From the IMG/VR virus record IMGVR_UViG_3300047157_000098, positions 5,640-69,639 of that record: a stretch of DNA of 64,000 nt. One strand, given 5' to 3'. A program made the translations under genes and the position numbers. The stretch is from a virus. The notes below the pieces were generated by a model. The model was not told where the DNA came from, did no database searches, and saw only the letters and a program-made list of their open reading frames with translations. Positions 1 through 64,000 of this stretch are shown piece by piece. Positions within the stretch are counted from its first letter, which is position 1; the number at the start of each line of letters is the position of its first letter.

Positions 1-131
1 CCAACATGAGCTCCGTCAGAAGAAGCAACTTCTACGTTTAAAGCATCTCTGTACTCACCATCTGGAACTAATCTCTCGTCCAGGTCTTTATTCATCTTAC
101 CCGCACGAAAGTGATGTTTTAACTCTGGCAT
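1..131 (-). CDS. 5' part of tail stabilisation / tail tube-nozzle protein (runs off window)
   Basis: Manual translation MPELKHHFRAGKMNKDLDERLVPDGEYRDALNVEV; this KMNKDLDERL..GEY.DA.N start is typical of crAss-like/P22 gp10-like stabilisation proteins; follows ring-protein genes. Confidence 0.7.
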   Translation of the reverse strand, partial: MPELKHHFRAGKMNKDLDERLVPDGEYRDALNVEVASSDGAHV

Positions 132-136
132 ATATA

Positions 137-1237
137 TTATTTTATTTGTTTAGACTTGTTTCTTAATACTTGACGTATTTCTTCTGACTTAAAGTTTGAA
201 AGTCTTAATTTAGCTTGTCTCATAGCCGCAAACCTTTCTTTCTTAAATCTTGCTACTATATACTCTGGTATATTGATTCTTGTTGCTAATATAGCGTGAG
301 CTATATATTTATACATAGCTTCTTCAGCTAGCTTATGTATTATCATTTCATCTTCCGTACCTAAACCGTCACTAATATATCTAAGTGTAATTGTTCTACC
401 TGACACGTCAGAACTAAAATGTATATAACCTCTAGAGTTGTCTATGAAATATACTCCGTTTACATGAGCGTTCTCTGGGTTTAAACCATATCTTCTACCC
501 TCAACATAAGCTTGATCTATATCAGTGTCATCTGATGAACCTATAGTTGAGCTACTTGATAGTTGTGTACTAAAAGATGTCCATGTGTCTGAATCACTTG
601 CTGTTGTTAAGTTACCGTTTTCATCAAACATATAACTATAATCATTAGCTTGATTCACAGCTGTAGGGTTACCTGTTTTTCTAGCAGGATATATAACTCT
701 ATCTATACCACTATCATCTCTCCACGATAACTTAACATAGTTAACATAGTCGTGTGGTAAAGCCATTTTTAAACTAGGTCCTAGTTCAATTTCTTGACTC
801 TTTTCAGATCTTAATATATCATAACTCATTTCTTGTAAACCTCTTTGAGCATGAAAAGCAACATCGGATCTTCTTACTTTAGGTATTATTTTATCTTCAC
901 CAACATAGCTTATATTAAAATTATTTATAAGCTGTTGCATTGTTATATATTGATAGTTACCTAGATTAGGATTTATAATTGTTACAACAATAACATCATT
1001 AGCGGTAGCTCCGGAACCTAGAGTAACTGTGTTTGTTGTGTTATTAAAAGTAAAGGATGTTGTAGATGTACCATTTATAGTTACATTAAACTCTCCAGCA
1101 GACTCAGGCATTGTTGCTAGGCTGTTAAGTAATGTTTGGTTATCTGGAAAAGTTAAAACAAAAGCTGTTTGCCCAGCCGAAGCTATAAAACTTTCTGAAC
1201 CGTAATATTGTTGTTGTGTTCCTTCAAATAGTGGCAT
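137..1237 (-). CDS. tail tubular/ring structural protein with an inserted small beta-domain
   Basis: 366 aa ORF in the tail operon; helical N-part (FHAQRGLQEMSYD, LPHDYVNYVK), C-terminal LRYISDG..IHKLAEEA; insert ASAGQTAFVL..VTINGT..VTLGSGATANDVIVV. Confidence 0.6.
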   Translation of the reverse strand: MPLFEGTQQQYYGSESFIASAGQTAFVLTFPDNQTLLNSLATMPESAGEFNVTINGTSTTSFTFNNTTNTVTLGSGATANDVIVVTIINPNLGNYQYITMQQLINNFNISYVGEDKIIPKVRRSDVAFHAQRGLQEMSYDILRSEKSQEIELGPSLKMALPHDYVNYVKLSWRDDSGIDRVIYPARKTGNPTAVNQANDYSYMFDENGNLTTASDSDTWTSFSTQLSSSSTIGSSDDTDIDQAYVEGRRYGLNPENAHVNGVYFIDNSRGYIHFSSDVSGRTITLRYISDGLGTEDEMIIHKLAEEAMYKYIAHAILATRINIPEYIVARFKKERFAAMRQAKLRLSNFKSEEIRQVLRNKSKQIK

Positions 1238-1240
1238 ATC

Positions 1241-2017
1241 TTATTGTTTTTCTTGTTGCGTGTTAATTTGATTTTCTTGTGAAGCCATTTGATATAAGCT
1301 AGGGTCCTTTATTAGTATTCCAGCTAATTGCAATATCTTAACAACTAATTCAGTTTCTTCTGATGCGTGAAGCTGAAAATGCTGAGTCGTATTAGCGTTG
1401 TATAACGCTTGCTCGTCTATAAGAGTATAGCCCCAACCAACTGTCTCGGGGAAATCTATATAGTTACAATACACGTTACTTGATATAGTTGTTGGATAAA
1501 CTTGGATAGCTCTTGCTTCAAACATACCTTCTAGGTCATTACTTGATTGAGCTGTACTACCTGCTCTTGGAACAAAGTTAGAAGCCCTAACATATACTGG
1601 TCTTGCTAAGTTTGGAGCTGTTAGTGGTGAGTTTTGTATGTGGTGAATATCGTTTTGATTTATTTTTTCCATCTCAACGTAACCACCTTTATGCTTATAA
1701 TATAATTCGCCCATTCTATAATGGTTTGGTAAAGTACCTTGACCAGGTTGTGATACGTGTGTTGACATAACAACATCTACCCTGTACTTTTCGAATATAT
1801 CTATCTTTTCTTTTAACAAGTCAACTTGATCAGCATAGGTACTATCATTACCTGGTATTCTCATAAAAGCATTTAAGTCATAAAAATACTGCTCGAATAT
1901 GTCTTGCTGAGCTTGATTTGCTAACAAGTTAAATTCAAGCGGTGTTATATAACCTCTTTGTTCTTTATTAGCTATAACTAATACTTTTTGATATACATTA
2001 TCTATATTGACTGCCAT
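1241..2017 (-). CDS. tail ring / head-tail adaptor protein
   Basis: 258 aa; ANKEQRGYITP.EFN.LANQAQ N-terminus; position downstream of the capsid gene. Confidence 0.55.
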   Translation of the reverse strand: MAVNIDNVYQKVLVIANKEQRGYITPLEFNLLANQAQQDIFEQYFYDLNAFMRIPGNDSTYADQVDLLKEKIDIFEKYRVDVVMSTHVSQPGQGTLPNHYRMGELYYKHKGGYVEMEKINQNDIHHIQNSPLTAPNLARPVYVRASNFVPRAGSTAQSSNDLEGMFEARAIQVYPTTISSNVYCNYIDFPETVGWGYTLIDEQALYNANTTQHFQLHASEETELVVKILQLAGILIKDPSLYQMASQENQINTQQEKQ

Positions 2018-2026
2018 AATTGTTTT

Positions 2027-2191
2027 TTATTTTTTATAAGGAAACGCTTTGTTTAAAGCTTCTTTTCTTTTTCCACAACCACAATCTTTACCGGTTGCTT
2101 CGCTAATTGTGTCTACGACTTTTTTTATACCAGTTGCTTTTGTAATTTTAGCAACAGTATCACCAAGTCCTTTTGATTTATTGTTTTCCAT
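2027..2191 (-). CDS. small basic protein with DCGC motif (54 aa, missing from ORF track)
   Basis: Manual translation MENNKSKGLGDTVAKITKATGIKKVVDTISEATGKDCGCGKRKEALNKAFPYKK; fills the intergenic gap and has an A/T-rich leader. Confidence 0.75.
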   Translation of the reverse strand: MENNKSKGLGDTVAKITKATGIKKVVDTISEATGKDCGCGKRKEALNKAFPYKK

Positions 2192-2200
2192 ATAATATAA

Positions 2201-2243
2201 TTTGTAGTTTGCAATCGCCCCGTAGAGCGACTGCTACTACAAA
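2201..2243 (-). terminator. stem-loop (terminator or mRNA-stabilising/processing hairpin)
   Basis: Minus strand TTTGTAGT-A-GCAGTCGCTC-TACG-GGGCGATTGC-AA-ACTACAAA just after the 2249 ORF stop; no clear U-tail. Confidence 0.55.
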
Positions 2244-2248
2244 GTGAT

Positions 2249-3013
2249 TTATTTTAGTTTCTTTTCAATTGCTTTAAGAACTTCTAGTCCCTCATCAGTT
2301 TTCAACCAATGAGCTAAAGCATTGTAAGGATGTTCTTCAAATGGAACTGTACAAAGTTTCTTTTTGCTTGAAGTCCAAGTAAAATGTCTTTGGTCTGAAG
2401 ATAAAGTTATTAAATTAGCTTCAACAGCTTTAACACCTATATTTCTTAATTGAACATCATCATCAGAAGCTAACTGTATAAACGCTTGAGGTTGTTTCTT
2501 AGCATACAACAGTACGTCTCTTTTTATCTCCTTAGAAGACATATTAGACACTGAACTACCTTGTTCAACTCTCAATATAGCTTCAGCTTCATCAACACTT
2601 AGAGACATTGCTAGTTTAACGGCTTCGAATTCTAATTCAATCCAATCTGTTTCGTTTTCAGCTATCACCTCTGGTTCAAACTCTGTGTATAAAGTGTTTA
2701 ACCTTGGGTGGTATAATGAAAGAAACATTTGTAGGTTTCTTTGTGAACTTGGAACTGTTAACTTTCCATCTCTCATAACTATGTGTCCTAATGTACAAGG
2801 ACCTTTTTGTTCGTCCACAAAAGGAGAAGGTTGGTTTGTTGCGTATCTTAATTCACGCTGATAACCTTTCTCAGGGTCGAACCACATCAATGGTTTTCTT
2901 CTTGTGTGTTTTGACGGTATTACAAGTACTACCGGTGTATTTTGACCTTTTAATAAATAAGTCCTGTCTTTTACAACCCAATCTTTAGGTTGTGTTATTG
3001 TTTGTTTTTCCAT
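2249..3013 (-). CDS. conserved phage protein downstream of the capsid gene (assembly/structural, function unknown)
   Basis: 254 aa ORF, coherent with the operon, has a periodic A/T leader. Confidence 0.6.
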   Translation of the reverse strand: MEKQTITQPKDWVVKDRTYLLKGQNTPVVLVIPSKHTRRKPLMWFDPEKGYQRELRYATNQPSPFVDEQKGPCTLGHIVMRDGKLTVPSSQRNLQMFLSLYHPRLNTLYTEFEPEVIAENETDWIELEFEAVKLAMSLSVDEAEAILRVEQGSSVSNMSSKEIKRDVLLYAKKQPQAFIQLASDDDVQLRNIGVKAVEANLITLSSDQRHFTWTSSKKKLCTVPFEEHPYNALAHWLKTDEGLEVLKAIEKKLK

Positions 3014-3040
3014 AATATAATATAATAAAAGTTTGTAAAT

Positions 3041-3078
3041 AAAAATAAAGGGTCGGGTGCCGAAGCACCCAACTCTTT
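3041..3078 (-). terminator. Rho-independent terminator after major capsid gene
   Basis: Minus strand AAAGAGTTGGGTGC-TTCG-GCACCCGACCCTTT followed by ATTTTT; cUUCGg tetraloop. Confidence 0.85.
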
Positions 3079-3093
3079 AAAGTAATAATGAAA

Positions 3094-4554
3094 TTATTTT
3101 TTCAATAATACGAAGTTATTCGCACCTTGAACACATAAACATCTTTCTGATAAGAAGTTTACTACCATTTCATCAGCATCAGAAGTATAGTTTCCACCTA
3201 CAGATCCAGTGATCCAAGATTTCATTTTTCTATCATCAGCTTCAGATTTTCTGTATCTAACATGCAAGAATGGTCTTGAGATATTCTTACCTAACGACTG
3301 ATCGTATACAGTAGAAGTACCAGCAGGAACAATAAGTCCTTCGATATCTCCAACTAATCCTCTCGTTGTAGCGTCGTTTAAGTATTTCCAGTCAGATTTG
3401 TAGAAGTCATAAGAACCTCGTCTAAATCCAGTGAAACCTAAATTAAGAGCCATTTCCTCTTCGTTGTTGAATACACCATAAGATGATCCATTCATTCCTG
3501 AAGAAGAGTTAGCAGTAGATAACATGTTATCAATTTCTAAAGCAGTAGCTCTATCTAAGAACATCATGTTCTCTTCAATAGCACCTTGCTTATCAAGTTC
3601 TTGTAAGATAGTATCAAACTCAGTTAAACCAGCTTGTGCATAAGGAGCAGATCCAGATACAGAATCGAAATCAGTACCAGTCCATACAAGACCTCTTGAA
3701 TTAATAGCAGCAAATAAACCTTCAGTACCTGCAACATTGAATGCGTTAGAACCCATTGACTGAGCAGCTAATTCACCTTCAACCATTGCCATTTCCATTT
3801 GATCTTCAAATCTTAAACGAGCTTCGTGCTCAGATTTTAAGTACCATAAGAAACCAGAAGCTCCATTTTCAGAAGTAACTTCAACCCAACCGATTTGAGC
3901 AGTGTCAGAACCATTAACTTGGTATCTGTCTCTCATGATGATTGGTCTGTTGCTAAACTGAGTGAAAGAAGCATCTAAAGAACCAGTGATCTCCCTTGAA
4001 CCTTTTCTATATTCAGTACCGTAAACGAATAACTTAATATCGTCTCCGTTAGCGAATGCACCACCAGTTCCTAAATTAGCTTGCGTGTAAGGCTGAGCAG
4101 TAACTTGAATACCGTTAGCGTTCACAGCAATAATTAAACACTTAAGTACCGACGTTGATGCAGCGTTAGAAACGATGATAGTATCATGTAACTGAACGTT
4201 GTGTCCTGCTGGTAATTTAATAGTGTTAGATGCAGCTGTTTGAACTTCAACAGTGTTAGCTCCGCTTTCTGCAGCATCATATGCTACGTGTAATCTTCCT
4301 TGTTCAGACCAGATTACTTGGTCAGATTGTAATGGCATTTCAGCGCCAACCATTTTTAAGAAACCAGAGATAGTTCTATTTCCGTATCTTTCAACTTCTT
4401 TCTCATAGATTTCAGGTAAAAATTGTTCTGCGAACGAGCCACCACCAGTGCTATCATTGAATGATAGGTAGTTGTCTCCCCAAAGGGATTGCGTAGGTGC
4501 CGGAGTTACGTGATTTAGTTCCGCCCCTTGCGCAGGATTAATAAATTGTCCCAT
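3094..4554 (-). CDS. major capsid protein
   Basis: 486 aa; QFLPEIYEKEVERYGNRTISGFL N-arm and C-terminal FLSERCLCVQGANNF; order portal-scaffold-MCP; followed by a strong terminator. Confidence 0.85.
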   Translation of the reverse strand: MGQFINPAQGAELNHVTPAPTQSLWGDNYLSFNDSTGGGSFAEQFLPEIYEKEVERYGNRTISGFLKMVGAEMPLQSDQVIWSEQGRLHVAYDAAESGANTVEVQTAASNTIKLPAGHNVQLHDTIIVSNAASTSVLKCLIIAVNANGIQVTAQPYTQANLGTGGAFANGDDIKLFVYGTEYRKGSREITGSLDASFTQFSNRPIIMRDRYQVNGSDTAQIGWVEVTSENGASGFLWYLKSEHEARLRFEDQMEMAMVEGELAAQSMGSNAFNVAGTEGLFAAINSRGLVWTGTDFDSVSGSAPYAQAGLTEFDTILQELDKQGAIEENMMFLDRATALEIDNMLSTANSSSGMNGSSYGVFNNEEEMALNLGFTGFRRGSYDFYKSDWKYLNDATTRGLVGDIEGLIVPAGTSTVYDQSLGKNISRPFLHVRYRKSEADDRKMKSWITGSVGGNYTSDADEMVVNFLSERCLCVQGANNFVLLKK

Positions 4555-4574
4555 TTTTTTTAATTTTTAATTAA

Positions 4575-5825
4575 TTAGTTAAACTTGTTTTTATTCATTC
4601 TAACTCTAAGCCTACTAGTATCATCTCCGCTAACTACTTTATAAGTGGTACCACCTTGCTTAACTTTAGTATGTCCTTGTCTAGGTGTCATATCAACATT
4701 CTTTGACTTAGAAATACTTTCTTTTAAAGCATCAGCTTTACCTTGATTGTAAAAGTGATTAGCTATAGCATCGGGATTCATTGCTGTAAATAAAGATTTA
4801 TGATAACCCGCAGCGTCTGACATTTCATTATTTTTGTTCAAAAACTTTTTGACAAAATTAGATATATCCCCTTGGGTGTTTTTAACCTCTTCAGCATTTT
4901 TTACGTTATATCTGTATCTTTTTTCTCCGACATTATATTCAAAACCTTTGAAATTGTCATTAAAAACCTTACCGGTTTCTTTTTTAAATACATCTATTTG
5001 ACGCGCCTCAACCTTTTTGACATCAGCTTGCTCTTTGTTATATCTATTAAAAAATTCTACAGCTTTCTTTTGCTCAGGCGCTAACCTGCTTCCAGCTTTA
5101 ATTTCCTCATAGTATTTAGACTTTAGCCCGTCTAAGTGGCTTTTAGCGTTCGCAACTTGCTCTTTCAACGCTAGTTTTTTTCTTTTAATATCTCTATCCT
5201 CATCTGTTTCTTCGTCATAAGAAAACTGATCTTCCATTAAGAAGTCAATTTCATCACTAGATAAGTGAGGTTTTGTGTTTTGGTAGTATTCCTTTAGTAG
5301 TTGATTTTCATCTAACGATGTATAATCAGTATTTAACCGAACGTAGTCTTGCAGTGAACCACCAGTCTCGTTCATGAACTCTACCACTTTTTGTATGTTT
5401 TCTGGTAAAGGGTCTCCTGTAGCCTCAGCTTCAGCAACAGCTTCTTCAACTTCTTCAGTTAATTCTTCTGTTTTTTCTTCAACCTCTTCATCCGTTATCT
5501 CTTCTAAAACAGGAGTAACATTTACCTCTGTTTTTTCTTCAGGGGTAACATCTTCCCTTATTTCTTCAACAACAGGTTCTTCCTCTTGTTTTTTCTTACT
5601 TAAGTCAACTTTTATAACGTCACTTTTTTCTTCAGTGATTTTATTTTTCTGTTCGTCTAAGTTTACTTTGATGACCTCTGGCTCGTCTTTAACCAATTGT
5701 TTAGGTCTTTTTTTCATTTTAACAGGCTCATTAACTACCTCTTCAGTTTTAGCCTCAGCTGGAGGAGGAGTAGACGGTAAGTCTGCTTTAACAGAATCTA
5801 ACGATTCTTTGCTTTCATTTTCCAT
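4575..5825 (-). CDS. capsid scaffolding protein
   Basis: 416 aa, very acidic low-complexity N-half then helical C-half; lies between portal and MCP. Confidence 0.65.
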   Translation of the reverse strand: MENESKESLDSVKADLPSTPPPAEAKTEEVVNEPVKMKKRPKQLVKDEPEVIKVNLDEQKNKITEEKSDVIKVDLSKKKQEEEPVVEEIREDVTPEEKTEVNVTPVLEEITDEEVEEKTEELTEEVEEAVAEAEATGDPLPENIQKVVEFMNETGGSLQDYVRLNTDYTSLDENQLLKEYYQNTKPHLSSDEIDFLMEDQFSYDEETDEDRDIKRKKLALKEQVANAKSHLDGLKSKYYEEIKAGSRLAPEQKKAVEFFNRYNKEQADVKKVEARQIDVFKKETGKVFNDNFKGFEYNVGEKRYRYNVKNAEEVKNTQGDISNFVKKFLNKNNEMSDAAGYHKSLFTAMNPDAIANHFYNQGKADALKESISKSKNVDMTPRQGHTKVKQGGTTYKVVSGDDTSRLRVRMNKNKFN

Positions 5826-5852
5826 AATATAATATAATTAAATAATTAAACA

Positions 5853-8282
5853 TTATCTAGGCTCAAAAGCGCCTAGATCAAAACCACCACCTAGTGTGTC
5901 ATTGCCTTTAGATTCAAAGTTTTTAGGTGGTGCGTCTTTTGCCCTTTGATCTATTAATTCAGATTGTTGAGATGCTTGCATTTTAGTACGATCATCTTTA
6001 CGATCTTCTTTTTGTGTTTCTTTTGCTTTAACAGCATCAAGCTCCATTTTCTTTAACTGCATGTTAAGTTGGAACTCATGATCCATTAATTGCTTTTTTA
6101 TCATAGCTTCAGCTTGTAATCTTTGTTGTTCCATTTCAGATTTAGCTTGTTCTAATTGTATTTTACTTTGAGTTAAGGCTTGTTCTTTTTGAACTTCTGC
6201 TTGAGCAGCTACTTGTTGAGCTTGAGCATTTGCCTGTGACTGAGCTTGTATGTTCTCTTGCTGCATCTCTTGATCTCTCTTGAGCTTTTCTCTTCTTCTA
6301 ACCTTAAGCAATTGGTTTGCTAATTTAACGTTCTTAATCTCCCTTAAGTCAATAGCATCAGTTAACTCTATTAATTGTTGTTGTAAAGCCTGCTGTATAT
6401 TGTTTTCAAGCATTGCTCTTTCTTCTTCATCAGGTTGTAGATTTATAAATATACCAAAGTCATACAAATGTAGATTCTTCATTTCATCTAAAGTCGCTAC
6501 ATTGTGAGTTCCTATACTCTGTATAAACGCGTCTCTTGTTGGTGAATATTCTATAATATCAGATATTCTTAATGATAAAGCCTCAGCCATCTCAGCTGTT
6601 ATAAATAAACCAGCTTGCAATATATGTCTTGTTGCTACGTTTGAATTTGCAGCTGCAAGTTTTTGTACACCAACTAAAGCTTTCGCGTCCGGCGTGCTAG
6701 CATCTCTTGCTTCATTTAGACCGGTCACATCTCTGATCATTTGTAAATAATAGTTATATGTCTGAATTAGTGATTGCATTTTTGCACCACCATTCCCAGA
6801 TTGAATTTCCTGTATAGGAACTTTTCCTGGGTTCATATCACCATCAGAAGTCATTGATCTACCTATTATAGATCCCGTCTGAAAGAACATATTTAATGCT
6901 TCTTGAGGATTATAATTTGTACCGTTACCTAAATCTATTTCAGCAAGACCGTCAGCATCTAAATATATGCCGTCAGGTACCATTCGCGAAAGGACTTGTT
7001 GGAGTTTTAAGTGTGTTAATTGTATCATGTCAGCAAAACCAGTTATTCTACCAACTAATGATTCTATTTTACCTTTATACATACGTGGCGCTACAATACT
7101 ATAGTTCATTTTAACTTTAGTAAAATCGCTTTTAGGTCTCATCATATTTTTAGCAAGTTCCCACTTAAGTAGTTTTTCACTACCTAGTACAAGAGCTCCT
7201 TCATATAAAACCTCTATAGATCTTGACATTTTACCATATCTAGCTTCCAACATAGCGTCTTCAGCTGGGTTAAATGTATCATCTTTTATTATAACCTTGC
7301 TAGCACCAGTAGCAGTTTCTTTTACTTTGTAAACCTCGTTGGCGTATGTTTTATAATTAAAATATAAAACTTCAACTTGGTTCTTGTCAGCAGATTCAGA
7401 GTGGCCCATATCTTTATTATAGTAACCCTTTTTTAATCTGCTTTGAGAAGTTAATTCTTCTAAGTCTCCTTGCTTTAAATGAGGAAACTGTTTCATCAAC
7501 TCGTTAACTGGTATCGTTTTAACTTCACCTACATAATATATGTCATCAAAATAAGGTGACTCAGTATGAGAATATACTAAGTTAGCTGGATCAACGTACT
7601 CTACCGTAACACCTCTAGATGTATCAAAAGTACATTTAGCTGCTCCAATACCTAGAACAGCTATATCGTAGTAAAATCTTTTCTTAGTTAATTCATATCT
7701 ATTACCTTCAAACAATGTGTTGATTGCTTGTTCCTCAGCTAACTCAACAGCTTGCTTATAATTTAACTGCATGTGTAAAGCTAGTTCCTCTTCTGAATCA
7801 GGTAGTTTATCTGGTTGATTAGCAAATAAATTAACACCAAAAGCTTCTTCAGCAAACTGATTAAGTTCTTTTGTTTTAAGGTCTCTAATAATACCTTCCA
7901 TGTATTTGGTTCTCTTACTAACTCCGTATGGGTCTTGAGAGAATGCTTTTACATCGTATGTTCTTTCAGCAATACCATTAACAACTATATCAACAAATTT
8001 AGGTATAATAGGTACAGGTGTCCAGTCTAAGTTGAGATAAGATAAGTCACCGTTAATAGATAATTCATTTTTATACTTCTGAATAGATTGCTCTCCTCTA
8101 GCATACAGTCTTAATTTATGAAAACTATTTTGATGACTAGAAAATCTATAACCACTGTTATCACGCTTAAACCACTCGTCTTCTATTGCTCTAGCAACTT
8201 TAAGACCGTATTCAATCGTAGCTTTCTCTTTATCGCTTGCGACTTGACTAGGGAAAAAACCTTTTGAAAATGAATTAGCCAT
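5853..8282 (-). CDS. portal protein
   Basis: 809 aa; WTPVPIIPKFVDIVVNG, VTGLNEARD motifs, long Q/E-rich C-terminal coiled coil (P22-like barrel); follows terminase. Confidence 0.85.
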   Translation of the reverse strand: MANSFSKGFFPSQVASDKEKATIEYGLKVARAIEDEWFKRDNSGYRFSSHQNSFHKLRLYARGEQSIQKYKNELSINGDLSYLNLDWTPVPIIPKFVDIVVNGIAERTYDVKAFSQDPYGVSKRTKYMEGIIRDLKTKELNQFAEEAFGVNLFANQPDKLPDSEEELALHMQLNYKQAVELAEEQAINTLFEGNRYELTKKRFYYDIAVLGIGAAKCTFDTSRGVTVEYVDPANLVYSHTESPYFDDIYYVGEVKTIPVNELMKQFPHLKQGDLEELTSQSRLKKGYYNKDMGHSESADKNQVEVLYFNYKTYANEVYKVKETATGASKVIIKDDTFNPAEDAMLEARYGKMSRSIEVLYEGALVLGSEKLLKWELAKNMMRPKSDFTKVKMNYSIVAPRMYKGKIESLVGRITGFADMIQLTHLKLQQVLSRMVPDGIYLDADGLAEIDLGNGTNYNPQEALNMFFQTGSIIGRSMTSDGDMNPGKVPIQEIQSGNGGAKMQSLIQTYNYYLQMIRDVTGLNEARDASTPDAKALVGVQKLAAANSNVATRHILQAGLFITAEMAEALSLRISDIIEYSPTRDAFIQSIGTHNVATLDEMKNLHLYDFGIFINLQPDEEERAMLENNIQQALQQQLIELTDAIDLREIKNVKLANQLLKVRRREKLKRDQEMQQENIQAQSQANAQAQQVAAQAEVQKEQALTQSKIQLEQAKSEMEQQRLQAEAMIKKQLMDHEFQLNMQLKKMELDAVKAKETQKEDRKDDRTKMQASQQSELIDQRAKDAPPKNFESKGNDTLGGGFDLGAFEPR

Positions 8283-8286
8283 ATTA

Positions 8287-10497
8287 TTATTGTATTAATT
8301 TTGAATGCATACCTTTTTGTTTATATTTAGCAATGCTTATGTTTAGTTTTTGTTTTTCTATTTTAGCGTTAGGATTATATAAATGTCTATTACAAGCCAT
8401 AACAGCTAAACCACTACTAATAGCAGCATCAAAAGCTGTTCTTTTATTTATGTCAAATTTAGCCCAATCTTGTAGTGTTTCTGTAAAATACATGTCACCA
8501 TAAACTCCTTCACCTTTGTGACCAACGTGATTTTGTATATACATTTCAATAGCAGCTGCGTGAGCTTGTTTTATATCTTCACTAGAGTTTGGTATACCAC
8601 CGACTTCTCTTTCTGCTACAGATAACTTATTCCATACTTTATCTGGTCTGTTCATGCTGTAACCTCTATAACCTCTTCTTCTTAAATAGTATAAAAGCCT
8701 AGGTTTGTTATTCTCAGCGAGTAAAGGCATACCGTAAAAAACCAAAGCCATAAGTACATCTTCAAAAAATATATCAGCGGTTTGTGGTCTAGCTATATAT
8801 TCTAGGAAAAATGAGTTAGGTGGACAGTTTTCCATAGAGAACTTTGTCAAACCATGTAAAGCACCTTTTGATCCTTTACCATCTACAGTACCTGATATAT
8901 CATAAGAGTCACATCCAAAAGCTCCCATATGTTCATTACCCGGATATTTTCTATTACCCTTATTTGTGATATTATTTTGAAGGTGTCTAGGTGGAACCCA
9001 ACTGACTTTAAACCTACCATTAGGATCTGGATAAAAGATCACCTCACTATCCTTCACGCCGTTAGTCCACTGAAAATTACCAGTTGTTAAACTGTTAGAT
9101 GATCCGGTACCTTCGTTATAATCTATTTGCTCGTATATTTTAGCTAAATTAAATATACTGTTTTTTGTTTCGTCTCTGAAAGCATGTTCTTCAGTTCTTG
9201 GAAATTGACGATAAAACTCATTAAGAGCATCACCATCATTTTTTAATCCATCAGCCTCATTATTCCAGTGTTCAATGATTCCGATGTCGATTGGTTCATT
9301 AAACGGGCCAACAGTTTCTGTTTCAGGTGTGTCGAAGACAGGCATCCCAAAAGAATCAATGAATCCCTCGTAATTCCATTCCATAGGAATGAACAAACTA
9401 TATAGTCCTGAGCTTGTTTGTCCATTGCGATTTCGCTTGGTGACATCTGATGCATTGTATAGTTTTTTAAAATTATCTCCTCCTTTATCTAAAGCGTTTG
9501 ATGTTGATCCCATCATACACTTACCTATTACTCTACTACCTAATCTAAGGGTGGTTTTCGTAACACGCCAGTTGTTGAGGATGTTGTTCGGCCTTTCCCA
9601 TTTACCCGATTCATCGTGGACGAGGAGTTTAAGTTTCTCCCCATCATAGGAGTTATCACCGGTGTTTTTCCAATCGATCGTTGTATCGAGTCCCTGTAAG
9701 GCTTCGGGCTTGTCGGTACTTGTAATGTTCCGTCTCGTAAGCTTGGACGCGGGTACTCTATATGCAAGTTCGGTTTTGGGACGGTCCATTCCGTCCTGTA
9801 TCGGTTTAAAAAAGAACGGATAATTGACCGATATTGGGACGACTTTATCTGTGAACATTTTCTTAGCGTCGGGCCCAGATTTGGACAATATACCGAATCG
9901 TGAATCGGAACTAATAGTTGCTGAATTAACCACCTCTCCTGATGCCATAAATGAAAATCCCGATCTACGGTTTTTAAGATAGCACATTCCATAACTCCTC
10001 TTGTCTGCTTTACAAGCTTCCCAGAATATAAAGAATAATCTGTTTGCTTCCCTAAAGTCTGGCTGCCCAACATCAATCTTGGACCACTGCAAGTACATGT
10101 AATGAGTACCAGTAATGTAAGTAGGGACATCTTTATTATAAAACCAAAAACCTTCTTCTCTTCTTTTAAACTCATTCTCTATATAGTCTATATATTTTTT
10201 TTTGAAATCATCTGGGTACTGTTTCCAATCAAAAATAGTTTTAATTCTTTTTAGCTCTACAGGTTGGTCAGTGTATTCCCAGGTGTTCTTGCTAAACTTA
10301 TATGTGTCACTTTTTTTAGGTAAAGCTATTCTAAGGTTTTGGATCTCGTATACTTCACCTATTTGACCAGTTTTAGATATAACAATTAAATCATGTTCCT
10401 TATTATATCCATATTGCCACTTTTTAGATTTATTTAATCTACTTATGGTATTTTTTTTAATAGGTTCTATAACCTTATATAGAGTCTGCTCGTACAT
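8287..10497 (-). CDS. terL: terminase large subunit
   Basis: Walker A-like LKNRRSGFS, Walker B LLVHDESGK, coupling motif GST, RNase H-like FGCDSYD. Confidence 0.9.
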   Translation of the reverse strand: MYEQTLYKVIEPIKKNTISRLNKSKKWQYGYNKEHDLIVISKTGQIGEVYEIQNLRIALPKKSDTYKFSKNTWEYTDQPVELKRIKTIFDWKQYPDDFKKKYIDYIENEFKRREEGFWFYNKDVPTYITGTHYMYLQWSKIDVGQPDFREANRLFFIFWEACKADKRSYGMCYLKNRRSGFSFMASGEVVNSATISSDSRFGILSKSGPDAKKMFTDKVVPISVNYPFFFKPIQDGMDRPKTELAYRVPASKLTRRNITSTDKPEALQGLDTTIDWKNTGDNSYDGEKLKLLVHDESGKWERPNNILNNWRVTKTTLRLGSRVIGKCMMGSTSNALDKGGDNFKKLYNASDVTKRNRNGQTSSGLYSLFIPMEWNYEGFIDSFGMPVFDTPETETVGPFNEPIDIGIIEHWNNEADGLKNDGDALNEFYRQFPRTEEHAFRDETKNSIFNLAKIYEQIDYNEGTGSSNSLTTGNFQWTNGVKDSEVIFYPDPNGRFKVSWVPPRHLQNNITNKGNRKYPGNEHMGAFGCDSYDISGTVDGKGSKGALHGLTKFSMENCPPNSFFLEYIARPQTADIFFEDVLMALVFYGMPLLAENNKPRLLYYLRRRGYRGYSMNRPDKVWNKLSVAEREVGGIPNSSEDIKQAHAAAIEMYIQNHVGHKGEGVYGDMYFTETLQDWAKFDINKRTAFDAAISSGLAVMACNRHLYNPNAKIEKQKLNISIAKYKQKGMHSKLIQ

Positions 10498-10772
10498 TAC
10501 TTAGATCTTCTTTCGGCAAAACCAGAAAAAGTTTCTTCTTTTTTCTCCTCCACAACTTTTCCATTCAACATATTCTCTTCTTCTTGTATTCTATTTAGAA
10601 TTTCAAAAGCATCAAATATAGCTAGCTTTTTAGTTGCTGCTGCGTTTTTTAATCTATCAGCAGTTATGTCATCACCTGAATCTACAATAGCTTCTTTTGC
10701 TACTTTAATAAGTTCTTCAACCGCTTTGTGTCCAGCTTGGATTATACTCTTCTTCGTTTCCTTGATATTCAT
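10497..10772 (-). CDS. putative terminase small subunit
   Basis: 91 aa helical protein translationally coupled (TAATG) to terL; assignment is positional. Confidence 0.5.
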   Translation of the reverse strand: MNIKETKKSIIQAGHKAVEELIKVAKEAIVDSGDDITADRLKNAAATKKLAIFDAFEILNRIQEEENMLNGKVVEEKKEETFSGFAERRSK

Positions 10773-11322
10773 ATTTCATTGTAATTGATTTGCTAAATAT
10801 TCTATATAATCTTTCTTCGTCTAAAATACATTCATATTCTGTATTAGGTTTGAAACCAACTAAATCGCCTTGCTTTAAACCGGCTTTAATAAGATTACTA
10901 TCAGCATATTTAAGAACCCCTATCAAAGGTTGTTCTTTGTCAATGTTATAAATATCATTAGATTTAATTGGCTTTACAAAACAATAAGTTTCTAAAGCGT
11001 TCCAAACACCGTTTCTTTTGTAAGCAAAGACTTGATCCCAGTGTACAAAGTACATGTCTTCTTTATAGAAGCTTTTGCTGTTTTTTTCTACACCCCTAAC
11101 GTCTTTCCATCTCCTAAACACGTTGTGATGAACTAAAACTTCATCTCCAACTTTAACTTCAGTCTTAGGACCGCTGGGTATAGCCGTAACTACAGCTCTT
11201 TTACTAACGTATCTGTGGTTGTAGTTATCTGTATTAAGTATAAGATCAGCTCCTTCTATACTTCTAGTATTGGTATATCTGGATTTTAATGGTCTTATTA
11301 TAAAATTATTAACTCCTTGCAT
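10717..11322 (-). CDS. tandem GroES/Cpn10-like protein
   Basis: Two GroES-like repeats (AVVTAIP..EVKVGDEVLVHH; GVLKY..GLKQGDLVGF). Confidence 0.6.
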   Translation of the reverse strand: MQGVNNFIIRPLKSRYTNTRSIEGADLILNTDNYNHRYVSKRAVVTAIPSGPKTEVKVGDEVLVHHNVFRRWKDVRGVEKNSKSFYKEDMYFVHWDQVFAYKRNGVWNALETYCFVKPIKSNDIYNIDKEQPLIGVLKYADSNLIKAGLKQGDLVGFKPNTEYECILDEERLYRIFSKSITMKYEYQGNEEEYNPSWTQSG

Positions 11323-11540
11323 TAGTATTCTAAATTGAATTCAATAGCTATAGCCATATTTTTATTAAAATCTTTCCAAGGTAAGACCTCGTCAGCTTTT
11401 TTAATATATATTCTATACTTGTCATCTTCTTCAATTATATCAGAAATAGTATGCCCTCCGTAGACCTCTTGGCCCACGGAGTAATGCATAGCTTCATTTT
11501 TATAATCTTTACCTATACTAATCTTTCGTATCAGATTCAT
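11322..11540 (-). CDS. hypothetical protein (72 aa, small beta protein)
   Basis: Coupled ORF in the late operon (IRKISIGKDYKNEAMHYSVGQ). Confidence 0.65.
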   Translation of the reverse strand: MNLIRKISIGKDYKNEAMHYSVGQEVYGGHTISDIIEEDDKYRIYIKKADEVLPWKDFNKNMAIAIEFNLEY

Positions 11541-11787
11541 CTTGACTAGGTATTTCAGAGATTGTACCGTCTTGAATGTTTACAGATACTTTACCGTATT
11601 CTTCTTCAAGAGAGTCTTGCATAGCTTTTAACTTCATTTGGAAGTCTCCAATTGTAGCCATCATACCAGCTTTTTGTGTCTCTATTTGACCAACTGACAA
11701 TTGAGCATTGTTAATTTGCCCAACTAAGTCTTGTAAATCTTTTAATTGTTCGTCTGTGATTTTTAAATCGTTTGTCTTTTTTGCCAT
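11518..11787 (-). CDS. coiled-coil hairpin protein (prefoldin-like architecture)
   Basis: 89 aa heptad pattern with a C-terminal YGKVSVNIQDG turn; (TTAAA)3 leader. Confidence 0.55.
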   Translation of the reverse strand: MAKKTNDLKITDEQLKDLQDLVGQINNAQLSVGQIETQKAGMMATIGDFQMKLKAMQDSLEEEYGKVSVNIQDGTISEIPSQDESDTKD

Positions 11788-11817
11788 AATTTAATTTAAT
11801 TTAATTGTTAATTTTTG

Positions 11818-12188
11818 TTACGCGTCTGTGTAATCCTTGTACTTTTCTTCTGCTTTTAAAGCTTGGTAAGCTTGTTTTACGTGGTTTTTTGCTGAAGCAG
11901 TTAGAGATCCATCAAAGTTAAAACTAAATGACATTATCTGACCGTTTGGGTCTAAGTCTCTAGTTTCTTGATCTTTAAATACCATCACTTCGCAATTACT
12001 ACCGGAATGCTTTTAATCCAAACATCTTTATAAACAGGTTCTGCAAGTATATTACCATCTTCGTCGTAAACAGGTCTGTTTCAAGTTCTTTAGCCTGATG
12101 AATGAGAGTGATAACAAACGGAAGAAACCTGAAGGTAAGCATCGCTTATCGTTATACCTTTAAAATCGTATGATCCTTTTATTGCCAT
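11818..12188 (-). pseudogene. frameshifted tail-accessory gene (about 120 aa if intact)
   Basis: Starts MAIKGSYDFKGITISDAYLQV, continues in other frames (PVYDEDGNILAEPVYKDVW; MVFKDQETRDLDPNG..KQAYQALKAEEKYKDYTDA*); at least 2 frame breaks, possibly sequence errors. Confidence 0.6.
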
Positions 12189-12221
12189 TGTTTTGTTTTT
12201 TTAAATTGTTTTATCTTTTTA

Positions 12222-12249
12222 TATTATTACACGCTTTATCATATTATTA
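12222..12249 (-). promoter_or_regulatory. late-class promoter
   Basis: TAAT-N14-TGTAATAATA; the 14-mer AGCGTGTAATAATA is identical to the copy at 32567-32580. Confidence 0.7.
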
Positions 12250-12273
12250 AAGCGCTGTTGTCACTAACGTGTA

Positions 12274-13110
12274 TTACGGTGAACATATATTTATACTTGT
12301 CACAACACCGTTTAAATTTGAGAACGTATAATAAGCAAGACTTGTTCTTATATATCTATTTGTTTGAACTGTTGTACCACTAGAGTTAGTATACACTGTG
12401 TCACCTACTTGTGGTAAACTTGAGCTTCCATTATGCCAGTAATTTGTATTTATTGTCTGCGTCACATATAAACTTAACACCAGATTGCCCAGCGGAAGCA
12501 GAGAACTGTGTAACTGTTTGACAAGTGTTTACACTTGATACCGCACCGTTTGACCCTACTATAATATATTGAGTTGCTGATATTCTATAATGTCCGGACG
12601 ATAAATAAGGGTATGTACCACTATTCGATGAATAAGCAATATCCCCAACCGCGTATTAACGTAGCACTTCCATTGTGATAATAAGTTTGATTTTGGGTTG
12701 CACTACAAACTCCAGATACAGTGGATTGAACGCTAGAGCTACTAAAAGAACTTAAGCTACAAGTGTATAATTGTTTTACTTCTCCACTTCCACTATCAAA
12801 CCTATATAAACCTGTGCCTCCTGAGTATGACCAGTTGCATTACCCTTCCATAAATTATTGCTAGGATTATATTCGTTATCTACCTGCTGCATCTGTATAA
12901 ACAGTATCTCCTACTACAGGCGTAGAACCGCTTCCGTCGTGGTAATAAATTGAAGCATAAAAACTACCATCAAATATATAGTTACATGAATACGCTGCTG
13001 TTGCAGTTGTGCACACCGGAGTTAGTCATGTAGAAAGCAGGGCCAACTGGCGTACAGTCTTTATCGTAACCACGCCAGTCTGAAAATCTATATGGATAAG
13101 CTATAGGCAT
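12274..13110 (-). pseudogene. frameshifted three-repeat virion accessory protein
   Basis: Starts MPIAYPYRFSDWRGYDKDC; repeats YYHDGSGSTPVVGDTVYTDAAG / YYHNGSAT..VGDIAYSSNSGT / YWHNGSSSLPQVGDTVYTNSSGT fall in different frames. Confidence 0.6.
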
Positions 13111-13120
13111 AATTTAATTT

Positions 13121-13585
13121 TTAAGGGCATTGAGAACCGTTAGTAGTTACAACTCCAGATGAGCTTACGGAAATATTAGGACATTGACTTTGAAACTCCA
13201 AAAAATGTTCCTTGGCTCCATATCCAATACGAATGAGTTTGTGAAGCACCTGTCCAAGCTGTATATGATCCGCTTGCGTAAGTATATAAAACATCATTTG
13301 TTACTAAACCATTAATAGGGCTTCTTGTTGTGAAAACAGTTACGTTATATCCTGGCGTTGTTGCTGCGGTTAATGTTATTTGATGATAACCATCATGACT
13401 TATAGGATTTGGCGTACAGTCATCGTTTACCGTAGGGTAACTAACTGTAGATCCGTGAGATTACCACCATTAACCATGTCGTATAAAGATATAACACCCA
13501 TGCTTTGACTACCATTATAATCTCCGTGCTTTGCTTCTCTAGCCATCTTAAGCATAGACATTTGTCCACTAGTAGGTATCGCCAT
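13121..13585 (-). pseudogene. frameshifted tail-fibre accessory gene
   Basis: Starts MAIPTSGQMSMLKMAREAKHGDYNG, coupled to the fibre stop (TAATG); ends SVSSSGVVTTNGSQCP* in another frame. Confidence 0.55.
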
Positions 13586-16500
13586 TACTTAATTTGTTTT
13601 TTAAGTTCTTCTATTTCAGCTTTTAATTCTTTTATAGCTTCAAGTAATATTGGTGTAATACCTTGATGTCTCATAGAAAGCATACCATTCTCGTTTTCTC
13701 TTACAAGTTCTGGTAGAACTTTTTGAACATCTTGAGCTATAAAACCTATATCTTCTTTTATTTTTAATATACTTTCACTGTCTTTCCAATCAAATGTAAC
13801 CCCTTGTAGTTTATCAACTTTGGCTAAAGCTGATTCTATTGGTTTTATATTTTCCTTTAACCTAATATCAGAAGGTGAACCGTAAGCTACAATATCTCCA
13901 GAACTTGTAAAAGTTCCAGAAGTCATGTTGTGTTGAAATCTAGTATTACTTCCTTGTCTCCAGTAAACTACACCACAATTCATATCAAAATAAGTATTTG
14001 AATTGTTTGTATGAAATCTTGCGTAATTTCCAGTGTGATTATTTCCTAAATAAATATCACCGACTCCAGTGCTGGACTTAGCAATAATTTTACCTAAGAA
14101 AGTTGAATCTTGGTCCTCGTCTATAGTAAGAGCTGTTATTAAAGCGTTTTGTTTTGCTGTTTGGAATACTAATTTTGATGGATATACATTTGGACTACCC
14201 ATATTCCACGTTCCTGCTGCTACGCCTTTAATAGCTGCCCCTGTGTTAGTTGCACTTGGGTCATCACCTTGAAAGTAAATAGTACCTATACTGTCGCCTT
14301 CAATTATACTCGTATCTTCCCTCCTTAATTTAAGCACTGGTGCCACAGCGTGTTTTGAAGTTAACTCTGCGCCTGTAATATCTCCAGCTGTAATTGTACC
14401 TCCAGCAATAATACCACCTGAAAGACTAATGGTTGGATTATTGTTGTAAGCAGAGGTTATTCTTAAATAACCACCACCTACAGATCCTGTTACGTTTAAA
14501 GCGTGACCACTGTTAGCTGAGTTAACTTGTATTCCTACTCCCGTGTGGCTTCCTGAGCCGTGGTTAACGGTTAAAACCTCCGCTGTTCCACTACCAACGT
14601 TTGGAGAGATAGTTGTGTTTTTAGCTGTTACAGTACCTCCAAAAGCAGCACTACCAGTAGCTCCAGGTTGTACGATTAAAGCTTTAGCTATATTAACAGC
14701 TCCACTTCTCCAGTTTAAATACATAGTAGCACTACCATTTGCTTCTGTAAATGTGTTTATTTCATTTCCATGAGCAATAGTAGTTTTATAGGTAGTGCTA
14801 CCGTGGTGAAAAGTTGCGTTACCGTAAGTCGTGATAGTATTAGAAGTAACTAAATCTCTAACATGATTACTATTAGTAGGCATATCAACTCTTTCAGTAG
14901 CTACAAAATCTGTTAACAACGTACCTGCTTCAACCTTTGGACTGTGTAAAGTAACCGTGTGTCCTGAACCTTGGTTTAAATTTATGTCAAAAAACCTGTA
15001 AGTAGAGTTGTAATCAGATCTAGAAGCGTACCCATATATTCTACCTGATTTAGGTGCGCTCGATGTACCAACTTGACTACCGTTACCTGTAACTGATACA
15101 TCACAAAAATCCACATTTAATGTTCCAATTAAGTTTTCGTAATAAACACTAACCATGTAATTATCACCATCTATTAATTGGTTATCATCAACGTACAGTC
15201 TAATTGTAGACGAGCCTGTGTTGTCGTTTGTATATCTGGCTACATAAGGACTTATAGTTGTTTTTGTGGCGTTACCATATTGATCATTATTACTAGCTAT
15301 TTTAATACTATCTATATCTAAAAGGTTTTTGTTTGGTACTATAGCGTCGTAATCATAAAACTTAGACTTAGCTACAGCTATATTGTTAAACACAACCGAG
15401 TTTGGTCCAGCCTGCATGTTATCACTAGCGGTAAGTGAATTATTGTTACCGTTAATTTGCATTAGCATAACCCCAGTACTTGATCTAAACTTAAAACCTT
15501 CGTTTTGATTACAACCTAGTACCATCCAAAATGATTCTAAACCTATATCATTTTTCCAAGAAGTTGATCCAAATTTAATTTTACCTGTTGTTGATATAGT
15601 GCTACCTATTAATAAATGAGAGGTTGCTGAAGGTATAGCGGCTGAACTGTTAAATGTTGTTGCTCCGGTTATAGTTAAAGACCCGTAAAAAGTTGATGCT
15701 AAGTCTTTTTTTATTTGAAATGCTTTTGTATGTCCACTAGTTGCGGTATCTGAATCAGTATTAACAAAAAAGTAATGGTTCTGTACTCCTGCATAGGAAC
15801 TGTCAGCACTACCGTAATAAATAGAATTAATATCATTCTGTTGGAATGTTTGAAGAATACTAACATCATTTCCTTCGTAATTCTCTGTTACAATACCTGA
15901 TTGTTTATTTGCATTTGCGGTAAGATTACTTGCTATTTTTATTTGATTATATCCAGAACCTCTTACATCAAGAGCACCTACAAAAGTTGCTTTTTTGTTT
16001 GTGTCTATAGTAACTGCATCTTGGTTGTTTTGAATTATCTTAACAGTGGTGTTTGAATCTGAACCTATTCTAGTGTCATTACCTTCTTGTTGAAATAAAG
16101 CAGCGCCAGCATTCGTGTCGTTTAAATATATATAAGGGTTAGTTGCGTTAGAAACTGTTACGTTGGTTCCAGTCACGCTTAGCGTGCCTTGTATTGTTGT
16201 TCCTTTGTCTAACAGTATAGATGTCTCAGAATGTAAGTCAAGCACACCAGTGCTGTGGTTATACCCTAACCAAGCAGCGTTGTTAGCACCAGCATCACCA
16301 AACATATAGTAAGCATCAGCAGTGCTTGATTGTTGCACGATTGATCTTGTAGTACCTTTAACGTGTAAAAACGTTGTTGCATCATATGGAGAACCTGTAG
16401 TACCAGGCCCTACGGTAAGAAGATTAGATATACTTAAATCACTAATATTTGACCACTCACCCACGTTTAAATCAAACTTGTAATCATCATCTTGTGCTTC

Positions 16501-18195
16501 TATTATTTTAGCATTATAAAACCATGATTTAGAACCGTTAACAGAGCCATAACAAGTACCTAATCTTAAATGCACTAAACTTGTTGTAGAGTGCATTACA
16601 CCTGTAACACCTGAAATACCAGAAGCTTGTGTTCTGTTGCTGCTAGCGTTTCTATCTGCTACCGAATCTGCTTGACCACTAGTTGTTCTATGTGATTTTA
16701 ACTTAAAAGTTAATTTAGTCCAACCGTTGATATTTGCAACAACAGTTCCTGTATTATTGCTATTAGCATATGTTTTTATTTTATTAGTATGAAAATAGGG
16801 GTTAGAGGTAATTCTATTACCGTTAGATGCAAACTCATGCCAACCTAAGTATAAGTGATCATCACCTGTAGACTTAATCCAAACACTAAATTCATAATCT
16901 TTTTCAGGATTAACTTTAATATTTTCTGAAGTGTACCACTGGTAGCAGTGAGTATTAGTTCCATTACCTGTAGATGTATGGGCTTGTACCTTTGTACCGT
17001 CTATAAACATTACTTCTTCTCTATGTGCAGAAGCTTGAACAGCTATATCAGTACCTTTTCTAATCATATTAGCGCCACCTAAATTATCAGCAATTAAACC
17101 TTCACCAGCGTAAGCAAATTGACCAACGTTAGTACCAGTGTTATTAGTAGATACACCTCCATGCCAACCTAAGTTTAATATATCTTTTGCGTTAGCTCTA
17201 AGTGTTATATGATCAGTTTGAAATCTAATATACGTATCGGTGTCACCTTTGTGGTATATGTAATCGTGTAAGTAGATACTAGGGATATCAGCTGTTCCTG
17301 TCATAAATAGATTTCTAAATCTATAACTTGAATCATTAAAACCTAAATCAACAGAATTATCAGTTTGTGGATAAAATTTACCGTTTAAATCTATATTTAT
17401 TATATGGTTACCACCGGCGTGAAATCTTAAGTTACTACCTGTAGATTTTAAATTTGCACCAACTGTTACATCATTTGAAAATGTTGCGTTATTAGTAGCT
17501 GCTTCAATGATAAAAGGGTTAGTACTACTTGTTTCGTTTCTTACAGTAAATGTTTCGTTATTTGTACCAACACTAAAACTTCTAGCAACTCCCTGGTTGT
17601 CATCTAAGAATAATTTAGGATATGCTTTACCACCTATTGTTAAATCACCAGCTCCAAGACGGAAATCTCCTCCATCAAACCAACTTCCACCAGCAGAATC
17701 TATACGTACTTTTTCTATATTGTTGTTAGTACCATCTGATGCCATTAACGAAAACAAACCTTTGTCTAAGTTTACACCAGAAGATCCTCTAGGTATAATA
17801 CGAGCTAGATTATAATCAGTGGACTTAAGCCAAAACTCGTTTCCATCTTCTATAATCATTAAGTCACCATAAAGCTTAGTATTCTTCGCGTTATCAATTA
17901 CTAACGCATGATTATCATTTGTTCCACCAACAGCAATTCTAAAGTCAGAACCCCAACCTTGAAGAAAAACTTCATTTGTACTACTATCTCTTAATCCAAT
18001 TTGAGCAACACTATTACTACCTTCCCAGAACTTTATTCTATTGTTACCTGGGTTAATTGTAAGAGAACTATTAATAGTAGACGGGCCAGTCACAATGATG
18101 CCTTGATCACCACCTGTAGCTAATGTTTGTTCACCATCTTTATTAAAGATGTTTATTATTTCTATGCCGTCAAGCTTTAAAGGGTTGTAGCTCAT
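13585..18195 (-). CDS. tail fibre/spike with carbohydrate-binding-like inserts and C-terminal intramolecular chaperone (peptidase S74)
   Basis: C-terminal SDIRLKENIKPI..LQGVTFDWK..IGFIAQDVQKVLPELV..LLEAIKELKAEIEELK; G/S/T/N-rich beta repeats; CBM-like KVNPEKDYEFSVWIKS. Confidence 0.85.
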   Translation of the reverse strand: MSYNPLKLDGIEIINIFNKDGEQTLATGGDQGIIVTGPSTINSSLTINPGNNRIKFWEGSNSVAQIGLRDSSTNEVFLQGWGSDFRIAVGGTNDNHALVIDNAKNTKLYGDLMIIEDGNEFWLKSTDYNLARIIPRGSSGVNLDKGLFSLMASDGTNNNIEKVRIDSAGGSWFDGGDFRLGAGDLTIGGKAYPKLFLDDNQGVARSFSVGTNNETFTVRNETSSTNPFIIEAATNNATFSNDVTVGANLKSTGSNLRFHAGGNHIINIDLNGKFYPQTDNSVDLGFNDSSYRFRNLFMTGTADIPSIYLHDYIYHKGDTDTYIRFQTDHITLRANAKDILNLGWHGGVSTNNTGTNVGQFAYAGEGLIADNLGGANMIRKGTDIAVQASAHREEVMFIDGTKVQAHTSTGNGTNTHCYQWYTSENIKVNPEKDYEFSVWIKSTGDDHLYLGWHEFASNGNRITSNPYFHTNKIKTYANSNNTGTVVANINGWTKLTFKLKSHRTTSGQADSVADRNASSNRTQASGISGVTGVMHSTTSLVHLRLGTCYGSVNGSKSWFYNAKIIEAQDDDYKFDLNVGEWSNISDLSISNLLTVGPGTTGSPYDATTFLHVKGTTRSIVQQSSTADAYYMFGDAGANNAAWLGYNHSTGVLDLHSETSILLDKGTTIQGTLSVTGTNVTVSNATNPYIYLNDTNAGAALFQQEGNDTRIGSDSNTTVKIIQNNQDAVTIDTNKKATFVGALDVRGSGYNQIKIASNLTANANKQSGIVTENYEGNDVSILQTFQQNDINSIYYGSADSSYAGVQNHYFFVNTDSDTATSGHTKAFQIKKDLASTFYGSLTITGATTFNSSAAIPSATSHLLIGSTISTTGKIKFGSTSWKNDIGLESFWMVLGCNQNEGFKFRSSTGVMLMQINGNNNSLTASDNMQAGPNSVVFNNIAVAKSKFYDYDAIVPNKNLLDIDSIKIASNNDQYGNATKTTISPYVARYTNDNTGSSTIRLYVDDNQLIDGDNYMVSVYYENLIGTLNVDFCDVSVTGNGSQVGTSSAPKSGRIYGYASRSDYNSTYRFFDINLNQGSGHTVTLHSPKVEAGTLLTDFVATERVDMPTNSNHVRDLVTSNTITTYGNATFHHGSTTYKTTIAHGNEINTFTEANGSATMYLNWRSGAVNIAKALIVQPGATGSAAFGGTVTAKNTTISPNVGSGTAEVLTVNHGSGSHTGVGIQVNSANSGHALNVTGSVGGGYLRITSAYNNNPTISLSGGIIAGGTITAGDITGAELTSKHAVAPVLKLRREDTSIIEGDSIGTIYFQGDDPSATNTGAAIKGVAAGTWNMGSPNVYPSKLVFQTAKQNALITALTIDEDQDSTFLGKIIAKSSTGVGDIYLGNNHTGNYARFHTNNSNTYFDMNCGVVYWRQGSNTRFQHNMTSGTFTSSGDIVAYGSPSDIRLKENIKPIESALAKVDKLQGVTFDWKDSESILKIKEDIGFIAQDVQKVLPELVRENENGMLSMRHQGITPILLEAIKELKAEIEELKKQIK

Positions 18196-21100
18196 ATTTT
18201 ATTATATTAATCTTCTAAATTTAAACCTCATTATTTTACCACCGTTACTATTATCTAAAGCTGCGCTATAAGATAGCGTTGATTTTACCATTAACATTAA
18301 CGTGCCACTACTGTGTCTTACTGTTTTTAATTGAATATGACCACCATTTGGTGCATGGCCAGCTCTATGTAAAGGTATTTCATCTTCTTTTGTAGAATTT
18401 GTACCTGCACCATACCAACTCATCATACCAGAATAATGCTCATAATAATGTCCACCACCAACCGTAAAATCACTAACATACATTTGAACAGCATATGTTC
18501 CAGTAGCTAGATCAGTGCCGTCTATACCAGTATCTGTCCACGTTTCTGCGGCTAACTGAAATGTCATTGCAGCTTCGTAAAGCTGATCAATATCAGTACC
18601 AGTTGTCATTGTTAAACCTTTATGCTGCACATTACCATTAAAAGTTGATGTTCCTGTTCCTTGAACATCTATAACACCATGGGTTAATACATTACCCCGC
18701 TCTGTCCATATACATCTTCTCAACAGCACCATATCCAAAAGATAACTTACTACCACTACCACCACCATAAGCAGCTATATTATAATAATCACCACCTATC
18801 ATATCTCCATCGGAACCATCTAACCATATCACTGCTCCATTACTATATTCAGTCATTGTAATAGCGGAAGACCCAACCTTAACTTCAAATGGCTTGTTGA
18901 CTTCCCATTGAGTTCCAGTGTGATCGTATAATATTGAAGCACTTGCTCCATCTACAACTATTCCAGCACCATCAGCGGCAGCTGAATCAGCAGCACCTTT
19001 TGCTACTGTTATTGTTTTATCTGTTACATCTAAGTTAGTAACACTAGTAGAGTTTATATCACCAGTTATATTCAGATTACCGGTAACTTCTAAGTCCATA
19101 TTAAACTTAGCTTTATCACTTCCCGCAAAGTCTAATGTTGTATAATGAGATCCTATATTGTGCGTTAAGTGTTTTATAGTTGCAGACTTGGTATTGAGTT
19201 GGCCATCAGATTGTCTTGATCTAGTTTGGAATTGGAGTTTTGCAGATTCGTTTGTAGTATTGTTTGCGCTTGGTGCTACAGTCATCATATAAACAGACTG
19301 TGAATTTACACCTTCAAATATACTTATCGCACCTGTTTCATCAGGCCTTAAATACATAGTTTCACCTGATGTATGTTTTATTCTCATAGGACCAGTACCG
19401 GTACCTTTTATATAAGGATTAATACCTGCGACTATTAGTTCGTTACCATATATAGTTGCATCACCACCTGTTGTTATTGCGAGTTTAGCTTGAGCATTAT
19501 AAGATGATTGAGAGCCATCGGAAGCGTAGCCAATGTTAAATCCAGAAGAATTATACCCAGTACCAACAAACCACTCTCTATCAGTTGATCCACTAGCACT
19601 ATTAACACTGTCTTTCATTTTTATACCAACACCACGGCCTTCATAACCATGCATGTTCATTACAGCTGTCATAGCTGTGGCAGCACCGTCAGGGGCGTTT
19701 ATTTTAAGACTTGAACCAAAAGTACCTGCACCTGAAAAAGTTGCGTCACCATCACCTTGTAGCTGTATCTTATTAACACCAGCTGCGTTTCTTACAACTA
19801 TTGCATTTTCACCATCTGTTTGCGATAAGATACCGTAGTCAGCTGTACCGTCTTTATCTACTTTTATACCCCAATCATCATTGTCGTTAGTTACTAAAAT
19901 ACCAGCATCACCAGTACGATTACCTGTATAGTCAACTGTCAAACCAGTACTAGTAATATCACCTGCAAAAGTTGCGTTAGCACCACTACCTGTCAACATT
20001 GTTGTTGAGCCTGACTTAAGAATTAAGTTACCAGAAGAGTTTGTTAATCTACCAAATTCTACACCATCATCTCTCAAAACTATATCTCCACCGCCAGCAT
20101 CTAACCTAATATCGTCTGCAGCGTCAATAGTAAAATCACCACTACCACTCTCTGTAAGCGTAACAGCATTGCTACCGTCTGCGGTTATCTCAAATGATCC
20201 ATGAACTCTTGTTCTATGTCTGCTTGAATAAGCCGAAGGTATTGTTACTGAAGCGGGCGATGTTAAGCTTATGTTTTGAAGTTGATGTGCTTGACCGCCA
20301 AAATATTCTACCTTAACTCTTACTGAGTTACCATGTGAATTTATATGGTATATAGGTATGTTATATTTTGATGTTGAAGAGTTCCAAGTTATATTACCTA
20401 TAGTAAATGCATCGGCTACACCTCCAGTAGCTTTTACAATGTAGTCAGCTCCAGCACCATATAAACCACTAGTAGAACCTGAACCAGGATTCCATCCGAA
20501 AGGTATTGTTTTTACAAGTTCACCTGTTATGTTTTGATGTGAATAACTACCAGATAATGTTATCTTAAGCATACCTTGCATTTGAACATTAGGAAAAACA
20601 ATGTTTATACCTAAGTTAGCCGTACCATTTGCAAAATAACCTGATGAAAGATTTCTTTCTGAATAAGCACCTTGTTGTAAAGCACCATCCATTTGAACAT
20701 GCTTCGCAACATACAAGTTATTATTCATTTTCCAAGTACCATTACTATCACCAGAGTACAAAAGAAGATCTCCACTAGAAGGGTATACCTGCCACGACCT
20801 TGTTCCTGATTGATCAAACTGTAAACGGTTTGCACTCATTTGAATGTTACCAGTCATAGTACCACCAGCTAAAGGTAGTTTTGAACTATCAGTTGATACA
20901 ACGCCTGTTATGTTGCTACCATCACCGTAGATAGTTGTCGCGTGTAGTTCTCTCCAGCGTCTATTTGAAGCTCCTAGTTTACGAGCACTATTATTATCAG
21001 CGTCTGGTATAAAATTACCTTGTGCTTGTATGTTTGTGGCCGCCACAAAAAGAGTACTACTAGATGCTTCTATCTTAGCATGGTTACTTAGGGTTTTAAA

Positions 21101-23602
21101 AACCATGCTTGCTGCAGCAACCTCACCCGTAAAAGTTGCTCTACCACTAGGTGTGGTAAAAGTCATGTTAGGATGGGCTAGTTGTATAAAGGTAGCATTA
21201 TTAGCTCTATCAAACAACTTACCACTACCACCTATGTATATATCATTGTTGGCGTGTAGTTTATCGTCTGTTCTTATTATATTAACACCGTCTCTAAATA
21301 TAGTAACGTCAGCTCCTAGTTGCAAGGTTCCACCTGTTACTTTAACAACACCGCCACTAATCAGTCTTAACCTTTCACCAGTACTACCATGTTCTTTAAT
21401 AACTAAATCACTATTAACACCGTTAGTAACGGGGTTAAAAGCCCAACCTCTATTTGGATATCCAGCATTTTTAATGCCTAAAAATAAATTTTCTGATGCA
21501 CTATTGGAAAAACTAGAAATGTTCCCATAAACGTTTTGAGTACCATTGTCACCTACGGTATAATCGTCAACTTGAAATTTAGAACCTGGGTTATGAGCAC
21601 CTCCAACACCTACTTTTCCATTATCTAGTAAGTTCATTGATGAATTACCACCTGTTGATATTTGTATACCACCAAGAGTTGTGTTTCTTTTTATAGAGTT
21701 ATAACCAAGGTTGCTATCTATAAAATCAATTGACTGACCAGACGCCATTCTAAAACCTGTACCTGCACTTACGTAGCTAGAAAAGTTACCGGTTCCCGCG
21801 TAAACTGTATGCCATCTTTTAGTTGAAGTACCTGAGGTTTGGTCTGATTGTAGGTTGCCTGTTGGTTTAATACCTCTATTAAATTGTATTTTATTTTCAC
21901 TTTCTTCTAAACCTATTTCACCCCAACCACTTCCTGCTGCATTGTATAATCTAAATGCTTTTCCAGTTGGAACAGAAACAACACCTGTGAATTCAGCGTT
22001 ACCCGTGGAATCTATTTCAAGCTTCGTGACAGTACCTAATCTAAAAGTTAGATCTTCTGAGCTACCACAAAATAATCTCCAAAAATTATTATTACCATTT
22101 TTAAGGTATAATGAAGGGGATGCACCGGAATTGTCATCTAAAGTTATATCACCTGAAAAAGTTGCACCACTTGAAGTATTTATTGGTTTATTTATCTCTA
22201 TGGTTGAACCATCTAAAACAATACTTTTATCAGTAGCTCCACCAGCACCTATCCAAAGCTCATTTCCAGAAGGACCAGCGTATATTGAAGCGTAACCAGT
22301 ACCCCAAGTCAGAATACCTCTATTCGCACCCCATTGTGTTACACCACCAGTGTTAACACCAAGGTATGTACCACCGAAAGCATTGCCATTGAAGGTTGTA
22401 TTACCAAGCACGTTTATGTTTCCAGCTGCTGATATGCTCATTCTCTCCGTCGATGTACCTGCATTATTTGTTTTAAAACTAATACCACCAGTTGCGTTAG
22501 TATTGTTTGCAGCTGTTATTATTAAATTTGTATTAGGTGTGTAAAAACCTGTACTTGAACTACTTGATATATAATGACCACCAGCTGTTATAAGCGTACC
22601 ACCTATTGTCAACGCTGACGCAAACTCTACAGCACCACTACCCTCGAAAGTATGTTTAATATTAGATCCTGGACTTCCTAACCCAAACTGTAATGTAGCA
22701 GAGTTACTACCACCGTTTCTTACATACCAAGCATTGTTGTTGTTTGAATTGTCAAATACAACAGCGCCATTATTGTCAATTTCAATTGTACTTTTAAAAG
22801 TTGCACCACCATCCATCTCAAACACAACAGCGTCAGAAGTGGTTTCAGTGTGTAGTTTTAAAGCTTTGCTGCTAGCGGGAACCACAAGTTGAGTATCATT
22901 ACCACCAGTTCTAAAATGTAACTTAGACTCGTGATTGCCATCATCTTGGTGAATTATAAGCACTGAGTCTCCAGCATTTTTATATACCTCAACCCCAGCA
23001 ACACCACTGAATGAATTAACAACTGTATCAGCTGCAAATATTGACCTAGCACCTCCAGCTGTAATTGACCCTGCAAAAGTTGCGTTTCCACCCTCAGACA
23101 TATCTAAGGTTAAAGCATCTATTGAAGAAGCACCATCTTTGCCTTTAAATATTATATCTTTATCAGAAACAGAATTTTGTATTTTAAAATCTCCTGCTGT
23201 TTGATTAATAAATAAAGCATTAGAACCGTCGTGCAGAAGTCTTAGACCTGTAGTTCCATTTAAATATAAACTATCCCCTGTTCCTAAAACTACATTACCT
23301 GTAAAAGTTGCGGTTGTATCATTAACTGTTAATCTTACAGCACCACCGGTTCTCACAACAAACGTGTCGTCAGCGCTAAAACCAAATTTAGTACCAGTAT
23401 CACTAGCATGGTTTATATAATCAGGTATAGTTAAACTTGAATTAAAGTGTAAACCACCGTTCGTAATGTTTAATTGCTCAGTACCTGCAACGTAAAATTT
23501 AAGATTACTGTCACTTTCTTCTGCTATGTAAGTATGGCCACTAGCACCATCAAATAATACTTTTTTAGTTGATGCTGTAGCTATATTTCCTGCAAAAGTT
23601 GC
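14809..23602 (-). repeat. dispersed direct repeats GCAACTTTT (Ala-Thr-Phe) at fibre module ends
   Basis: AAAAGTTGC on plus strand at 14809, 15982, 19736, 19967, 21131, 22157, 22796, 23075, 23303, 23594. Confidence 0.8.
18202..18768 (-). CDS. C-terminal (tip) part of the long tail fibre, out of frame with 18692..24094
   Basis: Removing one G from GCG GGG TAA gives continuous MYMDRAGNVLTHGVIDVQG; the annotated start MVVVVVV is spurious. Confidence 0.65.
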   Translation of the reverse strand: MVVVVVVSYLLDMVLLRRCIWTERGNVLTHGVIDVQGTGTSTFNGNVQHKGLTMTTGTDIDQLYEAAMTFQLAAETWTDTGIDGTDLATGTYAVQMYVSDFTVGGGHYYEHYSGMMSWYGAGTNSTKEDEIPLHRAGHAPNGGHIQLKTVRHSSGTLMLMVKSTLSYSAALDNSNGGKIMRFKFRRLI

Positions 23603-24094
23603 AGAATTATCAGCGTTTAAAGTAAGTGCGGTAGCTATTGTACCAGCATTGCTTGTTCCAAATTTTAAATTACTTGTGTTGTTTGCGCCGTTTGTTTCTG
23701 CAACTATTTTAGAAAGTGTTGTGTCGGCATTGTTACCAAAGAATATGGTACCTATTGTGTCTGTAGAATTATTGTTTGCGTGTTTTAAATATAATGTAGC
23801 ACCATCAGCAGCAGCACCATCTGATGTGTGTCGTATGTAGTCGTGCTGAGCTTCAAACATTACTTGACTATCAGCAGTGTTTGTAAATACAAAACCATTT
23901 CCAGTTGCGCCAGTTGTAGCTTGCCATATACCACTATAGTTTCTTACCGAATTGCCGGAAGTTAGATACACGTTTCCAATAGCGTTTACACCATTTGCAT
24001 CTATAAAAAACCTTTCATTTCCATCTACCGCAAATGCTATTCTGTCATTTGAGGAGTGGGCACGTGCGTACATACCAGTAAACTTTTGCGCCAT
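18692..24094 (-). CDS. long modular tail fibre protein
   Basis: 1800 aa built of beta-rich modules ending in (N/D/G)ATF(A/S/T)G; VTDKTITVAKGAADSAAADGAGI module shared with 24112..26130. Confidence 0.8.
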   Translation of the reverse strand: MAQKFTGMYARAHSSNDRIAFAVDGNERFFIDANGVNAIGNVYLTSGNSVRNYSGIWQATTGATGNGFVFTNTADSQVMFEAQHDYIRHTSDGAAADGATLYLKHANNNSTDTIGTIFFGNNADTTLSKIVAETNGANNTSNLKFGTSNAGTIATALTLNADNSATFAGNIATASTKKVLFDGASGHTYIAEESDSNLKFYVAGTEQLNITNGGLHFNSSLTIPDYINHASDTGTKFGFSADDTFVVRTGGAVRLTVNDTTATFTGNVVLGTGDSLYLNGTTGLRLLHDGSNALFINQTAGDFKIQNSVSDKDIIFKGKDGASSIDALTLDMSEGGNATFAGSITAGGARSIFAADTVVNSFSGVAGVEVYKNAGDSVLIIHQDDGNHESKLHFRTGGNDTQLVVPASSKALKLHTETTSDAVVFEMDGGATFKSTIEIDNNGAVVFDNSNNNNAWYVRNGGSNSATLQFGLGSPGSNIKHTFEGSGAVEFASALTIGGTLITAGGHYISSSSSTGFYTPNTNLIITAANNTNATGGISFKTNNAGTSTERMSISAAGNINVLGNTTFNGNAFGGTYLGVNTGGVTQWGANRGILTWGTGYASIYAGPSGNELWIGAGGATDKSIVLDGSTIEINKPINTSSGATFSGDITLDDNSGASPSLYLKNGNNNFWRLFCGSSEDLTFRLGTVTKLEIDSTGNAEFTGVVSVPTGKAFRLYNAAGSGWGEIGLEESENKIQFNRGIKPTGNLQSDQTSGTSTKRWHTVYAGTGNFSSYVSAGTGFRMASGQSIDFIDSNLGYNSIKRNTTLGGIQISTGGNSSMNLLDNGKVGVGGAHNPGSKFQVDDYTVGDNGTQNVYGNISSFSNSASENLFLGIKNAGYPNRGWAFNPVTNGVNSDLVIKEHGSTGERLRLISGGVVKVTGGTLQLGADVTIFRDGVNIIRTDDKLHANNDIYIGGSGKLFDRANNATFIQLAHPNMTFTTPSGRATFTGEVAAASMVFKTLSNHAKIEASSSTLFVAATNIQAQGNFIPDADNNSARKLGASNRRWRELHATTIYGDGSNITGVVSTDSSKLPLAGGTMTGNIQMSANRLQFDQSGTRSWQVYPSSGDLLLYSGDSNGTWKMNNNLYVAKHVQMDGALQQGAYSERNLSSGYFANGTANLGINIVFPNVQMQGMLKITLSGSYSHQNITGELVKTIPFGWNPGSGSTSGLYGAGADYIVKATGGVADAFTIGNITWNSSTSKYNIPIYHINSHGNSVRVKVEYFGGQAHQLQNISLTSPASVTIPSAYSSRHRTRVHGSFEITADGSNAVTLTESGSGDFTIDAADDIRLDAGGGDIVLRDDGVEFGRLTNSSGNLILKSGSTTMLTGSGANATFAGDITSTGLTVDYTGNRTGDAGILVTNDNDDWGIKVDKDGTADYGILSQTDGENAIVVRNAAGVNKIQLQGDGDATFSGAGTFGSSLKINAPDGAATAMTAVMNMHGYEGRGVGIKMKDSVNSASGSTDREWFVGTGYNSSGFNIGYASDGSQSSYNAQAKLAITTGGDATIYGNELIVAGINPYIKGTGTGPMRIKHTSGETMYLRPDETGAISIFEGVNSQSVYMMTVAPSANNTTNESAKLQFQTRSRQSDGQLNTKSATIKHLTHNIGSHYTTLDFAGSDKAKFNMDLEVTGNLNITGDINSTSVTNLDVTDKTITVAKGAADSAAADGAGIVVDGASASILYDHTGTQWEVNKPFEVKVGSSAITMTEYSNGAVIWLDGSDGDMIGGDYYNIAAYGGGSGSKLSFGYGAVEKMYMDRAG

Positions 24095-24111
24095 GTGAGA
24101 ATTTTATTTTA

Positions 24112-26130
24112 TTATGCTGTTATCTTATGTAGTAACACTTTATAATCTTGAGTAGCTGAAGGTGCAACTGCGAAATCAACAGTTATATAGTTATTGTTTG
24201 GTCTAGTAACGTCAGCATGTACTGTAGCGTAAGTAGCGTTAGAGCCGTTATTTCCCCAATCTAGTATTTCTACTTTTACGTACTTAGTACCAAAATTATG
24301 CGTTAGATCAAATGATGTTTCACTAGCATCTCCAGTTATAGTAAGAATCTTACTGTAAGCATCTATTTGAGCGGTTACTTCTGTAGGTGTTGTTGCTGTG
24401 TTTAGTTGTGTAACTTGAGCTGCACTCATAACACCACCAACACTTGTTGTTGCTACAGGTAGAGTCGTGTTATTACCGTCAGATGATGTTACTTCTAAAG
24501 TAGTGGACGACGTGTTGTGACCTAAGTTAGTTGTTACATTTGTTTCTTTTAACGTGTTAGCAGCAACATCTGTAGCAATGTCTATACCATCAACAGTTCC
24601 ACTAAGAGTTATATTACCTTGAACATTAAAATGTTTGTTTAAGTTTATATATGCACTAGTATTACTCCAAGATAATACAGGTGCAGCTGACCAACTACTA
24701 AACGTTATACCAGCGCCATCAGTTGCGGCTGAAGTTGTAGCACCTTTTGCTATTTTAATGTTTTTATCAGCAATATCAACTACAGTTGAATTAACTGTTG
24801 TGGTAGTACCTGTTACTGTAAGATCACCAGCTATAGTTGTTACAGAGTCTGTACCGTTACCAATAGTAACATCTACTCTATTATCAGTCGTGTGACCTTC
24901 AATTACTATACCGTCTTGATAACTGTTTGTACCGTGCCCGGTAGATACACCTATTTTAACCTTACCTATTTCATCGTTGTTTGTTACATCTTTTGCAAAA
25001 CCTTTAATAGAAGCAAACAAATGCTGTGTGTTAGATGAATCGTCGTGTTTAAATTCAATTTGTCCTATTTCATCATCATCACCCATCGCTAAAGCACTAA
25101 CGTCTTTAGTGAATCTTAATGTAGATCCAGCTGTATCGTTGTTAGTATTTTTAAGTACGACTAACGGTTTACCAGATACAGCGTCTTCAAAAGTAAATTG
25201 TGATGCTAAGAAAGATGAACTTTCTTCCATCTTAATAGAACCAGTAAATTTAATTGTATCACCTGAATCAGTACCTATTGTTATTTCTTGATCTGCACTA
25301 CCGCCAGTTGATTCTAAATTTGCTAATGCTGTAAGTAAATGAGCGTTAGAAACGTTAAGTATATCTGTGTTACCAGCTAAAGCATCTGTAGAGCCAGTAC
25401 CTAAAGCAGGTAGTGTCCATGTCTTTTTGGTTCTAGCAGTAACGTGACCAGTTGTAGATGACGTAAGAGAATTTATTACAACTAAATCATCACCAAATTC
25501 TAGATTACCGGTTTGATCAGTGTTTGTTCTAGACACATTAGAGTGGTCTAGTGTTATAGTTTCATTAGTGCCTTGGTTTGTTGTAAAAGCGCCATTTGCA
25601 CCACCACTTGTGTTTATTTCTAAATCTCCACCACCAGCTATTGTTATTGTAGCGTCGCCAACAGTTATACTGTTATTACCAGCATCTGTAATTCTACCTT
25701 GTGCATCGACTGTGAAGTTTGGTATTTGTGTGCTTGAACCATACGTTCCAGCGGTTACAGCTGTATCGTCTAGATCAATTTCTATTTTTGTACCAGAAGC
25801 TGTAGTTGAAATACCAGTATCACCTGATATTGTAAAGCTAACAGCACCAGCGTTATCAGTTATTGAATTACCATCATCAGCAGTTAAACCAACAGATGAT
25901 ATATCACCAGCACCATCTAAAACAACCCAACCTGTACCTTTCCATATGAGGAAAGTTAACGTTTGACTGTTCCAATACATTTTACCAATGTTAGCAGCTC
26001 CAGTACCTAAATAACTAGCATGAGAGCTATTTGCAAAGTTTGTTTGATCCGCTGTTGTTATAACATAAGGTTTCGCGTTCTGTATTTCAAGACCGCCAAG
26101 ATCGATGTTAGATAGATATTTTAATGCCAT
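24112..26130 (-). CDS. tail fibre / fibre-anchoring structural protein
   Basis: 672 aa; VTAGTYGSSTQIPNFTVDAQGRIT and GDLTVTGTTTTVNST fibre motifs; C-terminal THNFGTK domain. Confidence 0.75.
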   Translation of the reverse strand: MALKYLSNIDLGGLEIQNAKPYVITTADQTNFANSSHASYLGTGAANIGKMYWNSQTLTFLIWKGTGWVVLDGAGDISSVGLTADDGNSITDNAGAVSFTISGDTGISTTASGTKIEIDLDDTAVTAGTYGSSTQIPNFTVDAQGRITDAGNNSITVGDATITIAGGGDLEINTSGGANGAFTTNQGTNETITLDHSNVSRTNTDQTGNLEFGDDLVVINSLTSSTTGHVTARTKKTWTLPALGTGSTDALAGNTDILNVSNAHLLTALANLESTGGSADQEITIGTDSGDTIKFTGSIKMEESSSFLASQFTFEDAVSGKPLVVLKNTNNDTAGSTLRFTKDVSALAMGDDDEIGQIEFKHDDSSNTQHLFASIKGFAKDVTNNDEIGKVKIGVSTGHGTNSYQDGIVIEGHTTDNRVDVTIGNGTDSVTTIAGDLTVTGTTTTVNSTVVDIADKNIKIAKGATTSAATDGAGITFSSWSAAPVLSWSNTSAYINLNKHFNVQGNITLSGTVDGIDIATDVAANTLKETNVTTNLGHNTSSTTLEVTSSDGNNTTLPVATTSVGGVMSAAQVTQLNTATTPTEVTAQIDAYSKILTITGDASETSFDLTHNFGTKYVKVEILDWGNNGSNATYATVHADVTRPNNNYITVDFAVAPSATQDYKVLLHKITA

Positions 26131-26141
26131 GTTTTGTGTGT

Positions 26142-26840
26142 TTAATTAAGATGTGCAATTCCTGATACTGCTGCAGCAAAGGAAACTACTAATGTGTTAT
26201 TATTCGTATATGTCACCTCACCTATTACTTGTGCGCCTGTAGCCAAAGTTGTTATTGTTACAGATGGTTTTTTTCCTAGGTTATGGTTAATTGTCCAGCT
26301 AGAAGCTGAAGCGGTTTGTGTATGCGTAAATTGTTTATCACCTGTATTAGGTATCGCATATAATATAATTGAATAAAATTGCTCATCTATCATCGCACCG
26401 TTATTCTTTGTCTTAGCTGTTAAAGCTATGTCATAATAATCGTTAGCACTAGAATCTTGAGTTATTGATGTTACGGTATATATACCAAAGTTATTTATGT
26501 TATTGACATCATTTATTATAATGTCACAATCAACAAGCGACTGTAAATACTCTACCGCCGCGTTAGCACTCCCATTGGGTGTTTTATGTATTTTAATTGA
26601 TGTTAAGTTTGCAAATGTGGTACCAGAAGAAAAAGTACCTACAAAGCCTCCAGGTTGATTACCTACAGCATTAAACCTATATACCAACTGTCCACTAACA
26701 CCAGCAGCGTTAGTATCTCTTAAGAATTTAGTTACATCTGAAACTTGAAAGTTTGCAGTCTTACCGTCACTGTTTGATCCTAAAAGCTTGTCATTATTCT
26801 GTACAGAGGTATCTCTTGTATAATTACTTATTCTAGCCAT
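26142..26840 (-). CDS. virion structural protein (tail collar/fibre associated)
   Basis: 232 aa; C-terminal FTHTQTASASSWTINHNLGKKPSV domain, related to the end of the neighbouring gene. Confidence 0.65.
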   Translation of the reverse strand: MARISNYTRDTSVQNNDKLLGSNSDGKTANFQVSDVTKFLRDTNAAGVSGQLVYRFNAVGNQPGGFVGTFSSGTTFANLTSIKIHKTPNGSANAAVEYLQSLVDCDIIINDVNNINNFGIYTVTSITQDSSANDYYDIALTAKTKNNGAMIDEQFYSIILYAIPNTGDKQFTHTQTASASSWTINHNLGKKPSVTITTLATGAQVIGEVTYTNNNTLVVSFAAAVSGIAHLN

Positions 26841-26843
26841 TAT

Positions 26844-27302
26844 TTACTTGTTGCTTATAGATTTAAATTTTTCAGCTCCTCGAGAACCAAAGTAAGCTAC
26901 ATAGACTGTAACTAATAGTGTTTGTAGTAGTGAAACCCAACCTTCAGCTACGTGAAACTCTATTTCAAAACTATCTAATAATATAAGTATCACCATAGAT
27001 ACTGTTAGAAATATCAATGACATCGGACGTGTGTTTTTTGAAAGCCATGAATCCGACTTCATATCACTATCCCAACGTTTAGATACCTCCTGTAGTTCCA
27101 CCATATCTTGTTCTAGCAGTTTCAATGCTTTTTCCTTGTCTTCAGGTGGTAATACAGCTGGATCTTCTTTTTGTATTAAATTCTTTACTATACCTAAAAA
27201 ACCAGCATTAGGTAAAATATCTCCAGCCACACCCAATATGCTAGGTGCAGCTTTTGATAAAAATTTCCCAACTTTTGTTTCAGAGAATTTCTTCTTAGGC
27301 AT
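26844..27302 (-). CDS. holin (3TM / GTA-holin-like)
   Basis: RWDSDMKSDSWLSKNTRP motif followed by two hydrophobic helices and YFGSRGAEK. Confidence 0.7.
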   Translation of the reverse strand: MPKKKFSETKVGKFLSKAAPSILGVAGDILPNAGFLGIVKNLIQKEDPAVLPPEDKEKALKLLEQDMVELQEVSKRWDSDMKSDSWLSKNTRPMSLIFLTVSMVILILLDSFEIEFHVAEGWVSLLQTLLVTVYVAYFGSRGAEKFKSISNK

Positions 27303-28063
27303 TAGTACTTCTTTTTCTTAGCAGGAGCTTCGGTTTTAACTTCTTCTCCTTTTCTTGCTGCTCTTATTTTAGACCTAGCATCTTTTCTAGCCGCTTTATT
27401 AGCTGATCTGTTTTCTTTTCTAGCAGCTCTCTTTTCTACTCTATCGGCTTTTCTTTCAGCTCTTTTAGCTTTACGCTCTTTAATTTTTTCAACCTTAGCA
27501 TCTCCTTTTGCTGTGATTTTTTCAGCTTTAGTTTGCTTTGGTTTAGCCTCTGTTAACGACTTAGTTTCTGTTGTCTTAGTCTCCGTTGGCTTAGTTTCTG
27601 TTTTCTTAGAGGCAACATCTTTAGCTAACTGATCTTTAGTCTTACCAGCTTTTTTAGAATCAGCTGTAGGATTAGTTGTGCCATATTTTTTAGTATTATA
27701 AGACTTAGCAGCTTTTTCAAACTCCTCGTAAGTTTTATACTTCTTTTTATCAGCATCAGCATAAGCATCTTTGTAAGATACGGCTTTTCCTGATTTACGG
27801 GTTTCAGCATTTTTCTCTGATTGAGTTTTTCCTTTTGGTGCATTTAGAGAAAACTCTTTGTTCTTTTTATCGTCTGAAGCTTGTTGCTCAGCTGTTAAAG
27901 GTCTGTCTCTACCATCTTCACCTATGTCTTTAGCTGGAGAAGTCATTTTTGTAGGTGCAGGTTTTTTACTATTTACACCTAGGTTAGGTATAATTGGGCC
28001 TTCTGATCCACCGTGGAATATGCCTTTAGCAATTTCCGAAATTGGTCTTTTAAATCGTTTCAT
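27302..28063 (-). CDS. Lys-rich low-complexity putative internal virion/DNA-binding protein
   Basis: 253 aa, K/A/R-rich; APTK, SPAK, APAK motifs. Confidence 0.65.
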   Translation of the reverse strand: MKRFKRPISEIAKGIFHGGSEGPIIPNLGVNSKKPAPTKMTSPAKDIGEDGRDRPLTAEQQASDDKKNKEFSLNAPKGKTQSEKNAETRKSGKAVSYKDAYADADKKKYKTYEEFEKAAKSYNTKKYGTTNPTADSKKAGKTKDQLAKDVASKKTETKPTETKTTETKSLTEAKPKQTKAEKITAKGDAKVEKIKERKAKRAERKADRVEKRAARKENRSANKAARKDARSKIRAARKGEEVKTEAPAKKKKY

Positions 28064-28084
28064 TGTTTTATTAATTAAGTTGGG

Positions 28085-29143
28085 TTATTTTTTATATTTA
28101 AAATTTTTAAGCGCAGGGCTTTTCTTTTTTAAGCCAAATTTTACAGGCGCTTTTTTCTTATCATTACCTGTTACTTCAGCAGTACTTGTTACGCTAGAGT
28201 CTTTATAAGTAATATCATCTTTTTTACCATGTTTAGTTTCGTCATACTGTTCTTTCTGAGTACTTGTCTCAGTTTTACCAGCTGTATCTCTACCTCTTCT
28301 AGTACCTATACCTTGATTAAATTCTTGAGTAGCATCTATTGTTCCATCTGATTTTCTATCTTCAGATTTACCCATTCTAAAATCAGCATATTCAGTCGCG
28401 GTAGCAAAAGGTTTACCTGTAGTAGGATTTATCGTGTTTTTGCCTTTTTTATCGAATTTTTTACTATACTTATTAAATTGTCTTAAATCTTGATTAGCAT
28501 CTCTTTTTTGAACACCTTCAGCCCATTTAGCGTTTACAGAAGCAGCCCAACCCATATTGTAGTTAGACTTAGTTCCTGGGGTTGTAGTTTCTACTTTTTC
28601 TTCGTTTTCTTTAACGTCGTATTTTTTATCTACAGTACTAGCTGTTCTATGGCCATCAGCTTCTTCTCTATCATATCTTGCTTGTTTTTGATCAGCAGTT
28701 TCGTTTTCTAAATACTTTACCCAGTCCTCGTTAGACATTTGGTTCTCATAACTAGTACCAGTTCTACCACCAGCAGTAGTAGTTGTAGTTTCTGTTACAT
28801 CACCAAACTTATCACCAACAAAACCTTTACCCATAGATTTTTTAATCTCATCTTTAACACTTTTAGCAGGAGACGCGTATTTTCCAGCAGCAGCAGTAGC
28901 ACCAGTAGCACCAGCACCATCTACTATGTTTTCGTTGTTCTCATCAGTTTTTACAACCTCATCTACAGAAGTGTCGTCTTTTTTCTCTTCATTAGTTGCA
29001 ACAGGTTCTGACTTAACGGGTTTTTTACCACCTTTAGTACTCAAGTCTTGGTAAGTTGGAGCAGCATCAGCAGCGCCAGATATTAAAGCAGCATTTGCTT
29101 TAAACGCTGAAGATTTTTTTATTTTTTCATAAATTGTTCCCAT
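28085..29143 (-). CDS. hydrophilic putative internal virion protein
   Basis: 352 aa low complexity; SAFK, SPAK, APVK, SPALK motifs. Confidence 0.65.
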   Translation of the reverse strand: MGTIYEKIKKSSAFKANAALISGAADAAPTYQDLSTKGGKKPVKSEPVATNEEKKDDTSVDEVVKTDENNENIVDGAGATGATAAAGKYASPAKSVKDEIKKSMGKGFVGDKFGDVTETTTTTAGGRTGTSYENQMSNEDWVKYLENETADQKQARYDREEADGHRTASTVDKKYDVKENEEKVETTTPGTKSNYNMGWAASVNAKWAEGVQKRDANQDLRQFNKYSKKFDKKGKNTINPTTGKPFATATEYADFRMGKSEDRKSDGTIDATQEFNQGIGTRRGRDTAGKTETSTQKEQYDETKHGKKDDITYKDSSVTSTAEVTGNDKKKAPVKFGLKKKSPALKNFKYKK

Positions 29144-29148
29144 ATTAT

Positions 29149-29478
29149 TTATACTTTTACTTTGTTATAAGCTTCTTTTTCCCAAGGTAGGTTTTTCGCT
29201 CCCTCTTTCATATTAGCTCTTGAATATTTTTTACCCTTCCAATAAACGTAGTCATCATCATAGTCAAGATCACCTCTTTCCATTTGGTCTAAGTGAACTT
29301 TTTCATGATCTATAATCTTACTAGCTCTTGTTGAGTTTAACTTTACTGATCTATCTACATATATACTACCGTCTTTATTAGCCTCAGCTAACACACCATC
29401 TTCTAGATCTTTTTTAACAATAGGAGCATGTTCATGATCTTGGCTACCAAAATCAACACCTTTCATCTTAAAACCCAT
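29149..29478 (-). CDS. small zincin-like metallopeptidase
   Basis: HEKVH (HExxH) plus downstream PWEKEAY glutamate; GVLAEANKDGSIYV beta region. Confidence 0.65.
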   Translation of the reverse strand: MGFKMKGVDFGSQDHEHAPIVKKDLEDGVLAEANKDGSIYVDRSVKLNSTRASKIIDHEKVHLDQMERGDLDYDDDYVYWKGKKYSRANMKEGAKNLPWEKEAYNKVKV

Positions 29479-29652
29479 TTACTTTTTTTCCATTACCTTA
29501 CTTGCTATTGCTGGAGCAATTGCAGCAACTAATGGAGCTATTTTAGCTGGTGAATCTCCACAATCACATTTTTTTGGCATACCACACCCACAGTCTGACA
29601 TTTTACTTTGTCCAACACCTAGGTTTTGCGGTCCTATTCCTTTTGGTCCCAT
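29479..29652 (-). CDS. 57-aa peptide precursor-like ORF (missing from ORF track)
   Basis: Manual translation MGPKGIGPQNLGVGQSKMSDCGCGMPKKCDCGDSPAKIAPLVAAIAPAIASKVMEKK; fills the gap exactly. Confidence 0.7.
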   Translation of the reverse strand: MGPKGIGPQNLGVGQSKMSDCGCGMPKKCDCGDSPAKIAPLVAAIAPAIASKVMEKK

Positions 29653-29653
29653 A

Positions 29654-30094
29654 TTATCTTTCTTTGTCTTTTATCATATCATCAATAGCCTTATTATAGA
29701 CTTTATCTGTATATGATTTGTTATTAAAAAATTTATTTCTTTCTGATGTAGGAAGGTCTTCTTCGCCTAATAATATGCGATATATCCTACTTATTAATTG
29801 GGAGCATTTAAATGATGTCTTAAAAATGCTGTATTTGATTGTAGTGCGGTTACGATGTCTCCAAACTTCTATCCATTCCTGCTTGCGTAATCGTTCCCAT
29901 CGGTTCTTATCCCATGAATATGTATAAGCGCCGTCTATAAAGTCATTACGTGTAAATCGCGATTTGCAATCTAAATAGACTAAAAGTTCTAAATCAGCGT
30001 CAGTTAGCCCATAAGTTTTACAGGCCCATTTTCTAACAAGCCTGTAATACTTAAATAATTGTATATCTCTTATATCTGATGCAGTTAGCTTCAT
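29654..30094 (-). CDS. winged-helix-like protein
   Basis: 146 aa; LTDADLELLVYL..RLRKQEWIEV..YSIFKTSFK pattern resembles MarR-type wHTH. Confidence 0.5.
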   Translation of the reverse strand: MKLTASDIRDIQLFKYYRLVRKWACKTYGLTDADLELLVYLDCKSRFTRNDFIDGAYTYSWDKNRWERLRKQEWIEVWRHRNRTTIKYSIFKTSFKCSQLISRIYRILLGEEDLPTSERNKFFNNKSYTDKVYNKAIDDMIKDKER

Positions 30095-30348
30095 TCTACT
30101 AATACAACATCTCTTATTGTGATAACGTGATATAACTTATCTTTCCAAGTCATACCGTTTCCAGCATGAGAATCGTGATGTACTATATCACCGACTTTAA
30201 CGCCTTCAACTAAATTACCTACACTTATAACTTCAGCCTTTAAATACCTATTGTCAACATCTAGTTCTTCTGTTAATTCCAAACCACCTATTGTTTTAGG
30301 TTCTTCTTTTATTTTTTCTACGATTATATAATAATTAACTGCTTGCAT
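30091..30348 (-). CDS. groES: co-chaperonin GroES
   Basis: 85 aa; mobile loop EPKTIGGLEL, AEVISVG..GVKVGDIV; adjacent to groEL. Confidence 0.85.
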   Translation of the reverse strand: MQAVNYYIIVEKIKEEPKTIGGLELTEELDVDNRYLKAEVISVGNLVEGVKVGDIVHHDSHAGNGMTWKDKLYHVITIRDVVLVE

Positions 30349-31906
30349 TGTCTATTCTTGTATTAGAGATTACACAATCCGCAGAAATTATAGTAGAAAC
30401 AACACTAACTGCGTTCTTCAGTGCTGTTTTAGTTACTAACACTGGGTCTATAACTCCAGCTTCAATCATGTCAACGTACTTTCCAGTAGTTACATCTATA
30501 CCAAACCCTTTAGCTGCACCCGTTTTTTGAGTATCTTCAATACCGGCATTATCGAGTATCGTATTAAAAGGTGCTAATATAGCTTCTAGCAATATTTTTT
30601 CGCCAGTATTTACAGCGTCGATGTTTATTGAAGCATCAAATAGAGCAACTCCACCACCGGGAACAATTCCTTCTTGCAAAGCTGCTTTTGTAGCGTAAAT
30701 AGCGTCTTCTACTCGGTCTTTTTTCTCTTTTAACTCAACTTTCGAGTCAGCACCGACCTTTATAACACCAACAGATCCAGACAACATGGTCAACCTGTCC
30801 TTAAGTTTGCCTTTAATATAGTCGTTTTTCTCTTTTTTTATCTTTTTTCTGATATCCTTGATTCTTTCAGTTAATTCATCACCAATTACACCAGTTGTTA
30901 GGACTGTAGTTCTGTTATCTGTTACAGATTTCACCACTTCACCCAAACAATCTGGCTGGATTAGATCTAAATCGTCTCCAAGCTCTTCATTTATGACTGT
31001 AGCACCTGTTAGTATTGCTAAATCTTCCATAGTATCACCCTTTGTAGGTCCGAAACCAGGTGGATCTATGATGTTAACCTTAATATTACCCTTAATTTTG
31101 TTCATTAAGAGCGCTGATTTTACTTGTTGGTCAACATTTGCGACAATTAGCAGTGATCTCTTGTTTTTTATAACATATTCTAGTATGCTCTGTATTCTCC
31201 TAATGTTAGGAATTTCAGAAGCTACTTGTAATACTACTGGGTTTTCTAATACTGCTGTTTGTCTTTCTTTATCTGTCACCCAGTGTGGTGAGGTTAAGTG
31301 GCTTTTTAGCTGAACACCGTCAACTATTTCAACAAATGTGTCATTTGTGTCACTTTCCTCCATTAATACCGTACCGTCCTTACCTACTTTTTCGTATGCT
31401 TCTGCGATAATCGCTCCAAGTTCTGCATCATTGTTGCAACTAATGGTTGATACGTTTTTGAGCTGAGATCCTGATACTGGCGTGGCGTGTTCAGAAAGGT
31501 ATTTGTTAACCTTCTCAAGACCGGTGGAAATACCGTTCTTAATATCTCTTGTAGATATGTGTACTTCATTGTTATATACTGTTTGTAAAAGTGATTGAGC
31601 AAGAACGATAGCTGTAGTAGTACCGTCACCTGCTTCTCTCACTGTATTTTTCGATGCCTCTTTAATAAGGGTAGCACCTATGTTTTCAACCGGATCGTAT
31701 AAGACTACAGAATCTGCGACTGTTACACCATCTTTTGTGATTACCGGTTTACCTGTTGCGTCTTCGTATATTACACACTTTCCAGACGCTCCTAATGTTG
31801 ATTTAACAGCAGAGGCCAGTTTATTGACCCCTGTTGTTATTTTCTCTTTTGCCTCGTCGCCAAAGTTTAAGTCCTTGACAATCTGGCTTGGTAGATTGTA
31901 TTCCAT
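30335..31906 (-). CDS. groEL: chaperonin GroEL
   Basis: ITKDGVTVA, AGDGTTT, KKDRVEDA, EGIVPGGG, GVIDPVLV motifs; lacks the GGM tail. Confidence 0.95.
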   Translation of the reverse strand: MEYNLPSQIVKDLNFGDEAKEKITTGVNKLASAVKSTLGASGKCVIYEDATGKPVITKDGVTVADSVVLYDPVENIGATLIKEASKNTVREAGDGTTTAIVLAQSLLQTVYNNEVHISTRDIKNGISTGLEKVNKYLSEHATPVSGSQLKNVSTISCNNDAELGAIIAEAYEKVGKDGTVLMEESDTNDTFVEIVDGVQLKSHLTSPHWVTDKERQTAVLENPVVLQVASEIPNIRRIQSILEYVIKNKRSLLIVANVDQQVKSALLMNKIKGNIKVNIIDPPGFGPTKGDTMEDLAILTGATVINEELGDDLDLIQPDCLGEVVKSVTDNRTTVLTTGVIGDELTERIKDIRKKIKKEKNDYIKGKLKDRLTMLSGSVGVIKVGADSKVELKEKKDRVEDAIYATKAALQEGIVPGGGVALFDASINIDAVNTGEKILLEAILAPFNTILDNAGIEDTQKTGAAKGFGIDVTTGKYVDMIEAGVIDPVLVTKTALKNAVSVVSTIISADCVISNTRIDNASS

Positions 31907-31936
31907 TTGATTTAATTAAATTAGATTAGATTGATT

Positions 31937-32257
31937 TTACTTGAATGTCTTAACTACTTTTGGCCCTTTTAAGAAGTCTACTTTCTTAGCATAGTGATCG
32001 ATGCTTCCATCAATTGCAGCTTCTGCTCCGTCCATAGTTTCTCTTCTTGTAACGTCATGCCATTTTTCACAGCATGTATCTTCTTCAGGATCACATGGAC
32101 AATCGATGTCTTTGTATTCCGTTTGGAAGAAACCGTTAGGTAGTTGTACAATCCTCCAGTTCTTTTTTTCTGAGAGGTGTTTCCAAAGTTTTATCTGGTC
32201 TTCGGAGATTTGTGGTTGACTATTCCACGTATTAGTCTTGTAATAAAAATACGTCAT
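31937..32257 (-). CDS. hypothetical protein
   Basis: 106 aa ORF directly upstream of groEL. Confidence 0.6.
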   Translation of the reverse strand: MTYFYYKTNTWNSQPQISEDQIKLWKHLSEKKNWRIVQLPNGFFQTEYKDIDCPCDPEEDTCCEKWHDVTRRETMDGAEAAIDGSIDHYAKKVDFLKGPKVVKTFK

Positions 32258-32324
32258 TATTAAGGTATTTAGGTTAATTGAGACACTTTGGTTTAGCGGG
32301 TCTCAGTTGCGCTCTATGCTGTGG

Positions 32325-32561
32325 TTAGGATTTTACTTCTCCTCTAGTATGTGTAGCTCTGTTATAAGCTATCGATGTTCTTCTTGTTGTTCCGTCCGCA
32401 AGATGATGAATATCACTGTCTGAACGTTGGCCTATACGCTGGTTTTCTGCACGTTTCTTTTTTCTAGCTGGACTGTTTGCCGCAGCCAAATCTCTAGCAC
32501 GCTTTGCAGCTAATGCTTCTCTTGATAATCCTTGTGAATTCCCTGCTCGTTTTGTTGCCAT
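32325..32561 (-). CDS. small basic protein with degenerate HNH-like motif
   Basis: 78 aa, R/K-rich, DIHH...NRA; first gene after the late promoter. Confidence 0.55.
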   Translation of the reverse strand: MATKRAGNSQGLSREALAAKRARDLAAANSPARKKKRAENQRIGQRSDSDIHHLADGTTRRTSIAYNRATHTRGEVKS

Positions 32562-32566
32562 AGTAG

Positions 32567-32594
32567 TATTATTACACGCTCTGTTTTAAATTTA
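32567..32594 (-). promoter_or_regulatory. late-class promoter heading the 32-kb structural arm
   Basis: TAAA-N14-TGTAATAATA; ATG at 32561. Confidence 0.75.
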
Positions 32595-32601
32595 ATAAAA
32601 G

Positions 32602-32649
32602 TATGACACTTGCCTATTACTAGATACTCTTATATAGGCTAATGTCACA
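32602..32649. promoter_or_regulatory. dyad protein-binding site A (candidate origin/operator)
   Basis: TGACA-N3-GCCTAT-N16-ATAGGC-N3-TGTCA; homologous to the site at 40172-40218. Confidence 0.7.
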
Positions 32650-32769
32650 TAAAAAAAAAGTTGTTAGATAATTAGAGGTACTGCATTTCCCCCCTCCCCC
32701 ACCCGTATTCACTCCGTAGAAAAACGCAATTATTTTAGCCAGCCCCCACTCATCTTTATCATTTACATA

Positions 32770-32796
32770 TGACAGTTTGACATGACACATTGACAT
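32770..32796 (+). repeat. four tandem TGACA half-sites (iteron-like)
   Basis: TGACAGTTTGACATGACACATTGACAT, followed by an AT-rich tract at about 32810-32850. Confidence 0.6.
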
Positions 32797-32857
32797 GTTC
32801 GCATCACTACTATTTTCTTATTTCTATTTTATATATATAATTTCACATATTACTTTC

Positions 32858-32890
32858 ACATACTAAATACGAGACTAAATGGATAATATA
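32858..32890 (+). promoter_or_regulatory. early-class promoter 1
   Basis: ACATACTAAATACGA-GACTAAA-TGGATAATATA; one of five copies. Confidence 0.8.
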
Positions 32891-32916
32891 AATGTAAATA
32901 AAATCTATTATGAATA

Positions 32917-32974
32917 AGATATTGAGAGACAGTGTGGAATGGTTTCTGTGAGTTCGATTCTCACCTACTCATCT
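32917..32974 (+). ncRNA. mini tRNA-like RNA (T-arm containing)
   Basis: T-arm GTGAG-TTCGATT-CTCAC, flanking TGAG/CTCA pairing, no D or anticodon arm; first element transcribed from promoter 1. Confidence 0.4.
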
Positions 32975-32993
32975 AACAATTAAAATAATTAAA

Positions 32994-33128
32994 ATGAAAA
33001 GAAAGTTTCAACACTTTGCAATCAATGCGATATTGGTTTCGCTTGCAACACTAGCATTCACAGGAATAATAACTATTATGTATCACTTGGCTTTTAATAA
33101 TCCAACAATAACTTACGGCGGATGGTAG
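32994..33128 (+). CDS. 44-aa single-TM early protein
   Basis: Manual translation MKRKFQHFAINAILVSLATLAFTGIITIMYHLAFNNPTITYGGW. Confidence 0.6.
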   Translation: MKRKFQHFAINAILVSLATLAFTGIITIMYHLAFNNPTITYGGW

Positions 33129-33540
33129 AACTACTTGACAAAATAGCACAAGAAACATACGGTGAATTTGGATTCGCTACATGTACTGACGAGCAACAAC
33201 TAGAAATAATAAGTAATAATTTAACAACTAAATAATATGCAGTGGATTTTAACATGCGAAAACGGTAAGCAAATAGATATGTCAAGCGATATACTAAAGC
33301 AAATGGAAAGAAAAATAACAAGACAAGATGTTCTTGAAAGAATTGAGTTTTATAAATCAACTAATAAAAAATAATAATATGTATAGAAAATATCAAACTA
33401 ATCAACAAGCGTGGGATGAAGTGACACGTAACTACAATGAATCACTAAGACGAACAGAAATCTGTAAAGAAATGTTTGGTCAAGAAAATCTAAAAGGTTT
33501 AACAGATGAGCAAAGAGAATCATTCTGGAAAGCAGTATAA
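33122..33540 (+). CDS. three tiny early ORFs (33122-33235, 33237-33374, 33379-33540)
   Basis: MVELLDKIAQETYGEFGFATC.., MQWILTCENGKQIDMS.., MYRKYQTNQQAWDEV..; tightly packed with A-rich leaders. Confidence 0.55.
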
Positions 33541-33541
33541 T

Positions 33542-33572
33542 ACAATCTAAATACGAACTGAGTTGGATAATA
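33542..33572 (+). promoter_or_regulatory. early-class promoter 2
   Basis: ACAATCTAAATACGA-ACTGAGT-TGGATAATA. Confidence 0.8.
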
Positions 33573-33580
33573 ATATAAAT

Positions 33581-34921
33581 ATGAATATGAAAACATTTAA
33601 ACAAGTAAACAAAACTACCATCAGAGTAAAAGATGGCGACAACTACTCAACCTATAAAGGCTATGATATTGGCTCTTTACCTCCAACATTTGGCTTCTGG
33701 TTTAATCCAGAAACAGAGAAAGAAGGTATTGGTGAATGGTTTAACTACAAAGGTTTAACTTATATACAAAAATAATAATAATATGACTAAAAGAAAATAC
33801 TTTGACGATTTAACTCTCGAGGAGATGTTTAAATCACATGACTGGACTTATATGTACGCTGATGACAATAGATATTACACATCAGGTAGAAGACAGAAAG
33901 AATTGATAGATAATAAAATAGAACAATCAGGTGGATGGTCACAAGATATTCTTAAACTACACAACGCTCATTGCCCAAAACCAATGCAGATCAGTGAAGA
34001 ATGGCTAGAAAATCATTTACTAAAACAATAAATATATGAAGACTATATATAAAGGTGATGCTCGTTATGAAAAAATAAAAGAGCAGATGGATTTACTAAA
34101 TATAACTGATGTAAGTACTGAAAAACAAATTAAAAACGGTACAATAATCTGGAGATTACCATACAAACTAAGAGGTAATTACGTAGAATATGGTGCTTTC
34201 TCTACAGGTTATGTAAGAAATCAAGGTAATCAGTGTCATTCTAACTGGCAATGTAACAAAAGAGTCAAAAGTGAACCTCAATATTATCCTGACTATAAAT
34301 GGTGCGATAAAACAAATCAAAGCATAGCGACAGGTAAATTTAATAGATACTACAGTAGAATATGTGTTTTAATACCTACAGAAATAGATAGATTAGAGTA
34401 TATGATGAAATATATAGTTAAAAATGAGTTTGTCAAGCGTGCTAAAACTTTAGAAAGAGATTACATACCAAGATGGAAGTATGATTACTTAAAAAAAGAA
34501 AAAGTACAAGAAACTATCAACGAAGTAACATTAACAGTAAACGGACAAAGATATAATATAATATAATATGGAAAAAAGTAAATTAAAAGAACTATACTTA
34601 GAACACCACGGTTCTACACTAGATACAGTAGATTTTAAAGGTGGTTATGATTTTATAATGAATCAAGAATACACTGCAGATGGCTATGACTTATTTTTAT
34701 GTCATGACGGTAAATCTGCTGTTTGTTTAAGTGAAGATGTATATTACTACTCTCATGATTTAACAGATGTACTCAAAAATGCTATACACGGCGCCCAGTC
34801 TATATACTGTGGTGAAGAGATATATGATGAGTGTTATATTAATGATGAGTGGGAAGAATGGTGTCTTGAAGACGGATTAGTAGAGTATAATGACGAAGAC
34901 GAACTAGTTATTACAGACTAA
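33581..34921 (+). CDS. four early hypothetical proteins (33581/33587-33775, 33783-34031, 34036-34566, 34568-34921)
   Basis: Head-to-tail ORFs; 33783 has a HDW.Y.YADD motif; the TTG start at 33563 in the track lies inside the promoter. Confidence 0.65.
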
Positions 34922-34945
34922 ATACGATTACCATTGGATAATATA
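34913..34945 (+). promoter_or_regulatory. early-class promoter 3
   Basis: ACAGACTAAATACGA-TTACCAT-TGGATAATATA. Confidence 0.8.
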
Positions 34946-34957
34946 ATAAACGAATAT

Positions 34958-35170
34958 ATGAATTGTAAAAAATGTAACAATACAATACCTCAACAGCGGC
35001 TAGCATTTGGTTATACTTCCTGCGTTAAATGTAGCACTACAGAAGCTTATGGTTGTGTTAATATCACTTACCACAAAACTGGCAACACTATCCAAATTAT
35101 GCCAAAAACCCAAGCAGCTAGAATACGTAAGCTATCCGCTCGTAGAGGTTACGGAACATGTTTAAGATAA
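34958..35170 (+). CDS. DksA/TraR-type C4 zinc-finger protein
   Basis: CKKCNNTIPQQRLAFGYTSCVKC matches Cx2C-x3-IPxxRL-x-Cx2C. Confidence 0.7.
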   Translation: MNCKKCNNTIPQQRLAFGYTSCVKCSTTEAYGCVNITYHKTGNTIQIMPKTQAARIRKLSARRGYGTCLR

Positions 35171-35384
35171 TAATATGAAAGAATACTACGAATTTAATAA
35201 TGAACAAGAGTACGAAGAGTACGCCCAGTTAATGTGGTTAATAAATAATAACAAATGAAAGAATATACAGTAACATATCTACCTCATATGAGAGAAGACA
35301 AAGAGTGGATCAATGTAAACGCTAAGTCTGAAGAAGATTTAGTACTTAATTTTAAAGCAGGAGTAATATTAAATATAGAGTAAA

Positions 35385-36027
35385 ATGAAAGAAAATGTAA
35401 GAGTAAATGGATGGGACTTTGAATATGTAAGTCAAGATGATGGCAATGACCAGTTCTATCAGTGTAGAGGTGAGGTAATGTATGATGACGAGCATGACCA
35501 AATACCTGAACCAGCGTTGTGGGATGCAGCGTTGAAGTTAGAAAAAGAATTAACTGAAGAAGGTTATAGATGTGATGCAAATCACAGTGAAAAAGGATGG
35601 GTTGAAGTATCAATATTTGGCAAGATATGAGTAAGTTAGACGAAATAATAGACAAAGAGTTAAAGATATTTGATAGATCAATAGTGGCTACACCAAGTGA
35701 TAGAGAAAAATTAGATGCCTTCGCGGCGGCTAATCATGGAGTTAATGATTTTTTATTAACGCAGATGGCTGTACAGTTGGGTTACGTAACAGCTTTAAAA
35801 TTTATAAAAGAAGAAGTAAACATATGAGTGATTCAGTAAAGAAATACTACGAAATGGTAGAAGACGGGGAAATAAAAGTAAACCCTGATAAAGTAAATCC
35901 TAGGTTAAGGTGTGAACAAAAAATACTAGACATAGGTCATGCTTTAAAAGAGTACGAAGGTAACGTCATAGATAAATGGCAGGTTATCAACAAGATAGAA
36001 GAAATAATGTCAAGGCTAGACGAGTAG
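35385..36027 (+). CDS. three small early hypothetical proteins (35385-35630, 35627-35827, 35824-36027)
   Basis: ATGA-coupled ORFs from the ORF track. Confidence 0.65.
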
Positions 36028-36096
36028 CTTAATTAGATGAGTTTGAAGTTGATCATGAAAAATAGGTTATATGATGGATTCTCATACATAAGTGAA

Positions 36097-36209
36097 TAGC
36101 TAGCAAAGGAAACTAGGTCAGGCAAAACATTGTACAAGTAAACGTTTTCACGAGCTTGTAGTGTAGATGGGCTACCGACGGGTATGAGGTTCGAATCCTC
36201 ACTAGTTAC
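36097..36209 (+). ncRNA. tRNA-like RNA of about 113 nt with non-canonical core
   Basis: Acceptor stem TAGCTAG/CTAGTTA, T-arm TGAGG-TTCGAAT-CCTCA, variable stem TACC-GACG-GGTA, long central hairpin TACAAGT..GCTTGTA. Confidence 0.55.
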
Positions 36210-36240
36210 AAACTAAATACGAATACAGTTGGATAATATA
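36208..36240 (+). promoter_or_regulatory. early-class promoter 4
   Basis: ACAAACTAAATACGA-ATACAGT-TGGATAATATA. Confidence 0.8.
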
Positions 36241-36254
36241 ATTAAATAATAAAT

Positions 36255-36745
36255 ATGATAAAAATTAAAACCGTCTACGACAAGTTATTGCCCGACGTTA
36301 AAACAGAATTGCAGTCAAGTGCTAGAAAGTATAATTCTGCTAAAAGGTTAAAGTATACACTAATGTCTAAAACTATGTGGCATGAACTTACAATAGATGA
36401 GATGAGAGATCTTATGACTTATGGTAACTTAACTACTTACAAACTAGATCCATTTAGCTTTATGTATGGTGATAATATACTTGTAAAATGAGCAAGTTAA
36501 ATATACCAAAATGGTTTAAAGGTAGCGTGTATAACGAAGGTGATACCGTTACCAATCCATTCAGCGGCGAAAGCTATGAACTAACTGGCTTAGAGTTAAG
36601 TATTTACGACTTTATAATGGGTTGTCAATACGTATTTGAAGTAGCACCAAAAGCTGCAACGCCTCAACAAATCAAAGACTTTCATAAAGGTATTGATTGG
36701 TTTAGAAAACATAACACTAAAGCTTATATGGTATTATTAGATTAA
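36255..36745 (+). CDS. two early hypothetical proteins (36255-36491, 36488-36745)
   Basis: Coupled ORFs downstream of promoter 4. Confidence 0.65.
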
Positions 36746-36757
36746 TGCTATACACAT

Positions 36758-36830
36758 TGCGCGGTAGAGCAGCTGGTAGCTCGTTGGGTTCATATCCCAA
36801 AAGTCGGAGGTTCGAGTCCTCCCTGCGCAC
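36758..36830 (+). tRNA. tRNA-Met(CAT), initiator type
   Basis: Cloverleaf TGCGCGG/CTGCGCA, D-arm GAGC/GCTC, anticodon stem TTGGG/CCCAA (three G-C pairs), loop TT-CAT-AT, T-arm GGAGG-TTCGAGT-CCTCC; CCA not encoded. Confidence 0.9.
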
Positions 36831-36844
36831 CTAAATAATAATAT

Positions 36845-37189
36845 ATGAATACAATAGAATTTAATAAACTAGTACACGAACTAAACGAGTACTCAAACAA
36901 TGTAATGTCAAAGAAAGGTCCTGAGTATACTCAAGAATCAGCAGACGTTTTAAACAATTTTAAAGCAACAGCAAAAAGAATAGGTATATCACCGTTAAAA
37001 GTATGGTCTATATTCTTTGACAAACAAGTGCAATCAATAATGTCTCATGTCAATAATCCCAATCTTGACAAGGCAGAAAGCTTAGAATCTAGGTTCGCAG
37101 ATGTTATAAACTACTGCAGATTAGGTCACGCTTTATTTACAGAAAGAGAATCGGGAATAATTAAAGAAGTATTTAACAATGATAACTAA
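36845..37189 (+). CDS. DUF1599 / nucleotide-modification-associated all-alpha protein
   Basis: KKGPEY...D.LNNF...DK...ES...RFADVINY pattern. Confidence 0.6.
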   Translation: MNTIEFNKLVHELNEYSNNVMSKKGPEYTQESADVLNNFKATAKRIGISPLKVWSIFFDKQVQSIMSHVNNPNLDKAESLESRFADVINYCRLGHALFTERESGIIKEVFNNDN

Positions 37190-37358
37190 AAATGAATTTC
37201 AATCGTACGTAGACGTACAAATGTCAGGTGTAACTAATATGTTTGATGTAAGAACAGTAGAGTCTATATCTGGTCTTTCAAAAGCTAAGATTATGGATAT
37301 AATGAAAAACTATAGTCAATATGACAAAACTTTTAAACTAGAAGAAAATGTCGACTAG
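37179..37358 (+). CDS. 59-aa protein with SGVTNMFD motif (DUF5049-like)
   Basis: Manual translation MITKNEFQSYVDVQMSGVTNMFDVRTVESISGL.. Confidence 0.6.
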   Translation: MITKNEFQSYVDVQMSGVTNMFDVRTVESISGLSKAKIMDIMKNYSQYDKTFKLEENVD

Positions 37359-37809
37359 AAACCTAACAATGGTAGTGGATAGGAAATATGCAGAGAACCA
37401 TGAACTTGGTTTTGCTGCTCCTCCCACATTTTTTCATGACAATAGCTATGTAAACATGTATTTACATCATGATGGCTATCCTGAATGGCAAGGTGTGCAA
37501 ATAGCAAATTGGCTTCATGCTAACCCAACTAGTGACGGTAGCCGTTTAGCTGCTAAGTTAGTTCATGATATGTACTATGACAGTTGCTATTTATATCCTG
37601 ATCACTCTAATATAGATCATCACTACACTTATATTATATTCTCAGGCAAACAAGACAGATGGGTTAGTTGTTATGACAATTACTCGAACGAAACTGTATT
37701 TGTACTAAAACCAGAGAAGATTATATCTAAATATATGAGAGATATGGAGTACACTGATTTTTCAAACAATGAAACTAGAAAAAAACAAAGAGAAGTTTAT
37801 ACAAACTAA
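37348..37809 (+). CDS. conserved phage protein (MSTR..YxHxDGYP family, function unknown)
   Basis: MSTR N-terminus and MYLHHDGYPEWQG motif. Confidence 0.65.
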   Translation: MSTRNLTMVVDRKYAENHELGFAAPPTFFHDNSYVNMYLHHDGYPEWQGVQIANWLHANPTSDGSRLAAKLVHDMYYDSCYLYPDHSNIDHHYTYIIFSGKQDRWVSCYDNYSNETVFVLKPEKIISKYMRDMEYTDFSNNETRKKQREVYTN

Positions 37810-37833
37810 ATACGAACGTAGTTGGATAATATA
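37801..37833 (+). promoter_or_regulatory. early-class promoter 5
   Basis: ACAAACTAAATACGA-ACGTAGT-TGGATAATATA; ATG follows 7 nt after TAAT. Confidence 0.8.
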
Positions 37834-37836
37834 AAT

Positions 37837-38124
37837 ATGACAGACGAACAATTAACAAAGTTAGCAGACTTGATAACAGAAAGGTTAATCAACCATCGTA
37901 ATGAAAAAGATATAGCTTGGCATGACAAAAGCCCTATAACAATAGAAGATTTGCTTGAAGATATGCCTTTAAGTTTCAAAGAAACTCCTGAAGAACATAT
38001 CATAGGTGAAATTGCACGTCTTACTACTCTTCTAATGATGTATCAAGAACAAGAAGAATACAGAAAAATGCAGATAATACAAAATAAAATTAACAGATTA
38101 CAGAATAAACTAGATAAACTATGA
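37837..38124 (+). CDS. hypothetical protein with C-terminal UVR-like coiled coil
   Basis: MTDEQLTKLADLI..EQEEYRKMQIIQNKINRL; true start probably 37837, not TTG 37822. Confidence 0.6.
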   Translation: MTDEQLTKLADLITERLINHRNEKDIAWHDKSPITIEDLLEDMPLSFKETPEEHIIGEIARLTTLLMMYQEQEEYRKMQIIQNKINRLQNKLDKL

Positions 38125-38969
38125 TAAAACCAATGCTCGCATACAAAGTAGGCAACAAACCTGTCGACTGGTCCGAGAAAGTGTACATACAACCTAAGCT
38201 TGACGGCGTTCGTTGTGTTATACAGCTCGATCCCAACGGAGAAGTTGTGGCACATTCACGTACAGGTAAACAATTTTTCAATATAGCTCACATCACAAAC
38301 TCGTTGCACTATTTTCTTACGCAACACCCTGATGTCGTCCTCGACGGTGAGTTGTATAATCATGATCTAAGAGATGATTTCGAAAAAATTATATCATTAG
38401 TCAGAAAGCAAAAACCAACTCCATCAGACAGATCAGAGGCTGGTAAGATGATACAATTTCATTGTTACGACTACATAGAAACTGTAATGAATCAACCGTA
38501 TAGCTACAGAATGAATCAACTCGCGACTAGTGATATGTATTCTTACTGTGTTATGCATGTTAAAACTCTACGTGCTCTTAGTGACCTGCAAGCAAAAGCG
38601 ATTCACAAATGTAACTTAGAAGCAGGTTACGAAGGCTCAATCCTAAGATTAGACAAAGCATATCAGCAGAAACGCTCTTATAACTTACAAAAGTTCAAAG
38701 ACTTTTCCGACACTGAAGCTACTATCATAGGTTATGTAGATGGTAAAGGCAAGAGGACGGGTACGCTAGGCAAGTTCATAATGCGAGATGACGAAGGTAT
38801 AGAGTTCGGTTGTCCACCGGGCAAAGGCTATACCTACAAGGATCTAGCTAATATGCTCGATAATATAGGTGACTATATTGGCCAGCGTGCTACCTTTACC
38901 TACTTCGAACGTACTAAAGCTAACAGCTACAGACACCCATTGTTTAAAACTATTCGTAACTATGAATAG
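38121..38969 (+). CDS. ATP-dependent DNA ligase (minimal)
   Basis: Motif I QPKLDGVR, III LDGELY, IV YEGSILR, V LQKFKDF, OB domain. Confidence 0.92.
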   Translation: MIKPMLAYKVGNKPVDWSEKVYIQPKLDGVRCVIQLDPNGEVVAHSRTGKQFFNIAHITNSLHYFLTQHPDVVLDGELYNHDLRDDFEKIISLVRKQKPTPSDRSEAGKMIQFHCYDYIETVMNQPYSYRMNQLATSDMYSYCVMHVKTLRALSDLQAKAIHKCNLEAGYEGSILRLDKAYQQKRSYNLQKFKDFSDTEATIIGYVDGKGKRTGTLGKFIMRDDEGIEFGCPPGKGYTYKDLANMLDNIGDYIGQRATFTYFERTKANSYRHPLFKTIRNYE

Positions 38970-39156
38970 AGATAAACATATATGGGAAGGTTGGACGGTT
39001 GGTTGCTTCATTGATGATATAGAACCTATATTTGATATGTGTGCTCCGTTCCATGACAAACAAAGTCTTAAAAGATGGGTTGCACAAGAACAACCTTATT
39101 ATAAAAAACATATACCAGAAGTATATAATTACTTTTTAAAAAAATCAGGATTATGA
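38962..39156 (+). CDS. hypothetical protein (64 aa)
   Basis: MNRDKHIWEGWTVGCFIDDIEP..QPYYKKHIPEV, coupled to the ligase. Confidence 0.6.
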   Translation: MNRDKHIWEGWTVGCFIDDIEPIFDMCAPFHDKQSLKRWVAQEQPYYKKHIPEVYNYFLKKSGL

Positions 39157-39259
39157 CAAAAACAATATGGAAATTATATAATGAGAATATGATTAGCATA
39201 GACGTAGCTAACGAGTTGTTAGACGCGTGGTATGAAAGAAACAGTAGAAAATATAAATA

Positions 39260-39607
39260 ATGATGAATATAGTAACTACATTATTAGCTTCAGTTTATGT
39301 GACAGCAACTATTTACCACGCTGTACCATCGCAAACTGATAGCACACCATTTGTAACAGCCAGCAATTCTAGAATTAATCCCGAGAACCCTCAGGGTCAC
39401 AGATGGATTGCAGTCTCAAGAGACCTAGAAAAGCTTGGCTTTACATTCGGTACAAAAGTTTGTGTGTACGATGCTGGTACATTGTCCGGTGAATGGACAG
39501 TACAAGATCGAATGAACAAACGATGGACTAAAAGAATAGACTTTCTAGTTAATGAAGATATAACTGGAGGTAAGTGGAATAATATAAAAATAGAAATTAT
39601 AAAATGA
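39260..39607 (+). CDS. 3D-domain (MltA-like) cell-wall-active protein
   Basis: TATIY..TAS..IAVSRD..FGTKV..VQDR..RIDFLV (three Asp). Confidence 0.75.
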   Translation: MMNIVTTLLASVYVTATIYHAVPSQTDSTPFVTASNSRINPENPQGHRWIAVSRDLEKLGFTFGTKVCVYDAGTLSGEWTVQDRMNKRWTKRIDFLVNEDITGGKWNNIKIEIIK

Positions 39608-40095
39608 ATATATTTTATTTAGATAAAGATCCAGTTAAAGCCGCACAGGTACAATATAATAAGCATGTTGTTAAAATGATTCTTGAATCGGCTCAGATGT
39701 TATGTACCGCACATCATTTACTGTGTCCAGAAGAATCAGACAATATACCTTATAAAATCGCCCATAAAAACCATCCATCAACTGTATGGGTTAGACAAAG
39801 TGCTAGCCATTATTCTTGGCTGTACTATCATATGATAGCATTAGGTGAAGAATATACTAAAAGATATGGTAAAACACATTTAACTATTACTAAATGTAAA
39901 GACGTTCTTGCTAAATATCCAGGTGGTATATTCCACGTAGGATTTGAAGAACCTCCACAGTGTATGCCTGATGAGTACAAACACGAAAGTGCTATACACG
40001 CGTACTGGAACTACTATATAGGCGATAAGTCAGCTATATGTAATACCAAAAAAGAGAAATTATACACAGAAATACCTAATAATATAGCCGTATAA
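39604..40095 (+). CDS. pyrimidine-dimer DNA glycosylase-like protein
   Basis: MNIFYLD..KHVVKMILESAQML..HKNHPST.W..EY..RYGKTH. Confidence 0.7.
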   Translation: MNIFYLDKDPVKAAQVQYNKHVVKMILESAQMLCTAHHLLCPEESDNIPYKIAHKNHPSTVWVRQSASHYSWLYYHMIALGEEYTKRYGKTHLTITKCKDVLAKYPGGIFHVGFEEPPQCMPDEYKHESAIHAYWNYYIGDKSAICNTKKEKLYTEIPNNIAV

Positions 40096-40171
40096 GTATG
40101 ACAAATAAACTAAGAAAAAGATTAAACAAAAATAATAAAATTATTTTTTTAACATTAAAACCAAAGGGGAC

Positions 40172-40218
40172 TGTGACAACAGCCCTTAAGATATAACTAG
40201 TAACGGGCTTATGTCACA
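40172..40218. promoter_or_regulatory. dyad protein-binding site B overlapping the start codon of 40211..40846
   Basis: TGTGACA-N3-GCCC-N19-GGGC-N3-TGTCACA; shares TAAGA..CTAGTAA core with site A. Confidence 0.7.
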
Positions 40219-40846
40219 AGACAGAAATATAAAGTGGCTAAATAATAGACGCATCGTCTACAGGAGAGATCCTACTACCGATGTACCTACTATTGAGACA
40301 GAACAATATAAATACTACGCTGATGGTACATACCAATGTTATCACTTGTTTAATAGCAAGGCTAAGATAACTACGTATAAATCGTTAAAGTGGCATATGC
40401 TTGTATTGTATTATCTAAATGAAGATACAACACACGACTCGACTGGAGAAGGAGGTAGTATTGAACGAGTGTTTAGATTTATAGCTGATAAAGAAAATGG
40501 GTTTGTTACATTTTTTATTAAAAGCAGAATATTAGATGAAATGATAGAAAACGTTATGACAATAGGTGGTGAACCACCAGCTAATAAAATGCGTAAAGTA
40601 GTATTTAAACCCTACAATGGACTGAGTTTAAGTGAAAAACTTAGCATAGTAGGTAAATTAATAGGTAGATCTTCAGAAGTAGATGAAGAAGCAATCTACC
40701 AAACAATGTTAGATTTAAATGAGTTTGGAAAAAAGATTACAATAAGTAGGATAGCTGGTTTGCTCAACTGTTCTACTAGAACAATATATAGAAATATGAG
40801 CAATCAACTTAAAAACGAAAAAAAAATATTAAATGAAGAAATATAA
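40211..40846 (+). CDS. HTH DNA-binding protein, possibly replication initiator
   Basis: C-terminal KITISRIAGLLNCSTRTIYRNM HTH; layout resembles plasmid Rep C-terminal regions. Confidence 0.6.
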   Translation: MSQDRNIKWLNNRRIVYRRDPTTDVPTIETEQYKYYADGTYQCYHLFNSKAKITTYKSLKWHMLVLYYLNEDTTHDSTGEGGSIERVFRFIADKENGFVTFFIKSRILDEMIENVMTIGGEPPANKMRKVVFKPYNGLSLSEKLSIVGKLIGRSSEVDEEAIYQTMLDLNEFGKKITISRIAGLLNCSTRTIYRNMSNQLKNEKKILNEEI

Positions 40847-41597
40847 TATACCCGGTTATATAATCGATAAAGAAGATTTAAAACAATCGTTAGCTAGAAT
40901 ACCTGAACATGGAACAGACTATAATTTATATACTAGAGATCAACTTATAATTAAGTTTTGTCCATTGGCAGAGAATATAGCTAGAAAATTTTCAACTAGT
41001 CAACAAGCCTCTGGTGTTATGAGTATAAGAGATTTAATACAAGAGGGTAGAGCTGGCTTAACTAAAGCTGTTGATAGAATTGATTGGGAAAGACTAAATG
41101 AATCTGAAGATAAAGAAAAAACAATAAAAAGTTTTTTATCAAAGAGAATACGAGGTGCTATCCGTAGATCAATAGATATTAACAGAGGTGACATACGTAT
41201 ACCTGAACATAAATTAAACGAAATACGTAGAAACTTTGGCAAGGATAAAAAAATGGTGTCGATGTTTTTTAATAGTATATTTTTAAGCATAGATGATAAA
41301 CCTAATAATGATGAGAACATGGTATATCAGATACCAGACAAGTCTGAGCCTTATAATATGCAATTACTTAATATATATTTAACTGGTTTGTTAAAGAAAC
41401 ATTTAGATGATAGAGAGTATAATGTATTGAGACTTAGCTATGGATTAGATTGTGACAAGCATTCAGCAAAGCAAATTGCAACTGAATTAAACATCGAAGG
41501 ATCTAGCTCTTACGTGAGAGTTTCACAGCTAAAAAAGCAAGCGGTAGATAAGTTAATAGAAAACGTAGACCACTCGCAAGTGCTTGATTACCTATAA
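40833..41597 (+). CDS. phage sigma-70-family RNA polymerase sigma factor
   Basis: Region 2 PLAENIARKF..DLIQEGRAGLTKAVDRID..RIRGAIRRSID..IRIP; region 4 LDDREYNVLRLSYGL..KQIATEL..VRVSQLKKQAVDKL. Confidence 0.92.
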   Translation: MKKYNIPGYIIDKEDLKQSLARIPEHGTDYNLYTRDQLIIKFCPLAENIARKFSTSQQASGVMSIRDLIQEGRAGLTKAVDRIDWERLNESEDKEKTIKSFLSKRIRGAIRRSIDINRGDIRIPEHKLNEIRRNFGKDKKMVSMFFNSIFLSIDDKPNNDENMVYQIPDKSEPYNMQLLNIYLTGLLKKHLDDREYNVLRLSYGLDCDKHSAKQIATELNIEGSSSYVRVSQLKKQAVDKLIENVDHSQVLDYL

Positions 41598-41617
41598 GTT
41601 AGGTGACCAGGTTAATT

Positions 41618-41645
41618 TAAATTTACAAATCTATATGTAATTATA
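41618..41645 (+). promoter_or_regulatory. late/middle-class promoter for the replication operon
   Basis: TAAA-N14-TGTAATTATA immediately after the sigma gene. Confidence 0.7.
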
Positions 41646-41668
41646 TATATAGACCAAAAACCTTAGAT

Positions 41669-42223
41669 ATGAAAGAATTAAACCAAAAACTAGCAATAGT
41701 TCAGACTAAGCTAAAAACCAAGAAGACAAGCTATAACAGCTTCGGTAAATACTTTTTCCGAAAAGCTGAAGACATTCTTGAAGCTGTCAAACCATTTCTA
41801 ATCGAACAAGGCATTACGGTTAAAATAACCGAGGAGATGATCTCCGCAGATCCTGTTCCAATCATTCAATCAACGGCAACAATATCAGATGGCGATAATG
41901 CTATACACGCAACCGCAGTAGTAGGAGTAGACCTTAATCAAAAAGGTATGCAAACAGCGCAGCAGTTCGGTGCAGCCTCGTCTTATGGTAAGAAATATGC
42001 GTTAGGAAATTTATTTTTAATAGACGACACGGCTGATGCTGATAGTACTAATAAGCACGATTCAAAAGCTGTTAGTAAAATAAAACAAGCATCAAAACCA
42101 AACATAACAACAGCACAGTTAAGTAAGGCTGTAGACTATGTTAAATCAGGTGGTAAGCTCGAGGCTATAACTAACAAATACAATGTTTCTAAAGCTCAGT
42201 TGACTGAACTAACAACGTTATAA
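41669..42223 (+). CDS. erf: ERF-family ssDNA annealing protein
   Basis: Q.FGAASSYGKKYALGNLFLIDD..DAD. Confidence 0.85.
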   Translation: MKELNQKLAIVQTKLKTKKTSYNSFGKYFFRKAEDILEAVKPFLIEQGITVKITEEMISADPVPIIQSTATISDGDNAIHATAVVGVDLNQKGMQTAQQFGAASSYGKKYALGNLFLIDDTADADSTNKHDSKAVSKIKQASKPNITTAQLSKAVDYVKSGGKLEAITNKYNVSKAQLTELTTL

Positions 42224-42964
42224 ATGAAGAAAACAGAAATTATTGAAAGACTAAGAAATGATGAGGATTACTACGGTAAGTTTGGAAAACAATACTTAAG
42301 TAACTCAGATATTTACACTCTTTTAAACAATCCCTTGGCTTATGGCACGCCAATGAAACCATCAGCTGCTTTTTTAGTAGGAGGATATTTTCACACTGCA
42401 ATACTTGAACCAGATAAACTGAAAAAGTATAAAGTTATAGAATCTAGCACTCGTAATACAAAAGCATACAGGGAAATGTCAGGTGGTGAGTTGTGTTTAT
42501 TACAACATGAGGTCGATAAAATAGAATTAATGCAAGAAAAACTTATGAGCTTAGATATTGCGTCAGAACTTATTAGAGGTACTGAAGGTAAGCCTAATGA
42601 CTACGAAGTACCTGCTATAAAAGAAATAGCTGGTATGACGTGGAAAGGTAAGGCAGATATCATAAATCATAACGAAAAACTTGTTATTGATCTCAAGACC
42701 ACCGGTGACATTAAGAAATTTCAATGGTCTGCTTCTAAGTTTAATTACGATAGTCAAGCGTACATATACAGTAAACTATTTGGTTATGAAATGCTATTCA
42801 TAGTAATAGACAAAGAAACCTTAGAAATAAATATATGTGACTGTTCTCCGCAATTTTACGAACGAGGCAAGGAAAAGGTAGAACAAGCAGTTGAAGCTTA
42901 CAAGCTGTTTTATGATACCGAGGGTTTTGACCCTAAACAATATTTCGTAAGCAAAACACTTTAA
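42224..42964 (+). CDS. PD-(D/E)XK exonuclease (RecE/DUF3799-like)
   Basis: LSNSDI, G..FHTAILEP, KGKAD..IDLKTT, YDSQAYIY. Confidence 0.8.
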   Translation: MKKTEIIERLRNDEDYYGKFGKQYLSNSDIYTLLNNPLAYGTPMKPSAAFLVGGYFHTAILEPDKLKKYKVIESSTRNTKAYREMSGGELCLLQHEVDKIELMQEKLMSLDIASELIRGTEGKPNDYEVPAIKEIAGMTWKGKADIINHNEKLVIDLKTTGDIKKFQWSASKFNYDSQAYIYSKLFGYEMLFIVIDKETLEINICDCSPQFYERGKEKVEQAVEAYKLFYDTEGFDPKQYFVSKTL

Positions 42965-42974
42965 ATTTAATAAA

Positions 42975-43145
42975 ATGGCAAGAACAAAAAAAAGAGTATG
43001 TAGTGTAACTGGTATTAACACTAGTGTAAACAATTTTTATACAAATCAAAACCACGTAAAAGCCGTAGATAATCTACGCAGAACGACAAGCGCTACTAAA
43101 GAGCAAATGTCTAGAATGTTTAACCAAATTAATCAATACGCATAA
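42975..43145 (+). CDS. 56-aa hypothetical protein
   Basis: Manual translation MARTKKRVCSVTG..; fills the gap. Confidence 0.55.
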   Translation: MARTKKRVCSVTGINTSVNNFYTNQNHVKAVDNLRRTTSATKEQMSRMFNQINQYA

Positions 43146-43146
43146 T

Positions 43147-43467
43147 ATGGCAAGTATAATTAAAGCAAGTATAAACTTGAACAACATACCCAAAGATAAG
43201 ATCTATGTGGGTAAGAAGGGTAAGTATTTACCCATCACAATTACATTGAATGATGAGTTAGATCAGTTCGGTAATCAGGGTCCTGTAGTAGTTGAACAAA
43301 CTAAAGAGGAAAGAGAAACTAAAACTGAAAAGACTTACCTAGGTAATGTAAAAGTAGTATGGACGAACGGTTCTAATGTTGAAGTTGCTCCACGAGATGA
43401 AGCACAGGCTGCACCAGCTATGCCACAAGCACAGGCTGCTCCGGTTGAAGATGATTTACCGTTTTAA
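43147..43467 (+). CDS. single-stranded DNA-binding protein
   Basis: OB-like N-part, acidic tail ending EDDLPF. Confidence 0.75.
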   Translation: MASIIKASINLNNIPKDKIYVGKKGKYLPITITLNDELDQFGNQGPVVVEQTKEERETKTEKTYLGNVKVVWTNGSNVEVAPRDEAQAAPAMPQAQAAPVEDDLPF

Positions 43468-43479
43468 TAAATAATTTAA

Positions 43480-45207
43480 ATGACAGTAGAAGATAAAGAG
43501 ATTAATGGATTTTTGATTGACAAGTTCAATCAACACAACTTAGAAGTTGGGAAGACTCAGGGTGTTTGCCCTACCTGCTCACACACTAGGAAACCTAACA
43601 AGCAGAAGCTTAAATGTGCTTCTTACGATTGGGAACGTGGTCTCGGAACATGTCATAACTGTAGTACCTCGTTTCAATTACATACGTACCAACGTAAAGG
43701 TCAAGCTGAAAAAGTTTACATAAAACCAACCGTAAAGGTTGATGAAGAAAGACCTGAGTTTGTAAGTGATAAAGTAATTGAATGGTTTAAGACTAGAGGA
43801 ATATCAGCTCAGACTCTTGCTAGCTTAAAAGTTAGTGAGGGTTCTGAGTGGATGCCTCAAACTCAGAAACAAGAAAATACAATTAAGTTTAATTATTATA
43901 TGGGCGGTGAGCTTATTAATATAAAATACCGTGACGGTAGAAAAAACTTTAAACTGTATAAAGGTGCTGAAAAGATATTTTATAATATCGATAGTACAGT
44001 TGGTCATGATTCATGTATAATTGTAGAAGGTGAGATGGATGTGTTGGCGTTACACGAAGCAGGTATAACAAACGCTATATCAGTTCCAAACGGTGCTACG
44101 TTAAACACTAATAACTTAGAGTACTTAGACAATTGTATAGATTACTTAGAAGATAAAGATAAAGTTATTTTAGCTGTCGATAACGACGAGGCTGGTAATG
44201 CTTTAAAACAAGAATTAATACGTAGGCTCGGTGCTGAAGTATGTTTTCTTGTAGACTTCGCTGATTGTAAAGATTCAAACGAATACTTAACCAAACATGG
44301 TGCTGATGCCTTAAAAAGTGCTATACACGCATGCAAGCCTGTACCGCTAGAAGGCGTTAGTACATTATATGATATAGAAGATGAACTTAAAGACTTTGTT
44401 AAAAATGGATTCAAACCAGGGTTTCAAGTTGGTTTGGAAAACTTTGATAAGATTTTTTCAACATACACATCTCAGTTTATTACTGTTACTGGCATACCTA
44501 GTAGCGGTAAGTCTGATTTTGTTGATCAGATGGTTGTAGGTTATAACAACAACTACGGTTGGAAGACGGCTTTTGCTAGTCCCGAAAACCAACCTACTTA
44601 TTTACATGCTCACAAGCTAATGAGGAAGGTTTGGCAAGATATGCCTAGACCTTCTGATATTGGTGGAGAGTCTTGGAACAGGGTAGCAGATCACGTTAAT
44701 GATAACTTCTTTTTTATAGACATGGACAGATATACTTTAGAAGCTGTGCTTAAAAAAGGCGCTGAGCTAGTCAAAAGAAAAGGTATAAAATGTTTAGTAC
44801 TTGATCCATTCAATAAAATAAGAGATGTAAACTGTAAGACAGAAGATGTTAACAGGTATACTATGGAGTATTTAACAAAGATCGAAACATTTGCTAAGAA
44901 ATATGATGTATTAGTTTTTGTAGTCGCTCACCCAACTAAAATGTACAAAGATAAAGATGGTAAGATTGAAGAACCAACAATGTACAGTATTAAAGGTGGT
45001 GGTGAATGGTATGATGCTAGTTATCACGGTATATTAGTTCATAGAGATTATGAGGCTAAAACTGTTAAGGCTAAAGTTCTAAAAGTTAAGTTCCAAAACC
45101 TGGGTGAAAACCAAGCTGAAGCTCATTTCAAATGGGAACCAAGATCAGGTTGTTTTATACCTGAGATAACTGATAAAGTAGTGGAAGATGCCTTACCGTG
45201 GGAGTAA
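43480..45207 (+). CDS. DNA primase-helicase (T7 gp4/Twinkle-like)
   Basis: Zn finger CPTC..CHNC, TOPRIM VEGEMD/DND..G, Walker A GIPSSGKS, LVLDP, VVAHPTK. Confidence 0.92.
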   Translation: MTVEDKEINGFLIDKFNQHNLEVGKTQGVCPTCSHTRKPNKQKLKCASYDWERGLGTCHNCSTSFQLHTYQRKGQAEKVYIKPTVKVDEERPEFVSDKVIEWFKTRGISAQTLASLKVSEGSEWMPQTQKQENTIKFNYYMGGELINIKYRDGRKNFKLYKGAEKIFYNIDSTVGHDSCIIVEGEMDVLALHEAGITNAISVPNGATLNTNNLEYLDNCIDYLEDKDKVILAVDNDEAGNALKQELIRRLGAEVCFLVDFADCKDSNEYLTKHGADALKSAIHACKPVPLEGVSTLYDIEDELKDFVKNGFKPGFQVGLENFDKIFSTYTSQFITVTGIPSSGKSDFVDQMVVGYNNNYGWKTAFASPENQPTYLHAHKLMRKVWQDMPRPSDIGGESWNRVADHVNDNFFFIDMDRYTLEAVLKKGAELVKRKGIKCLVLDPFNKIRDVNCKTEDVNRYTMEYLTKIETFAKKYDVLVFVVAHPTKMYKDKDGKIEEPTMYSIKGGGEWYDASYHGILVHRDYEAKTVKAKVLKVKFQNLGENQAEAHFKWEPRSGCFIPEITDKVVEDALPWE

Positions 45208-45460
45208 GAAGACAAAGTATATGGGTGAAAACCCATTTGCAACTATGTCAGCAAACGCTAAGGCTCATAGGTGGTGTTTTAAAAATAACATTTTTATCAC
45301 ACCTGTAGAAGCTGGTTATCAAAGTAGAACTTGGTACTTAGAAATACAGTTAGGTAGCAAGACGTTTAAAAGTCCAGAAACATATGGACCAACAGACGTT
45401 TGGGAAAAGATGTATGAATTTTATAAATATTATTACGATAAATATGAGAAAGAGATTTAA
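45188..45460 (+). CDS. hypothetical protein
   Basis: 90 aa ORF overlapping both neighbours. Confidence 0.6.
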   Translation: MPYRGSKKTKYMGENPFATMSANAKAHRWCFKNNIFITPVEAGYQSRTWYLEIQLGSKTFKSPETYGPTDVWEKMYEFYKYYYDKYEKEI

Positions 45461-46085
45461 AAATGCTAATAAAGCTTATGAGGCTGTTCTTGATGAGATA
45501 TTACAAAACGGTGTAGATTTTGGTGACACAAAAGCTATATTTAATTGTGGTTTTTATATAGACAACCCAAGCCAAAAGCATATAACAAACGCTGAGCGTA
45601 ATTGGAGTCAAAAGTATGCAGCTGCAGAATGGGCTTGGTACTTGTCTGGTGACCCTAATATAATTAAGTTAGGTCAACTGTATGGTAAGATACCACCTAT
45701 ATGGGAACGTATGGCTGATAGTGATGGTAATGTTAATAGTAATTATGGTTATCAATGGATGCGTAACAACCAAATAGATTATGTTGTTGCTAAACTTAGA
45801 GATAATCCAGACACTAGACACGCTGCTATAAGCATATATGATGCTAAAGAATATGATAAGTATGCTAAAGACACTCCTTGTACGTACGCAGTACAATTTA
45901 CAATAATTAATAATAAACTATGTATGTCTGTTTATATGCGTTCTAATGACATCTGGTACGGCTTTTGTAATGATCAATATCAATTTGCATCATTGCAGGA
46001 AATGATTGCAGACAGGCTGTATATTGAGACCGGATGGTATTACCACCATGCACACAACATGCATTTATATAACAACAAATTATGA
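45444..46085 (+). CDS. thymidylate-synthase-fold enzyme, dCMP hydroxymethylase-like
   Basis: Catalytic PCT, MRSNDIWYGFCNDQ (Asp at the specificity position), NMHLY. Confidence 0.75.
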   Translation: MRKRFKNANKAYEAVLDEILQNGVDFGDTKAIFNCGFYIDNPSQKHITNAERNWSQKYAAAEWAWYLSGDPNIIKLGQLYGKIPPIWERMADSDGNVNSNYGYQWMRNNQIDYVVAKLRDNPDTRHAAISIYDAKEYDKYAKDTPCTYAVQFTIINNKLCMSVYMRSNDIWYGFCNDQYQFASLQEMIADRLYIETGWYYHHAHNMHLYNNKL

Positions 46086-46882
46086 TGTATCATTTATACC
46101 ATATACCTGGTAAAAAGATAGGTGTAACCTGTGATCTTAATAACCGGGTCACAAAACAACAAGGCTATAAAGCTGATGAATATGAAGTATTACTTAGTAG
46201 CGACGATATAGATTATATATCAAACATGGAGATACAGTTACAAAAAGCTCATGGCTACAAGGTAGATAGAAAATTATATAAAAATTTAAAACCAATAACC
46301 GATATGAAGATAAACGTGACAGAGCAAACCACAACATTCCCTGTACCAGTTAATAAACTGAAAGGAAGATTGATGGATAATATAGGTATGAGCTGGAATA
46401 CCGAGCATGGAGAGCTAAATATAACAACAGCAACAATTGATTGGATAATGAAAAACGTTAAAACATCAATGTATAACAATGACAGAAGCTATGTATATAA
46501 CAAAGCGTTTGCTAGGTTTTACGATAATAACGATGTATATCCAAGAACTGGAGCCTTATCAATGGGCTCGAAAGCTTCTAAAAAACCTTTAAAAATGTTT
46601 GAAAACATTAGAGAATGGGCACGTGTTAGAGGCTTGTATGATGAAGGTAATCCACATACACAATACGTTAAGCTACAGGAAGAAGCTGGTGAGCTTGCAA
46701 AAGCATTACTTAAGGACGACCAAGTAGAAGTTGTAGACGCTATTGGCGATATGGTAGTTGTGTTGACTAACTTAGCACACTTGAGAGGAGTTAATATAGA
46801 AACTTGTATAACCTCAGCTTACAATGTTATAAACAAGAGAACAGGTAAGATGGTTAACGGAACATTTGTTAAAGATGAATAA
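46082..46882 (+). CDS. MazG-like NTP pyrophosphohydrolase with GIY-YIG-like N-terminal domain
   Basis: KLQEEAGEL..DAIGD..AYNVI..RTGKMVNGTFVK; N-terminal YHLYHIPGKKIGVT.DL..R. Confidence 0.8.
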   Translation: MMYHLYHIPGKKIGVTCDLNNRVTKQQGYKADEYEVLLSSDDIDYISNMEIQLQKAHGYKVDRKLYKNLKPITDMKINVTEQTTTFPVPVNKLKGRLMDNIGMSWNTEHGELNITTATIDWIMKNVKTSMYNNDRSYVYNKAFARFYDNNDVYPRTGALSMGSKASKKPLKMFENIREWARVRGLYDEGNPHTQYVKLQEEAGELAKALLKDDQVEVVDAIGDMVVVLTNLAHLRGVNIETCITSAYNVINKRTGKMVNGTFVKDE

Positions 46883-47150
46883 GAGAACTATATTATTTAG
46901 AGACCCAGTAGTAGAACGTGTAGTAGATAAATTTGTCAGCAGATCTGACGTGGGTTTCAGTAAATACGGAAAAACTCTACACGACGAACGCACAACAGGT
47001 ATTAAAGATCTTGGTAAATATCTTAATGATATACAAGAGGAATTAATGGATGCAGTGCTATACATACAGGCCGCACGCGAAGAGATCAGGGATCTCACAG
47101 AAGAGGCGATTATTAAATCAATCGAGGTTCATGAGGAAGAAGAAATTTAA
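46875..47150 (+). CDS. small all-alpha NTP-pyrophosphatase-like protein
   Basis: R...G..KYG.TL...QEELMDAVLY. Confidence 0.6.
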   Translation: MNKRTILFRDPVVERVVDKFVSRSDVGFSKYGKTLHDERTTGIKDLGKYLNDIQEELMDAVLYIQAAREEIRDLTEEAIIKSIEVHEEEEI

Positions 47151-47583
47151 ACGTAAAAAAGGTCCGGTACAAGCAAAGAAGATATCATTTGATGGTATCG
47201 ACTTTGCCTCAGGGCTTGAGAAATATATGTATATGGCATTAAAGAAAGCTAAAATAAAAGCTTTGTATGAAGGTCAAACGTACGAATTGTCTCCGCCATT
47301 TGATTTTAATTTTGAATCTTATGAGCGATGTGGTAACGGTAAAGGTGAATATAAAAACAGAGGTAATAAGAAAATACTTAATATAAAGTATACGCCTGAT
47401 TTCATTGGTAAGAACTTTATCATAGAAACAAAAGGTAGAGCTAACGAATCATTTCCATTAAGATGGAAGTTATTTAAAAAACTTATAGCCGAAGAAAGAC
47501 TAGAACCTTTTACCTTATACAAACCACAGAATCAAAAAGAATGCGATTTAACAGTAGAACTAATAAAAAATAAATTAATATGA
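47131..47583 (+). CDS. endonuclease I / Holliday junction resolvase (T7 gp3-like)
   Basis: FASGLE..YE..YTPDF..IIETKG. Confidence 0.85.
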   Translation: MRKKKFKRKKGPVQAKKISFDGIDFASGLEKYMYMALKKAKIKALYEGQTYELSPPFDFNFESYERCGNGKGEYKNRGNKKILNIKYTPDFIGKNFIIETKGRANESFPLRWKLFKKLIAEERLEPFTLYKPQNQKECDLTVELIKNKLI

Positions 47584-47729
47584 CAGCATGGGAAATTAAC
47601 CTGGGATTGTTCCCCGGTATATTGTTTGGTTTCAGACAATATGAAGATTATGATAAAATAAAAACAGACTATGTTTTATACCTCGGTATTTTTGACGTAT
47701 GTTTTACGGCTTATTACGACGAAGAGTAA
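47580..47729 (+). CDS. 49-aa hypothetical protein
   Basis: Manual translation MTAWEINLGLFPGILFGFRQYE..; coupled to nrdB (TAATG). Confidence 0.55.
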   Translation: MTAWEINLGLFPGILFGFRQYEDYDKIKTDYVLYLGIFDVCFTAYYDEE

Positions 47730-48697
47730 TGGGATTATTTGACGAAAGAATACCGTATAAGCCTTTTGAGTACCCTGACTATTACACAGAAGGTTGGTTA
47801 AAACAAGCGCAGGCATTTTGGTTACACACTGAAATACCTATGTCAGGAGATGTTAAAGATTGGAATGAATCGTTAACAAAGAAAGAGAAAAACCTGGTAG
47901 GAAATATCCTACTGGGCTTTGCTCAGACTGAATGTGCGGTAAGTGATTACTGGACACAGAAAGTAGTTTCGTGGTTTCCAAAACACGAAATACAACAGAT
48001 GGCTATGATGTTTGGCTCACAGGAAACTGTACACGCTGTAGCATATAGTTATTTAAATGAAACGTTAAAGTTAGAAGATTATGAAGCGTTTTTACACGAA
48101 CCAGCGACAGCTGCGAGGTTTGATAATTTGGTTGCTTACGATGGTAATGACACTATTGGTATTGCAAAAAGTTTGGCTGTTTTTTCTGCCTTTGCTGAGG
48201 GGGTTAGCCTTTATTCTGCTTTTGCTGTGTTATATTCTTTTCAATTAAGAAATTTATTAAAAGGTATAGGTCAGCAAATGAAATGGTCTGTTAGAGATGA
48301 ATCATTACATAGTCGTATGGGTTGTCAACTATTTAGACATATGTGTGAAGAAGATAAAAGCTTACTAGATGCTTGTAGAGATGATATTGTTGAAGCAGCT
48401 AAAACAATGGTTGATCTTGAAGAGAAATATATAGATAAGATGTTTGAAATGGGAGATATTGAAGGTATAAAGTCCTATGATCTAAAACAATTTATAAGAA
48501 AAAGAGCTAATGAAAAACTACAAGAACTTGGCTACCTGGATCTTGGGTCGTACTTCTCGTTTAACGAAAAGGCAGCGGATAGTTTGGACTGGTTTTATCA
48601 TCTTACTGGTGGTCATACCCATACCGATTTTTTCGCTATTAGGTCTACTGACTATTCTAAAGCAAACGAAGGAGAAGACTTTGAAGACGTATGGTAA
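47729..48697 (+). CDS. nrdB: class I ribonucleotide reductase beta subunit
   Basis: ETVH..AYSYL, EGVSLYSAF, RDESLH, HTDFFA..TDY; start MGLFDER. Confidence 0.92.
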   Translation: MGLFDERIPYKPFEYPDYYTEGWLKQAQAFWLHTEIPMSGDVKDWNESLTKKEKNLVGNILLGFAQTECAVSDYWTQKVVSWFPKHEIQQMAMMFGSQETVHAVAYSYLNETLKLEDYEAFLHEPATAARFDNLVAYDGNDTIGIAKSLAVFSAFAEGVSLYSAFAVLYSFQLRNLLKGIGQQMKWSVRDESLHSRMGCQLFRHMCEEDKSLLDACRDDIVEAAKTMVDLEEKYIDKMFEMGDIEGIKSYDLKQFIRKRANEKLQELGYLDLGSYFSFNEKAADSLDWFYHLTGGHTHTDFFAIRSTDYSKANEGEDFEDVW

Positions 48698-48945
48698 GCT
48701 ACAAGATAAAAAAATTCTTAATAGAAAGAAGACGAAGATTAAGACCGAGTGAGCGTATGGCTACAAGGGTTGGTTACATGGGTGCAGGGTTTTTAATTGC
48801 TGCACAATGGACACTAGAACCAGTGCTATACATACTCGGTTTTGTCTGCGTTATGATTCAAACAGGAACAAGAAAACAATGGAACTTAGTTGCTTTAAAC
48901 CTTAATGGTTTAGTAGCTTGGATTAAACACTTAATAACTTTATAA
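48691..48945 (+). CDS. small membrane protein between RNR subunits
   Basis: Three short hydrophobic segments; KQWNLVALN. Confidence 0.55.
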   Translation: MVSYKIKKFLIERRRRLRPSERMATRVGYMGAGFLIAAQWTLEPVLYILGFVCVMIQTGTRKQWNLVALNLNGLVAWIKHLITL

Positions 48946-48946
48946 T

Positions 48947-50668
48947 ATGTGGAGTAATAGATGGAAAAAAGGCATTGACTATCCCGACTGGGCTGAGTCA
49001 GATGTTTATAAAAAAACAATACAAGGTGGTTATTTATTACCTGGCGAAACACCTAAGGAAGCTTACCAAAGAGTTTCTAAGGCTGTAGCGCGAAGATTAG
49101 ATAAGCCAGAAATGGCAGATAGATTTTTTGAGTACATATGGAATGGTTGGTTGTGTTTAGCTTCTCCAGTGTTATCTAATACAGGAACAGACAGAGGTTT
49201 ACCAATTAGTTGTTTTGGTATAGATGTTGCTGATAGTATATTTGATATCGGTACTAAAAATTTAGAGATGATGTTATTAGCTAAACACGGAGGCGGTGTT
49301 GGTATTGGTATTAACCAGATCAGACCTGCTGGGGCTAAAATAACAGGTAACGGTACATCAGACGGTGTTGTACCTTTCTGTAAGATATATGACTCTACAA
49401 TACTTGCAACAAACCAAGGATCAGTTAGAAGAGGTGCTGCATCAGTAAATTTAAATATTGAACATGCTGATTTTGAAGACTGGTTAGAGATTAGAGAACC
49501 TAAAGGAGACGTCAATAGACAATCACTTAATCTACATCAATGTGCAATTATTGGTGATAAGTTTATGAGAAAATTGACAGCTGGAGATAAAGTAGCTAGA
49601 AGAAAGTGGGGAAAATTACTACAGAAAAGAAAAGCAACAGGAGAACCTTATATAATGTTTAAAGGTAATGTTAATAAAAACAATCCTCCAGCTTACAAGG
49701 ATAATGCGCTAAAAGTATTCATGACTAATATATGTAGCGAGATAGCATTACACACCGATGAGAATCATAGTTTTGTGTGTTGTCTTTCTAGTTTAAACCT
49801 AGCTAAGTATAACGAATGGAAAAACACTAATCTTATATATGATAGTATATGGTTTTTAGACGGTGTTATGGAAGAGTTTATACAAAGAGCTAAAGGTTTA
49901 AAAGGTTTTGAAAACTCCGTTAGATCAGCTGAAAAAGGTAGAGCTGTAGGTCTAGGCGTTTTAGGTTGGCACACTTACCTTCAACAAAAATCAATCCCAT
50001 TTGAGGGACTATTATCACAATATGAAACAAGAAGAATATTCTCACAAATTAAAATTGAATCAGAAAGAGCTAGTATGGCTTTGGCTGAAGAGTTCGGTGA
50101 ACCGCTTTGGTGTGTGGGTACAGGTTTTAGGAACACACATCTCAGAGCTATTGCTCCTACTGTTAGTAATAGTAAGTTATCTGGGAATATTAGTCCTGGA
50201 ATTGAGCCTTGGGCTGCTAATGTTTTTACAGACCAGTCTGCTAAAGGTACGTTCATACGTAAGAACCCTACGTTAGAAAAAGTATTAGAAAATAACAATT
50301 TAAACAATAAGAAAATATGGGACCAAATACTCAAAGACGAGGGATCAATCCAAGGTATCAAAGCATTAGACAAAATTACATTGGGAGATCACGACATACC
50401 AATCAAAGAGGTTTTCAAAACCTTCAAGGAAATAAACCAACTAGATTTAGTTAATCAAGCTGGTATACGACAGCAGTATATAGATCAGGCTGTAAGTTTG
50501 AACTTAGCATTTCCTTCTGAAGCAGAACCTAAGTTTATAAATAAGGTTCATTTAGATGCTTGGAAAAAAGGCGTGAAGACTTTGTATTATATGCGTACCG
50601 AATCGGTACTAAGAGGAGATATCGCTGCGAGTGCAACTGATGAGGGTTGTATGAGTTGTGATGGATAA
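48947..50668 (+). CDS. nrdA: class I ribonucleotide reductase alpha subunit (no ATP cone)
   Basis: PISCF, TNICSEI, AIAPTVS, KTLYY, C-terminal CMSCDG. Confidence 0.93.
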   Translation: MWSNRWKKGIDYPDWAESDVYKKTIQGGYLLPGETPKEAYQRVSKAVARRLDKPEMADRFFEYIWNGWLCLASPVLSNTGTDRGLPISCFGIDVADSIFDIGTKNLEMMLLAKHGGGVGIGINQIRPAGAKITGNGTSDGVVPFCKIYDSTILATNQGSVRRGAASVNLNIEHADFEDWLEIREPKGDVNRQSLNLHQCAIIGDKFMRKLTAGDKVARRKWGKLLQKRKATGEPYIMFKGNVNKNNPPAYKDNALKVFMTNICSEIALHTDENHSFVCCLSSLNLAKYNEWKNTNLIYDSIWFLDGVMEEFIQRAKGLKGFENSVRSAEKGRAVGLGVLGWHTYLQQKSIPFEGLLSQYETRRIFSQIKIESERASMALAEEFGEPLWCVGTGFRNTHLRAIAPTVSNSKLSGNISPGIEPWAANVFTDQSAKGTFIRKNPTLEKVLENNNLNNKKIWDQILKDEGSIQGIKALDKITLGDHDIPIKEVFKTFKEINQLDLVNQAGIRQQYIDQAVSLNLAFPSEAEPKFINKVHLDAWKKGVKTLYYMRTESVLRGDIAASATDEGCMSCDG

Positions 50669-50673
50669 TAATT

Positions 50674-50701
50674 AAAGGGAGCTTAACGGCTCCCTTTTTT
50701 T
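50674..50701. terminator. intrinsic terminator between convergent blocks
   Basis: AAAGGGAGC-TTAACG-GCTCCC-TTTTTTT. Confidence 0.85.
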
Positions 50702-50984
50702 AACAATTCCAGTTTCTTCTAGCTATGTCGTTAGGACAATCACCGTTTTTGTCTGGGTCTTTACATTTCTTAATACCAGCAGATCTATCACAATAACTAT
50801 CTCTACGTGATCCACCTTCTGGTTGTGGTGCTTTGAGATTACCACCTGTTTTATTGTTGTAAGCTTTTCTTTCAGCTGCTGTCATACCACCGGTATGAGG
50901 CTTGGTTCTTTTAACCGGAGAAGAACATCCTCTCTTTTTTATAGGAGAATTATAGAAAGCTTTTTGTCTTATTAGCCAATTCAT
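50700..50984 (-). CDS. small basic Cys-containing putative internal virion protein
   Basis: SPIK, SPVK, then GGNLKAP..RRDSYC.RS..RRNWNC module. Confidence 0.65.
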   Translation of the reverse strand: MNWLIRQKAFYNSPIKKRGCSSPVKRTKPHTGGMTAAERKAYNNKTGGNLKAPQPEGGSRRDSYCDRSAGIKKCKDPDKNGDCPNDIARRNWNC

Positions 50985-51133
50985 TTTTTAACACAGTTGT
51001 TTACCATTTTAATATTACCACCTGCTGTTTTCTTGCCTGATGGTGATTTTTTCTTTCCTTCTGCTTTATAACCTGGCCAACAGCTAACTTTTAGCGGACC
51101 TGGCATAGCAACGTTTCTTAATTTATAACTCAT
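50981..51133 (-). CDS. 50-aa basic peptide (missing from ORF track)
   Basis: Manual translation MSYKLRNVAMPGPLKVSCWPGYKAEGKKKSPSGKKTAGGNIKMVNNCVKK. Confidence 0.7.
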   Translation of the reverse strand: MSYKLRNVAMPGPLKVSCWPGYKAEGKKKSPSGKKTAGGNIKMVNNCVKK

Positions 51134-51585
51134 ATCATCATGTATTTAGTTTTACCGTCTTCACGATAAGCTTTTAAACATCTGTTTCTATTCACAGACT
51201 CACTTACATAACTTACGTGAACCCAGTCAGGATTATTATCTGTACCAAACTCCCATATCATTTGGTCAAAGTTTAAATTATTTTTAATGTACTTATACAT
51301 ATCAGCATTAGAAGCATAACCGTAAGAGTCATCGATATCCATAGCTTGTCCATTACAATGTTGTGATTTTGAACTTCCGCCAATAGCTTTGTTAAGTTTT
51401 GGTCCACGATAAAACGAATTGATCTTTATAGGACCATTTACGTGACTTCTAAGGGGTTCAAATATTTTTTCGCATATAAGCTCCATGTTAGCTATATGTT
51501 CATCACTAGGGGTGTTATCTAATCCAAGACGTTTCGCTGTTGTGCTATACACGCCTTCCTTCATGCTCACGTGTTTACTTAGCAT
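51130..51585 (-). CDS. peptidase M15 endolysin
   Basis: SFYR..LNKAIGGS..SQH..GQAMDI..WVHVSY. Confidence 0.85.
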   Translation of the reverse strand: MLSKHVSMKEGVYSTTAKRLGLDNTPSDEHIANMELICEKIFEPLRSHVNGPIKINSFYRGPKLNKAIGGSSKSQHCNGQAMDIDDSYGYASNADMYKYIKNNLNFDQMIWEFGTDNNPDWVHVSYVSESVNRNRCLKAYREDGKTKYMMI

Positions 51586-52410
51586 TCTTCTTCTTTTTTC
51601 TACCTTTTCTAGCTTTACCTTTTACAGCACCACCAATATCACCAATCTGATTACCCACTTCTTTTACAGCTACTGCAACATCTTTAATCTCTTCTTTTAC
51701 AGCTTTAGCTCGTTTTTTAGTTTCTTTAACTGTTGCTACAACTTTTTCGTCTATAGTTGTTTTGCTAAATACCCAGTTCCAAAATCTATTAATTATATTT
51801 CTCATATTTAATTTTTTTCTAACTCTATAGCCCTCATTACTTGTTCTTTAGTAACGACTAATTTAAAACTTATATCTGCTGACCACTGCATTATGGGTCT
51901 ACCGTCTTTATATAATATGACTAACGGTACTGATTTTACTTTTTTCTTAAAACTAGGCGTCTGCTCTTCTAAATAAGCTATTTGATGTGGTATTCCACGT
52001 ATTTTTTCAACTTTAGCTTTGTTTGCCCAGTTCCACTCAGAATTTACCTCTAACAGAACATAGTCTTGAGATTGTACATTGTTATAAACTAATAATAATA
52101 ATAATAAAATTAGTGTTTTTTTCATGATTTATTTTTTTATAATTTGATAAAGTTTCTCATCTATCTTATCAAGTTTCTCGCTGTTCTCTTCTACTTTTTC
52201 CTGAGTATTCATTATAGTTTTTCTAATTAACTGATCTTTTAAATCGTATTCAGTTCTAGTAACAGGTGGTTCAGGTAGCTCTTTAGCTAACTGTATATCT
52301 GCCTGTATAGCGAACCACATTCCCACCACGGTGACAACGAAAGTTATTACTATTATTAGTGTTTTTAAATCTAATGTTAATTCAGTGTTTTCTGATATTT
52401 TGTTAGCCAT
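51575..52410 (-). CDS. three small lysis-region proteins (51575-51805; 51808-52125 signal peptide plus thioredoxin-like fold lacking CxxC; 52129-52410 TM plus coiled coil)
   Basis: ORF track; hydrophobic segments; VKSVPLVILYKDG thioredoxin-like C-half. Confidence 0.55.
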
Positions 52411-52454
52411 TACCTGTTTTTTAATTTGTTTGATTGTGATTGTTATGTTTAGTA

Positions 52455-55400
52455 TTACTTGATTATTTTCTTTTTTATTGTTTTCTTCTTTAAAGTTTTC
52501 TTTCTAATTACACCATCAGCTTTATCTTTAGCTTTTTCCACATCGTAATTCTCTATACCAACATCCCAAGTTGTCCAGCCTAATAACGTTGCTATTCTTT
52601 GCCAAGAAGAGTTTCTTTCATCTAAAGATGCTCTCACATTTCTAACCTTCTTTATAGCTCTATCTAAGGGTAGGTTTGTAACAGCAGATACTATGTTTCC
52701 AAAAGCATCATAAGTTGGATTATCAATATCAAATCCCATACCTTTAGGCCCAAACATTATTTTTTTATTAAACTTATATGTTTGTATTGCTGAGTATAGT
52801 TTTCTTAGTTTGGAGCCGATTGGTGGAGACAGGTTCACTGCTTCTATTACAGTATAAGTATGGTCTGCATTCCAACCTTTTTTCTCTTGCTCTATAAACT
52901 TCATTATCACATTTTTAATAGTAGAAACCGCAGCGCCGTATAAACCAGAACCTCTTAATATAGTGTCAGACATGCTATTAACTATTCTACTTTTCTTCTT
53001 GTCTAGCTTCAAATCCTCCTCTTCTTCTTCATCAGCAAACATCATGCCGAACAATGCGTTTTGTAAAGCAGCAAACACAAAGTTTTGTACAGCTCCATAG
53101 TATATAATTTTAGAAACGTTTGTTTTAAAATCACCCCTACCATTAACTAAGTCTCTCATAGCTTTTTTGGTTAACCTCATGTACTGCATTGGTGTGTTTT
53201 GGAAAGCTAATATAACTCTACCAAGTGGTCCAGCTTGTTGTTGTGATATTAAATCTGGTCTACTAGACTGCTGAGATTCTTCCGACACTTGAGCAAAGTC
53301 TTCAAAAGCTTTAGCCTCAGCTTCTTTCTTGCTTAAACCATTTTTTAAGTATGTGTTAACTCTATTCCTATACATAGATGCTCCACCAATAGCTATAGCA
53401 AAACTATCCGCTATTTGAGTAGGTGTAAAACCAAGTTTTAGTATATAAGCTAATACAGCACTTGCTTTGTTTTTAGCTCCCGAAGCAGCGTTAGCTATTT
53501 CTGCTTCATTAACATCTGTTTGTAAACCACTACGTCTTTGTTTTAACATGTCTGAATTAAATATCATAGCGAAGTCAGACCAAAACTGTTTTTGATTAGC
53601 AAAGGCTATAGCAGCTTTGATAGGGTTATTGTCTGACCAGTTAACAAAGTTTACAGCTGATAGTGTTTGTAATATAGCTGATCTCATATTCAAGAACATA
53701 ATAGCTCCAACAGAGTTGTTTACCCAATTCATCCAACGGTTAACAATTCTATTTTTACCAAACGATCTATTAGTACCGTTTTTCATACGGTATATCATAT
53801 CCTCTAAGGCTTCTCTAAAGTTACTACCATATATAGCCTCTATTTTATTTAAATTCTTTTTAGAAAATACAACATCTACATTTTCTGAAAACTCTTTTAG
53901 AAACTTTTTTCTACCTATTTTTTCAGAAATATCGTTTAAATCGGAAGCTATAGTTCCAGCTAACCAACTATCTGAGGGTGATATATAACCATCTTCTAGT
54001 TTAGTTATTCTACTTAAAGTATCTGCAAAAGCAACCATTTCTTTATTGCTGGAGACTATTTTAACTAACTCAACTTGGTCTTGTTTTGATAAACCAGGTA
54101 TTGGCATACCAAATTTACTCCACAAATAAACTCTTATAGCTTGCCCGTAAGTAAAATCCTTGTACTCTGTTTTCTTTCCAAGTAATTTTCTAACTTGTGG
54201 AAACGCTTTTCTCAAACCTAACCAGTCATTTGATATGCTTTGTTTAGCTACGTTTAAAGCAGCCATACCTCTAGCAAAAGGCTTTATTAAGTGCTTTTGG
54301 AAAAACTCCATTTGAGCTTCTCCTTTCTTACCTTTTGATAAAAAGTCGTACAATAAACCTATAAAATCCTCAGCTGACGGTGGTAAAAAATACTTCCATT
54401 TCGATCTTTTGCTTTGTCCTATTCTTTGTGCCGCTGCCTGAGAATACTCTTTAAAAGCCTCAACACCTTCAGATTCTTCTATTATATTGTTAAACTCAGA
54501 ATCTAGATCTTCTATAGAGAATTTAGCTTGCTGAACATCAGACTTAACATCAACAGTATCTAACACCTCTTGAACAGCTTTAACATTCTTATAAGCGTCG
54601 TCAGCAAAGTAAAAGTTATTATAACCCTCTGCTGCTTTGTTTAAAATCCAATCAGCTTTAGCTTTAGCCGTACCATCCGCTAAACCAGTTATATTGTTAA
54701 GAGGAATATTTAAACCTATACCTTTTAAAAACTTATGTATAGCATTTGCAGCCTCTGCTGGTCTAGCTGTTAAAACAAATATGTTTTTGTTACCGAACTT
54801 ACCTTGTCTTTTAGTGGCTAGATCAAACAGTGGACCTTTTCTACCATCTATAACCTTATTAAACTCACTAAAGTCATAAGAAGCTCCTTTCTCTGTTAAT
54901 TCAGCATCTCTTTTAGCAAACTCTGTAGCGTTTATCTTCATGACCTTACCGTTAGGCATGGTGACTATTATCTGGCTGTTAGTAACAGCTAGTGTGTCGT
55001 CAAAATCAAAAACACTTATACCTTTGTCAGGTTGGTTCATAGACCTTGCGTTGTCCATAGCTTTATCAGCTATACTAAGTTTTGTTACTTCTAGTGTTTT
55101 TTCTGCTACCTTGTCTCTAAATTCATTTGTTTTTTGAGATTCATTAGAGTATGCGTCAATATTGGTTCCACCAACAACATATATATCAGTTTTCTTGTTT
55201 TTAGGTAAAGCTTTTAGTCTACCTTTTTTAGACTGGTTTGTTTTACCTGCTAAATCTACTATATCCAAGTTATAATTTATGTCTAACCACTGTATGTGTT
55301 CAGCTAAGATGTCAGATACTTGGTTTATAGTTTCTGCTTTAGTTAGATTTTTAACATCCACCGAGGCAAGCTTTAACATTGTGTTTGAATTAGGAGATAA

Positions 55401-58400
55401 GTGTTCTCCTTTTTCCGATAACTTCTTTATAGCAGCATCTTCTATTTGTTGTAACGTAGCGTCTGGATTGCTATTTTTTGTTATTTTAAAAACTAAACTC
55501 CAACCAGGAGTTTGTTTCCAAGAATTAACATAAGCATCTCTAGCTTCTTTTTCGGTTTTATACTTACCATTTTTAGTAACGTTGGGTTTACTGTCCATAC
55601 CAAACTGAACTCCATCTTCAAACCTAATCAAATCAAGTCTTGTTAAAGCTCTAAGTCCATTAACAGCATTAGTTTGAAGCTGAAAGAAATGAAGCATAGA
55701 TGATTCAGATATTTTACCAGAACTGTACATATCTAAAACAGTACTTACAATGTGCTCAGCTAAAAGTAGGTTAGCTATGTTTGCTTTTTCTAACCTAGGT
55801 AGTATTGTCTCTTCAAAAAGTTTTATTTTCTCGTCTCTTTTGATATCCATTTTTTGAATATCTTTTATTTCTTGCATTATACCAGAGCCTGAATTCATAG
55901 GGGCAACATCTTCCATTACCAAAGCCTCTGGCAAAGTTGATTCTGTTTTAATACTTGTAGCTTTTAAAAAATCTTTATAAAAAGCACCCTCACTTCCATC
56001 ATTCTTTTTCTTTGCTGGATCTAAAACTCTATTTATATAACCCAAACCTTCAATGAATCTAGGAATATTAATAACAGCAGCACCTAGTACAGAAGCTAGT
56101 TTAAGCATGTCTTTTGAAAAAGCTTTTAAATCTTTTATAGAGCTAGTTTTTGCTTTTAAAGCGGACGTGTATTCAAACCTGCCTTGCTTTTTTATACCAG
56201 CTACAAAACCGTGGGCTTTAGCGTCGTTTATTAAACCAATGTCATATAGATATCTAACTACTTTAGGAACTTTAACTCCGTACTTAGAGATATCTTGCAT
56301 GTTACCATCTTCGTCTATTAAACTATCAAGATCCTTTTTTTGCACTTCTCTAACAAGCTTTGAGACCTCACTCATCTCTTGTTTAGTCAGGTCGAAGTCA
56401 ACGTCATTCTCACTTAAAGCAAACTTAGTGTTGGGGTCTCTGTTTATTTGTTTAGCTGTTTCCTCTACGTAATTATCAGCTTGCTCTCTTTCTAGTATCT
56501 CGTCAATAGCCTTTCTTCTTTCTTGAACATCTGGGTCTTTAACTACATCCATAGTAGCATCAAAAGCTAATTCTTCAGCTAAAGCCTCTGCTAAAGCATC
56601 TTTTCTAGTACCTTTAGTTGACGCTCCAACTTTGCTACCTATAAAATAAGATAACCACTCTGCTTTTGCTATCTTTCTTTTAGCAAAAATAGCGTTACCT
56701 TGTGGAGTTTTTTCTCTTAGCTGTTTACCATCTTTATCAAGCACTGGCTCTGCAAACTGTCTAAATCTTTTGTTTATAATCTCTTGTGATAATTTAGCGT
56801 ATATAGCTTCAAAATTATCTCTTAAAAACTGTTCTTTAATAGCTCTAGTACCTATAAGGTTTGCCATAGCTGTTTTCAACTCTACTCTAAAAGCTTTTTG
56901 CAGAGCTTTTTTAAACTCTTTGCTAGTTACAGCAGGTAGTCTAGTTCCAAACGTTTTTACAACAGCTCTTTTTATCTTGTTATAAAGATCGCTACCTTCT
57001 TCTATGTTTAGCTGTTTTCGTAATGATGGTTGTTCTACAGTCTCTTCAACAACCGTCTCCTCAGCCACAACACCTTTTGCTTCAGACACATCAGACGTAA
57101 ACTCTTTTTCGAACATGCTATCAGCTATCTCTATAGCTCTAGATGCTAGGTATTTATTTATGTAAGCAGCTAACGGCACGCCACTATCAGGATTGTACTT
57201 CATAACAAGGCCGTAAACACCTCTATTATCTATAAGCAACTGCTCTATAAAATCGTCTTTATAAGTTGTATAACCAGGCACGTCTCTATATTTACCAGCT
57301 ATTTTGTTGACCATACCTCTATATGCTTCTGTTATCTCAAAAGCCGCGTCTTTACCGCTCTTATTATATAGGTCTTGAACTTCGTTACTTTTTTCAAAAG
57401 CTCTAGATTCTTTTTTAACAGTTTCACTAACCTCTGTTTTAGCTTTTATAAGCTTGCCTTTAACTTTACCAGCAGCTACAGTGCTTATTCCTTTTCCAAG
57501 TTTACCTTTGGCTATACCAGTATTGTAGTCTTTTATAAAATTATAAACATCTCTACCATTGTTGAACTTAACAGCCACGCCTGTTGACTGCAATATTTTT
57601 CTTATTACATCACCAATCTTTGTGAATATATTTTCATTAAACTTTATATCTCCAGTTGCTAAAGCATCAGAAAACAAAGTAAGGATCTCTTCTGCAGCAT
57701 CTCCTTCTTTGTACTTACCCTCTTTATATAGTTTTTGATACTGCTCAATTCTTTTCTTGAATCTACTATTTTGAATTTGCTTAGCGTCTATATTGTTTAA
57801 GTAACCCATTAGTGACTTACCTAAAGCTTTTTGTGTGTCAGGGCTAAATTTAACAGCTTCAAATAAAACAGCATGAAGAAACTCATGTGCAGCTATATTT
57901 ACGTTGCCTTGTTTAGCAGCGACATCTTTGTTTATAAATATTATTTGTTTACCAGTGGCTGGGTCTTGAATAGCAAAACCTTGTTGCTTAGCTTCAGTTC
58001 TTAATTCTTTTAAGCTTTTTTTATTAGGATTATCATCATCAAGCTTATCATTCATCTCCTTGAGTCTCTTTAATATTGACTCAGTGTCGTTCTCAACTTG
58101 AAAACTAACATCATCTCCAAACATGTTTGTTGCTTCTTTAGCCAGCATTTCCATTTGCTCGTCAATCTTTTCAGCATTTTCTTTTTCAATGTAAGGATTT
58201 ACAATTTCGTTTTTCTTTGATAAAGAGTCTTGGTACTTAGCTTTTAATTTATCTAATTCAACTTTCTTTTCTTCTTTCGATAATGAATCATCGTTTTTAA
58301 TATCTTCAGCTTGGTTGACTAAGTTGTGTCTTACTCTAGCTTCTTCTACAAGAGCTTCTTTTTCTTCAGGAAGCATCTCGTCTATTCTTTTTATATCTCT

Positions 58401-60341
58401 AGCTAGTAACTCGTTGTTTTCTTTAACCAAGTTTGTTAGCTCTTCTTCGTAGTGACTTCTGTTTTTGCCATCTAAAGGTTTTGATAAAAGCTCATTAATT
58501 TCTTTTATCCTTTGAGCATTTTTACCTATTGTAGCTTTTGTAGCACCATGCTGAAAACCTGTTAAAATATTTATACCTAAGCCAGGTGTTTTATATACAA
58601 CTCCCGACATCCAAACACCACTAACAAAAGACTCTTTTAAACCTTCAGACCAGTGAACATCTTTACCTAAAACATACTTATCAGCTATGTTTTCTGAAAA
58701 TTGAGAAACCATTTCAGTAAAACCTTCTTCAATAGGATCGTATACTAACTGACCTAAACCCTTTTGTGTAGTTAAATTTCTAGTTAACCAAGCTTTAAAA
58801 CCTGTTTGTATTTTGTCTTGTACACCTAAAGCGTTTTTATACTTACTTAGTTGACCTAGCGATATTTTTTCACTAAGAGCCTCTGCTAAACCCGTAACGG
58901 TTGCTACCGTGTACATTTGTAAAGGTGAGTATTTAGCACCGTAAAGATCTATTTCTTTTTGCATAGACCTAAACTTCCCACCTGCTGACGTTACACCTAG
59001 TATTGGTAAAGCGTAAGGTCCTGTTGTTAACATTATAGCGGTGTTAGGTAACTGGCTGGCTGTTGTAAAAGAAGCCCATTCTCCAAAATCTTCCCAAGAT
59101 TGTATATCGCTAAGCTCTTGCGGTTTTTCTAAACCATTTCTAACTTGATCTAGAAAACCATCAGCTTTACCGATAACATTCTTTCTCATTTCATCTTTGT
59201 ACTCAGCGTATCGTACTACTGGTTTTAAGAAATCCGGAAGCCCATCATCTAAACTAGAGTCTATAGCTTGTATTAACCTAGCTGGGTCTGTAAATTTTCT
59301 AATATATCTGTACTCAGCTTCCTCAAGATTTAAACCTATTTCAGAAAGAGCTATAGCTGTTTGCCCAACAACATTTGTTCCCCATTGATAATTTCTATCT
59401 ACAATATCTAGATATTTAGTAAGCTCTTCGTTACTATCTCCAATATCTTCTTGTTGGCTCTGTATGTTTAATATACTACCGATATGCTTCTCACCTTCTT
59501 TCGCGAGTAAATCGTAAGCTTCTTTACCTTTGTTAAACTCCTCTTGAGTGGTGTAATCTTGATTTCTTATAGCCTCCAACCTAGCAGCAATGTCTTCTAG
59601 CGACTTGGTATGGTATTTAAACCTAATTATATTGTTTTCAGTTTTTTTATTAAGACCAGATGTTATCTCTTCAAGTTCATCCGCTTTAGCGTTTTGATTA
59701 GATCCTTTCATAAACCAGGTCCAATCTAAGTCTTCAACAGATTCTTCTACATTTCTTTCCCAGCTAGAGTTTCTAAGATCTTCTCTATATAAATCTGTAG
59801 CTACTTCATTTGCGTTAGCAAGGTCGTCTTGAGACAACTCCTCTACTTTAACATCCTTTTCTTTTGCTATCTTTTTTTTGGCCTCAGGTATGTATTTTTC
59901 TTGAGCATCTAAATAGCTTTGCTCTTCGTTACTAATAATTGAGTTTTCTTCTTCGTCATCAAAATACTCTACAGCGTTTATAACTTTATCAACAACCCAT
60001 TTACCAGCTCCGCTATCCCAAAACCAACTAGTGGGTGAACCAGGGGTGCTTGTTAAAGCTGTCTGAACAGTTTTAGATGCAAGCTTTTGAGAAATCTTTC
60101 CATCTTGAACTTTATAGTTAACCATCTCGCTAGCTTTCCTATCATTGTTTTCAGTTTGAAGATCTGTTTCGTCGTGAGAGTTTGATTCTGTGACTAGTTC
60201 GTCTATTCTACGAGAAGTTTCTGAAGACAACTCCTCAGAGCTATAAGGAACAGCTTGAGGATATTTTTGTAGAAATAAATCTTGTTTAGCGGGGTTTATA
60301 CTGTGTACTTTGCCGTCAACAATGAACTTTAGTTTATCCAT
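52455..60341 (-). CDS. giant multidomain virion (ejection/polyvalent) protein: zincin + sigma-like + HAD domains
   Basis: 2628 aa; AHEFLH (about aa 819), sigma region-2-like segment (aa 998-1074), HAD FDFDDT..TAR..K..ADD (aa 1754-1940), helical C-terminal domain. Confidence 0.75.
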   Translation of the reverse strand: MDKLKFIVDGKVHSINPAKQDLFLQKYPQAVPYSSEELSSETSRRIDELVTESNSHDETDLQTENNDRKASEMVNYKVQDGKISQKLASKTVQTALTSTPGSPTSWFWDSGAGKWVVDKVINAVEYFDDEEENSIISNEEQSYLDAQEKYIPEAKKKIAKEKDVKVEELSQDDLANANEVATDLYREDLRNSSWERNVEESVEDLDWTWFMKGSNQNAKADELEEITSGLNKKTENNIIRFKYHTKSLEDIAARLEAIRNQDYTTQEEFNKGKEAYDLLAKEGEKHIGSILNIQSQQEDIGDSNEELTKYLDIVDRNYQWGTNVVGQTAIALSEIGLNLEEAEYRYIRKFTDPARLIQAIDSSLDDGLPDFLKPVVRYAEYKDEMRKNVIGKADGFLDQVRNGLEKPQELSDIQSWEDFGEWASFTTASQLPNTAIMLTTGPYALPILGVTSAGGKFRSMQKEIDLYGAKYSPLQMYTVATVTGLAEALSEKISLGQLSKYKNALGVQDKIQTGFKAWLTRNLTTQKGLGQLVYDPIEEGFTEMVSQFSENIADKYVLGKDVHWSEGLKESFVSGVWMSGVVYKTPGLGINILTGFQHGATKATIGKNAQRIKEINELLSKPLDGKNRSHYEEELTNLVKENNELLARDIKRIDEMLPEEKEALVEEARVRHNLVNQAEDIKNDDSLSKEEKKVELDKLKAKYQDSLSKKNEIVNPYIEKENAEKIDEQMEMLAKEATNMFGDDVSFQVENDTESILKRLKEMNDKLDDDNPNKKSLKELRTEAKQQGFAIQDPATGKQIIFINKDVAAKQGNVNIAAHEFLHAVLFEAVKFSPDTQKALGKSLMGYLNNIDAKQIQNSRFKKRIEQYQKLYKEGKYKEGDAAEEILTLFSDALATGDIKFNENIFTKIGDVIRKILQSTGVAVKFNNGRDVYNFIKDYNTGIAKGKLGKGISTVAAGKVKGKLIKAKTEVSETVKKESRAFEKSNEVQDLYNKSGKDAAFEITEAYRGMVNKIAGKYRDVPGYTTYKDDFIEQLLIDNRGVYGLVMKYNPDSGVPLAAYINKYLASRAIEIADSMFEKEFTSDVSEAKGVVAEETVVEETVEQPSLRKQLNIEEGSDLYNKIKRAVVKTFGTRLPAVTSKEFKKALQKAFRVELKTAMANLIGTRAIKEQFLRDNFEAIYAKLSQEIINKRFRQFAEPVLDKDGKQLREKTPQGNAIFAKRKIAKAEWLSYFIGSKVGASTKGTRKDALAEALAEELAFDATMDVVKDPDVQERRKAIDEILEREQADNYVEETAKQINRDPNTKFALSENDVDFDLTKQEMSEVSKLVREVQKKDLDSLIDEDGNMQDISKYGVKVPKVVRYLYDIGLINDAKAHGFVAGIKKQGRFEYTSALKAKTSSIKDLKAFSKDMLKLASVLGAAVINIPRFIEGLGYINRVLDPAKKKNDGSEGAFYKDFLKATSIKTESTLPEALVMEDVAPMNSGSGIMQEIKDIQKMDIKRDEKIKLFEETILPRLEKANIANLLLAEHIVSTVLDMYSSGKISESSMLHFFQLQTNAVNGLRALTRLDLIRFEDGVQFGMDSKPNVTKNGKYKTEKEARDAYVNSWKQTPGWSLVFKITKNSNPDATLQQIEDAAIKKLSEKGEHLSPNSNTMLKLASVDVKNLTKAETINQVSDILAEHIQWLDINYNLDIVDLAGKTNQSKKGRLKALPKNKKTDIYVVGGTNIDAYSNESQKTNEFRDKVAEKTLEVTKLSIADKAMDNARSMNQPDKGISVFDFDDTLAVTNSQIIVTMPNGKVMKINATEFAKRDAELTEKGASYDFSEFNKVIDGRKGPLFDLATKRQGKFGNKNIFVLTARPAEAANAIHKFLKGIGLNIPLNNITGLADGTAKAKADWILNKAAEGYNNFYFADDAYKNVKAVQEVLDTVDVKSDVQQAKFSIEDLDSEFNNIIEESEGVEAFKEYSQAAAQRIGQSKRSKWKYFLPPSAEDFIGLLYDFLSKGKKGEAQMEFFQKHLIKPFARGMAALNVAKQSISNDWLGLRKAFPQVRKLLGKKTEYKDFTYGQAIRVYLWSKFGMPIPGLSKQDQVELVKIVSSNKEMVAFADTLSRITKLEDGYISPSDSWLAGTIASDLNDISEKIGRKKFLKEFSENVDVVFSKKNLNKIEAIYGSNFREALEDMIYRMKNGTNRSFGKNRIVNRWMNWVNNSVGAIMFLNMRSAILQTLSAVNFVNWSDNNPIKAAIAFANQKQFWSDFAMIFNSDMLKQRRSGLQTDVNEAEIANAASGAKNKASAVLAYILKLGFTPTQIADSFAIAIGGASMYRNRVNTYLKNGLSKKEAEAKAFEDFAQVSEESQQSSRPDLISQQQAGPLGRVILAFQNTPMQYMRLTKKAMRDLVNGRGDFKTNVSKIIYYGAVQNFVFAALQNALFGMMFADEEEEEDLKLDKKKSRIVNSMSDTILRGSGLYGAAVSTIKNVIMKFIEQEKKGWNADHTYTVIEAVNLSPPIGSKLRKLYSAIQTYKFNKKIMFGPKGMGFDIDNPTYDAFGNIVSAVTNLPLDRAIKKVRNVRASLDERNSSWQRIATLLGWTTWDVGIENYDVEKAKDKADGVIRKKTLKKKTIKKKIIK

Positions 60342-60352
60342 TAAGTTTAATT

Positions 60353-61588
60353 TTATTGAAATTCGGGTTCTTCTACAACGTCTTCTTCTGGACTAGCACC
60401 AGGCCAATAGGCATTGTCTATACCAGCGTATCTGTATATATCAAATATTGAGTTTGGATCTTTAGGGTCTAAAGTTGCTTCAACCTGATATTTGTCACCA
60501 GCACTTTTCAAGATGTGTATTTGACCTTCGTCTGCTTGAATTTTGTACGATGCTGGCATATACCTGTTTAACATTGTAAAATCAGTTTCTGCCGTTACAT
60601 CTGCACTCCAGTGCGCGTTTAAAGACTTCATTTTACTTTCAGCTTTTTTATGAGCAACTGTTTTCTTTGAACCACTTCCACCACCTCCTGTGCTATTTTG
60701 TTTTGCAGCTGCACCATTTTGTGCTTGAGTGTTCATTACATTCATAAAGTGATCTACTATTTTCTTTTCAACAGCATCTCTCTGCATAGGGTCATTTAAT
60801 TCTTCATCAGTAATACCAGGTATACCGCCACGATTAAAGAAATCATCACGAGCTAAAGATTTTAAAGTAGCAATACCACCTTTTTCTATCATGTTGTATA
60901 AGTTGTTTTCATACATCATTCTAGTAGCAGAGTTTAAAGGTATACCAGCTTTATATATTTGATTAGACATTTTCATAATAGCATCACCACTAGCGTAGTC
61001 TTTATTAAAGTAATCAGGTAAGTCACCAAAATTAGTAACACCTTCTTCTGTTAAAAAACCTATATTACCATCCTCACCAATCTCTATATCTAATTCGTCT
61101 GTGTACACGCTTGTAAGTAGACTCATCTCGCTAGTGTTGTTACCTTTGCTATACAAGCCTTCTAACATACTTTCAGCAACTTCCTTTTTATTAGCGCCGA
61201 ACATGTCGAATTGATTCTTTAAGTTTTTAAAACTATTTTTTACAGAATTCATTTTAGATACAGCAGCAATATACTCATCACTACCTGACTCGTACTCACC
61301 AATATTCATAGCTTCATCAGCGTAAGCTTGTTTGCCAGCTGTTAAGAAAGAAGATATTTTATCTCTATATTTACCAGGTATTTGTGAAACGTCAAAATCA
61401 GCAGGTAGACTATTCATGTAGCTATCTATCTTAGCTTCATTGTTTCTGCGCTCCATTTTTGCTTCGTACTCCGCATTAGCTATAGCGTTTGGATCACGAC
61501 CTTGCATTAAACCTTGATTAAAAGCTTTACCGTGATCTTGAAACTGTTTATTAACTAACGCTGCGCCTTTTACTAATTGTGAATTCAT
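60353..61588 (-). CDS. putative internal virion/ejection protein
   Basis: 411 aa helical protein between pilot-like and giant protein genes. Confidence 0.55.
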   Translation of the reverse strand: MNSQLVKGAALVNKQFQDHGKAFNQGLMQGRDPNAIANAEYEAKMERRNNEAKIDSYMNSLPADFDVSQIPGKYRDKISSFLTAGKQAYADEAMNIGEYESGSDEYIAAVSKMNSVKNSFKNLKNQFDMFGANKKEVAESMLEGLYSKGNNTSEMSLLTSVYTDELDIEIGEDGNIGFLTEEGVTNFGDLPDYFNKDYASGDAIMKMSNQIYKAGIPLNSATRMMYENNLYNMIEKGGIATLKSLARDDFFNRGGIPGITDEELNDPMQRDAVEKKIVDHFMNVMNTQAQNGAAAKQNSTGGGGSGSKKTVAHKKAESKMKSLNAHWSADVTAETDFTMLNRYMPASYKIQADEGQIHILKSAGDKYQVEATLDPKDPNSIFDIYRYAGIDNAYWPGASPEEDVVEEPEFQ

Positions 61589-61599
61589 ATTTTATTATT

Positions 61600-62205
61600 T
61601 TAACCTTTACTAGCTATACCACCTATTACGTCTTCAGCAACACCTGCAGCTCCACCTATACCACTCATTATACTAGCTGTGGCTTGATCTCTAGCTGCGT
61701 TTGCGGCACCTAGCCTCTGTTGTGACATACCTAACATAGTTTCTGTTTTATCTTTTTCAGCAGCTCTAGCATTCTCAGCACCTTGTAATTCAGCTCTTTG
61801 ATTAGAACCAGCTTGTCTAGCTGCAGCCATTTGATTTCTTGATTCTTGAGCAGCAATATCAGCAGAGGCAGCTTGTGTATTTGATGTGGCTTGTTGAGCC
61901 ATAGCTTGAGCAAGTCCAGCGATACCAGATCCACCAGCAGCTTGGTTCATGCCACCCATTACGTTTGCTAAATTCTGTTCGTTCTTTTGATTAGCCATGT
62001 TGGAAGCTTGTTGATTGATTGTTAAGTCTTCCATAGTGTTTTCCATGTTAGCATACAGGTTAGACGTGTCTAAACCTTCGTAACGTTGTTTGTTCTTGTC
62101 AAACTCTTTTTGAGCTGCTGCTTGCTCTCTTTTTCTTTTACCGCTACCGATAATACCGGAAGCTATTGACGTTGCGGCTCCAACCGCTGCTCCTATTGGG
62201 ATCAT
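61600..62205 (-). CDS. putative ejection/pilot protein
   Basis: A/G/Q-rich with hydrophobic glycine-rich ends (GAAVGAATSIASGIIG). Confidence 0.6.
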   Translation of the reverse strand: MIPIGAAVGAATSIASGIIGSGKRKREQAAAQKEFDKNKQRYEGLDTSNLYANMENTMEDLTINQQASNMANQKNEQNLANVMGGMNQAAGGSGIAGLAQAMAQQATSNTQAASADIAAQESRNQMAAARQAGSNQRAELQGAENARAAEKDKTETMLGMSQQRLGAANAARDQATASIMSGIGGAAGVAEDVIGGIASKG

Positions 62206-62222
62206 ATTCTTTTATTTATTAT

Positions 62223-62250
62223 TATAATTACACTTTTTTATGTTTATTTA
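62223..62250 (-). promoter_or_regulatory. late-class promoter for the ejection-protein operon
   Basis: TAAA-N14-TGTAATTATA; ATG at 62205. Confidence 0.7.
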
Positions 62251-62591
62251 CTACTTTCTGAAAATTCAGAACCAATAGAGAACAGCTCCGCTCTATCCCT
62301 AGAATTATTCTTAATAGTTAAATCAGCATAGTAACCAACTAAACTACTCATGTTTGCTGAATTGTCTTTACTGAAAAATATAAAGTCCCAAGGACCAGGT
62401 CTATCAGTGTTGTCGTCTATATCACATGTTAAGACATATCTACTTGCTATGTTAGTTACCTTACCTATTTCGACTTTCGTACCACCAGTTAAAAAACCTC
62501 CGACAGTGCTTTGAGGGGTATAGTATACTGTGTCACCAATTTGAAGTGATTCGTTTAATTGAGCTGTAAATGTTAAAGTTATTTGTCCCAT
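62244..62591 (-). CDS. virion structural protein
   Basis: 115 aa; NESLQIGDTVYY..FIFFSKDN..GYYA..AELFSIGSE..ESSK. Confidence 0.6.
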   Translation of the reverse strand: MGQITLTFTAQLNESLQIGDTVYYTPQSTVGGFLTGGTKVEIGKVTNIASRYVLTCDIDDNTDRPGPWDFIFFSKDNSANMSSLVGYYADLTIKNNSRDRAELFSIGSEFSESSK

Positions 62592-62594
62592 ATT

Positions 62595-64000
62595 TTATTG
62601 TGATACGTTTGTATATTCTATACCCCACTCAAATGTGTAGCCACCACCACTTATCATTCCGTTACCACTATTGTGTGAGCTTGGTATGCTAACAGACAAA
62701 CTATTTATATTTATAGTACCTGTTTGGTTACTTTGACTAAATGATGAAGTACTTGTGTTAATAGTTGCCACGTTTGTGTTTAGTTGAGTACCACCGTACT
62801 TAAGCTTCCATCTTATAACTATGTCTCCAAAATGGTCTACATAACTAGGGAAACCAGTATGTGTGCTATCTAAATCCCAGCTTGTGAATATAGCGTTAAA
62901 ACTATTAGCACCAGCCGAAGCATTTGTGTACGCAGCAACACCCGTGAAAGCAGTACCACCTATTGGTGTTGGTGGTGTTGAATCTTCTTTATTGTCCCAA
63001 GTCCAAAGAGAGTTAAATGTTATACCTGTTGATCCTCCACCAGCTATAATCACACCTACACTTCTAGTTATACTATCCTCATAACCATCATTAACTTTAT
63101 ACGTAAAAGCATCTGCCCCTGTGTGTAAAGCTGATGTTGGAGTGTATACCGCTGCTCCTGTAGAAGCGTTGACCGTAGCTGCTCCTTTTGAACCTTGACT
63201 AACTATTGAATATGTTAGTGGATCATTATTGTGATCTGTACCTGTCAACGTTATATTTGTAGCGGTGTTGTTAGCTACGTTTACATTAGACTGAGCATAG
63301 GCTAACGGAGGCGTGTTAATTATATTATCTAGGTCGAGTGTCATTGTTTTATTTGTGGTTCCAAAATCAACATCACCCTTAACTCTTATAGACACTGTAG
63401 ATGTACCACTCCCTGTAGCGTTTAAACTTGCAGATAAATCATAACCGCTGTTACTAGTAGTTACTGAATTAGTAAAGTCGCTAAGGCTTTGGTTTGTGTT
63501 ATCATACCTAGGTTGTCTTCTTACAAAAACATTCCCACCAGCTGTTTTAGTAACATCAAACTGCCAATCAAAGCTTGTTACAGTTTCTTTAAGATCTTTA
63601 GTCTTATACTCAGGCATTGCCACTACAGCTACAGAACTAGGTGTTGTATATGAAAAGCCAGTTGTCGATGTTCTGTCTAGTATTAAAGTTATAGCTGCTC
63701 TTTGATGAATCGTAAAGTTAGGATTTGTATTTGGTATCTCGTCATAACTTATAGTTGTTGCTGGGTTTGATGATGCCGCGGCGATATTTAAGTTATAAGT
63801 TATATTAGTATAAGCACTACCCACATACGAAGATCCAAAAAGAAAGTTATGTGATTGATAACCTACAGATGGTATAACTTGATTAGTATAATTAGTTGGT
63901 TGAACAGCTATATGTGTTTGAGAAGATCCTATAGTTAAAGTATATGCAGCCCCTGGAACACCGTAAACTGCTACAACTTTATTACCACCTCTTTGAGGTA
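62595..64000 (-). CDS. Ig/cadherin-like-domain structural protein, 5' end outside window
   Basis: NTPPLA..ITLTGTD..DPLTYSIV..YTP..GADAFTYKVNDG domain; frame stays open from 63824 to the window end. Confidence 0.7.
   Translation of the reverse strand, partial: PQRGGNKVVAVYGVPGAAYTLTIGSSQTHIAVQPTNYTNQVIPSVGYQSHNFLFGSSYVGSAYTNITYNLNIAAASSNPATTISYDEIPNTNPNFTIHQRAAITLILDRTSTTGFSYTTPSSVAVVAMPEYKTKDLKETVTSFDWQFDVTKTAGGNVFVRRQPRYDNTNQSLSDFTNSVTTSNSGYDLSASLNATGSGTSTVSIRVKGDVDFGTTNKTMTLDLDNIINTPPLAYAQSNVNVANNTATNITLTGTDHNNDPLTYSIVSQGSKGAATVNASTGAAVYTPTSALHTGADAFTYKVNDGYEDSITRSVGVIIAGGGSTGITFNSLWTWDNKEDSTPPTPIGGTAFTGVAAYTNASAGANSFNAIFTSWDLDSTHTGFPSYVDHFGDIVIRWKLKYGGTQLNTNVATINTSTSSFSQSNQTGTININSLSVSIPSSHNSGNGMISGGGYTFEWGIEYTNVSQ

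Follow-up and report, generated by a model that had tools for sequence, protein, structure and literature searches.

The analysed stretch of DNA (the window) comprises 64,000 nt, positions 5,640 to 69,639 of the 69,639-bp record IMGVR_UViG_3300047157_000098, which represents an uncultured marine phage within a clade of abundant and widespread flavobacterial podophages; judging from these relatives, the host would belong to the phylum Bacteroidetes. The features at the locus, in window coordinates, were as follows:

12222..12249, minus strand: candidate post-early site 1, TAAT-N14-TGTAATAATA, an exact match to the motif
32567..32594, minus strand: candidate post-early site 2, TAAA-N14-TGTAATAATA, followed by 5 nt and then by the ATG of ORF 32325-32561
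starts at 32864, 33548, 34919, 36214 and 37807 (span 32864..37831), plus strand: five early sites, ACnnAC-TAAATACGA-N8-GGATAATA
40211..40846, plus strand: 211-aa protein with a C-terminal helix-turn-helix (HTH), overlapping the start of the sigma gene by 14 nt
40833..41597, plus strand: phage sigma factor (254 aa) of the group-3/FliA-like type, in which regions 2, 3.0 and 4 are present
41618..41645, plus strand: candidate post-early site 3, TAAA-N14-TGTAATTATA, 21 nt past the sigma stop codon
50674..50697, strand (.): terminator-like hairpin with a T-run, lying between the convergent arms
52455..60341, minus strand: giant protein of 2628 aa in the operon of site 4
57045..57392, minus strand: sigma-2-like domain in the giant protein, residues ~984-1099
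62223..62250, minus strand: candidate post-early site 4, TAAA-N14-TGTAATTATA

Among the tRNA-like 3' halves checked with Rfam and ARAGORN, tRNA-Met was the sole call.

A previous reading of this DNA from its sequence alone (further, the sequence-only reading) had placed a second promoter class, TAAW-N14-TGTAATWATA, at these four positions, and the motif search returned exactly four matches in the window at the same places against a shuffle mean of 0.03, with four being reached in none of 100 shuffles. The 10-mer core alone was not significant (4 found vs. 1.51 expected, with 8 of 100 shuffles reaching 4), and therefore the signal resides in the composite motif together with its placement. All four sites were intergenic and had the same orientation as the next gene. 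The whole record contained a fifth core outside the window (genome positions 836-845, plus strand), which is antisense to the gene containing it and is not preceded by TAAW.

The sites were further compared at orthologous positions in related genomes. Site 1, located 35 nt upstream of a short broken ORF followed by the terminase/portal/head block, had the full motif kept in G001. Site 2 heads the 78-aa ORF 32325-32561 and the GroEL/tail/lysis arm, and was present as the full motif in G001, G002 and G010 and as the TGTGATTAT variant in G003. Site 4 precedes ORFs 61600-62205 and 60353-61588 as well as the giant protein; its orthologs ranged from the full motif in G010 and the core in G003 to one mismatch in G001, and in G004 and G005 the 75 nt examined contained no motif. 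The conservation of these three sites concerns part of the ten genomes compared. Site 3, heading ERF (41669-42223), exonuclease, primase-helicase, ThyA, MazG and RNR, was followed in 56 related loci, 48 of which had the full motif, three a core variant, three an early-type promoter and two neither. G011, with its divergent sigma (E 1e-13), yielded no recognised late-class site. A pair of conserved blocks with constant spacing, a position upstream of and co-oriented with genes, and conservation at orthologous positions support the four sites as a second, conserved class of putative promoters heading the structural, packaging/head, ejection and replication operons, as had been proposed. The designation 'late' is not strictly apt: the class is indeed a second one, but it includes the replication genes in addition to the virion genes and is more properly called post-early.

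The early class, TAAA-N14-GATAAT, was also real, with five matches, all on the plus strand at 32864-37830, against 0.47 expected, and with none of the shuffles reaching five. All five sites conformed to ACnnAC-TAAATACGA-N8-GGATAATATAA. The class is kept in the relatives (83 distinct sites), and across the clade GATAATA is invariant and the upstream block variable: TAAATACGA is lineage-specific, other members having CACGGACTTA or ATACGTTACA in its place, while the TAAA of the late class is kept. Another candidate for a promoter class, TGTGACA, was rejected, being found 8 times in the window vs. 9.35 expected.

An ATG at offset 5 after the ...ATA opened a real ORF at 8 of 8 late sites and at 15 of 16 early sites. 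When the two classes were anchored on this start codon, the early GATAAT stood opposite the late AATWAT, and the spacing gives a TAAA-to-hexamer distance of 14 nt in the early vs. 17 nt in the late class. Hence, the 'same geometry' previously ascribed to both classes holds for the letters only: the TAAA-N16-TAAT string literally occurs in each of them, but the two TAAT strings are 3 nt out of register by the start codon. By the same 5-nt rule, the late class would represent a TGn-extended -10 plus a -35 TGTAAA at 17 bp, with often leaderless transcripts predicted. The 3' core AT(A/T)ATA is common to the two classes and in register between them, so that a single factor might read both, and the early-type promoter found at three of the site-3 loci indicates that the two motif types may be interchangeable as promoters. 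The 5-nt spacing also matches the canonical -10 to +1 distance of the sigma-70 family.

Promoters of the Bacteroidetes primary sigma have the consensus -33 TTTG / -7 TAnnTTTG. The TAnnTTTG element was not enriched in the window (94 found vs. 91 expected), and neither sigma-70-like nor Bacteroidetes-type promoters showed enrichment there. In the 50 nt preceding the genes of 11 complete sigma-encoding genomes, it occurred 1, 5, 0, 1, 0, 0, 3, 3, 1, 1 and 1 times (expected ~2.4-3.4), again without enrichment, while the late core upstream of genes in the same genomes occurred 5, 4, 3, 4, 2, 1, 2, 4, 3, 2 and 4 times (expected 0.2-0.6). Two relatives which lack the sigma gene, MW202828.1 and phi38:1, provided a natural control: TAnnTTTG was present upstream of their genes 11 and 8 times, respectively (expected ~2.5), the late core was absent upstream of genes in both, and neither of the two phage promoter classes was present. 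Moreover, these relatives have the host TAnnTTTG upstream of late genes exactly where the clade has TGTAATWATA. The presence of the sigma gene is thus correlated with the loss of host-type promoters and the gain of the post-early class.

The product of gene 40833-41597 is, by its sequence, a real sigma factor, as had been proposed, belonging to the sigma-70 family and FliA-like. Region 4 was recognised by Pfam Sigma70_r4 (26.1 bits with a cut-off of 24.1, residues 190-241), while region 2 scored just below the cut-off of 24 (Sigma70_r2, 22.4 bits) and matched 68 sigma chains of the PDB over residues ~31-143, the best of which was FliA 1rp3 (2.5e-7). The protein also matched phrog_351 at 5.5e-19 and had 58 homologs in IMG/VR; a tblastn search against 50,697 named phage records found no similarity except for two faecal fragments. 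In the alignment, the region-3.0 helix reads RIPEH and includes the His which in sigma-70 contacts the extended -10, and region 2.4 has RIRGA. This sigma was the only complete one found and was present in all 11 genomes; no second sigma was found by Pfam among the 65 other ORFs. The pair of the HTH and sigma genes is conserved and coupled in most loci, with some loci having no HTH gene beside the sigma gene. The HTH protein itself was modelled with a pLDDT of 85 (AF2), and only its residues 154-211 matched HTH domains (Z about 6). It was rejected as a candidate second sigma, giving no Foldseek match at E<=0.001 and only the C-terminal HTH in a wide structure search.

Based on gene order and co-occurrence, it seems reasonably probable that the four sites are post-early promoters read by the phage sigma. 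Each would consist of a -35-like (T/A)(G/T)TAAA, a 17-bp spacer ending in the extended -10 'TGT', and the hexamer AAT(A/T)AT followed by A, with transcription predicted to start 7 nt past the -10 hexamer. At site 2, where the ATG follows 5 nt after ...ATA, the predicted start coincides with the A of the ATG, and thus a leaderless mRNA is predicted from the 5-nt spacing rule. The most likely reader would be the host RNA polymerase core with the phage sigma 40833-41597. Since the sigma gene is located at the end of the early plus-strand block, early transcription would produce the sigma, which would then switch on the replication operon and the three virion operons, the giant-protein operon among them, while the reader of the early class must already be present at infection. 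Several observations speak against this explanation: RIRGA and the FliA -10 GCCGATAA are no less similar to the early GATAAT than to the late hexamer, the shared 3' core might be read in both classes by a single factor, and G011 combines a divergent sigma with no recognised late-class site. Because both classes co-occur with the sigma gene, profiling alone cannot tell which of them it reads. The phage was present at small shares in six RNA runs, four of which were examined and consisted of contigs of 90-640 nt at low depth, in which starts, ends and strand were unreadable; they weigh neither for nor against expression.

The giant protein is probably a virion/ejection protein, its residues 293-586 resembling phi38:1 gp101, annotated as 'structural protein' (25% identity, E 2e-8); it matched no Pfam, PDB or PHROG family. 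A polymerase was also considered and rejected for it, with no match in the same three collections and no DxDxD common to this protein's counterparts across six genomes. The sequence-only reading had suggested a virion-embedded sigma for the early class, and a sigma domain 2 fold is indeed predicted for residues ~984-1099. The model had a pLDDT of 84 (AF2), the top 50 Foldseek matches were almost all sigma factors, VIA gave Z values of 7.3-10.0, moderate for a helical domain, and in a Foldseek-independent search the top 15 of 48,161 chains were all sigma factors. The ESM features were at 0.96-0.97 to viral sigma and Sigma70_r2 clusters. Matches at the sequence level were below threshold: Pfam PF04542 gave nothing for the window copy and matched 4 of 36 homologs at E<=1 (best 0.0096), a phage-sigma HMM scored every giant segment under 5 bits, and hhalign aligned the domain with the free sigma in register, at a probability of 3.3%. 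The supposed relatedness of the two sigmas is thus confined to the fold, and the embedded one has no detected sigma-4 part, since no Sigma70_r4 or HTH family was found in 12 segments downstream of the domain. An HExxH motif was noticed by eye ~170 residues upstream of the domain, as in processed polyvalent proteins.

All ten contigs chosen for the giant segment encoded the free sigma as well, and a search of the sigma-less MW202828.1 and phi38:1 did not reveal the domain. G001, with a sigma 92% identical, and G002 share the TAAATACGA...GATAATA early promoters, but in their giant proteins the N-terminal 1,700 aa are unrelated or the segment is missing, and neither BLAST nor two HMMs, Pfam and ESM features gave any sigma-2 signal there; a faintly similar segment in G001 gave no usable match by ESM features or Pfam. 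With two close relatives having the same early promoters and no detectable copy, a role of the domain at these promoters is doubtful.

Four other readings of these data were considered, one of which is a special case of the preferred explanation. According to it, the embedded sigma-2 domain enters with the DNA, binds the host core and reads the early class, after which the free sigma reads the late class, including the operon remaking the giant protein. The predicted fold with sigma factors on top of three structure searches, the ESM similarity, the resemblance to an annotated structural protein, the co-occurrence with the free sigma and absence from sigma-less relatives, the HExxH motif and the lack of host-type promoters anywhere in the early region are all in its favor. 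It is nevertheless unlikely, given the identical early promoter type of G001 and G002 with no detectable domain, the ambiguous status of G005, the lack of a sigma-4/HTH part after the domain in the 12 segments, the sub-threshold sequence matches and the putative nature of the virion location. A closed two-step circuit, in which an ejected sigma-2 module or another injected factor would act on GATAATA to produce the free sigma, which would act on TGTAATWATA (many transcripts leaderless) to remake the giant protein, with host promoters given up, is equally tentative. That the free sigma alone, packaged or present at a basal level, reads the shared AT(A/T)ATA, while accessory proteins (for example, the HTH protein 40211-40846) read the upstream block or TGT and set the timing, would agree with the common 3' hexamer and 5-nt distance to real start codons, with this sigma being the only complete one across 11 genomes and with the coupling of the HTH gene to it in most loci. 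It meets a bootstrapping problem, since the sigma gene is downstream of the early promoters and nothing indicates packaging; moreover, the -12/-15 and -35 parts differ between the classes and are conserved in each of them separately throughout the clade, and the HTH gene is not beside the sigma gene in some loci, which makes such a scheme quite improbable.

The reversed assignment, with the FliA-like sigma reading GATAAT as a middle class and the host polymerase with another phage factor reading TGTAATWATA, is suggested by the RIRGA of region 2.4 as in FliA and by GATAA being the core of the FliA -10. However, the GATAAT sites precede the sigma gene and stand in front of the first small ORFs by the divergent region, where no other promoter type is present to make sigma first, and the sigma-less relatives place the host TAnnTTTG at the TGTAATWATA positions; this assignment is therefore considered very unlikely. 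Finally, it is hardly credible that the sites are a conserved intergenic signal of another kind (operator, processing site, replication/packaging signal), given that they consist of two blocks with constant spacing, strictly follow the orientation of the downstream genes, keep a distance of 5 nt to start codons and can be replaced by the other promoter class at the same locus.

Several known systems resemble parts of the preferred explanation, in which the phage sigma would read the post-early class. The FliA/sigma-28 promoters have the consensus TAAA-N15-GCCGATAA, and region 2.4 of FliA is RIRGA. The similarity includes 1rp3, the best match of the phage sigma among solved structures (2.5e-7), the RIRGA itself, and a late-class -35 TAAA with an 8-mer starting 15 nt after it. 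In contrast to FliA, the late -10 is GTAATWAT and not GCCGATAA, the early GATAAT is located 14 nt and not 18 nt from TAAA, and the sigma is phage-encoded; Flavobacteria are not known to have a flagellar regulon. T4 gp55 is a minimal, sigma-2-only late sigma, on which (7d7d_F) the model of the embedded domain superposes with Z 8.8 and an rmsd of 2.6 A over 100 residues. Injected transcription proteins are exemplified by N4 vRNAP and the crAss-like gp66 (bioRxiv 10.1101/2020.03.07.982082). The likeness to these and to the polyvalent proteins (PMC5512222) is in a domain within a giant protein of a virion operon, with injection being putative in our case, while in contrast to the injected polymerases no polymerase motif, conserved DxDxD or PDB/Pfam match was found here. 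The word 'sigma' is absent from the main text of the polyvalent-protein survey (PMC5512222), the words 'promoter' and 'sigma' are absent from the text of the phi38:1 transcriptome paper, and literature searches found no papers on Cellulophaga phage promoters with a sigma factor and nothing on point for an injected or virion sigma among the matches listed.

The closest analogy is offered by phiEco32 gp36 and gp47 of Salmonella phage 7-11, described as phage sigmas directing the host RNA polymerase to middle/late promoters, with the bipartite motif GTAAtg-16-aCTA in 7-11 and start sites 6-9 bp from the element (PMC8948821). As in the present case, these are podophages with a sigma-70-family factor in the early/middle arm and a phage-specific motif upstream of late operons, and the GTAA-type -35 of 7-11 is comparable to the TGTAAA found here. 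The differences are in the consensus sequences of those phages (tAATGTAtA and GTAAtg-16-aCTA), in the present class driving the replication genes too, and in the host sigma-70 early promoters of those phages, no host-type promoters having been found in the present clade. The Bacteroidetes primary-sigma type of promoter is encountered upstream of genes in MW202828.1 and phi38:1, in contrast to its lack of enrichment in the window and the 11 sigma-encoding genomes. In SPO1, T4, phiEco32 and 7-11 the phage sigmas switch the host polymerase to late genes, and infection begins at host-type promoters. In the present case, eleven complete genomes show no host-type promoters and have two conserved phage-specific classes instead, with predicted leaderless transcripts, and with the sigma-less relatives, having host promoters at the same operons, as a natural control. 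This makes the clade a compact, testable system for studying independence from the host primary sigma in Bacteroidetes and the origin of the very first transcripts, with any part played by the sigma-like domain of a putatively ejected protein as a further question, and its promoter models can be used for annotation of temporal classes in hundreds of uncultured relatives.

The four sites of the putative late (post-early) promoter class, TAAW-N14-TGTAATWATA, were confirmed as exact matches in the window (n = 4 against 0.03 expected), all of them intergenic and each directed at the next gene. The 10-mer TGTAATWATA alone was not significant in the window, and a fifth late core, found outside it, lay antisense within a gene and had no TAAW. 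The early class, TAAA-N14-GATAAT, also proved real, with five plus-strand sites in the window of the form ACnnAC-TAAATACGA-N8-GGATAATATAA.

Features of the window
12222-12249 (-): late site 1
32567-32594 (-): late site 2
32864-37830 (+): interval with the five early sites
33.3-50.7 kb (+): small early ORFs, ligase, denV-like gene, HTH protein, sigma, ERF, exonuclease, primase-helicase, ThyA, MazG, RNR
36758-36831: tRNA-Met, the sole tRNA called (ARAGORN, Rfam)
40211-40846 (+): HTH protein, 211 aa
40833-41597 (+): free sigma, 254 aa
41618-41645 (+): late site 3
52455-60341 (-): giant protein, 2628 aa
62223-62250 (-): late site 4
All other genes (-): GroEL/ES, holin, tail fibres, terminase, portal, virion proteins, 2628-aa protein

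The IMG/VR virus record (69,639 bp, of which the window covers 5640-69639; G+C ~35%) is rated complete, with its ends lying within a gene. The large terminase shared 63% identity with its counterpart in the uncultured podovirus MW202828.1, 44% with those of Flavobacterium 'elemo' phages and 38% with that of Cellulophaga phage phi38:1 (Pervagoviridae). Lookalikes of a tRNA 3' half with a GGTTCGAATCC-type T-arm were present at 32930-32970 (+) and 36164-36213 (+), the one lying shortly after an early promoter and the other shortly before one, and neither was called by ARAGORN or Rfam. The first gene past late site 1 (11818-12188, -) consisted of three short ORFs in differing frames (12090-12188, 11999-12142 and 11818-11988), which could be due to a frameshift, an assembly error or gene decay.

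Searching IMG/VR with the free sigma yielded 58 loci at 57-92% identity, 56 of which had a full sigma end (the partial L059 and L061 were excluded). Within 90 nt past the sigma stop codon, a full late-type motif was present in 48 of the 56, the core with TTTAAC in three, an early-type promoter at the same spot in three and neither in two; exchange of one motif type for the other at three loci shows that both serve the same job at one place. The ERF-upstream site in ten further complete genomes was full in seven, reduced to the core in one, early-type in one and absent in one, and sites 1, 2 and 4 were retained among the nearer relatives of this set. Pooling gave a late consensus ttTAAAt-N-aatgTGTAATtATAtatatA (60 distinct sites) and an early consensus tACAAa-TAAATACGA-N8-GGATAATAtaaat (83 distinct sites). 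The early upstream block varied by lineage (CACGGACTTA in the relatives G013-G015, ATACGTTACA in G011) around a constant GATAATA, and the same lineages retained the late TAAA and core. The post-sigma promoter alone carried a conserved downstream extension, TATATATA(G/C)AC(C/T)AAA (41646-41660 and orthologs in loci L006-L063), absent from the three virion-operon late sites, which may mark middle versus late use. TATATATAGAC was conserved after the site-3 orthologs; either this element or the hairpin-like CTGTGACAAnAG before the HTH gene may separate middle from late expression.

The relation between the two classes was set by tabulating the first ATG downstream of each motif. An ATG exactly 5 nt past the terminal ATA opened a real ORF at 8/8 late and 15/16 early sites, while an ATG at 3 nt, seen in the early class only, did so in 0 of 24; AT(A/T)ATA is therefore the 3' core common to both classes, in one register. 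So placed, early GATAAT aligns with late AATWAT and not with TGTAAT. The 'same TAAA-N16-TAAT geometry' proposed earlier is literally present as a string in both classes, but it is offset by 3 nt once the start codon sets the register, because GATAAT then pairs with AATWAT. The late class may thus be read as a -35 T(G/T)TAAA, a 17-bp spacer ending in TGT as the extended -10 'TGn', and a hexamer AATWAT. By analogy with sigma-70-family geometry, the A of the ATG would fall at the canonical +1, so that leaderless mRNAs are predicted. At 16 of 24 distinct early sites, those of relatives included, a stop came immediately after the ATG 3 nt past GATAATA (ATGTAA; e.g., at 32889-32897 in the window), representing either a conserved start-stop or a portion of the initial transcribed sequence.

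The identity of gene 40833-41597 as a sigma factor was upheld: Sigma70_r4 scored over the Pfam cut-off and Sigma70_r2 slightly under, and the protein matched 68 solved sigma chains (best, FliA) and phrog_351. In 36 aligned homologs, with a mean column identity of 73%, DLIQEG..GL..AVD, SFLSKRIRGAIRR, RIPEH and the region-4 HTH were visible. Among 50,697 named phage records, two faecal fragments were its only relatives. The remaining ORFs yielded no second sigma by Pfam; the 211-aa neighbour, considered as a candidate, is an HTH protein and not recognisable as a sigma. Its gene overlaps the sigma gene by 14 nt (40833-40846) in the window and in most related loci, suggesting that the pair is translated in a coupled way; eight related loci had a short ORF alone in its place. 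Upstream of the pair (~40160-40210, +; also in G005, G013 and G014) a conserved CTGTGACAAnAG(G/C), hairpin-like in the window, was followed by a TATATAAC-like element and TAGTAAGGGGCT-ATG. Related GTGACA copies preceded late sites 1 and 2, and TGTGACA was not enriched in the window (8 against 9.35 expected).

Host-type signals were not enriched in the window, either as TAnnTTTG (94 against 91 expected) or as sigma-70-like pairs (76 against 83). Counts upstream of genes separated sigma-encoding from sigma-less genomes.

Motif counts within 50 nt before gene starts, 11 sigma-encoding and two sigma-less genomes
TAnnTTTG, 11 sigma-encoding: 1, 5, 0, 1, 0, 0, 3, 3, 1, 1, 1 (expected ~2.4-3.4)
Late core, 11 sigma-encoding: 5, 4, 3, 4, 2, 1, 2, 4, 3, 2, 4 (expected 0.2-0.6)
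Sigma-less MW202828.1: TAnnTTTG 11 (expected ~2.5), late core 0
Sigma-less phi38:1: TAnnTTTG 8 (expected ~2.5), late core 0

These counts indicate that TGTAATWATA has replaced host-type late promoters in the sigma-bearing phages. The freshwater MW202828.1 (L084/L085) had canonical TAnnTTTG ahead of its late genes and, at 44.5-50 kb, at least seven early genes preceded at 25-35 nt by a perfect palindrome of 16 nt, GTGTCGTTAACGACAC. The replacement is one ground for assigning the late class to the phage sigma, as the sequence-only reading had it; the other is the order of the genes, in which the sigma gene follows the early promoters and is itself followed at once by site 3. Because the sigma co-occurs with the early class as well, this assignment is correlative.

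That reading had given the early class to a virion-embedded sigma. Sequence evidence for such a domain in the giant protein is weak: the segment matched the free sigma by BLASTP at E 0.029 and aligned in register with the free-sigma alignment in hhalign at 3.3% probability, PDB profile search reached sigma chains only at E 0.24-0.97, and Sigma70_r2 was detected at E<=1 in 4 of 36 homologous segments, the window copy itself giving nothing in Pfam or PDB. Structure prediction and a language model gave stronger support. The AF2 model (pLDDT 84), which spans residues ~984-1099, retrieved almost exclusively sigma factors in the Foldseek top 50 (E 0.46-1.9, probability up to 0.98), with Z 7.3-10.0 on structural re-alignment. 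When 48,161 chains were searched independently of Foldseek, sigma factors occupied ranks 1-15 and the first non-sigma rank 16, the best-scoring chains including SigB (Z 9.4) and T4 gp55 (Z 8.8, rmsd 2.6 A over 100 residues), and ESM features scored 0.96-0.97 to viral 'sigma factor' and Sigma70_r2 clusters. Residues ~984-1099 are thus quite likely to form a sigma-2-like domain. The segment was found again in 722 protein clusters, which consist almost entirely of giant proteins, and was absent from named phages; all ten contigs chosen for it encoded the free sigma, and residues 293-586 of the giant protein resembled phi38:1 gp101, annotated as structural. Against a role at early promoters, the domain was clear in 8 of 11 complete genomes and ambiguous in G005; it went undetected in G001 and G002, which nevertheless share the TAAATACGA...GATAATA promoters, and a sigma-4 part was not found downstream of it. 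The reader of the early class could be the embedded domain, free sigma that was packaged, an alternative factor of the host, or none of these.

By eye, the giant protein also contains a zincin-like HExxH (residues ~815-825, ~170 residues ahead of the sigma-2-like domain) and a HAD-like DxDxT (~1775-1785), where Pfam gave nothing. In the closest relative, G001 (L064 351-5528, -; sigma 92% identical), the N-terminal ~1,700 residues bear no relation to their window counterparts (55092-60341). Only the C-terminal ~850 residues are held in common, at 40-53% identity in all 10 genomes, and this looks like a case of module swapping within one gene.

Overall, the observation of two promoter classes was confirmed and its interpretation supported in part. 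The closest known systems use phiEco32 gp36 (tAATGTAtA) and 7-11 gp47 (GTAAtg-16-aCTA), which direct late transcription once early promoters have been read with host sigma-70 (PMC8948821). For the crAss-like phi14:2, a preprint reports a virion polymerase for early transcription, with no common motif, and host polymerase at middle promoters (bioRxiv 10.1101/2020.03.07.982082). The present clade differs: it lacks host-type promoters and has two phage-specific classes, both conserved. Its first transcription step is potentially novel.

What the first reader, a model, noticed from the sequence alone, without database searches (positions are those of the whole stretch)
56418..57410. Sigma-factor-like domain hidden inside the giant virion protein: an injected sigma factor?
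Seen: aa 998-1074 of the 2628-aa protein read AFEITEAYRGMVNKIAGKY..KDDFIEQLLIDNRGVYGLVMKYNPDSGVPLAAYINKYLASRAIEIA. By eye this aligns with sigma-70 region 2 (L...Y..LV..IA.KY..EDL.Q....GL..AV.KFDP.RG..F.TY....IR..I). It starts a segment of about 330 aa, sigma-sized, bounded by KES (aa 977) and KFA (aa 1306). Established: N4 and crAss-like phi14:2 inject a virion RNA polymerase to start early transcription. No RNAP motif is visible here. Inference: this phage injects a sigma factor that reprograms host core RNAP to its non-host early promoters.
Basis: partly seen in the sequence, partly recalled or inferred. Interest (0 to 1): 0.92.

Follow-up and report, generated by a model that had tools for sequence, protein, structure and literature searches.

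The report
Sigma-2-like domain in giant phage protein
A giant late protein of a marine Flavobacteriia-type phage really does contain a diverged copy of the RNA-polymerase-docking domain of bacterial sigma factors, but only that domain and not a whole sigma factor, so an injected transcription factor is possible and not shown.

Summary
A family profile of aa 975-1310 matched the PDB at E<=10 with 22 sequences, 21 of them sigma factors, all in region 2 (best E 6.1e-4). An AlphaFold model (pLDDT 84.9) put sigma domain-2 chains in ranks 1-15 of 48,161 representatives (Z 8.6-6.5).

Single-sequence tests are weak or negative. Pfam gives no hit on the window protein, and 2 of 31 relatives hit Sigma70_r2 below its cut-off.

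The rest of the "sigma-sized" segment is a basic 207-aa domain. It is modelled with confidence (pLDDT 92.3) but has no structural relative (best Z 4.7). No region 4 was found.

The module is the conserved core of a large, uncultured family of 2000-3500-aa proteins (488 cluster representatives). These carry an invariant HExxH...E motif and sit at the end of the structural operon. The phage also has a normal stand-alone sigma, as do 5 of 5 relatives checked.

A non-Bacteroidota-type early promoter (TAAATACGA-N7-TGGATAAT) occurs 5 times here and recurs in 5 of 5 relatives, upstream of that sigma gene.

Virion packaging, RNAP binding (complex test: weak support only) and promoter recognition are all inferred. 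The scan has no note of this module on other DNA.

The parts
52455..60341 (-). Giant ORF of 2628 aa, the last large gene of the late/structural minus-strand operon
   Evidence: Upstream genes match PHROG 'virion structural protein' families, and an endolysin lies downstream at 51130-51585.
57417..58124 (-). Zincin-like region (aa 740-975), with HEFLH at aa 819-823 (nt 57873-57887) and E885
   Evidence: H819, E820, H823 and E885 are invariant in 19 full-length relatives. The region's profile hits Elemovirus gp18 at its HExxH with E 5.6e-12. It has no PDB sequence match, so the assignment rests on the motif only.
57102..57404 (-). Sigma-70 domain-2-like helical domain (aa 980-1080, which is model residues 6-106)
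   Evidence: PDB profile hits; fold search; Pfam Sigma70_r2 below its cut-off in 2 of 31 relatives and in P0084; model pLDDT 82-90 per 10-residue block.
57036..57092 (-). Acidic linker predicted to be disordered (aa 1084-1102)
   Evidence: pLDDT under 50 for model residues 110-128. Its length varies in alignment A1.
56412..57032 (-). Basic domain 2 (aa 1104-1310) of unknown fold, ending in the conserved KF[SA] motif
   Evidence: Model pLDDT 92.3, pTM 0.87. No PDB match by sequence, Foldseek or VIA-align (best Z 4.7). Median pI 9.46 and net charge +8 over 34 sequences.
54522..55082 (-). HAD-phosphatase-like cargo segment (aa 1754-1940; motifs FDFDDT, LTAR, FADD read by eye)
   Evidence: Motifs read in the translation. 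About 45 of 150 relatives cover this stretch. Not confirmed by Pfam or the PDB.
52458..54509 (-). Conserved C-terminal region (aa 1945-2628), function unknown
   Evidence: Covered by about 105-110 of 150 relatives, with many invariant residues. The Atlas's nearest named clusters are LPD39 and LPD38, which is a lead only.
40833..41597 (+). Stand-alone phage sigma factor of 254 aa (region 2 plus region 4)
   Evidence: A counterpart occurs in 5 of 5 related complete phage records at E<=1, over the Pfam cut-off in 3 of 5.
32863..37830 (+). Five copies of the early-promoter-like motif CTAAATACGA-N7-TGGATAAT, at 32863, 33547, 34918, 36213 and 37806
   Evidence: Five exact matches against 0.02 expected. 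The copies were also found as a repeat family. The motif recurs in 5 of 5 related phages.

Best explanation
SHOWN. Aa 980-1080 of the giant protein form a highly diverged homologue of sigma-70 domain 2. In bona fide sigmas this part docks on the RNA polymerase beta' clamp helices and opens the -10 element (established knowledge, recalled). A disordered acidic linker joins it to a basic, compact 207-aa domain of unknown fold. This two-domain module follows an invariant HExxH...E motif. It is the conserved core of a large family of 2000-3500-aa proteins from uncultured viral contigs, which have variable middle 'cargo' and a conserved C-terminal region of about 680 aa. The gene closes the late/structural operon.

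INFERRED. The protein is a polyvalent protein in the sense of Iyer et al. 2017: made late, packaged, and delivered with the DNA. Its sigma-2-like module, free or still tethered, captures host core RNA polymerase at time zero. It helps load the polymerase on the conserved, non-host-type early promoters (TAAATACGA-N7-TGGATAAT), with the basic domain as the candidate reader of the upstream box. Transcription from those promoters then produces the phage's own stand-alone sigma, which would take over the later promoters.

The module is a sigma-2-only, gp55-like minimal factor or RNAP tether. It is not a complete sigma factor.
For: (1) Homology. Profile A1 against the PDB gave 21 sigma factors among 22 sequences at E<=10, all through region 2, best E 6.1e-4. 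Profile A3, built from independent viral loci, kept sigma factors at ranks 1-2 (E 0.0049, 0.041). Pfam Sigma70_r2 was the only family hit on the 1923-aa relative P0084, and at the right place (E 0.0034, 17.6 bits). It hit 2 of 31 members of A1.

(2) Fold. The model has pLDDT 84.9. VIA-align against 48,161 chains put sigma chains, judged by entry title, in ranks 1-15. Examples are 6pmj_F (Z 8.6, rmsd 3.5, 84 aligned) and 1sig_A (Z 8.0, rmsd 2.4, 86 aligned, 22% identity). About 30 of the 50 rows shown are sigma chains.

(3) Family and context. There are 488 representatives at E<=0.001, nearly all 2000-3500 aa. Both domains were detected in 95 of 151 proteins. HExxH...E is invariant in 19 of 19. 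Virion-structural PHROG families lie upstream and an endolysin downstream. The syntenic 3694-aa 'structural protein' gp18 of a Flavobacterium podovirus shares the zincin-like region (E 5.6e-12).

(4) A time-zero problem exists. The early motif occurs 5 times against 0.02 expected. It recurs in 5 of 5 related genomes (2-8 copies; the backwards control gave 0-1), always on the strand of, and upstream of, the stand-alone sigma gene. The Bacteroidota-type promoter pattern is not enriched: 5 against 4.2 expected, and 94 against 91 for the -7 box alone. TerL relatives are Flavobacteriia phages in 86 of 87 records.

(5) Domain 2 is basic (median pI 9.46) and the sigma-2-like domain acidic.

(6) Complex test of the sigma-2-like domain (A3) with residues 150-450 of Flavobacterium johnsoniae RpoC. 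The verdict was 'weak support': score 0.60, best of 3 controls 0.00. The mark was reached by 58 of 80 solved complexes and 2 of 110 mismatched pairs. A score of 0.60 or under, however, was seen in only 7 of those 80 solved complexes and in both mismatches that passed. The runs agree in at least 70% of contacts and the partner's pLDDT is at least 79. Sigma/beta' complexes are solved, so this pass may only reflect likeness.
Against: The window sequence alone matches no sigma model. No relative reaches Pfam's cut-off of 24 bits. hhalign of A3 against five stand-alone sigmas of this phage group gave only 14.7% probability, though in the right register. Foldseek found no match at E<=0.001. The Z values near 8 are in the range the tool calls 'middling' for helical domains.

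No region 4 was detected, and domain 2 has no known fold.

In the alignment some positions that sit at core-binding or melting residues of sigma-70 hold other residues here. Which residues those are is recalled, not tested.

Virion location has no direct evidence. No deposited phage carries the module (tblastn, no match at E<=1 in 50,697 records). The 25%-identical stretch to the MS-verified phi18:3 gp123 lies in aa 368-666; phmmer's bias filter dropped that match, and gp123 has no HExxH or sigma-2 module.

The phage has a complete sigma of its own, so an extra one is not obviously needed. A host sigma could read the early promoters.
Confidence: 0.45

Rival explanations
1. Complete injected sigma factor. 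The ~330-aa segment is released and acts as a self-sufficient sigma, with domain 2 standing in for sigma-4, and reprograms host core RNAP to the early promoters. This is the strong form of the best explanation.
For: The module has two domains and a flexible linker, like sigma-2 plus sigma-4. Domain 2 is basic. The K-[FL]-[SA] motif recurs at both module borders, next to an invariant HExxH...E motif, which would fit proteolytic release. The early promoter has two boxes and is conserved in 5 of 5 relatives. T4 gp55 is a precedent for a sigma-2-only factor (recalled); a chain of the T4 late-transcription complex, 7d7d_F, is rank 2 in the fold search.
Against: There is no region-4 signal in six frames apart from the stand-alone sigma. 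Domain 2 has no fold relative, and no sigma appears among its listed matches. Cleavage is not shown: K-[FL][SA] occurs 9 times in the protein, against about 5 expected from composition by my own rough estimate. Virion presence is not shown.
Confidence: 0.25
2. Decoy or inhibitor. The sigma-2-like domain occupies the beta' clamp helices and displaces host sigma, shutting off host transcription (or parking RNAP), without directing initiation itself. A host factor reads the early promoters, and the phage's own sigma reads the later ones.
For: The domain-2 fold and the region-2.2-like block are the best conserved part. Several positions aligned to sigma-70's promoter-melting aromatic residues hold other residues here (residue roles recalled). 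The phage already has a full sigma. The complex test gave weak support for docking: score 0.60, best control 0.00, with the caveats given under the best explanation.
Against: A blanket block of the clamp helices would also block the phage's own sigma, and this phage has no detected polymerase of its own. The conserved pairing with a basic domain (95 of 151) is left unexplained.
Confidence: 0.15
3. Exapted fold with no RNAP role. An ancient sigma-2-derived helical domain now serves as a structural, packaging or DNA-end-binding part of a large internal or ejection protein, or acts only late inside the infected cell.
For: The divergence is extreme: 8-23% identity to sigma chains in the top 15 rows, and no Pfam-level match on the window protein. 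The gene sits among structural genes. Fifteen of 151 relatives keep domain 1 without a detectable domain 2, and 41 the reverse, so the pair is not obligatory at this sensitivity.
Against: The conserved columns fall on the block that aligns with the most conserved part of sigma region 2. The conserved non-host early promoters still need a time-zero reader.
Confidence: 0.15

Closest known systems
Sigma-70 family domain 2 (Pfam Sigma70_r2, PF04542), for example in sigma-K/E, RpoS, sigma-28 and ECF sigmas
   Same: It has the same helical fold by fold search. It shares a conserved block, D/E-x-I-x-x-G-x-x-G-L...Y-x-P-x-x-G-x-x-L-x-x-Y, aligned in register with region 2 of solved sigmas.
   Different: It is embedded at about aa 1000 of a 2628-aa protein rather than at the N-terminus of a 200-600-aa factor. 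No region 4 follows it. It stays below Pfam's cut-off. It is followed by a domain of unknown fold.
T4 gp55 (late sigma with a sigma-2-like domain only; function recalled)
   Same: It is a precedent that a lone sigma-2-like domain can direct host RNAP to a -10-type element. A chain of the T4 gp45-dependent complex (7d7d_F, Z 8.1, rmsd 2.7, 90 aligned) ranks second. That this chain is gp55 is inferred from the entry title.
   Different: gp55 is a small free protein made during infection that needs gp33 and the sliding clamp. Here the domain is part of a giant late protein.
Polyvalent proteins of phages and conjugative elements (Iyer et al. 2017, PMC5512222; abstract and searched passages seen)
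   Same: Both are giant multidomain proteins encoded beside virion genes, with a zincin-like HExxH...E metallopeptidase as hub and variable enzymatic cargo. The paper names 'jump-start transcription' as a theme and notes that N4-like virion RNAPs are fused to such peptidases.
   Different: The word 'sigma' does not occur in that paper's main text (its supplementary files could not be seen). No Pfam LPD family matches here. The LPD38/39 likeness of the C-terminus is only an Atlas lead.
Virion RNA polymerases (N4 gp50, crAss-like phi14:2 gp66; recalled)
   Same: The shared concept is a giant virion protein delivered with the DNA to start early transcription from non-host promoters.
   Different: Those proteins are polymerases. 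Here there is no polymerase signal, and the module would have to use the host's core enzyme.
Flavobacterium phage Elemovirus gp18 (YP_010108995.1, 3694 aa, annotated 'structural protein')
   Same: It holds the same position at the end of the TerL-portal-structural operon and shares the zincin-like region (E 5.6e-12 around its HExxH at aa 1543).
   Different: Our profiles detect no sigma-2-like or domain-2 module in it.

Membership tests
Sigma-70 family, domain 2 (Sigma70_r2) | Significant sequence-profile match to region 2 | tested here: met
   A1 against the PDB: 21 of 22 sequences at E<=10 are sigma factors, best E 6.1e-4. A3 against the PDB: ranks 1-2 are sigma factors, E 0.0049 and 0.041, but only 3 of 21 rows are sigmas.
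Sigma-70 family, domain 2 (Sigma70_r2) | Score over Pfam's curated cut-off (24 bits) for PF04542 | tested here: not met
   The window protein and the segment gave no hit at E<=10. Two of 31 relatives hit, best E 7.4e-4. P0084 scored 17.6 bits.
Sigma-70 family, domain 2 (Sigma70_r2) | Sigma-2 helical fold | tested here: met
   VIA-align ranks 1-15 are all sigma chains, Z 8.6-6.5, with 80-105 residues aligned. The caveats are that the Z values are 'middling' for helical folds and that Foldseek found nothing at E<=0.001.
Sigma-70 family, domain 2 (Sigma70_r2) | Binds the RNAP beta' clamp helices | tested here: inconclusive
   The complex test gave 'weak support': score 0.60, best of 3 controls 0.00. 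A like complex is solved, so the pass may be from memory.
Sigma-70 family, domain 2 (Sigma70_r2) | Recognises and melts a -10 element | not testable with these tools
   All that is seen is a conserved Tyr aligned with the Tyr of the ...STY... block of solved sigmas, while neighbouring aromatic positions differ. Residue roles are recalled.
Complete sigma factor (sigma-2 plus sigma-4) | Region 4 helix-turn-helix detectable by sequence | tested here: not met
   Six-frame PF04545 on the whole 69.6-kb record at E<=10 hit only the stand-alone sigma gene. Pfam on the segment gave no r4 hit.
Complete sigma factor (sigma-2 plus sigma-4) | Sigma-3 or sigma-4 fold in the second domain | tested here: inconclusive
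   The domain-2 model has pLDDT 92.3. The best VIA Z is 4.7, no chain reaches Z>=5, and Foldseek finds none at E<=0.001. A family that is not listed is not thereby excluded.
Polyvalent proteins (Iyer et al. 2017) | Large multidomain protein with a zincin-like HExxH...E peptidase hub | tested here: inconclusive
   H819, E820, H823 and E885 are invariant in 19 of 19, but the region's profile finds no solved metallopeptidase and Pfam finds none.
Polyvalent proteins (Iyer et al. 2017) | Encoded among late or virion genes of a portal-terminase phage | tested here: met
   Portal, TerL, virion-structural PHROG families and an endolysin lie on the same strand block. The syntenic giant 'structural protein' of Elemovirus supports this.
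Polyvalent proteins (Iyer et al. 2017) | Packaged in the virion and delivered to the host | not testable with these tools
Virion RNA polymerase (N4-like or crAss-like) | Polymerase catalytic domain | tested here: inconclusive
   PF00940 gave no match in six frames, but the control rang in none of 14 genomes, so the test has no power. No Asp-x-Asp cluster stands out among the invariant residues of the C-terminal region (by eye). That region was not folded.

The most novel reading that the evidence does not exclude
These phages carry part of a sigma factor in the virion. The sigma-2-like domain plus its basic partner domain is cut out of the giant protein at the conserved K-F-S borders by the adjoining zincin. 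It enters with the DNA and turns host core RNA polymerase into a phage-specific holoenzyme that reads TAAATACGA-N7-TGGATAAT early promoters before any phage gene is expressed. This would be a third way to solve the time-zero transcription problem, beside virion polymerases and host-type early promoters.
Probability: 0.25. Interest if true: 0.9.

Novelty: new variant of a known kind. Interest (0 to 1): 0.72.

Why it matters
Phages that do not use host-type early promoters are known to bring a polymerase with them (N4, crAss-like, phiKZ; recalled). A delivered sigma-like module that borrows the host's core enzyme would be a cheaper solution and, as far as I could find, an undescribed one. Searches, and passages of PMC5512222, PMC7824862, PMC7318152 and PMC12282133, gave no case of a virion-borne sigma. 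Most subscription journals are outside that library.

The family is large: 488 clusters at 50% identity.

Even if the injected-sigma idea fails, three things stand. There is a new, very diverged branch of the sigma domain-2 superfamily inside giant phage proteins. There is a confidently modelled 207-aa domain with no known fold. And there is a conserved two-box early promoter that offers a direct biochemical test.

Tried and rejected
- **Single-sequence searches of the window protein:** Pfam and PHROGs on the whole protein found nothing relevant. Pfam at E<=10 on aa 975-1310 and on aa 975-1094 gave no sigma hit. phmmer of the segment against the PDB gave only a chance hit.
- **Foldseek against the PDB:** nothing at E<=0.001 for either model. 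Some sigma chains appear at E about 0.4-1.7 for the two-domain model.
- **Domain 2:** the PDB profile found nothing (best E 0.021, a ribosomal protein). VIA-align's best Z was 4.7. BFVD gave one hit, an uncharacterised protein of an uncultured virus. No sigma-3 or sigma-4, and no other named fold, appeared.
- **Profile-profile comparison:** hhalign of A1 against the phage's own sigma gave 5.8% probability. A3 against five such sigmas gave 14.7%. Both are weak but in the right register.
- **A more diverse sigma profile:** I tried to build one with the search for homologous proteins, but the 120 listed hits were all at least 68% identical to the query, all but one at 75% or more. I did not use them, and that search was poorly spent.
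- **Pfam on other relatives:** three divergent relatives that look sigma-like by eye (from L049, L054, L052) gave no sigma hit. Pfam on 19 full-length relatives gave nothing relevant.
- **Zincin region:** its profile against the PDB found no peptidase.
- **HAD segment:** nothing in the PDB.
- **Membrane insertion:** I looked for transmembrane helices in the C-terminal region to support a channel role. None is convincing (one window of 1.51 at aa 1412), and I dropped that idea.
- **Virion evidence by homology:** the tblastn match to the MS-verified phi18:3 gp123 covers only aa 368-666. phmmer's bias filter dropped that match, and gp123 has no HExxH or sigma-2 module. I do not count it as good evidence.
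- **Stand-alone form of the module:** the short hits P0088, P0067, P0020 and P0114 look like contig fragments, with no Met start or cut ends.
- **Bacterial genomes:** no relative of domain 2 was found in the species-representative genomes. The scan is limited to one peptide pattern.
- **Second promoter class:** GTGTAATWATA has 3 exact copies at operon heads, but with one mismatch it is not enriched (8 against 7.9 expected). I did not pursue it.
- **Polymerase:** the PF00940 search had no working control.
Full report
**1. The observation**

The window holds a 2628-aa ORF on the minus strand, 52455-60341. KES lies at aa 977 and KFA at aa 1306. The finding's coordinates, 56418-57410, cover about aa 978-1308.

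**2. Is the sigma likeness real?**

The window sequence on its own says nothing.
- Pfam and PHROGs on the whole protein gave no relevant hit.
- Pfam at E<=10 on the segment gave no sigma hit.
- phmmer against the PDB gave nothing useful.

The segment has many relatives. An exhaustive phmmer search found 488 cluster representatives at E<=0.001, and 97 at E<=1e-30. Nearly all place the match inside proteins of 2000-3500 aa.

I built a profile from the window segment plus 30 of these relatives (A1).
- It matched 22 distinct PDB sequences at E<=10. Twenty-one are sigma factors.
- All 21 align through region 2, over profile positions ~11-96.
- The best hits are pro-sigma-K (E 6.1e-4), a SigE N-terminal domain (4.1e-3) and an RpoS fragment (5.6e-3).

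A second profile of the N-terminal domain only was built from independent viral-contig loci, and it is less diverse (A3). It kept sigma factors at ranks 1 and 2 (E 0.0049, 0.041). Only 3 of its 21 rows were sigmas.

Scanned one by one, 2 of the 31 members of A1 hit Pfam Sigma70_r2, best E 7.4e-4. In the 1923-aa relative P0084, Sigma70_r2 was the only Pfam family found, at the expected place. It scored 17.6 bits, under the 24-bit cut-off.

hhalign against the phage group's own stand-alone sigmas was weak (5.8% and 14.7% probability) but in register.

**3. Structure**

AlphaFold2 with A1 gave a confident model (mean pLDDT 84.9) with two domains, residues 1-109 and 130-336, joined by a disordered linker at 110-128.

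Foldseek on the whole model found nothing at E<=0.001.

VIA-align against 48,161 representative chains put sigma factors in every one of ranks 1-15. All of them aligned to model residues ~6-106:
- sigma-28 complex 6pmj_F: Z 8.6, rmsd 3.5, 84 aligned;
- the T4 gp45-dependent complex chain 7d7d_F: Z 8.1;
- sigma-70 fragment 1sig_A: Z 8.0, rmsd 2.4, 86 aligned, 22% identity;
- then SigE, SigB, ShbA, AlgU, sigma-32, pro-sigma-K, RpoS, SigI6, sigma-S, SigA domain 2, a sigma-based scaffold, and CnrH.

About 30 of the 50 rows shown are sigma chains (chain identities are read from entry titles).

The tool warns that Z near 8 is middling for helical domains. What carries weight is the concentration of one family at the top and its agreement with the sequence profile. 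I take the sigma domain-2 homology as well supported, at about 0.9.

**4. What the rest of the "sigma-sized" segment is**

I modelled aa 1102-1310 alone, with 33 relatives taken from viral loci (A2). The model is very confident (pLDDT 92.3, pTM 0.87). It has no relative in any search I ran:
- PDB by profile: best E 0.021, a ribosomal protein;
- Foldseek against the PDB: none at E<=0.001;
- VIA-align: best Z 4.7, no chain at Z>=5;
- BFVD: one uncharacterised protein of an uncultured virus.

A six-frame Sigma70_r4 search of the whole 69.6-kb record hit only the separate sigma gene.

So the segment is a sigma-2-like domain plus an unknown domain. It is not a whole sigma.

The unknown domain is basic (median pI 9.46, net +8 over 34 sequences). 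The sigma-2-like domain is mildly acidic. That would suit DNA binding by domain 2, but this is inference.

**5. The protein and its family**

Coverage of the 150 relatives along the protein shows the following:
- a conserved core at aa ~750-1310;
- a conserved C-terminal region at ~1945-2620;
- a variable N-terminus;
- a variable middle at ~1310-1750;
- a HAD-like stretch (read by eye) covered by about 45 of the 150.

In 19 full-length proteins, H819, E820, H823 and E885 are invariant. This is the HExxH...E signature that Iyer et al. 2017 describe for the zincin-like peptidase hub of polyvalent proteins (PMC5512222, passages seen). The region's profile finds no solved peptidase, so the assignment rests on the motif.

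With HMMs of the two domains, 95 of 151 proteins have both, 41 have only domain 2 and 15 have only domain 1. Several "domain-2-only" proteins are fragments, or have an N-part that looks sigma-like by eye but matches no Pfam model.

K-[FL]-[SA] recurs at both borders of the module, in 8 of 19 sequences at ~974-979 and 14 of 19 at 1306. The motif is common, however (9 copies in this protein), and cleavage is untested.

**6. Genomic context**

The record is 69,639 bp. An ORF split across its two ends suggests a circularly permuted genome.

On the minus strand the order is:
- GroEL;
- two fibre-like giants;
- TerL;
- portal;
- four proteins of PHROG "virion structural protein" families, among them one of 1656 aa;
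- an Ig-domain protein;
- three small ORFs;
- the giant gene;
- a 105-aa ORF;
- an endolysin.

TerL relatives in GenBank are phages of Flavobacteriia in 86 of 87 records. In Flavobacterium podovirus elemoF, the same operon ends in a 3694-aa "structural protein", gp18. That protein shares the zincin-like region (E 5.6e-12) but has no detectable sigma-2 or domain-2 module.

No deposited phage has the module (tblastn, no match at E<=1 in 50,697 records). No species-representative bacterial genome has domain 2, though that scan was pattern-limited.

Virion location is therefore inferred from position, size and architecture. The match to the MS-verified phi18:3 gp123 covers only aa 368-666, and phmmer's bias filter dropped it.

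**7. The transcription programme**

The phage encodes a normal 254-aa sigma with regions 2 and 4, at 40833-41597 on the plus strand. Five of five related complete records do too, at E<=1 and over the cut-off in three. No polymerase was found, but that test had no working control.

CTAAATACGA-N7-TGGATAAT occurs five times, all on the plus strand, at 32863-37830. The chance expectation is 0.02. Each copy lies 10-25 nt before a start codon.

The same two-box motif, with up to 2 mismatches, occurs 2-8 times in each of the five related genomes. The backwards control gave 0-1. In each genome all copies lie on a single strand, the strand of that genome's sigma gene, and upstream of that gene; in 4 of the 5 they also sit within a few kilobases of one another.

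The Bacteroidota housekeeping promoter, as I recall it (TTTG-N17-23-TAnnTTTG), is not enriched: 5 against 4.2 expected. The -7 box alone gave 94 against 91.

So something present at time zero must read a conserved, non-canonical promoter before the phage sigma exists. That could be a host sigma or a delivered factor. The data do not decide between them.

**8. Docking test**

I tested the sigma-2-like domain (A3) against residues 150-450 of F. johnsoniae RpoC. The verdict was "weak support": score 0.60, best of 3 controls 0.00.
- The mark was reached by 58 of 80 solved complexes and by 2 of 110 mismatched pairs.
- A score of 0.60 or under was seen in only 7 of those 80 solved complexes, and in both mismatches that passed.
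- The runs agree in at least 70% of contacts, and the partner's pLDDT is at least 79.
- No interface was given.
- Sigma/beta' complexes are solved, so the pass may show likeness only.

**9. Reading**

The best-supported account has three parts.
- The protein is a polyvalent late protein, probably a virion protein.
- Its conserved core pairs a zincin-like motif with a sigma-2-like, RNAP-directed module.
- That module acts at the start of infection on host core RNAP, possibly at the conserved early promoters.

Shown: the homology, the fold, the domain layout, the family, the context and the promoter conservation. Inferred: packaging, delivery, processing, RNAP binding and promoter reading.

The rivals are a full injected sigma (the strong form), a clamp-helix decoy, and an exapted fold with no RNAP role.

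**10. Novelty**

Four full-text searches turned up no virion-borne sigma or sigma-like domain. Neither did the passages I read in PMC5512222 ("sigma" occurs 0 times in its main text), PMC7824862, PMC7318152 and PMC12282133.

I class this as a new variant of a known kind: a sigma domain-2 homologue in a new architectural and, possibly, functional setting.

Noticed in passing
window 32863-37830 (+); L063-L070: The two-box early motif CTAAATACGA-N7-TGGATAAT has 5 exact copies, each 10-25 nt before an ATG. It recurs in 5 of 5 related phage genomes, with TAAA(T/C/A)ACGA and (G/T)GATAAT variants.
   Followed up: partly
window 12222-12232, 32567-32577, 62223-62233 (all -); 41635-41645 (+): GTGTAATWATA sits at the heads of the minus-strand late operons, and with one mismatch just after the stand-alone sigma gene. 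It is a candidate second promoter class. It is not enriched once a mismatch is allowed (8 against 7.9 expected).
   Followed up: partly
L072 3-782 (-) and window 62595-63998 (-): A minus-strand ORF runs off the start of the record, and another runs in from its end. Joined, they would make a protein of about 727 aa with an Ig-like domain, so the 'linear' record is probably a circularly permuted complete genome.
   Followed up: no
window 56412-57032 (-): The 207-aa basic domain after the sigma-2-like domain is modelled at pLDDT 92.3 yet has no structural relative (best Z 4.7). It is a candidate new fold.
   Followed up: yes
window 54522-55082 (-): A HAD-phosphatase-like motif set (FDFDDT, LTAR, FADD) lies inside the giant protein and is covered by about 45 of 150 relatives. 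Neither Pfam nor the PDB confirms it.
   Followed up: partly
window 57410-57419 and 56418-56426 (-): The K-[FL]-[SA] motif is conserved at both borders of the sigma-2/domain-2 module in relatives (8 of 19 and 14 of 19). These are possible processing sites next to the HExxH motif.
   Followed up: partly
L074 19-11103 (NC_055853.1 gp18): The 3694-aa 'structural protein' of Flavobacterium podovirus elemoF sits at the syntenic position and shares the zincin-like region (E 5.6e-12), but not the sigma-2-like module.
   Followed up: partly
window 36186-36203 and 36807-36824 (+); near 32950 (+): T-arm-like GGTTCGA(A/G)TCC sequences occur in the early region, suggesting tRNA or tRNA-like genes between the early promoters. 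I did not scan for tRNAs.
   Followed up: no
window 40833-41597 (+): The stand-alone sigma has a very large number of close relatives in metagenomes. This phage group is abundant.
   Followed up: no
window 52458-54509 (-): The C-terminal 684 aa are highly conserved, with dozens of invariant residues, and have no Pfam family. The Atlas's nearest named clusters carry LPD39 (28% of members) and LPD38, which is a lead only.
   Followed up: partly
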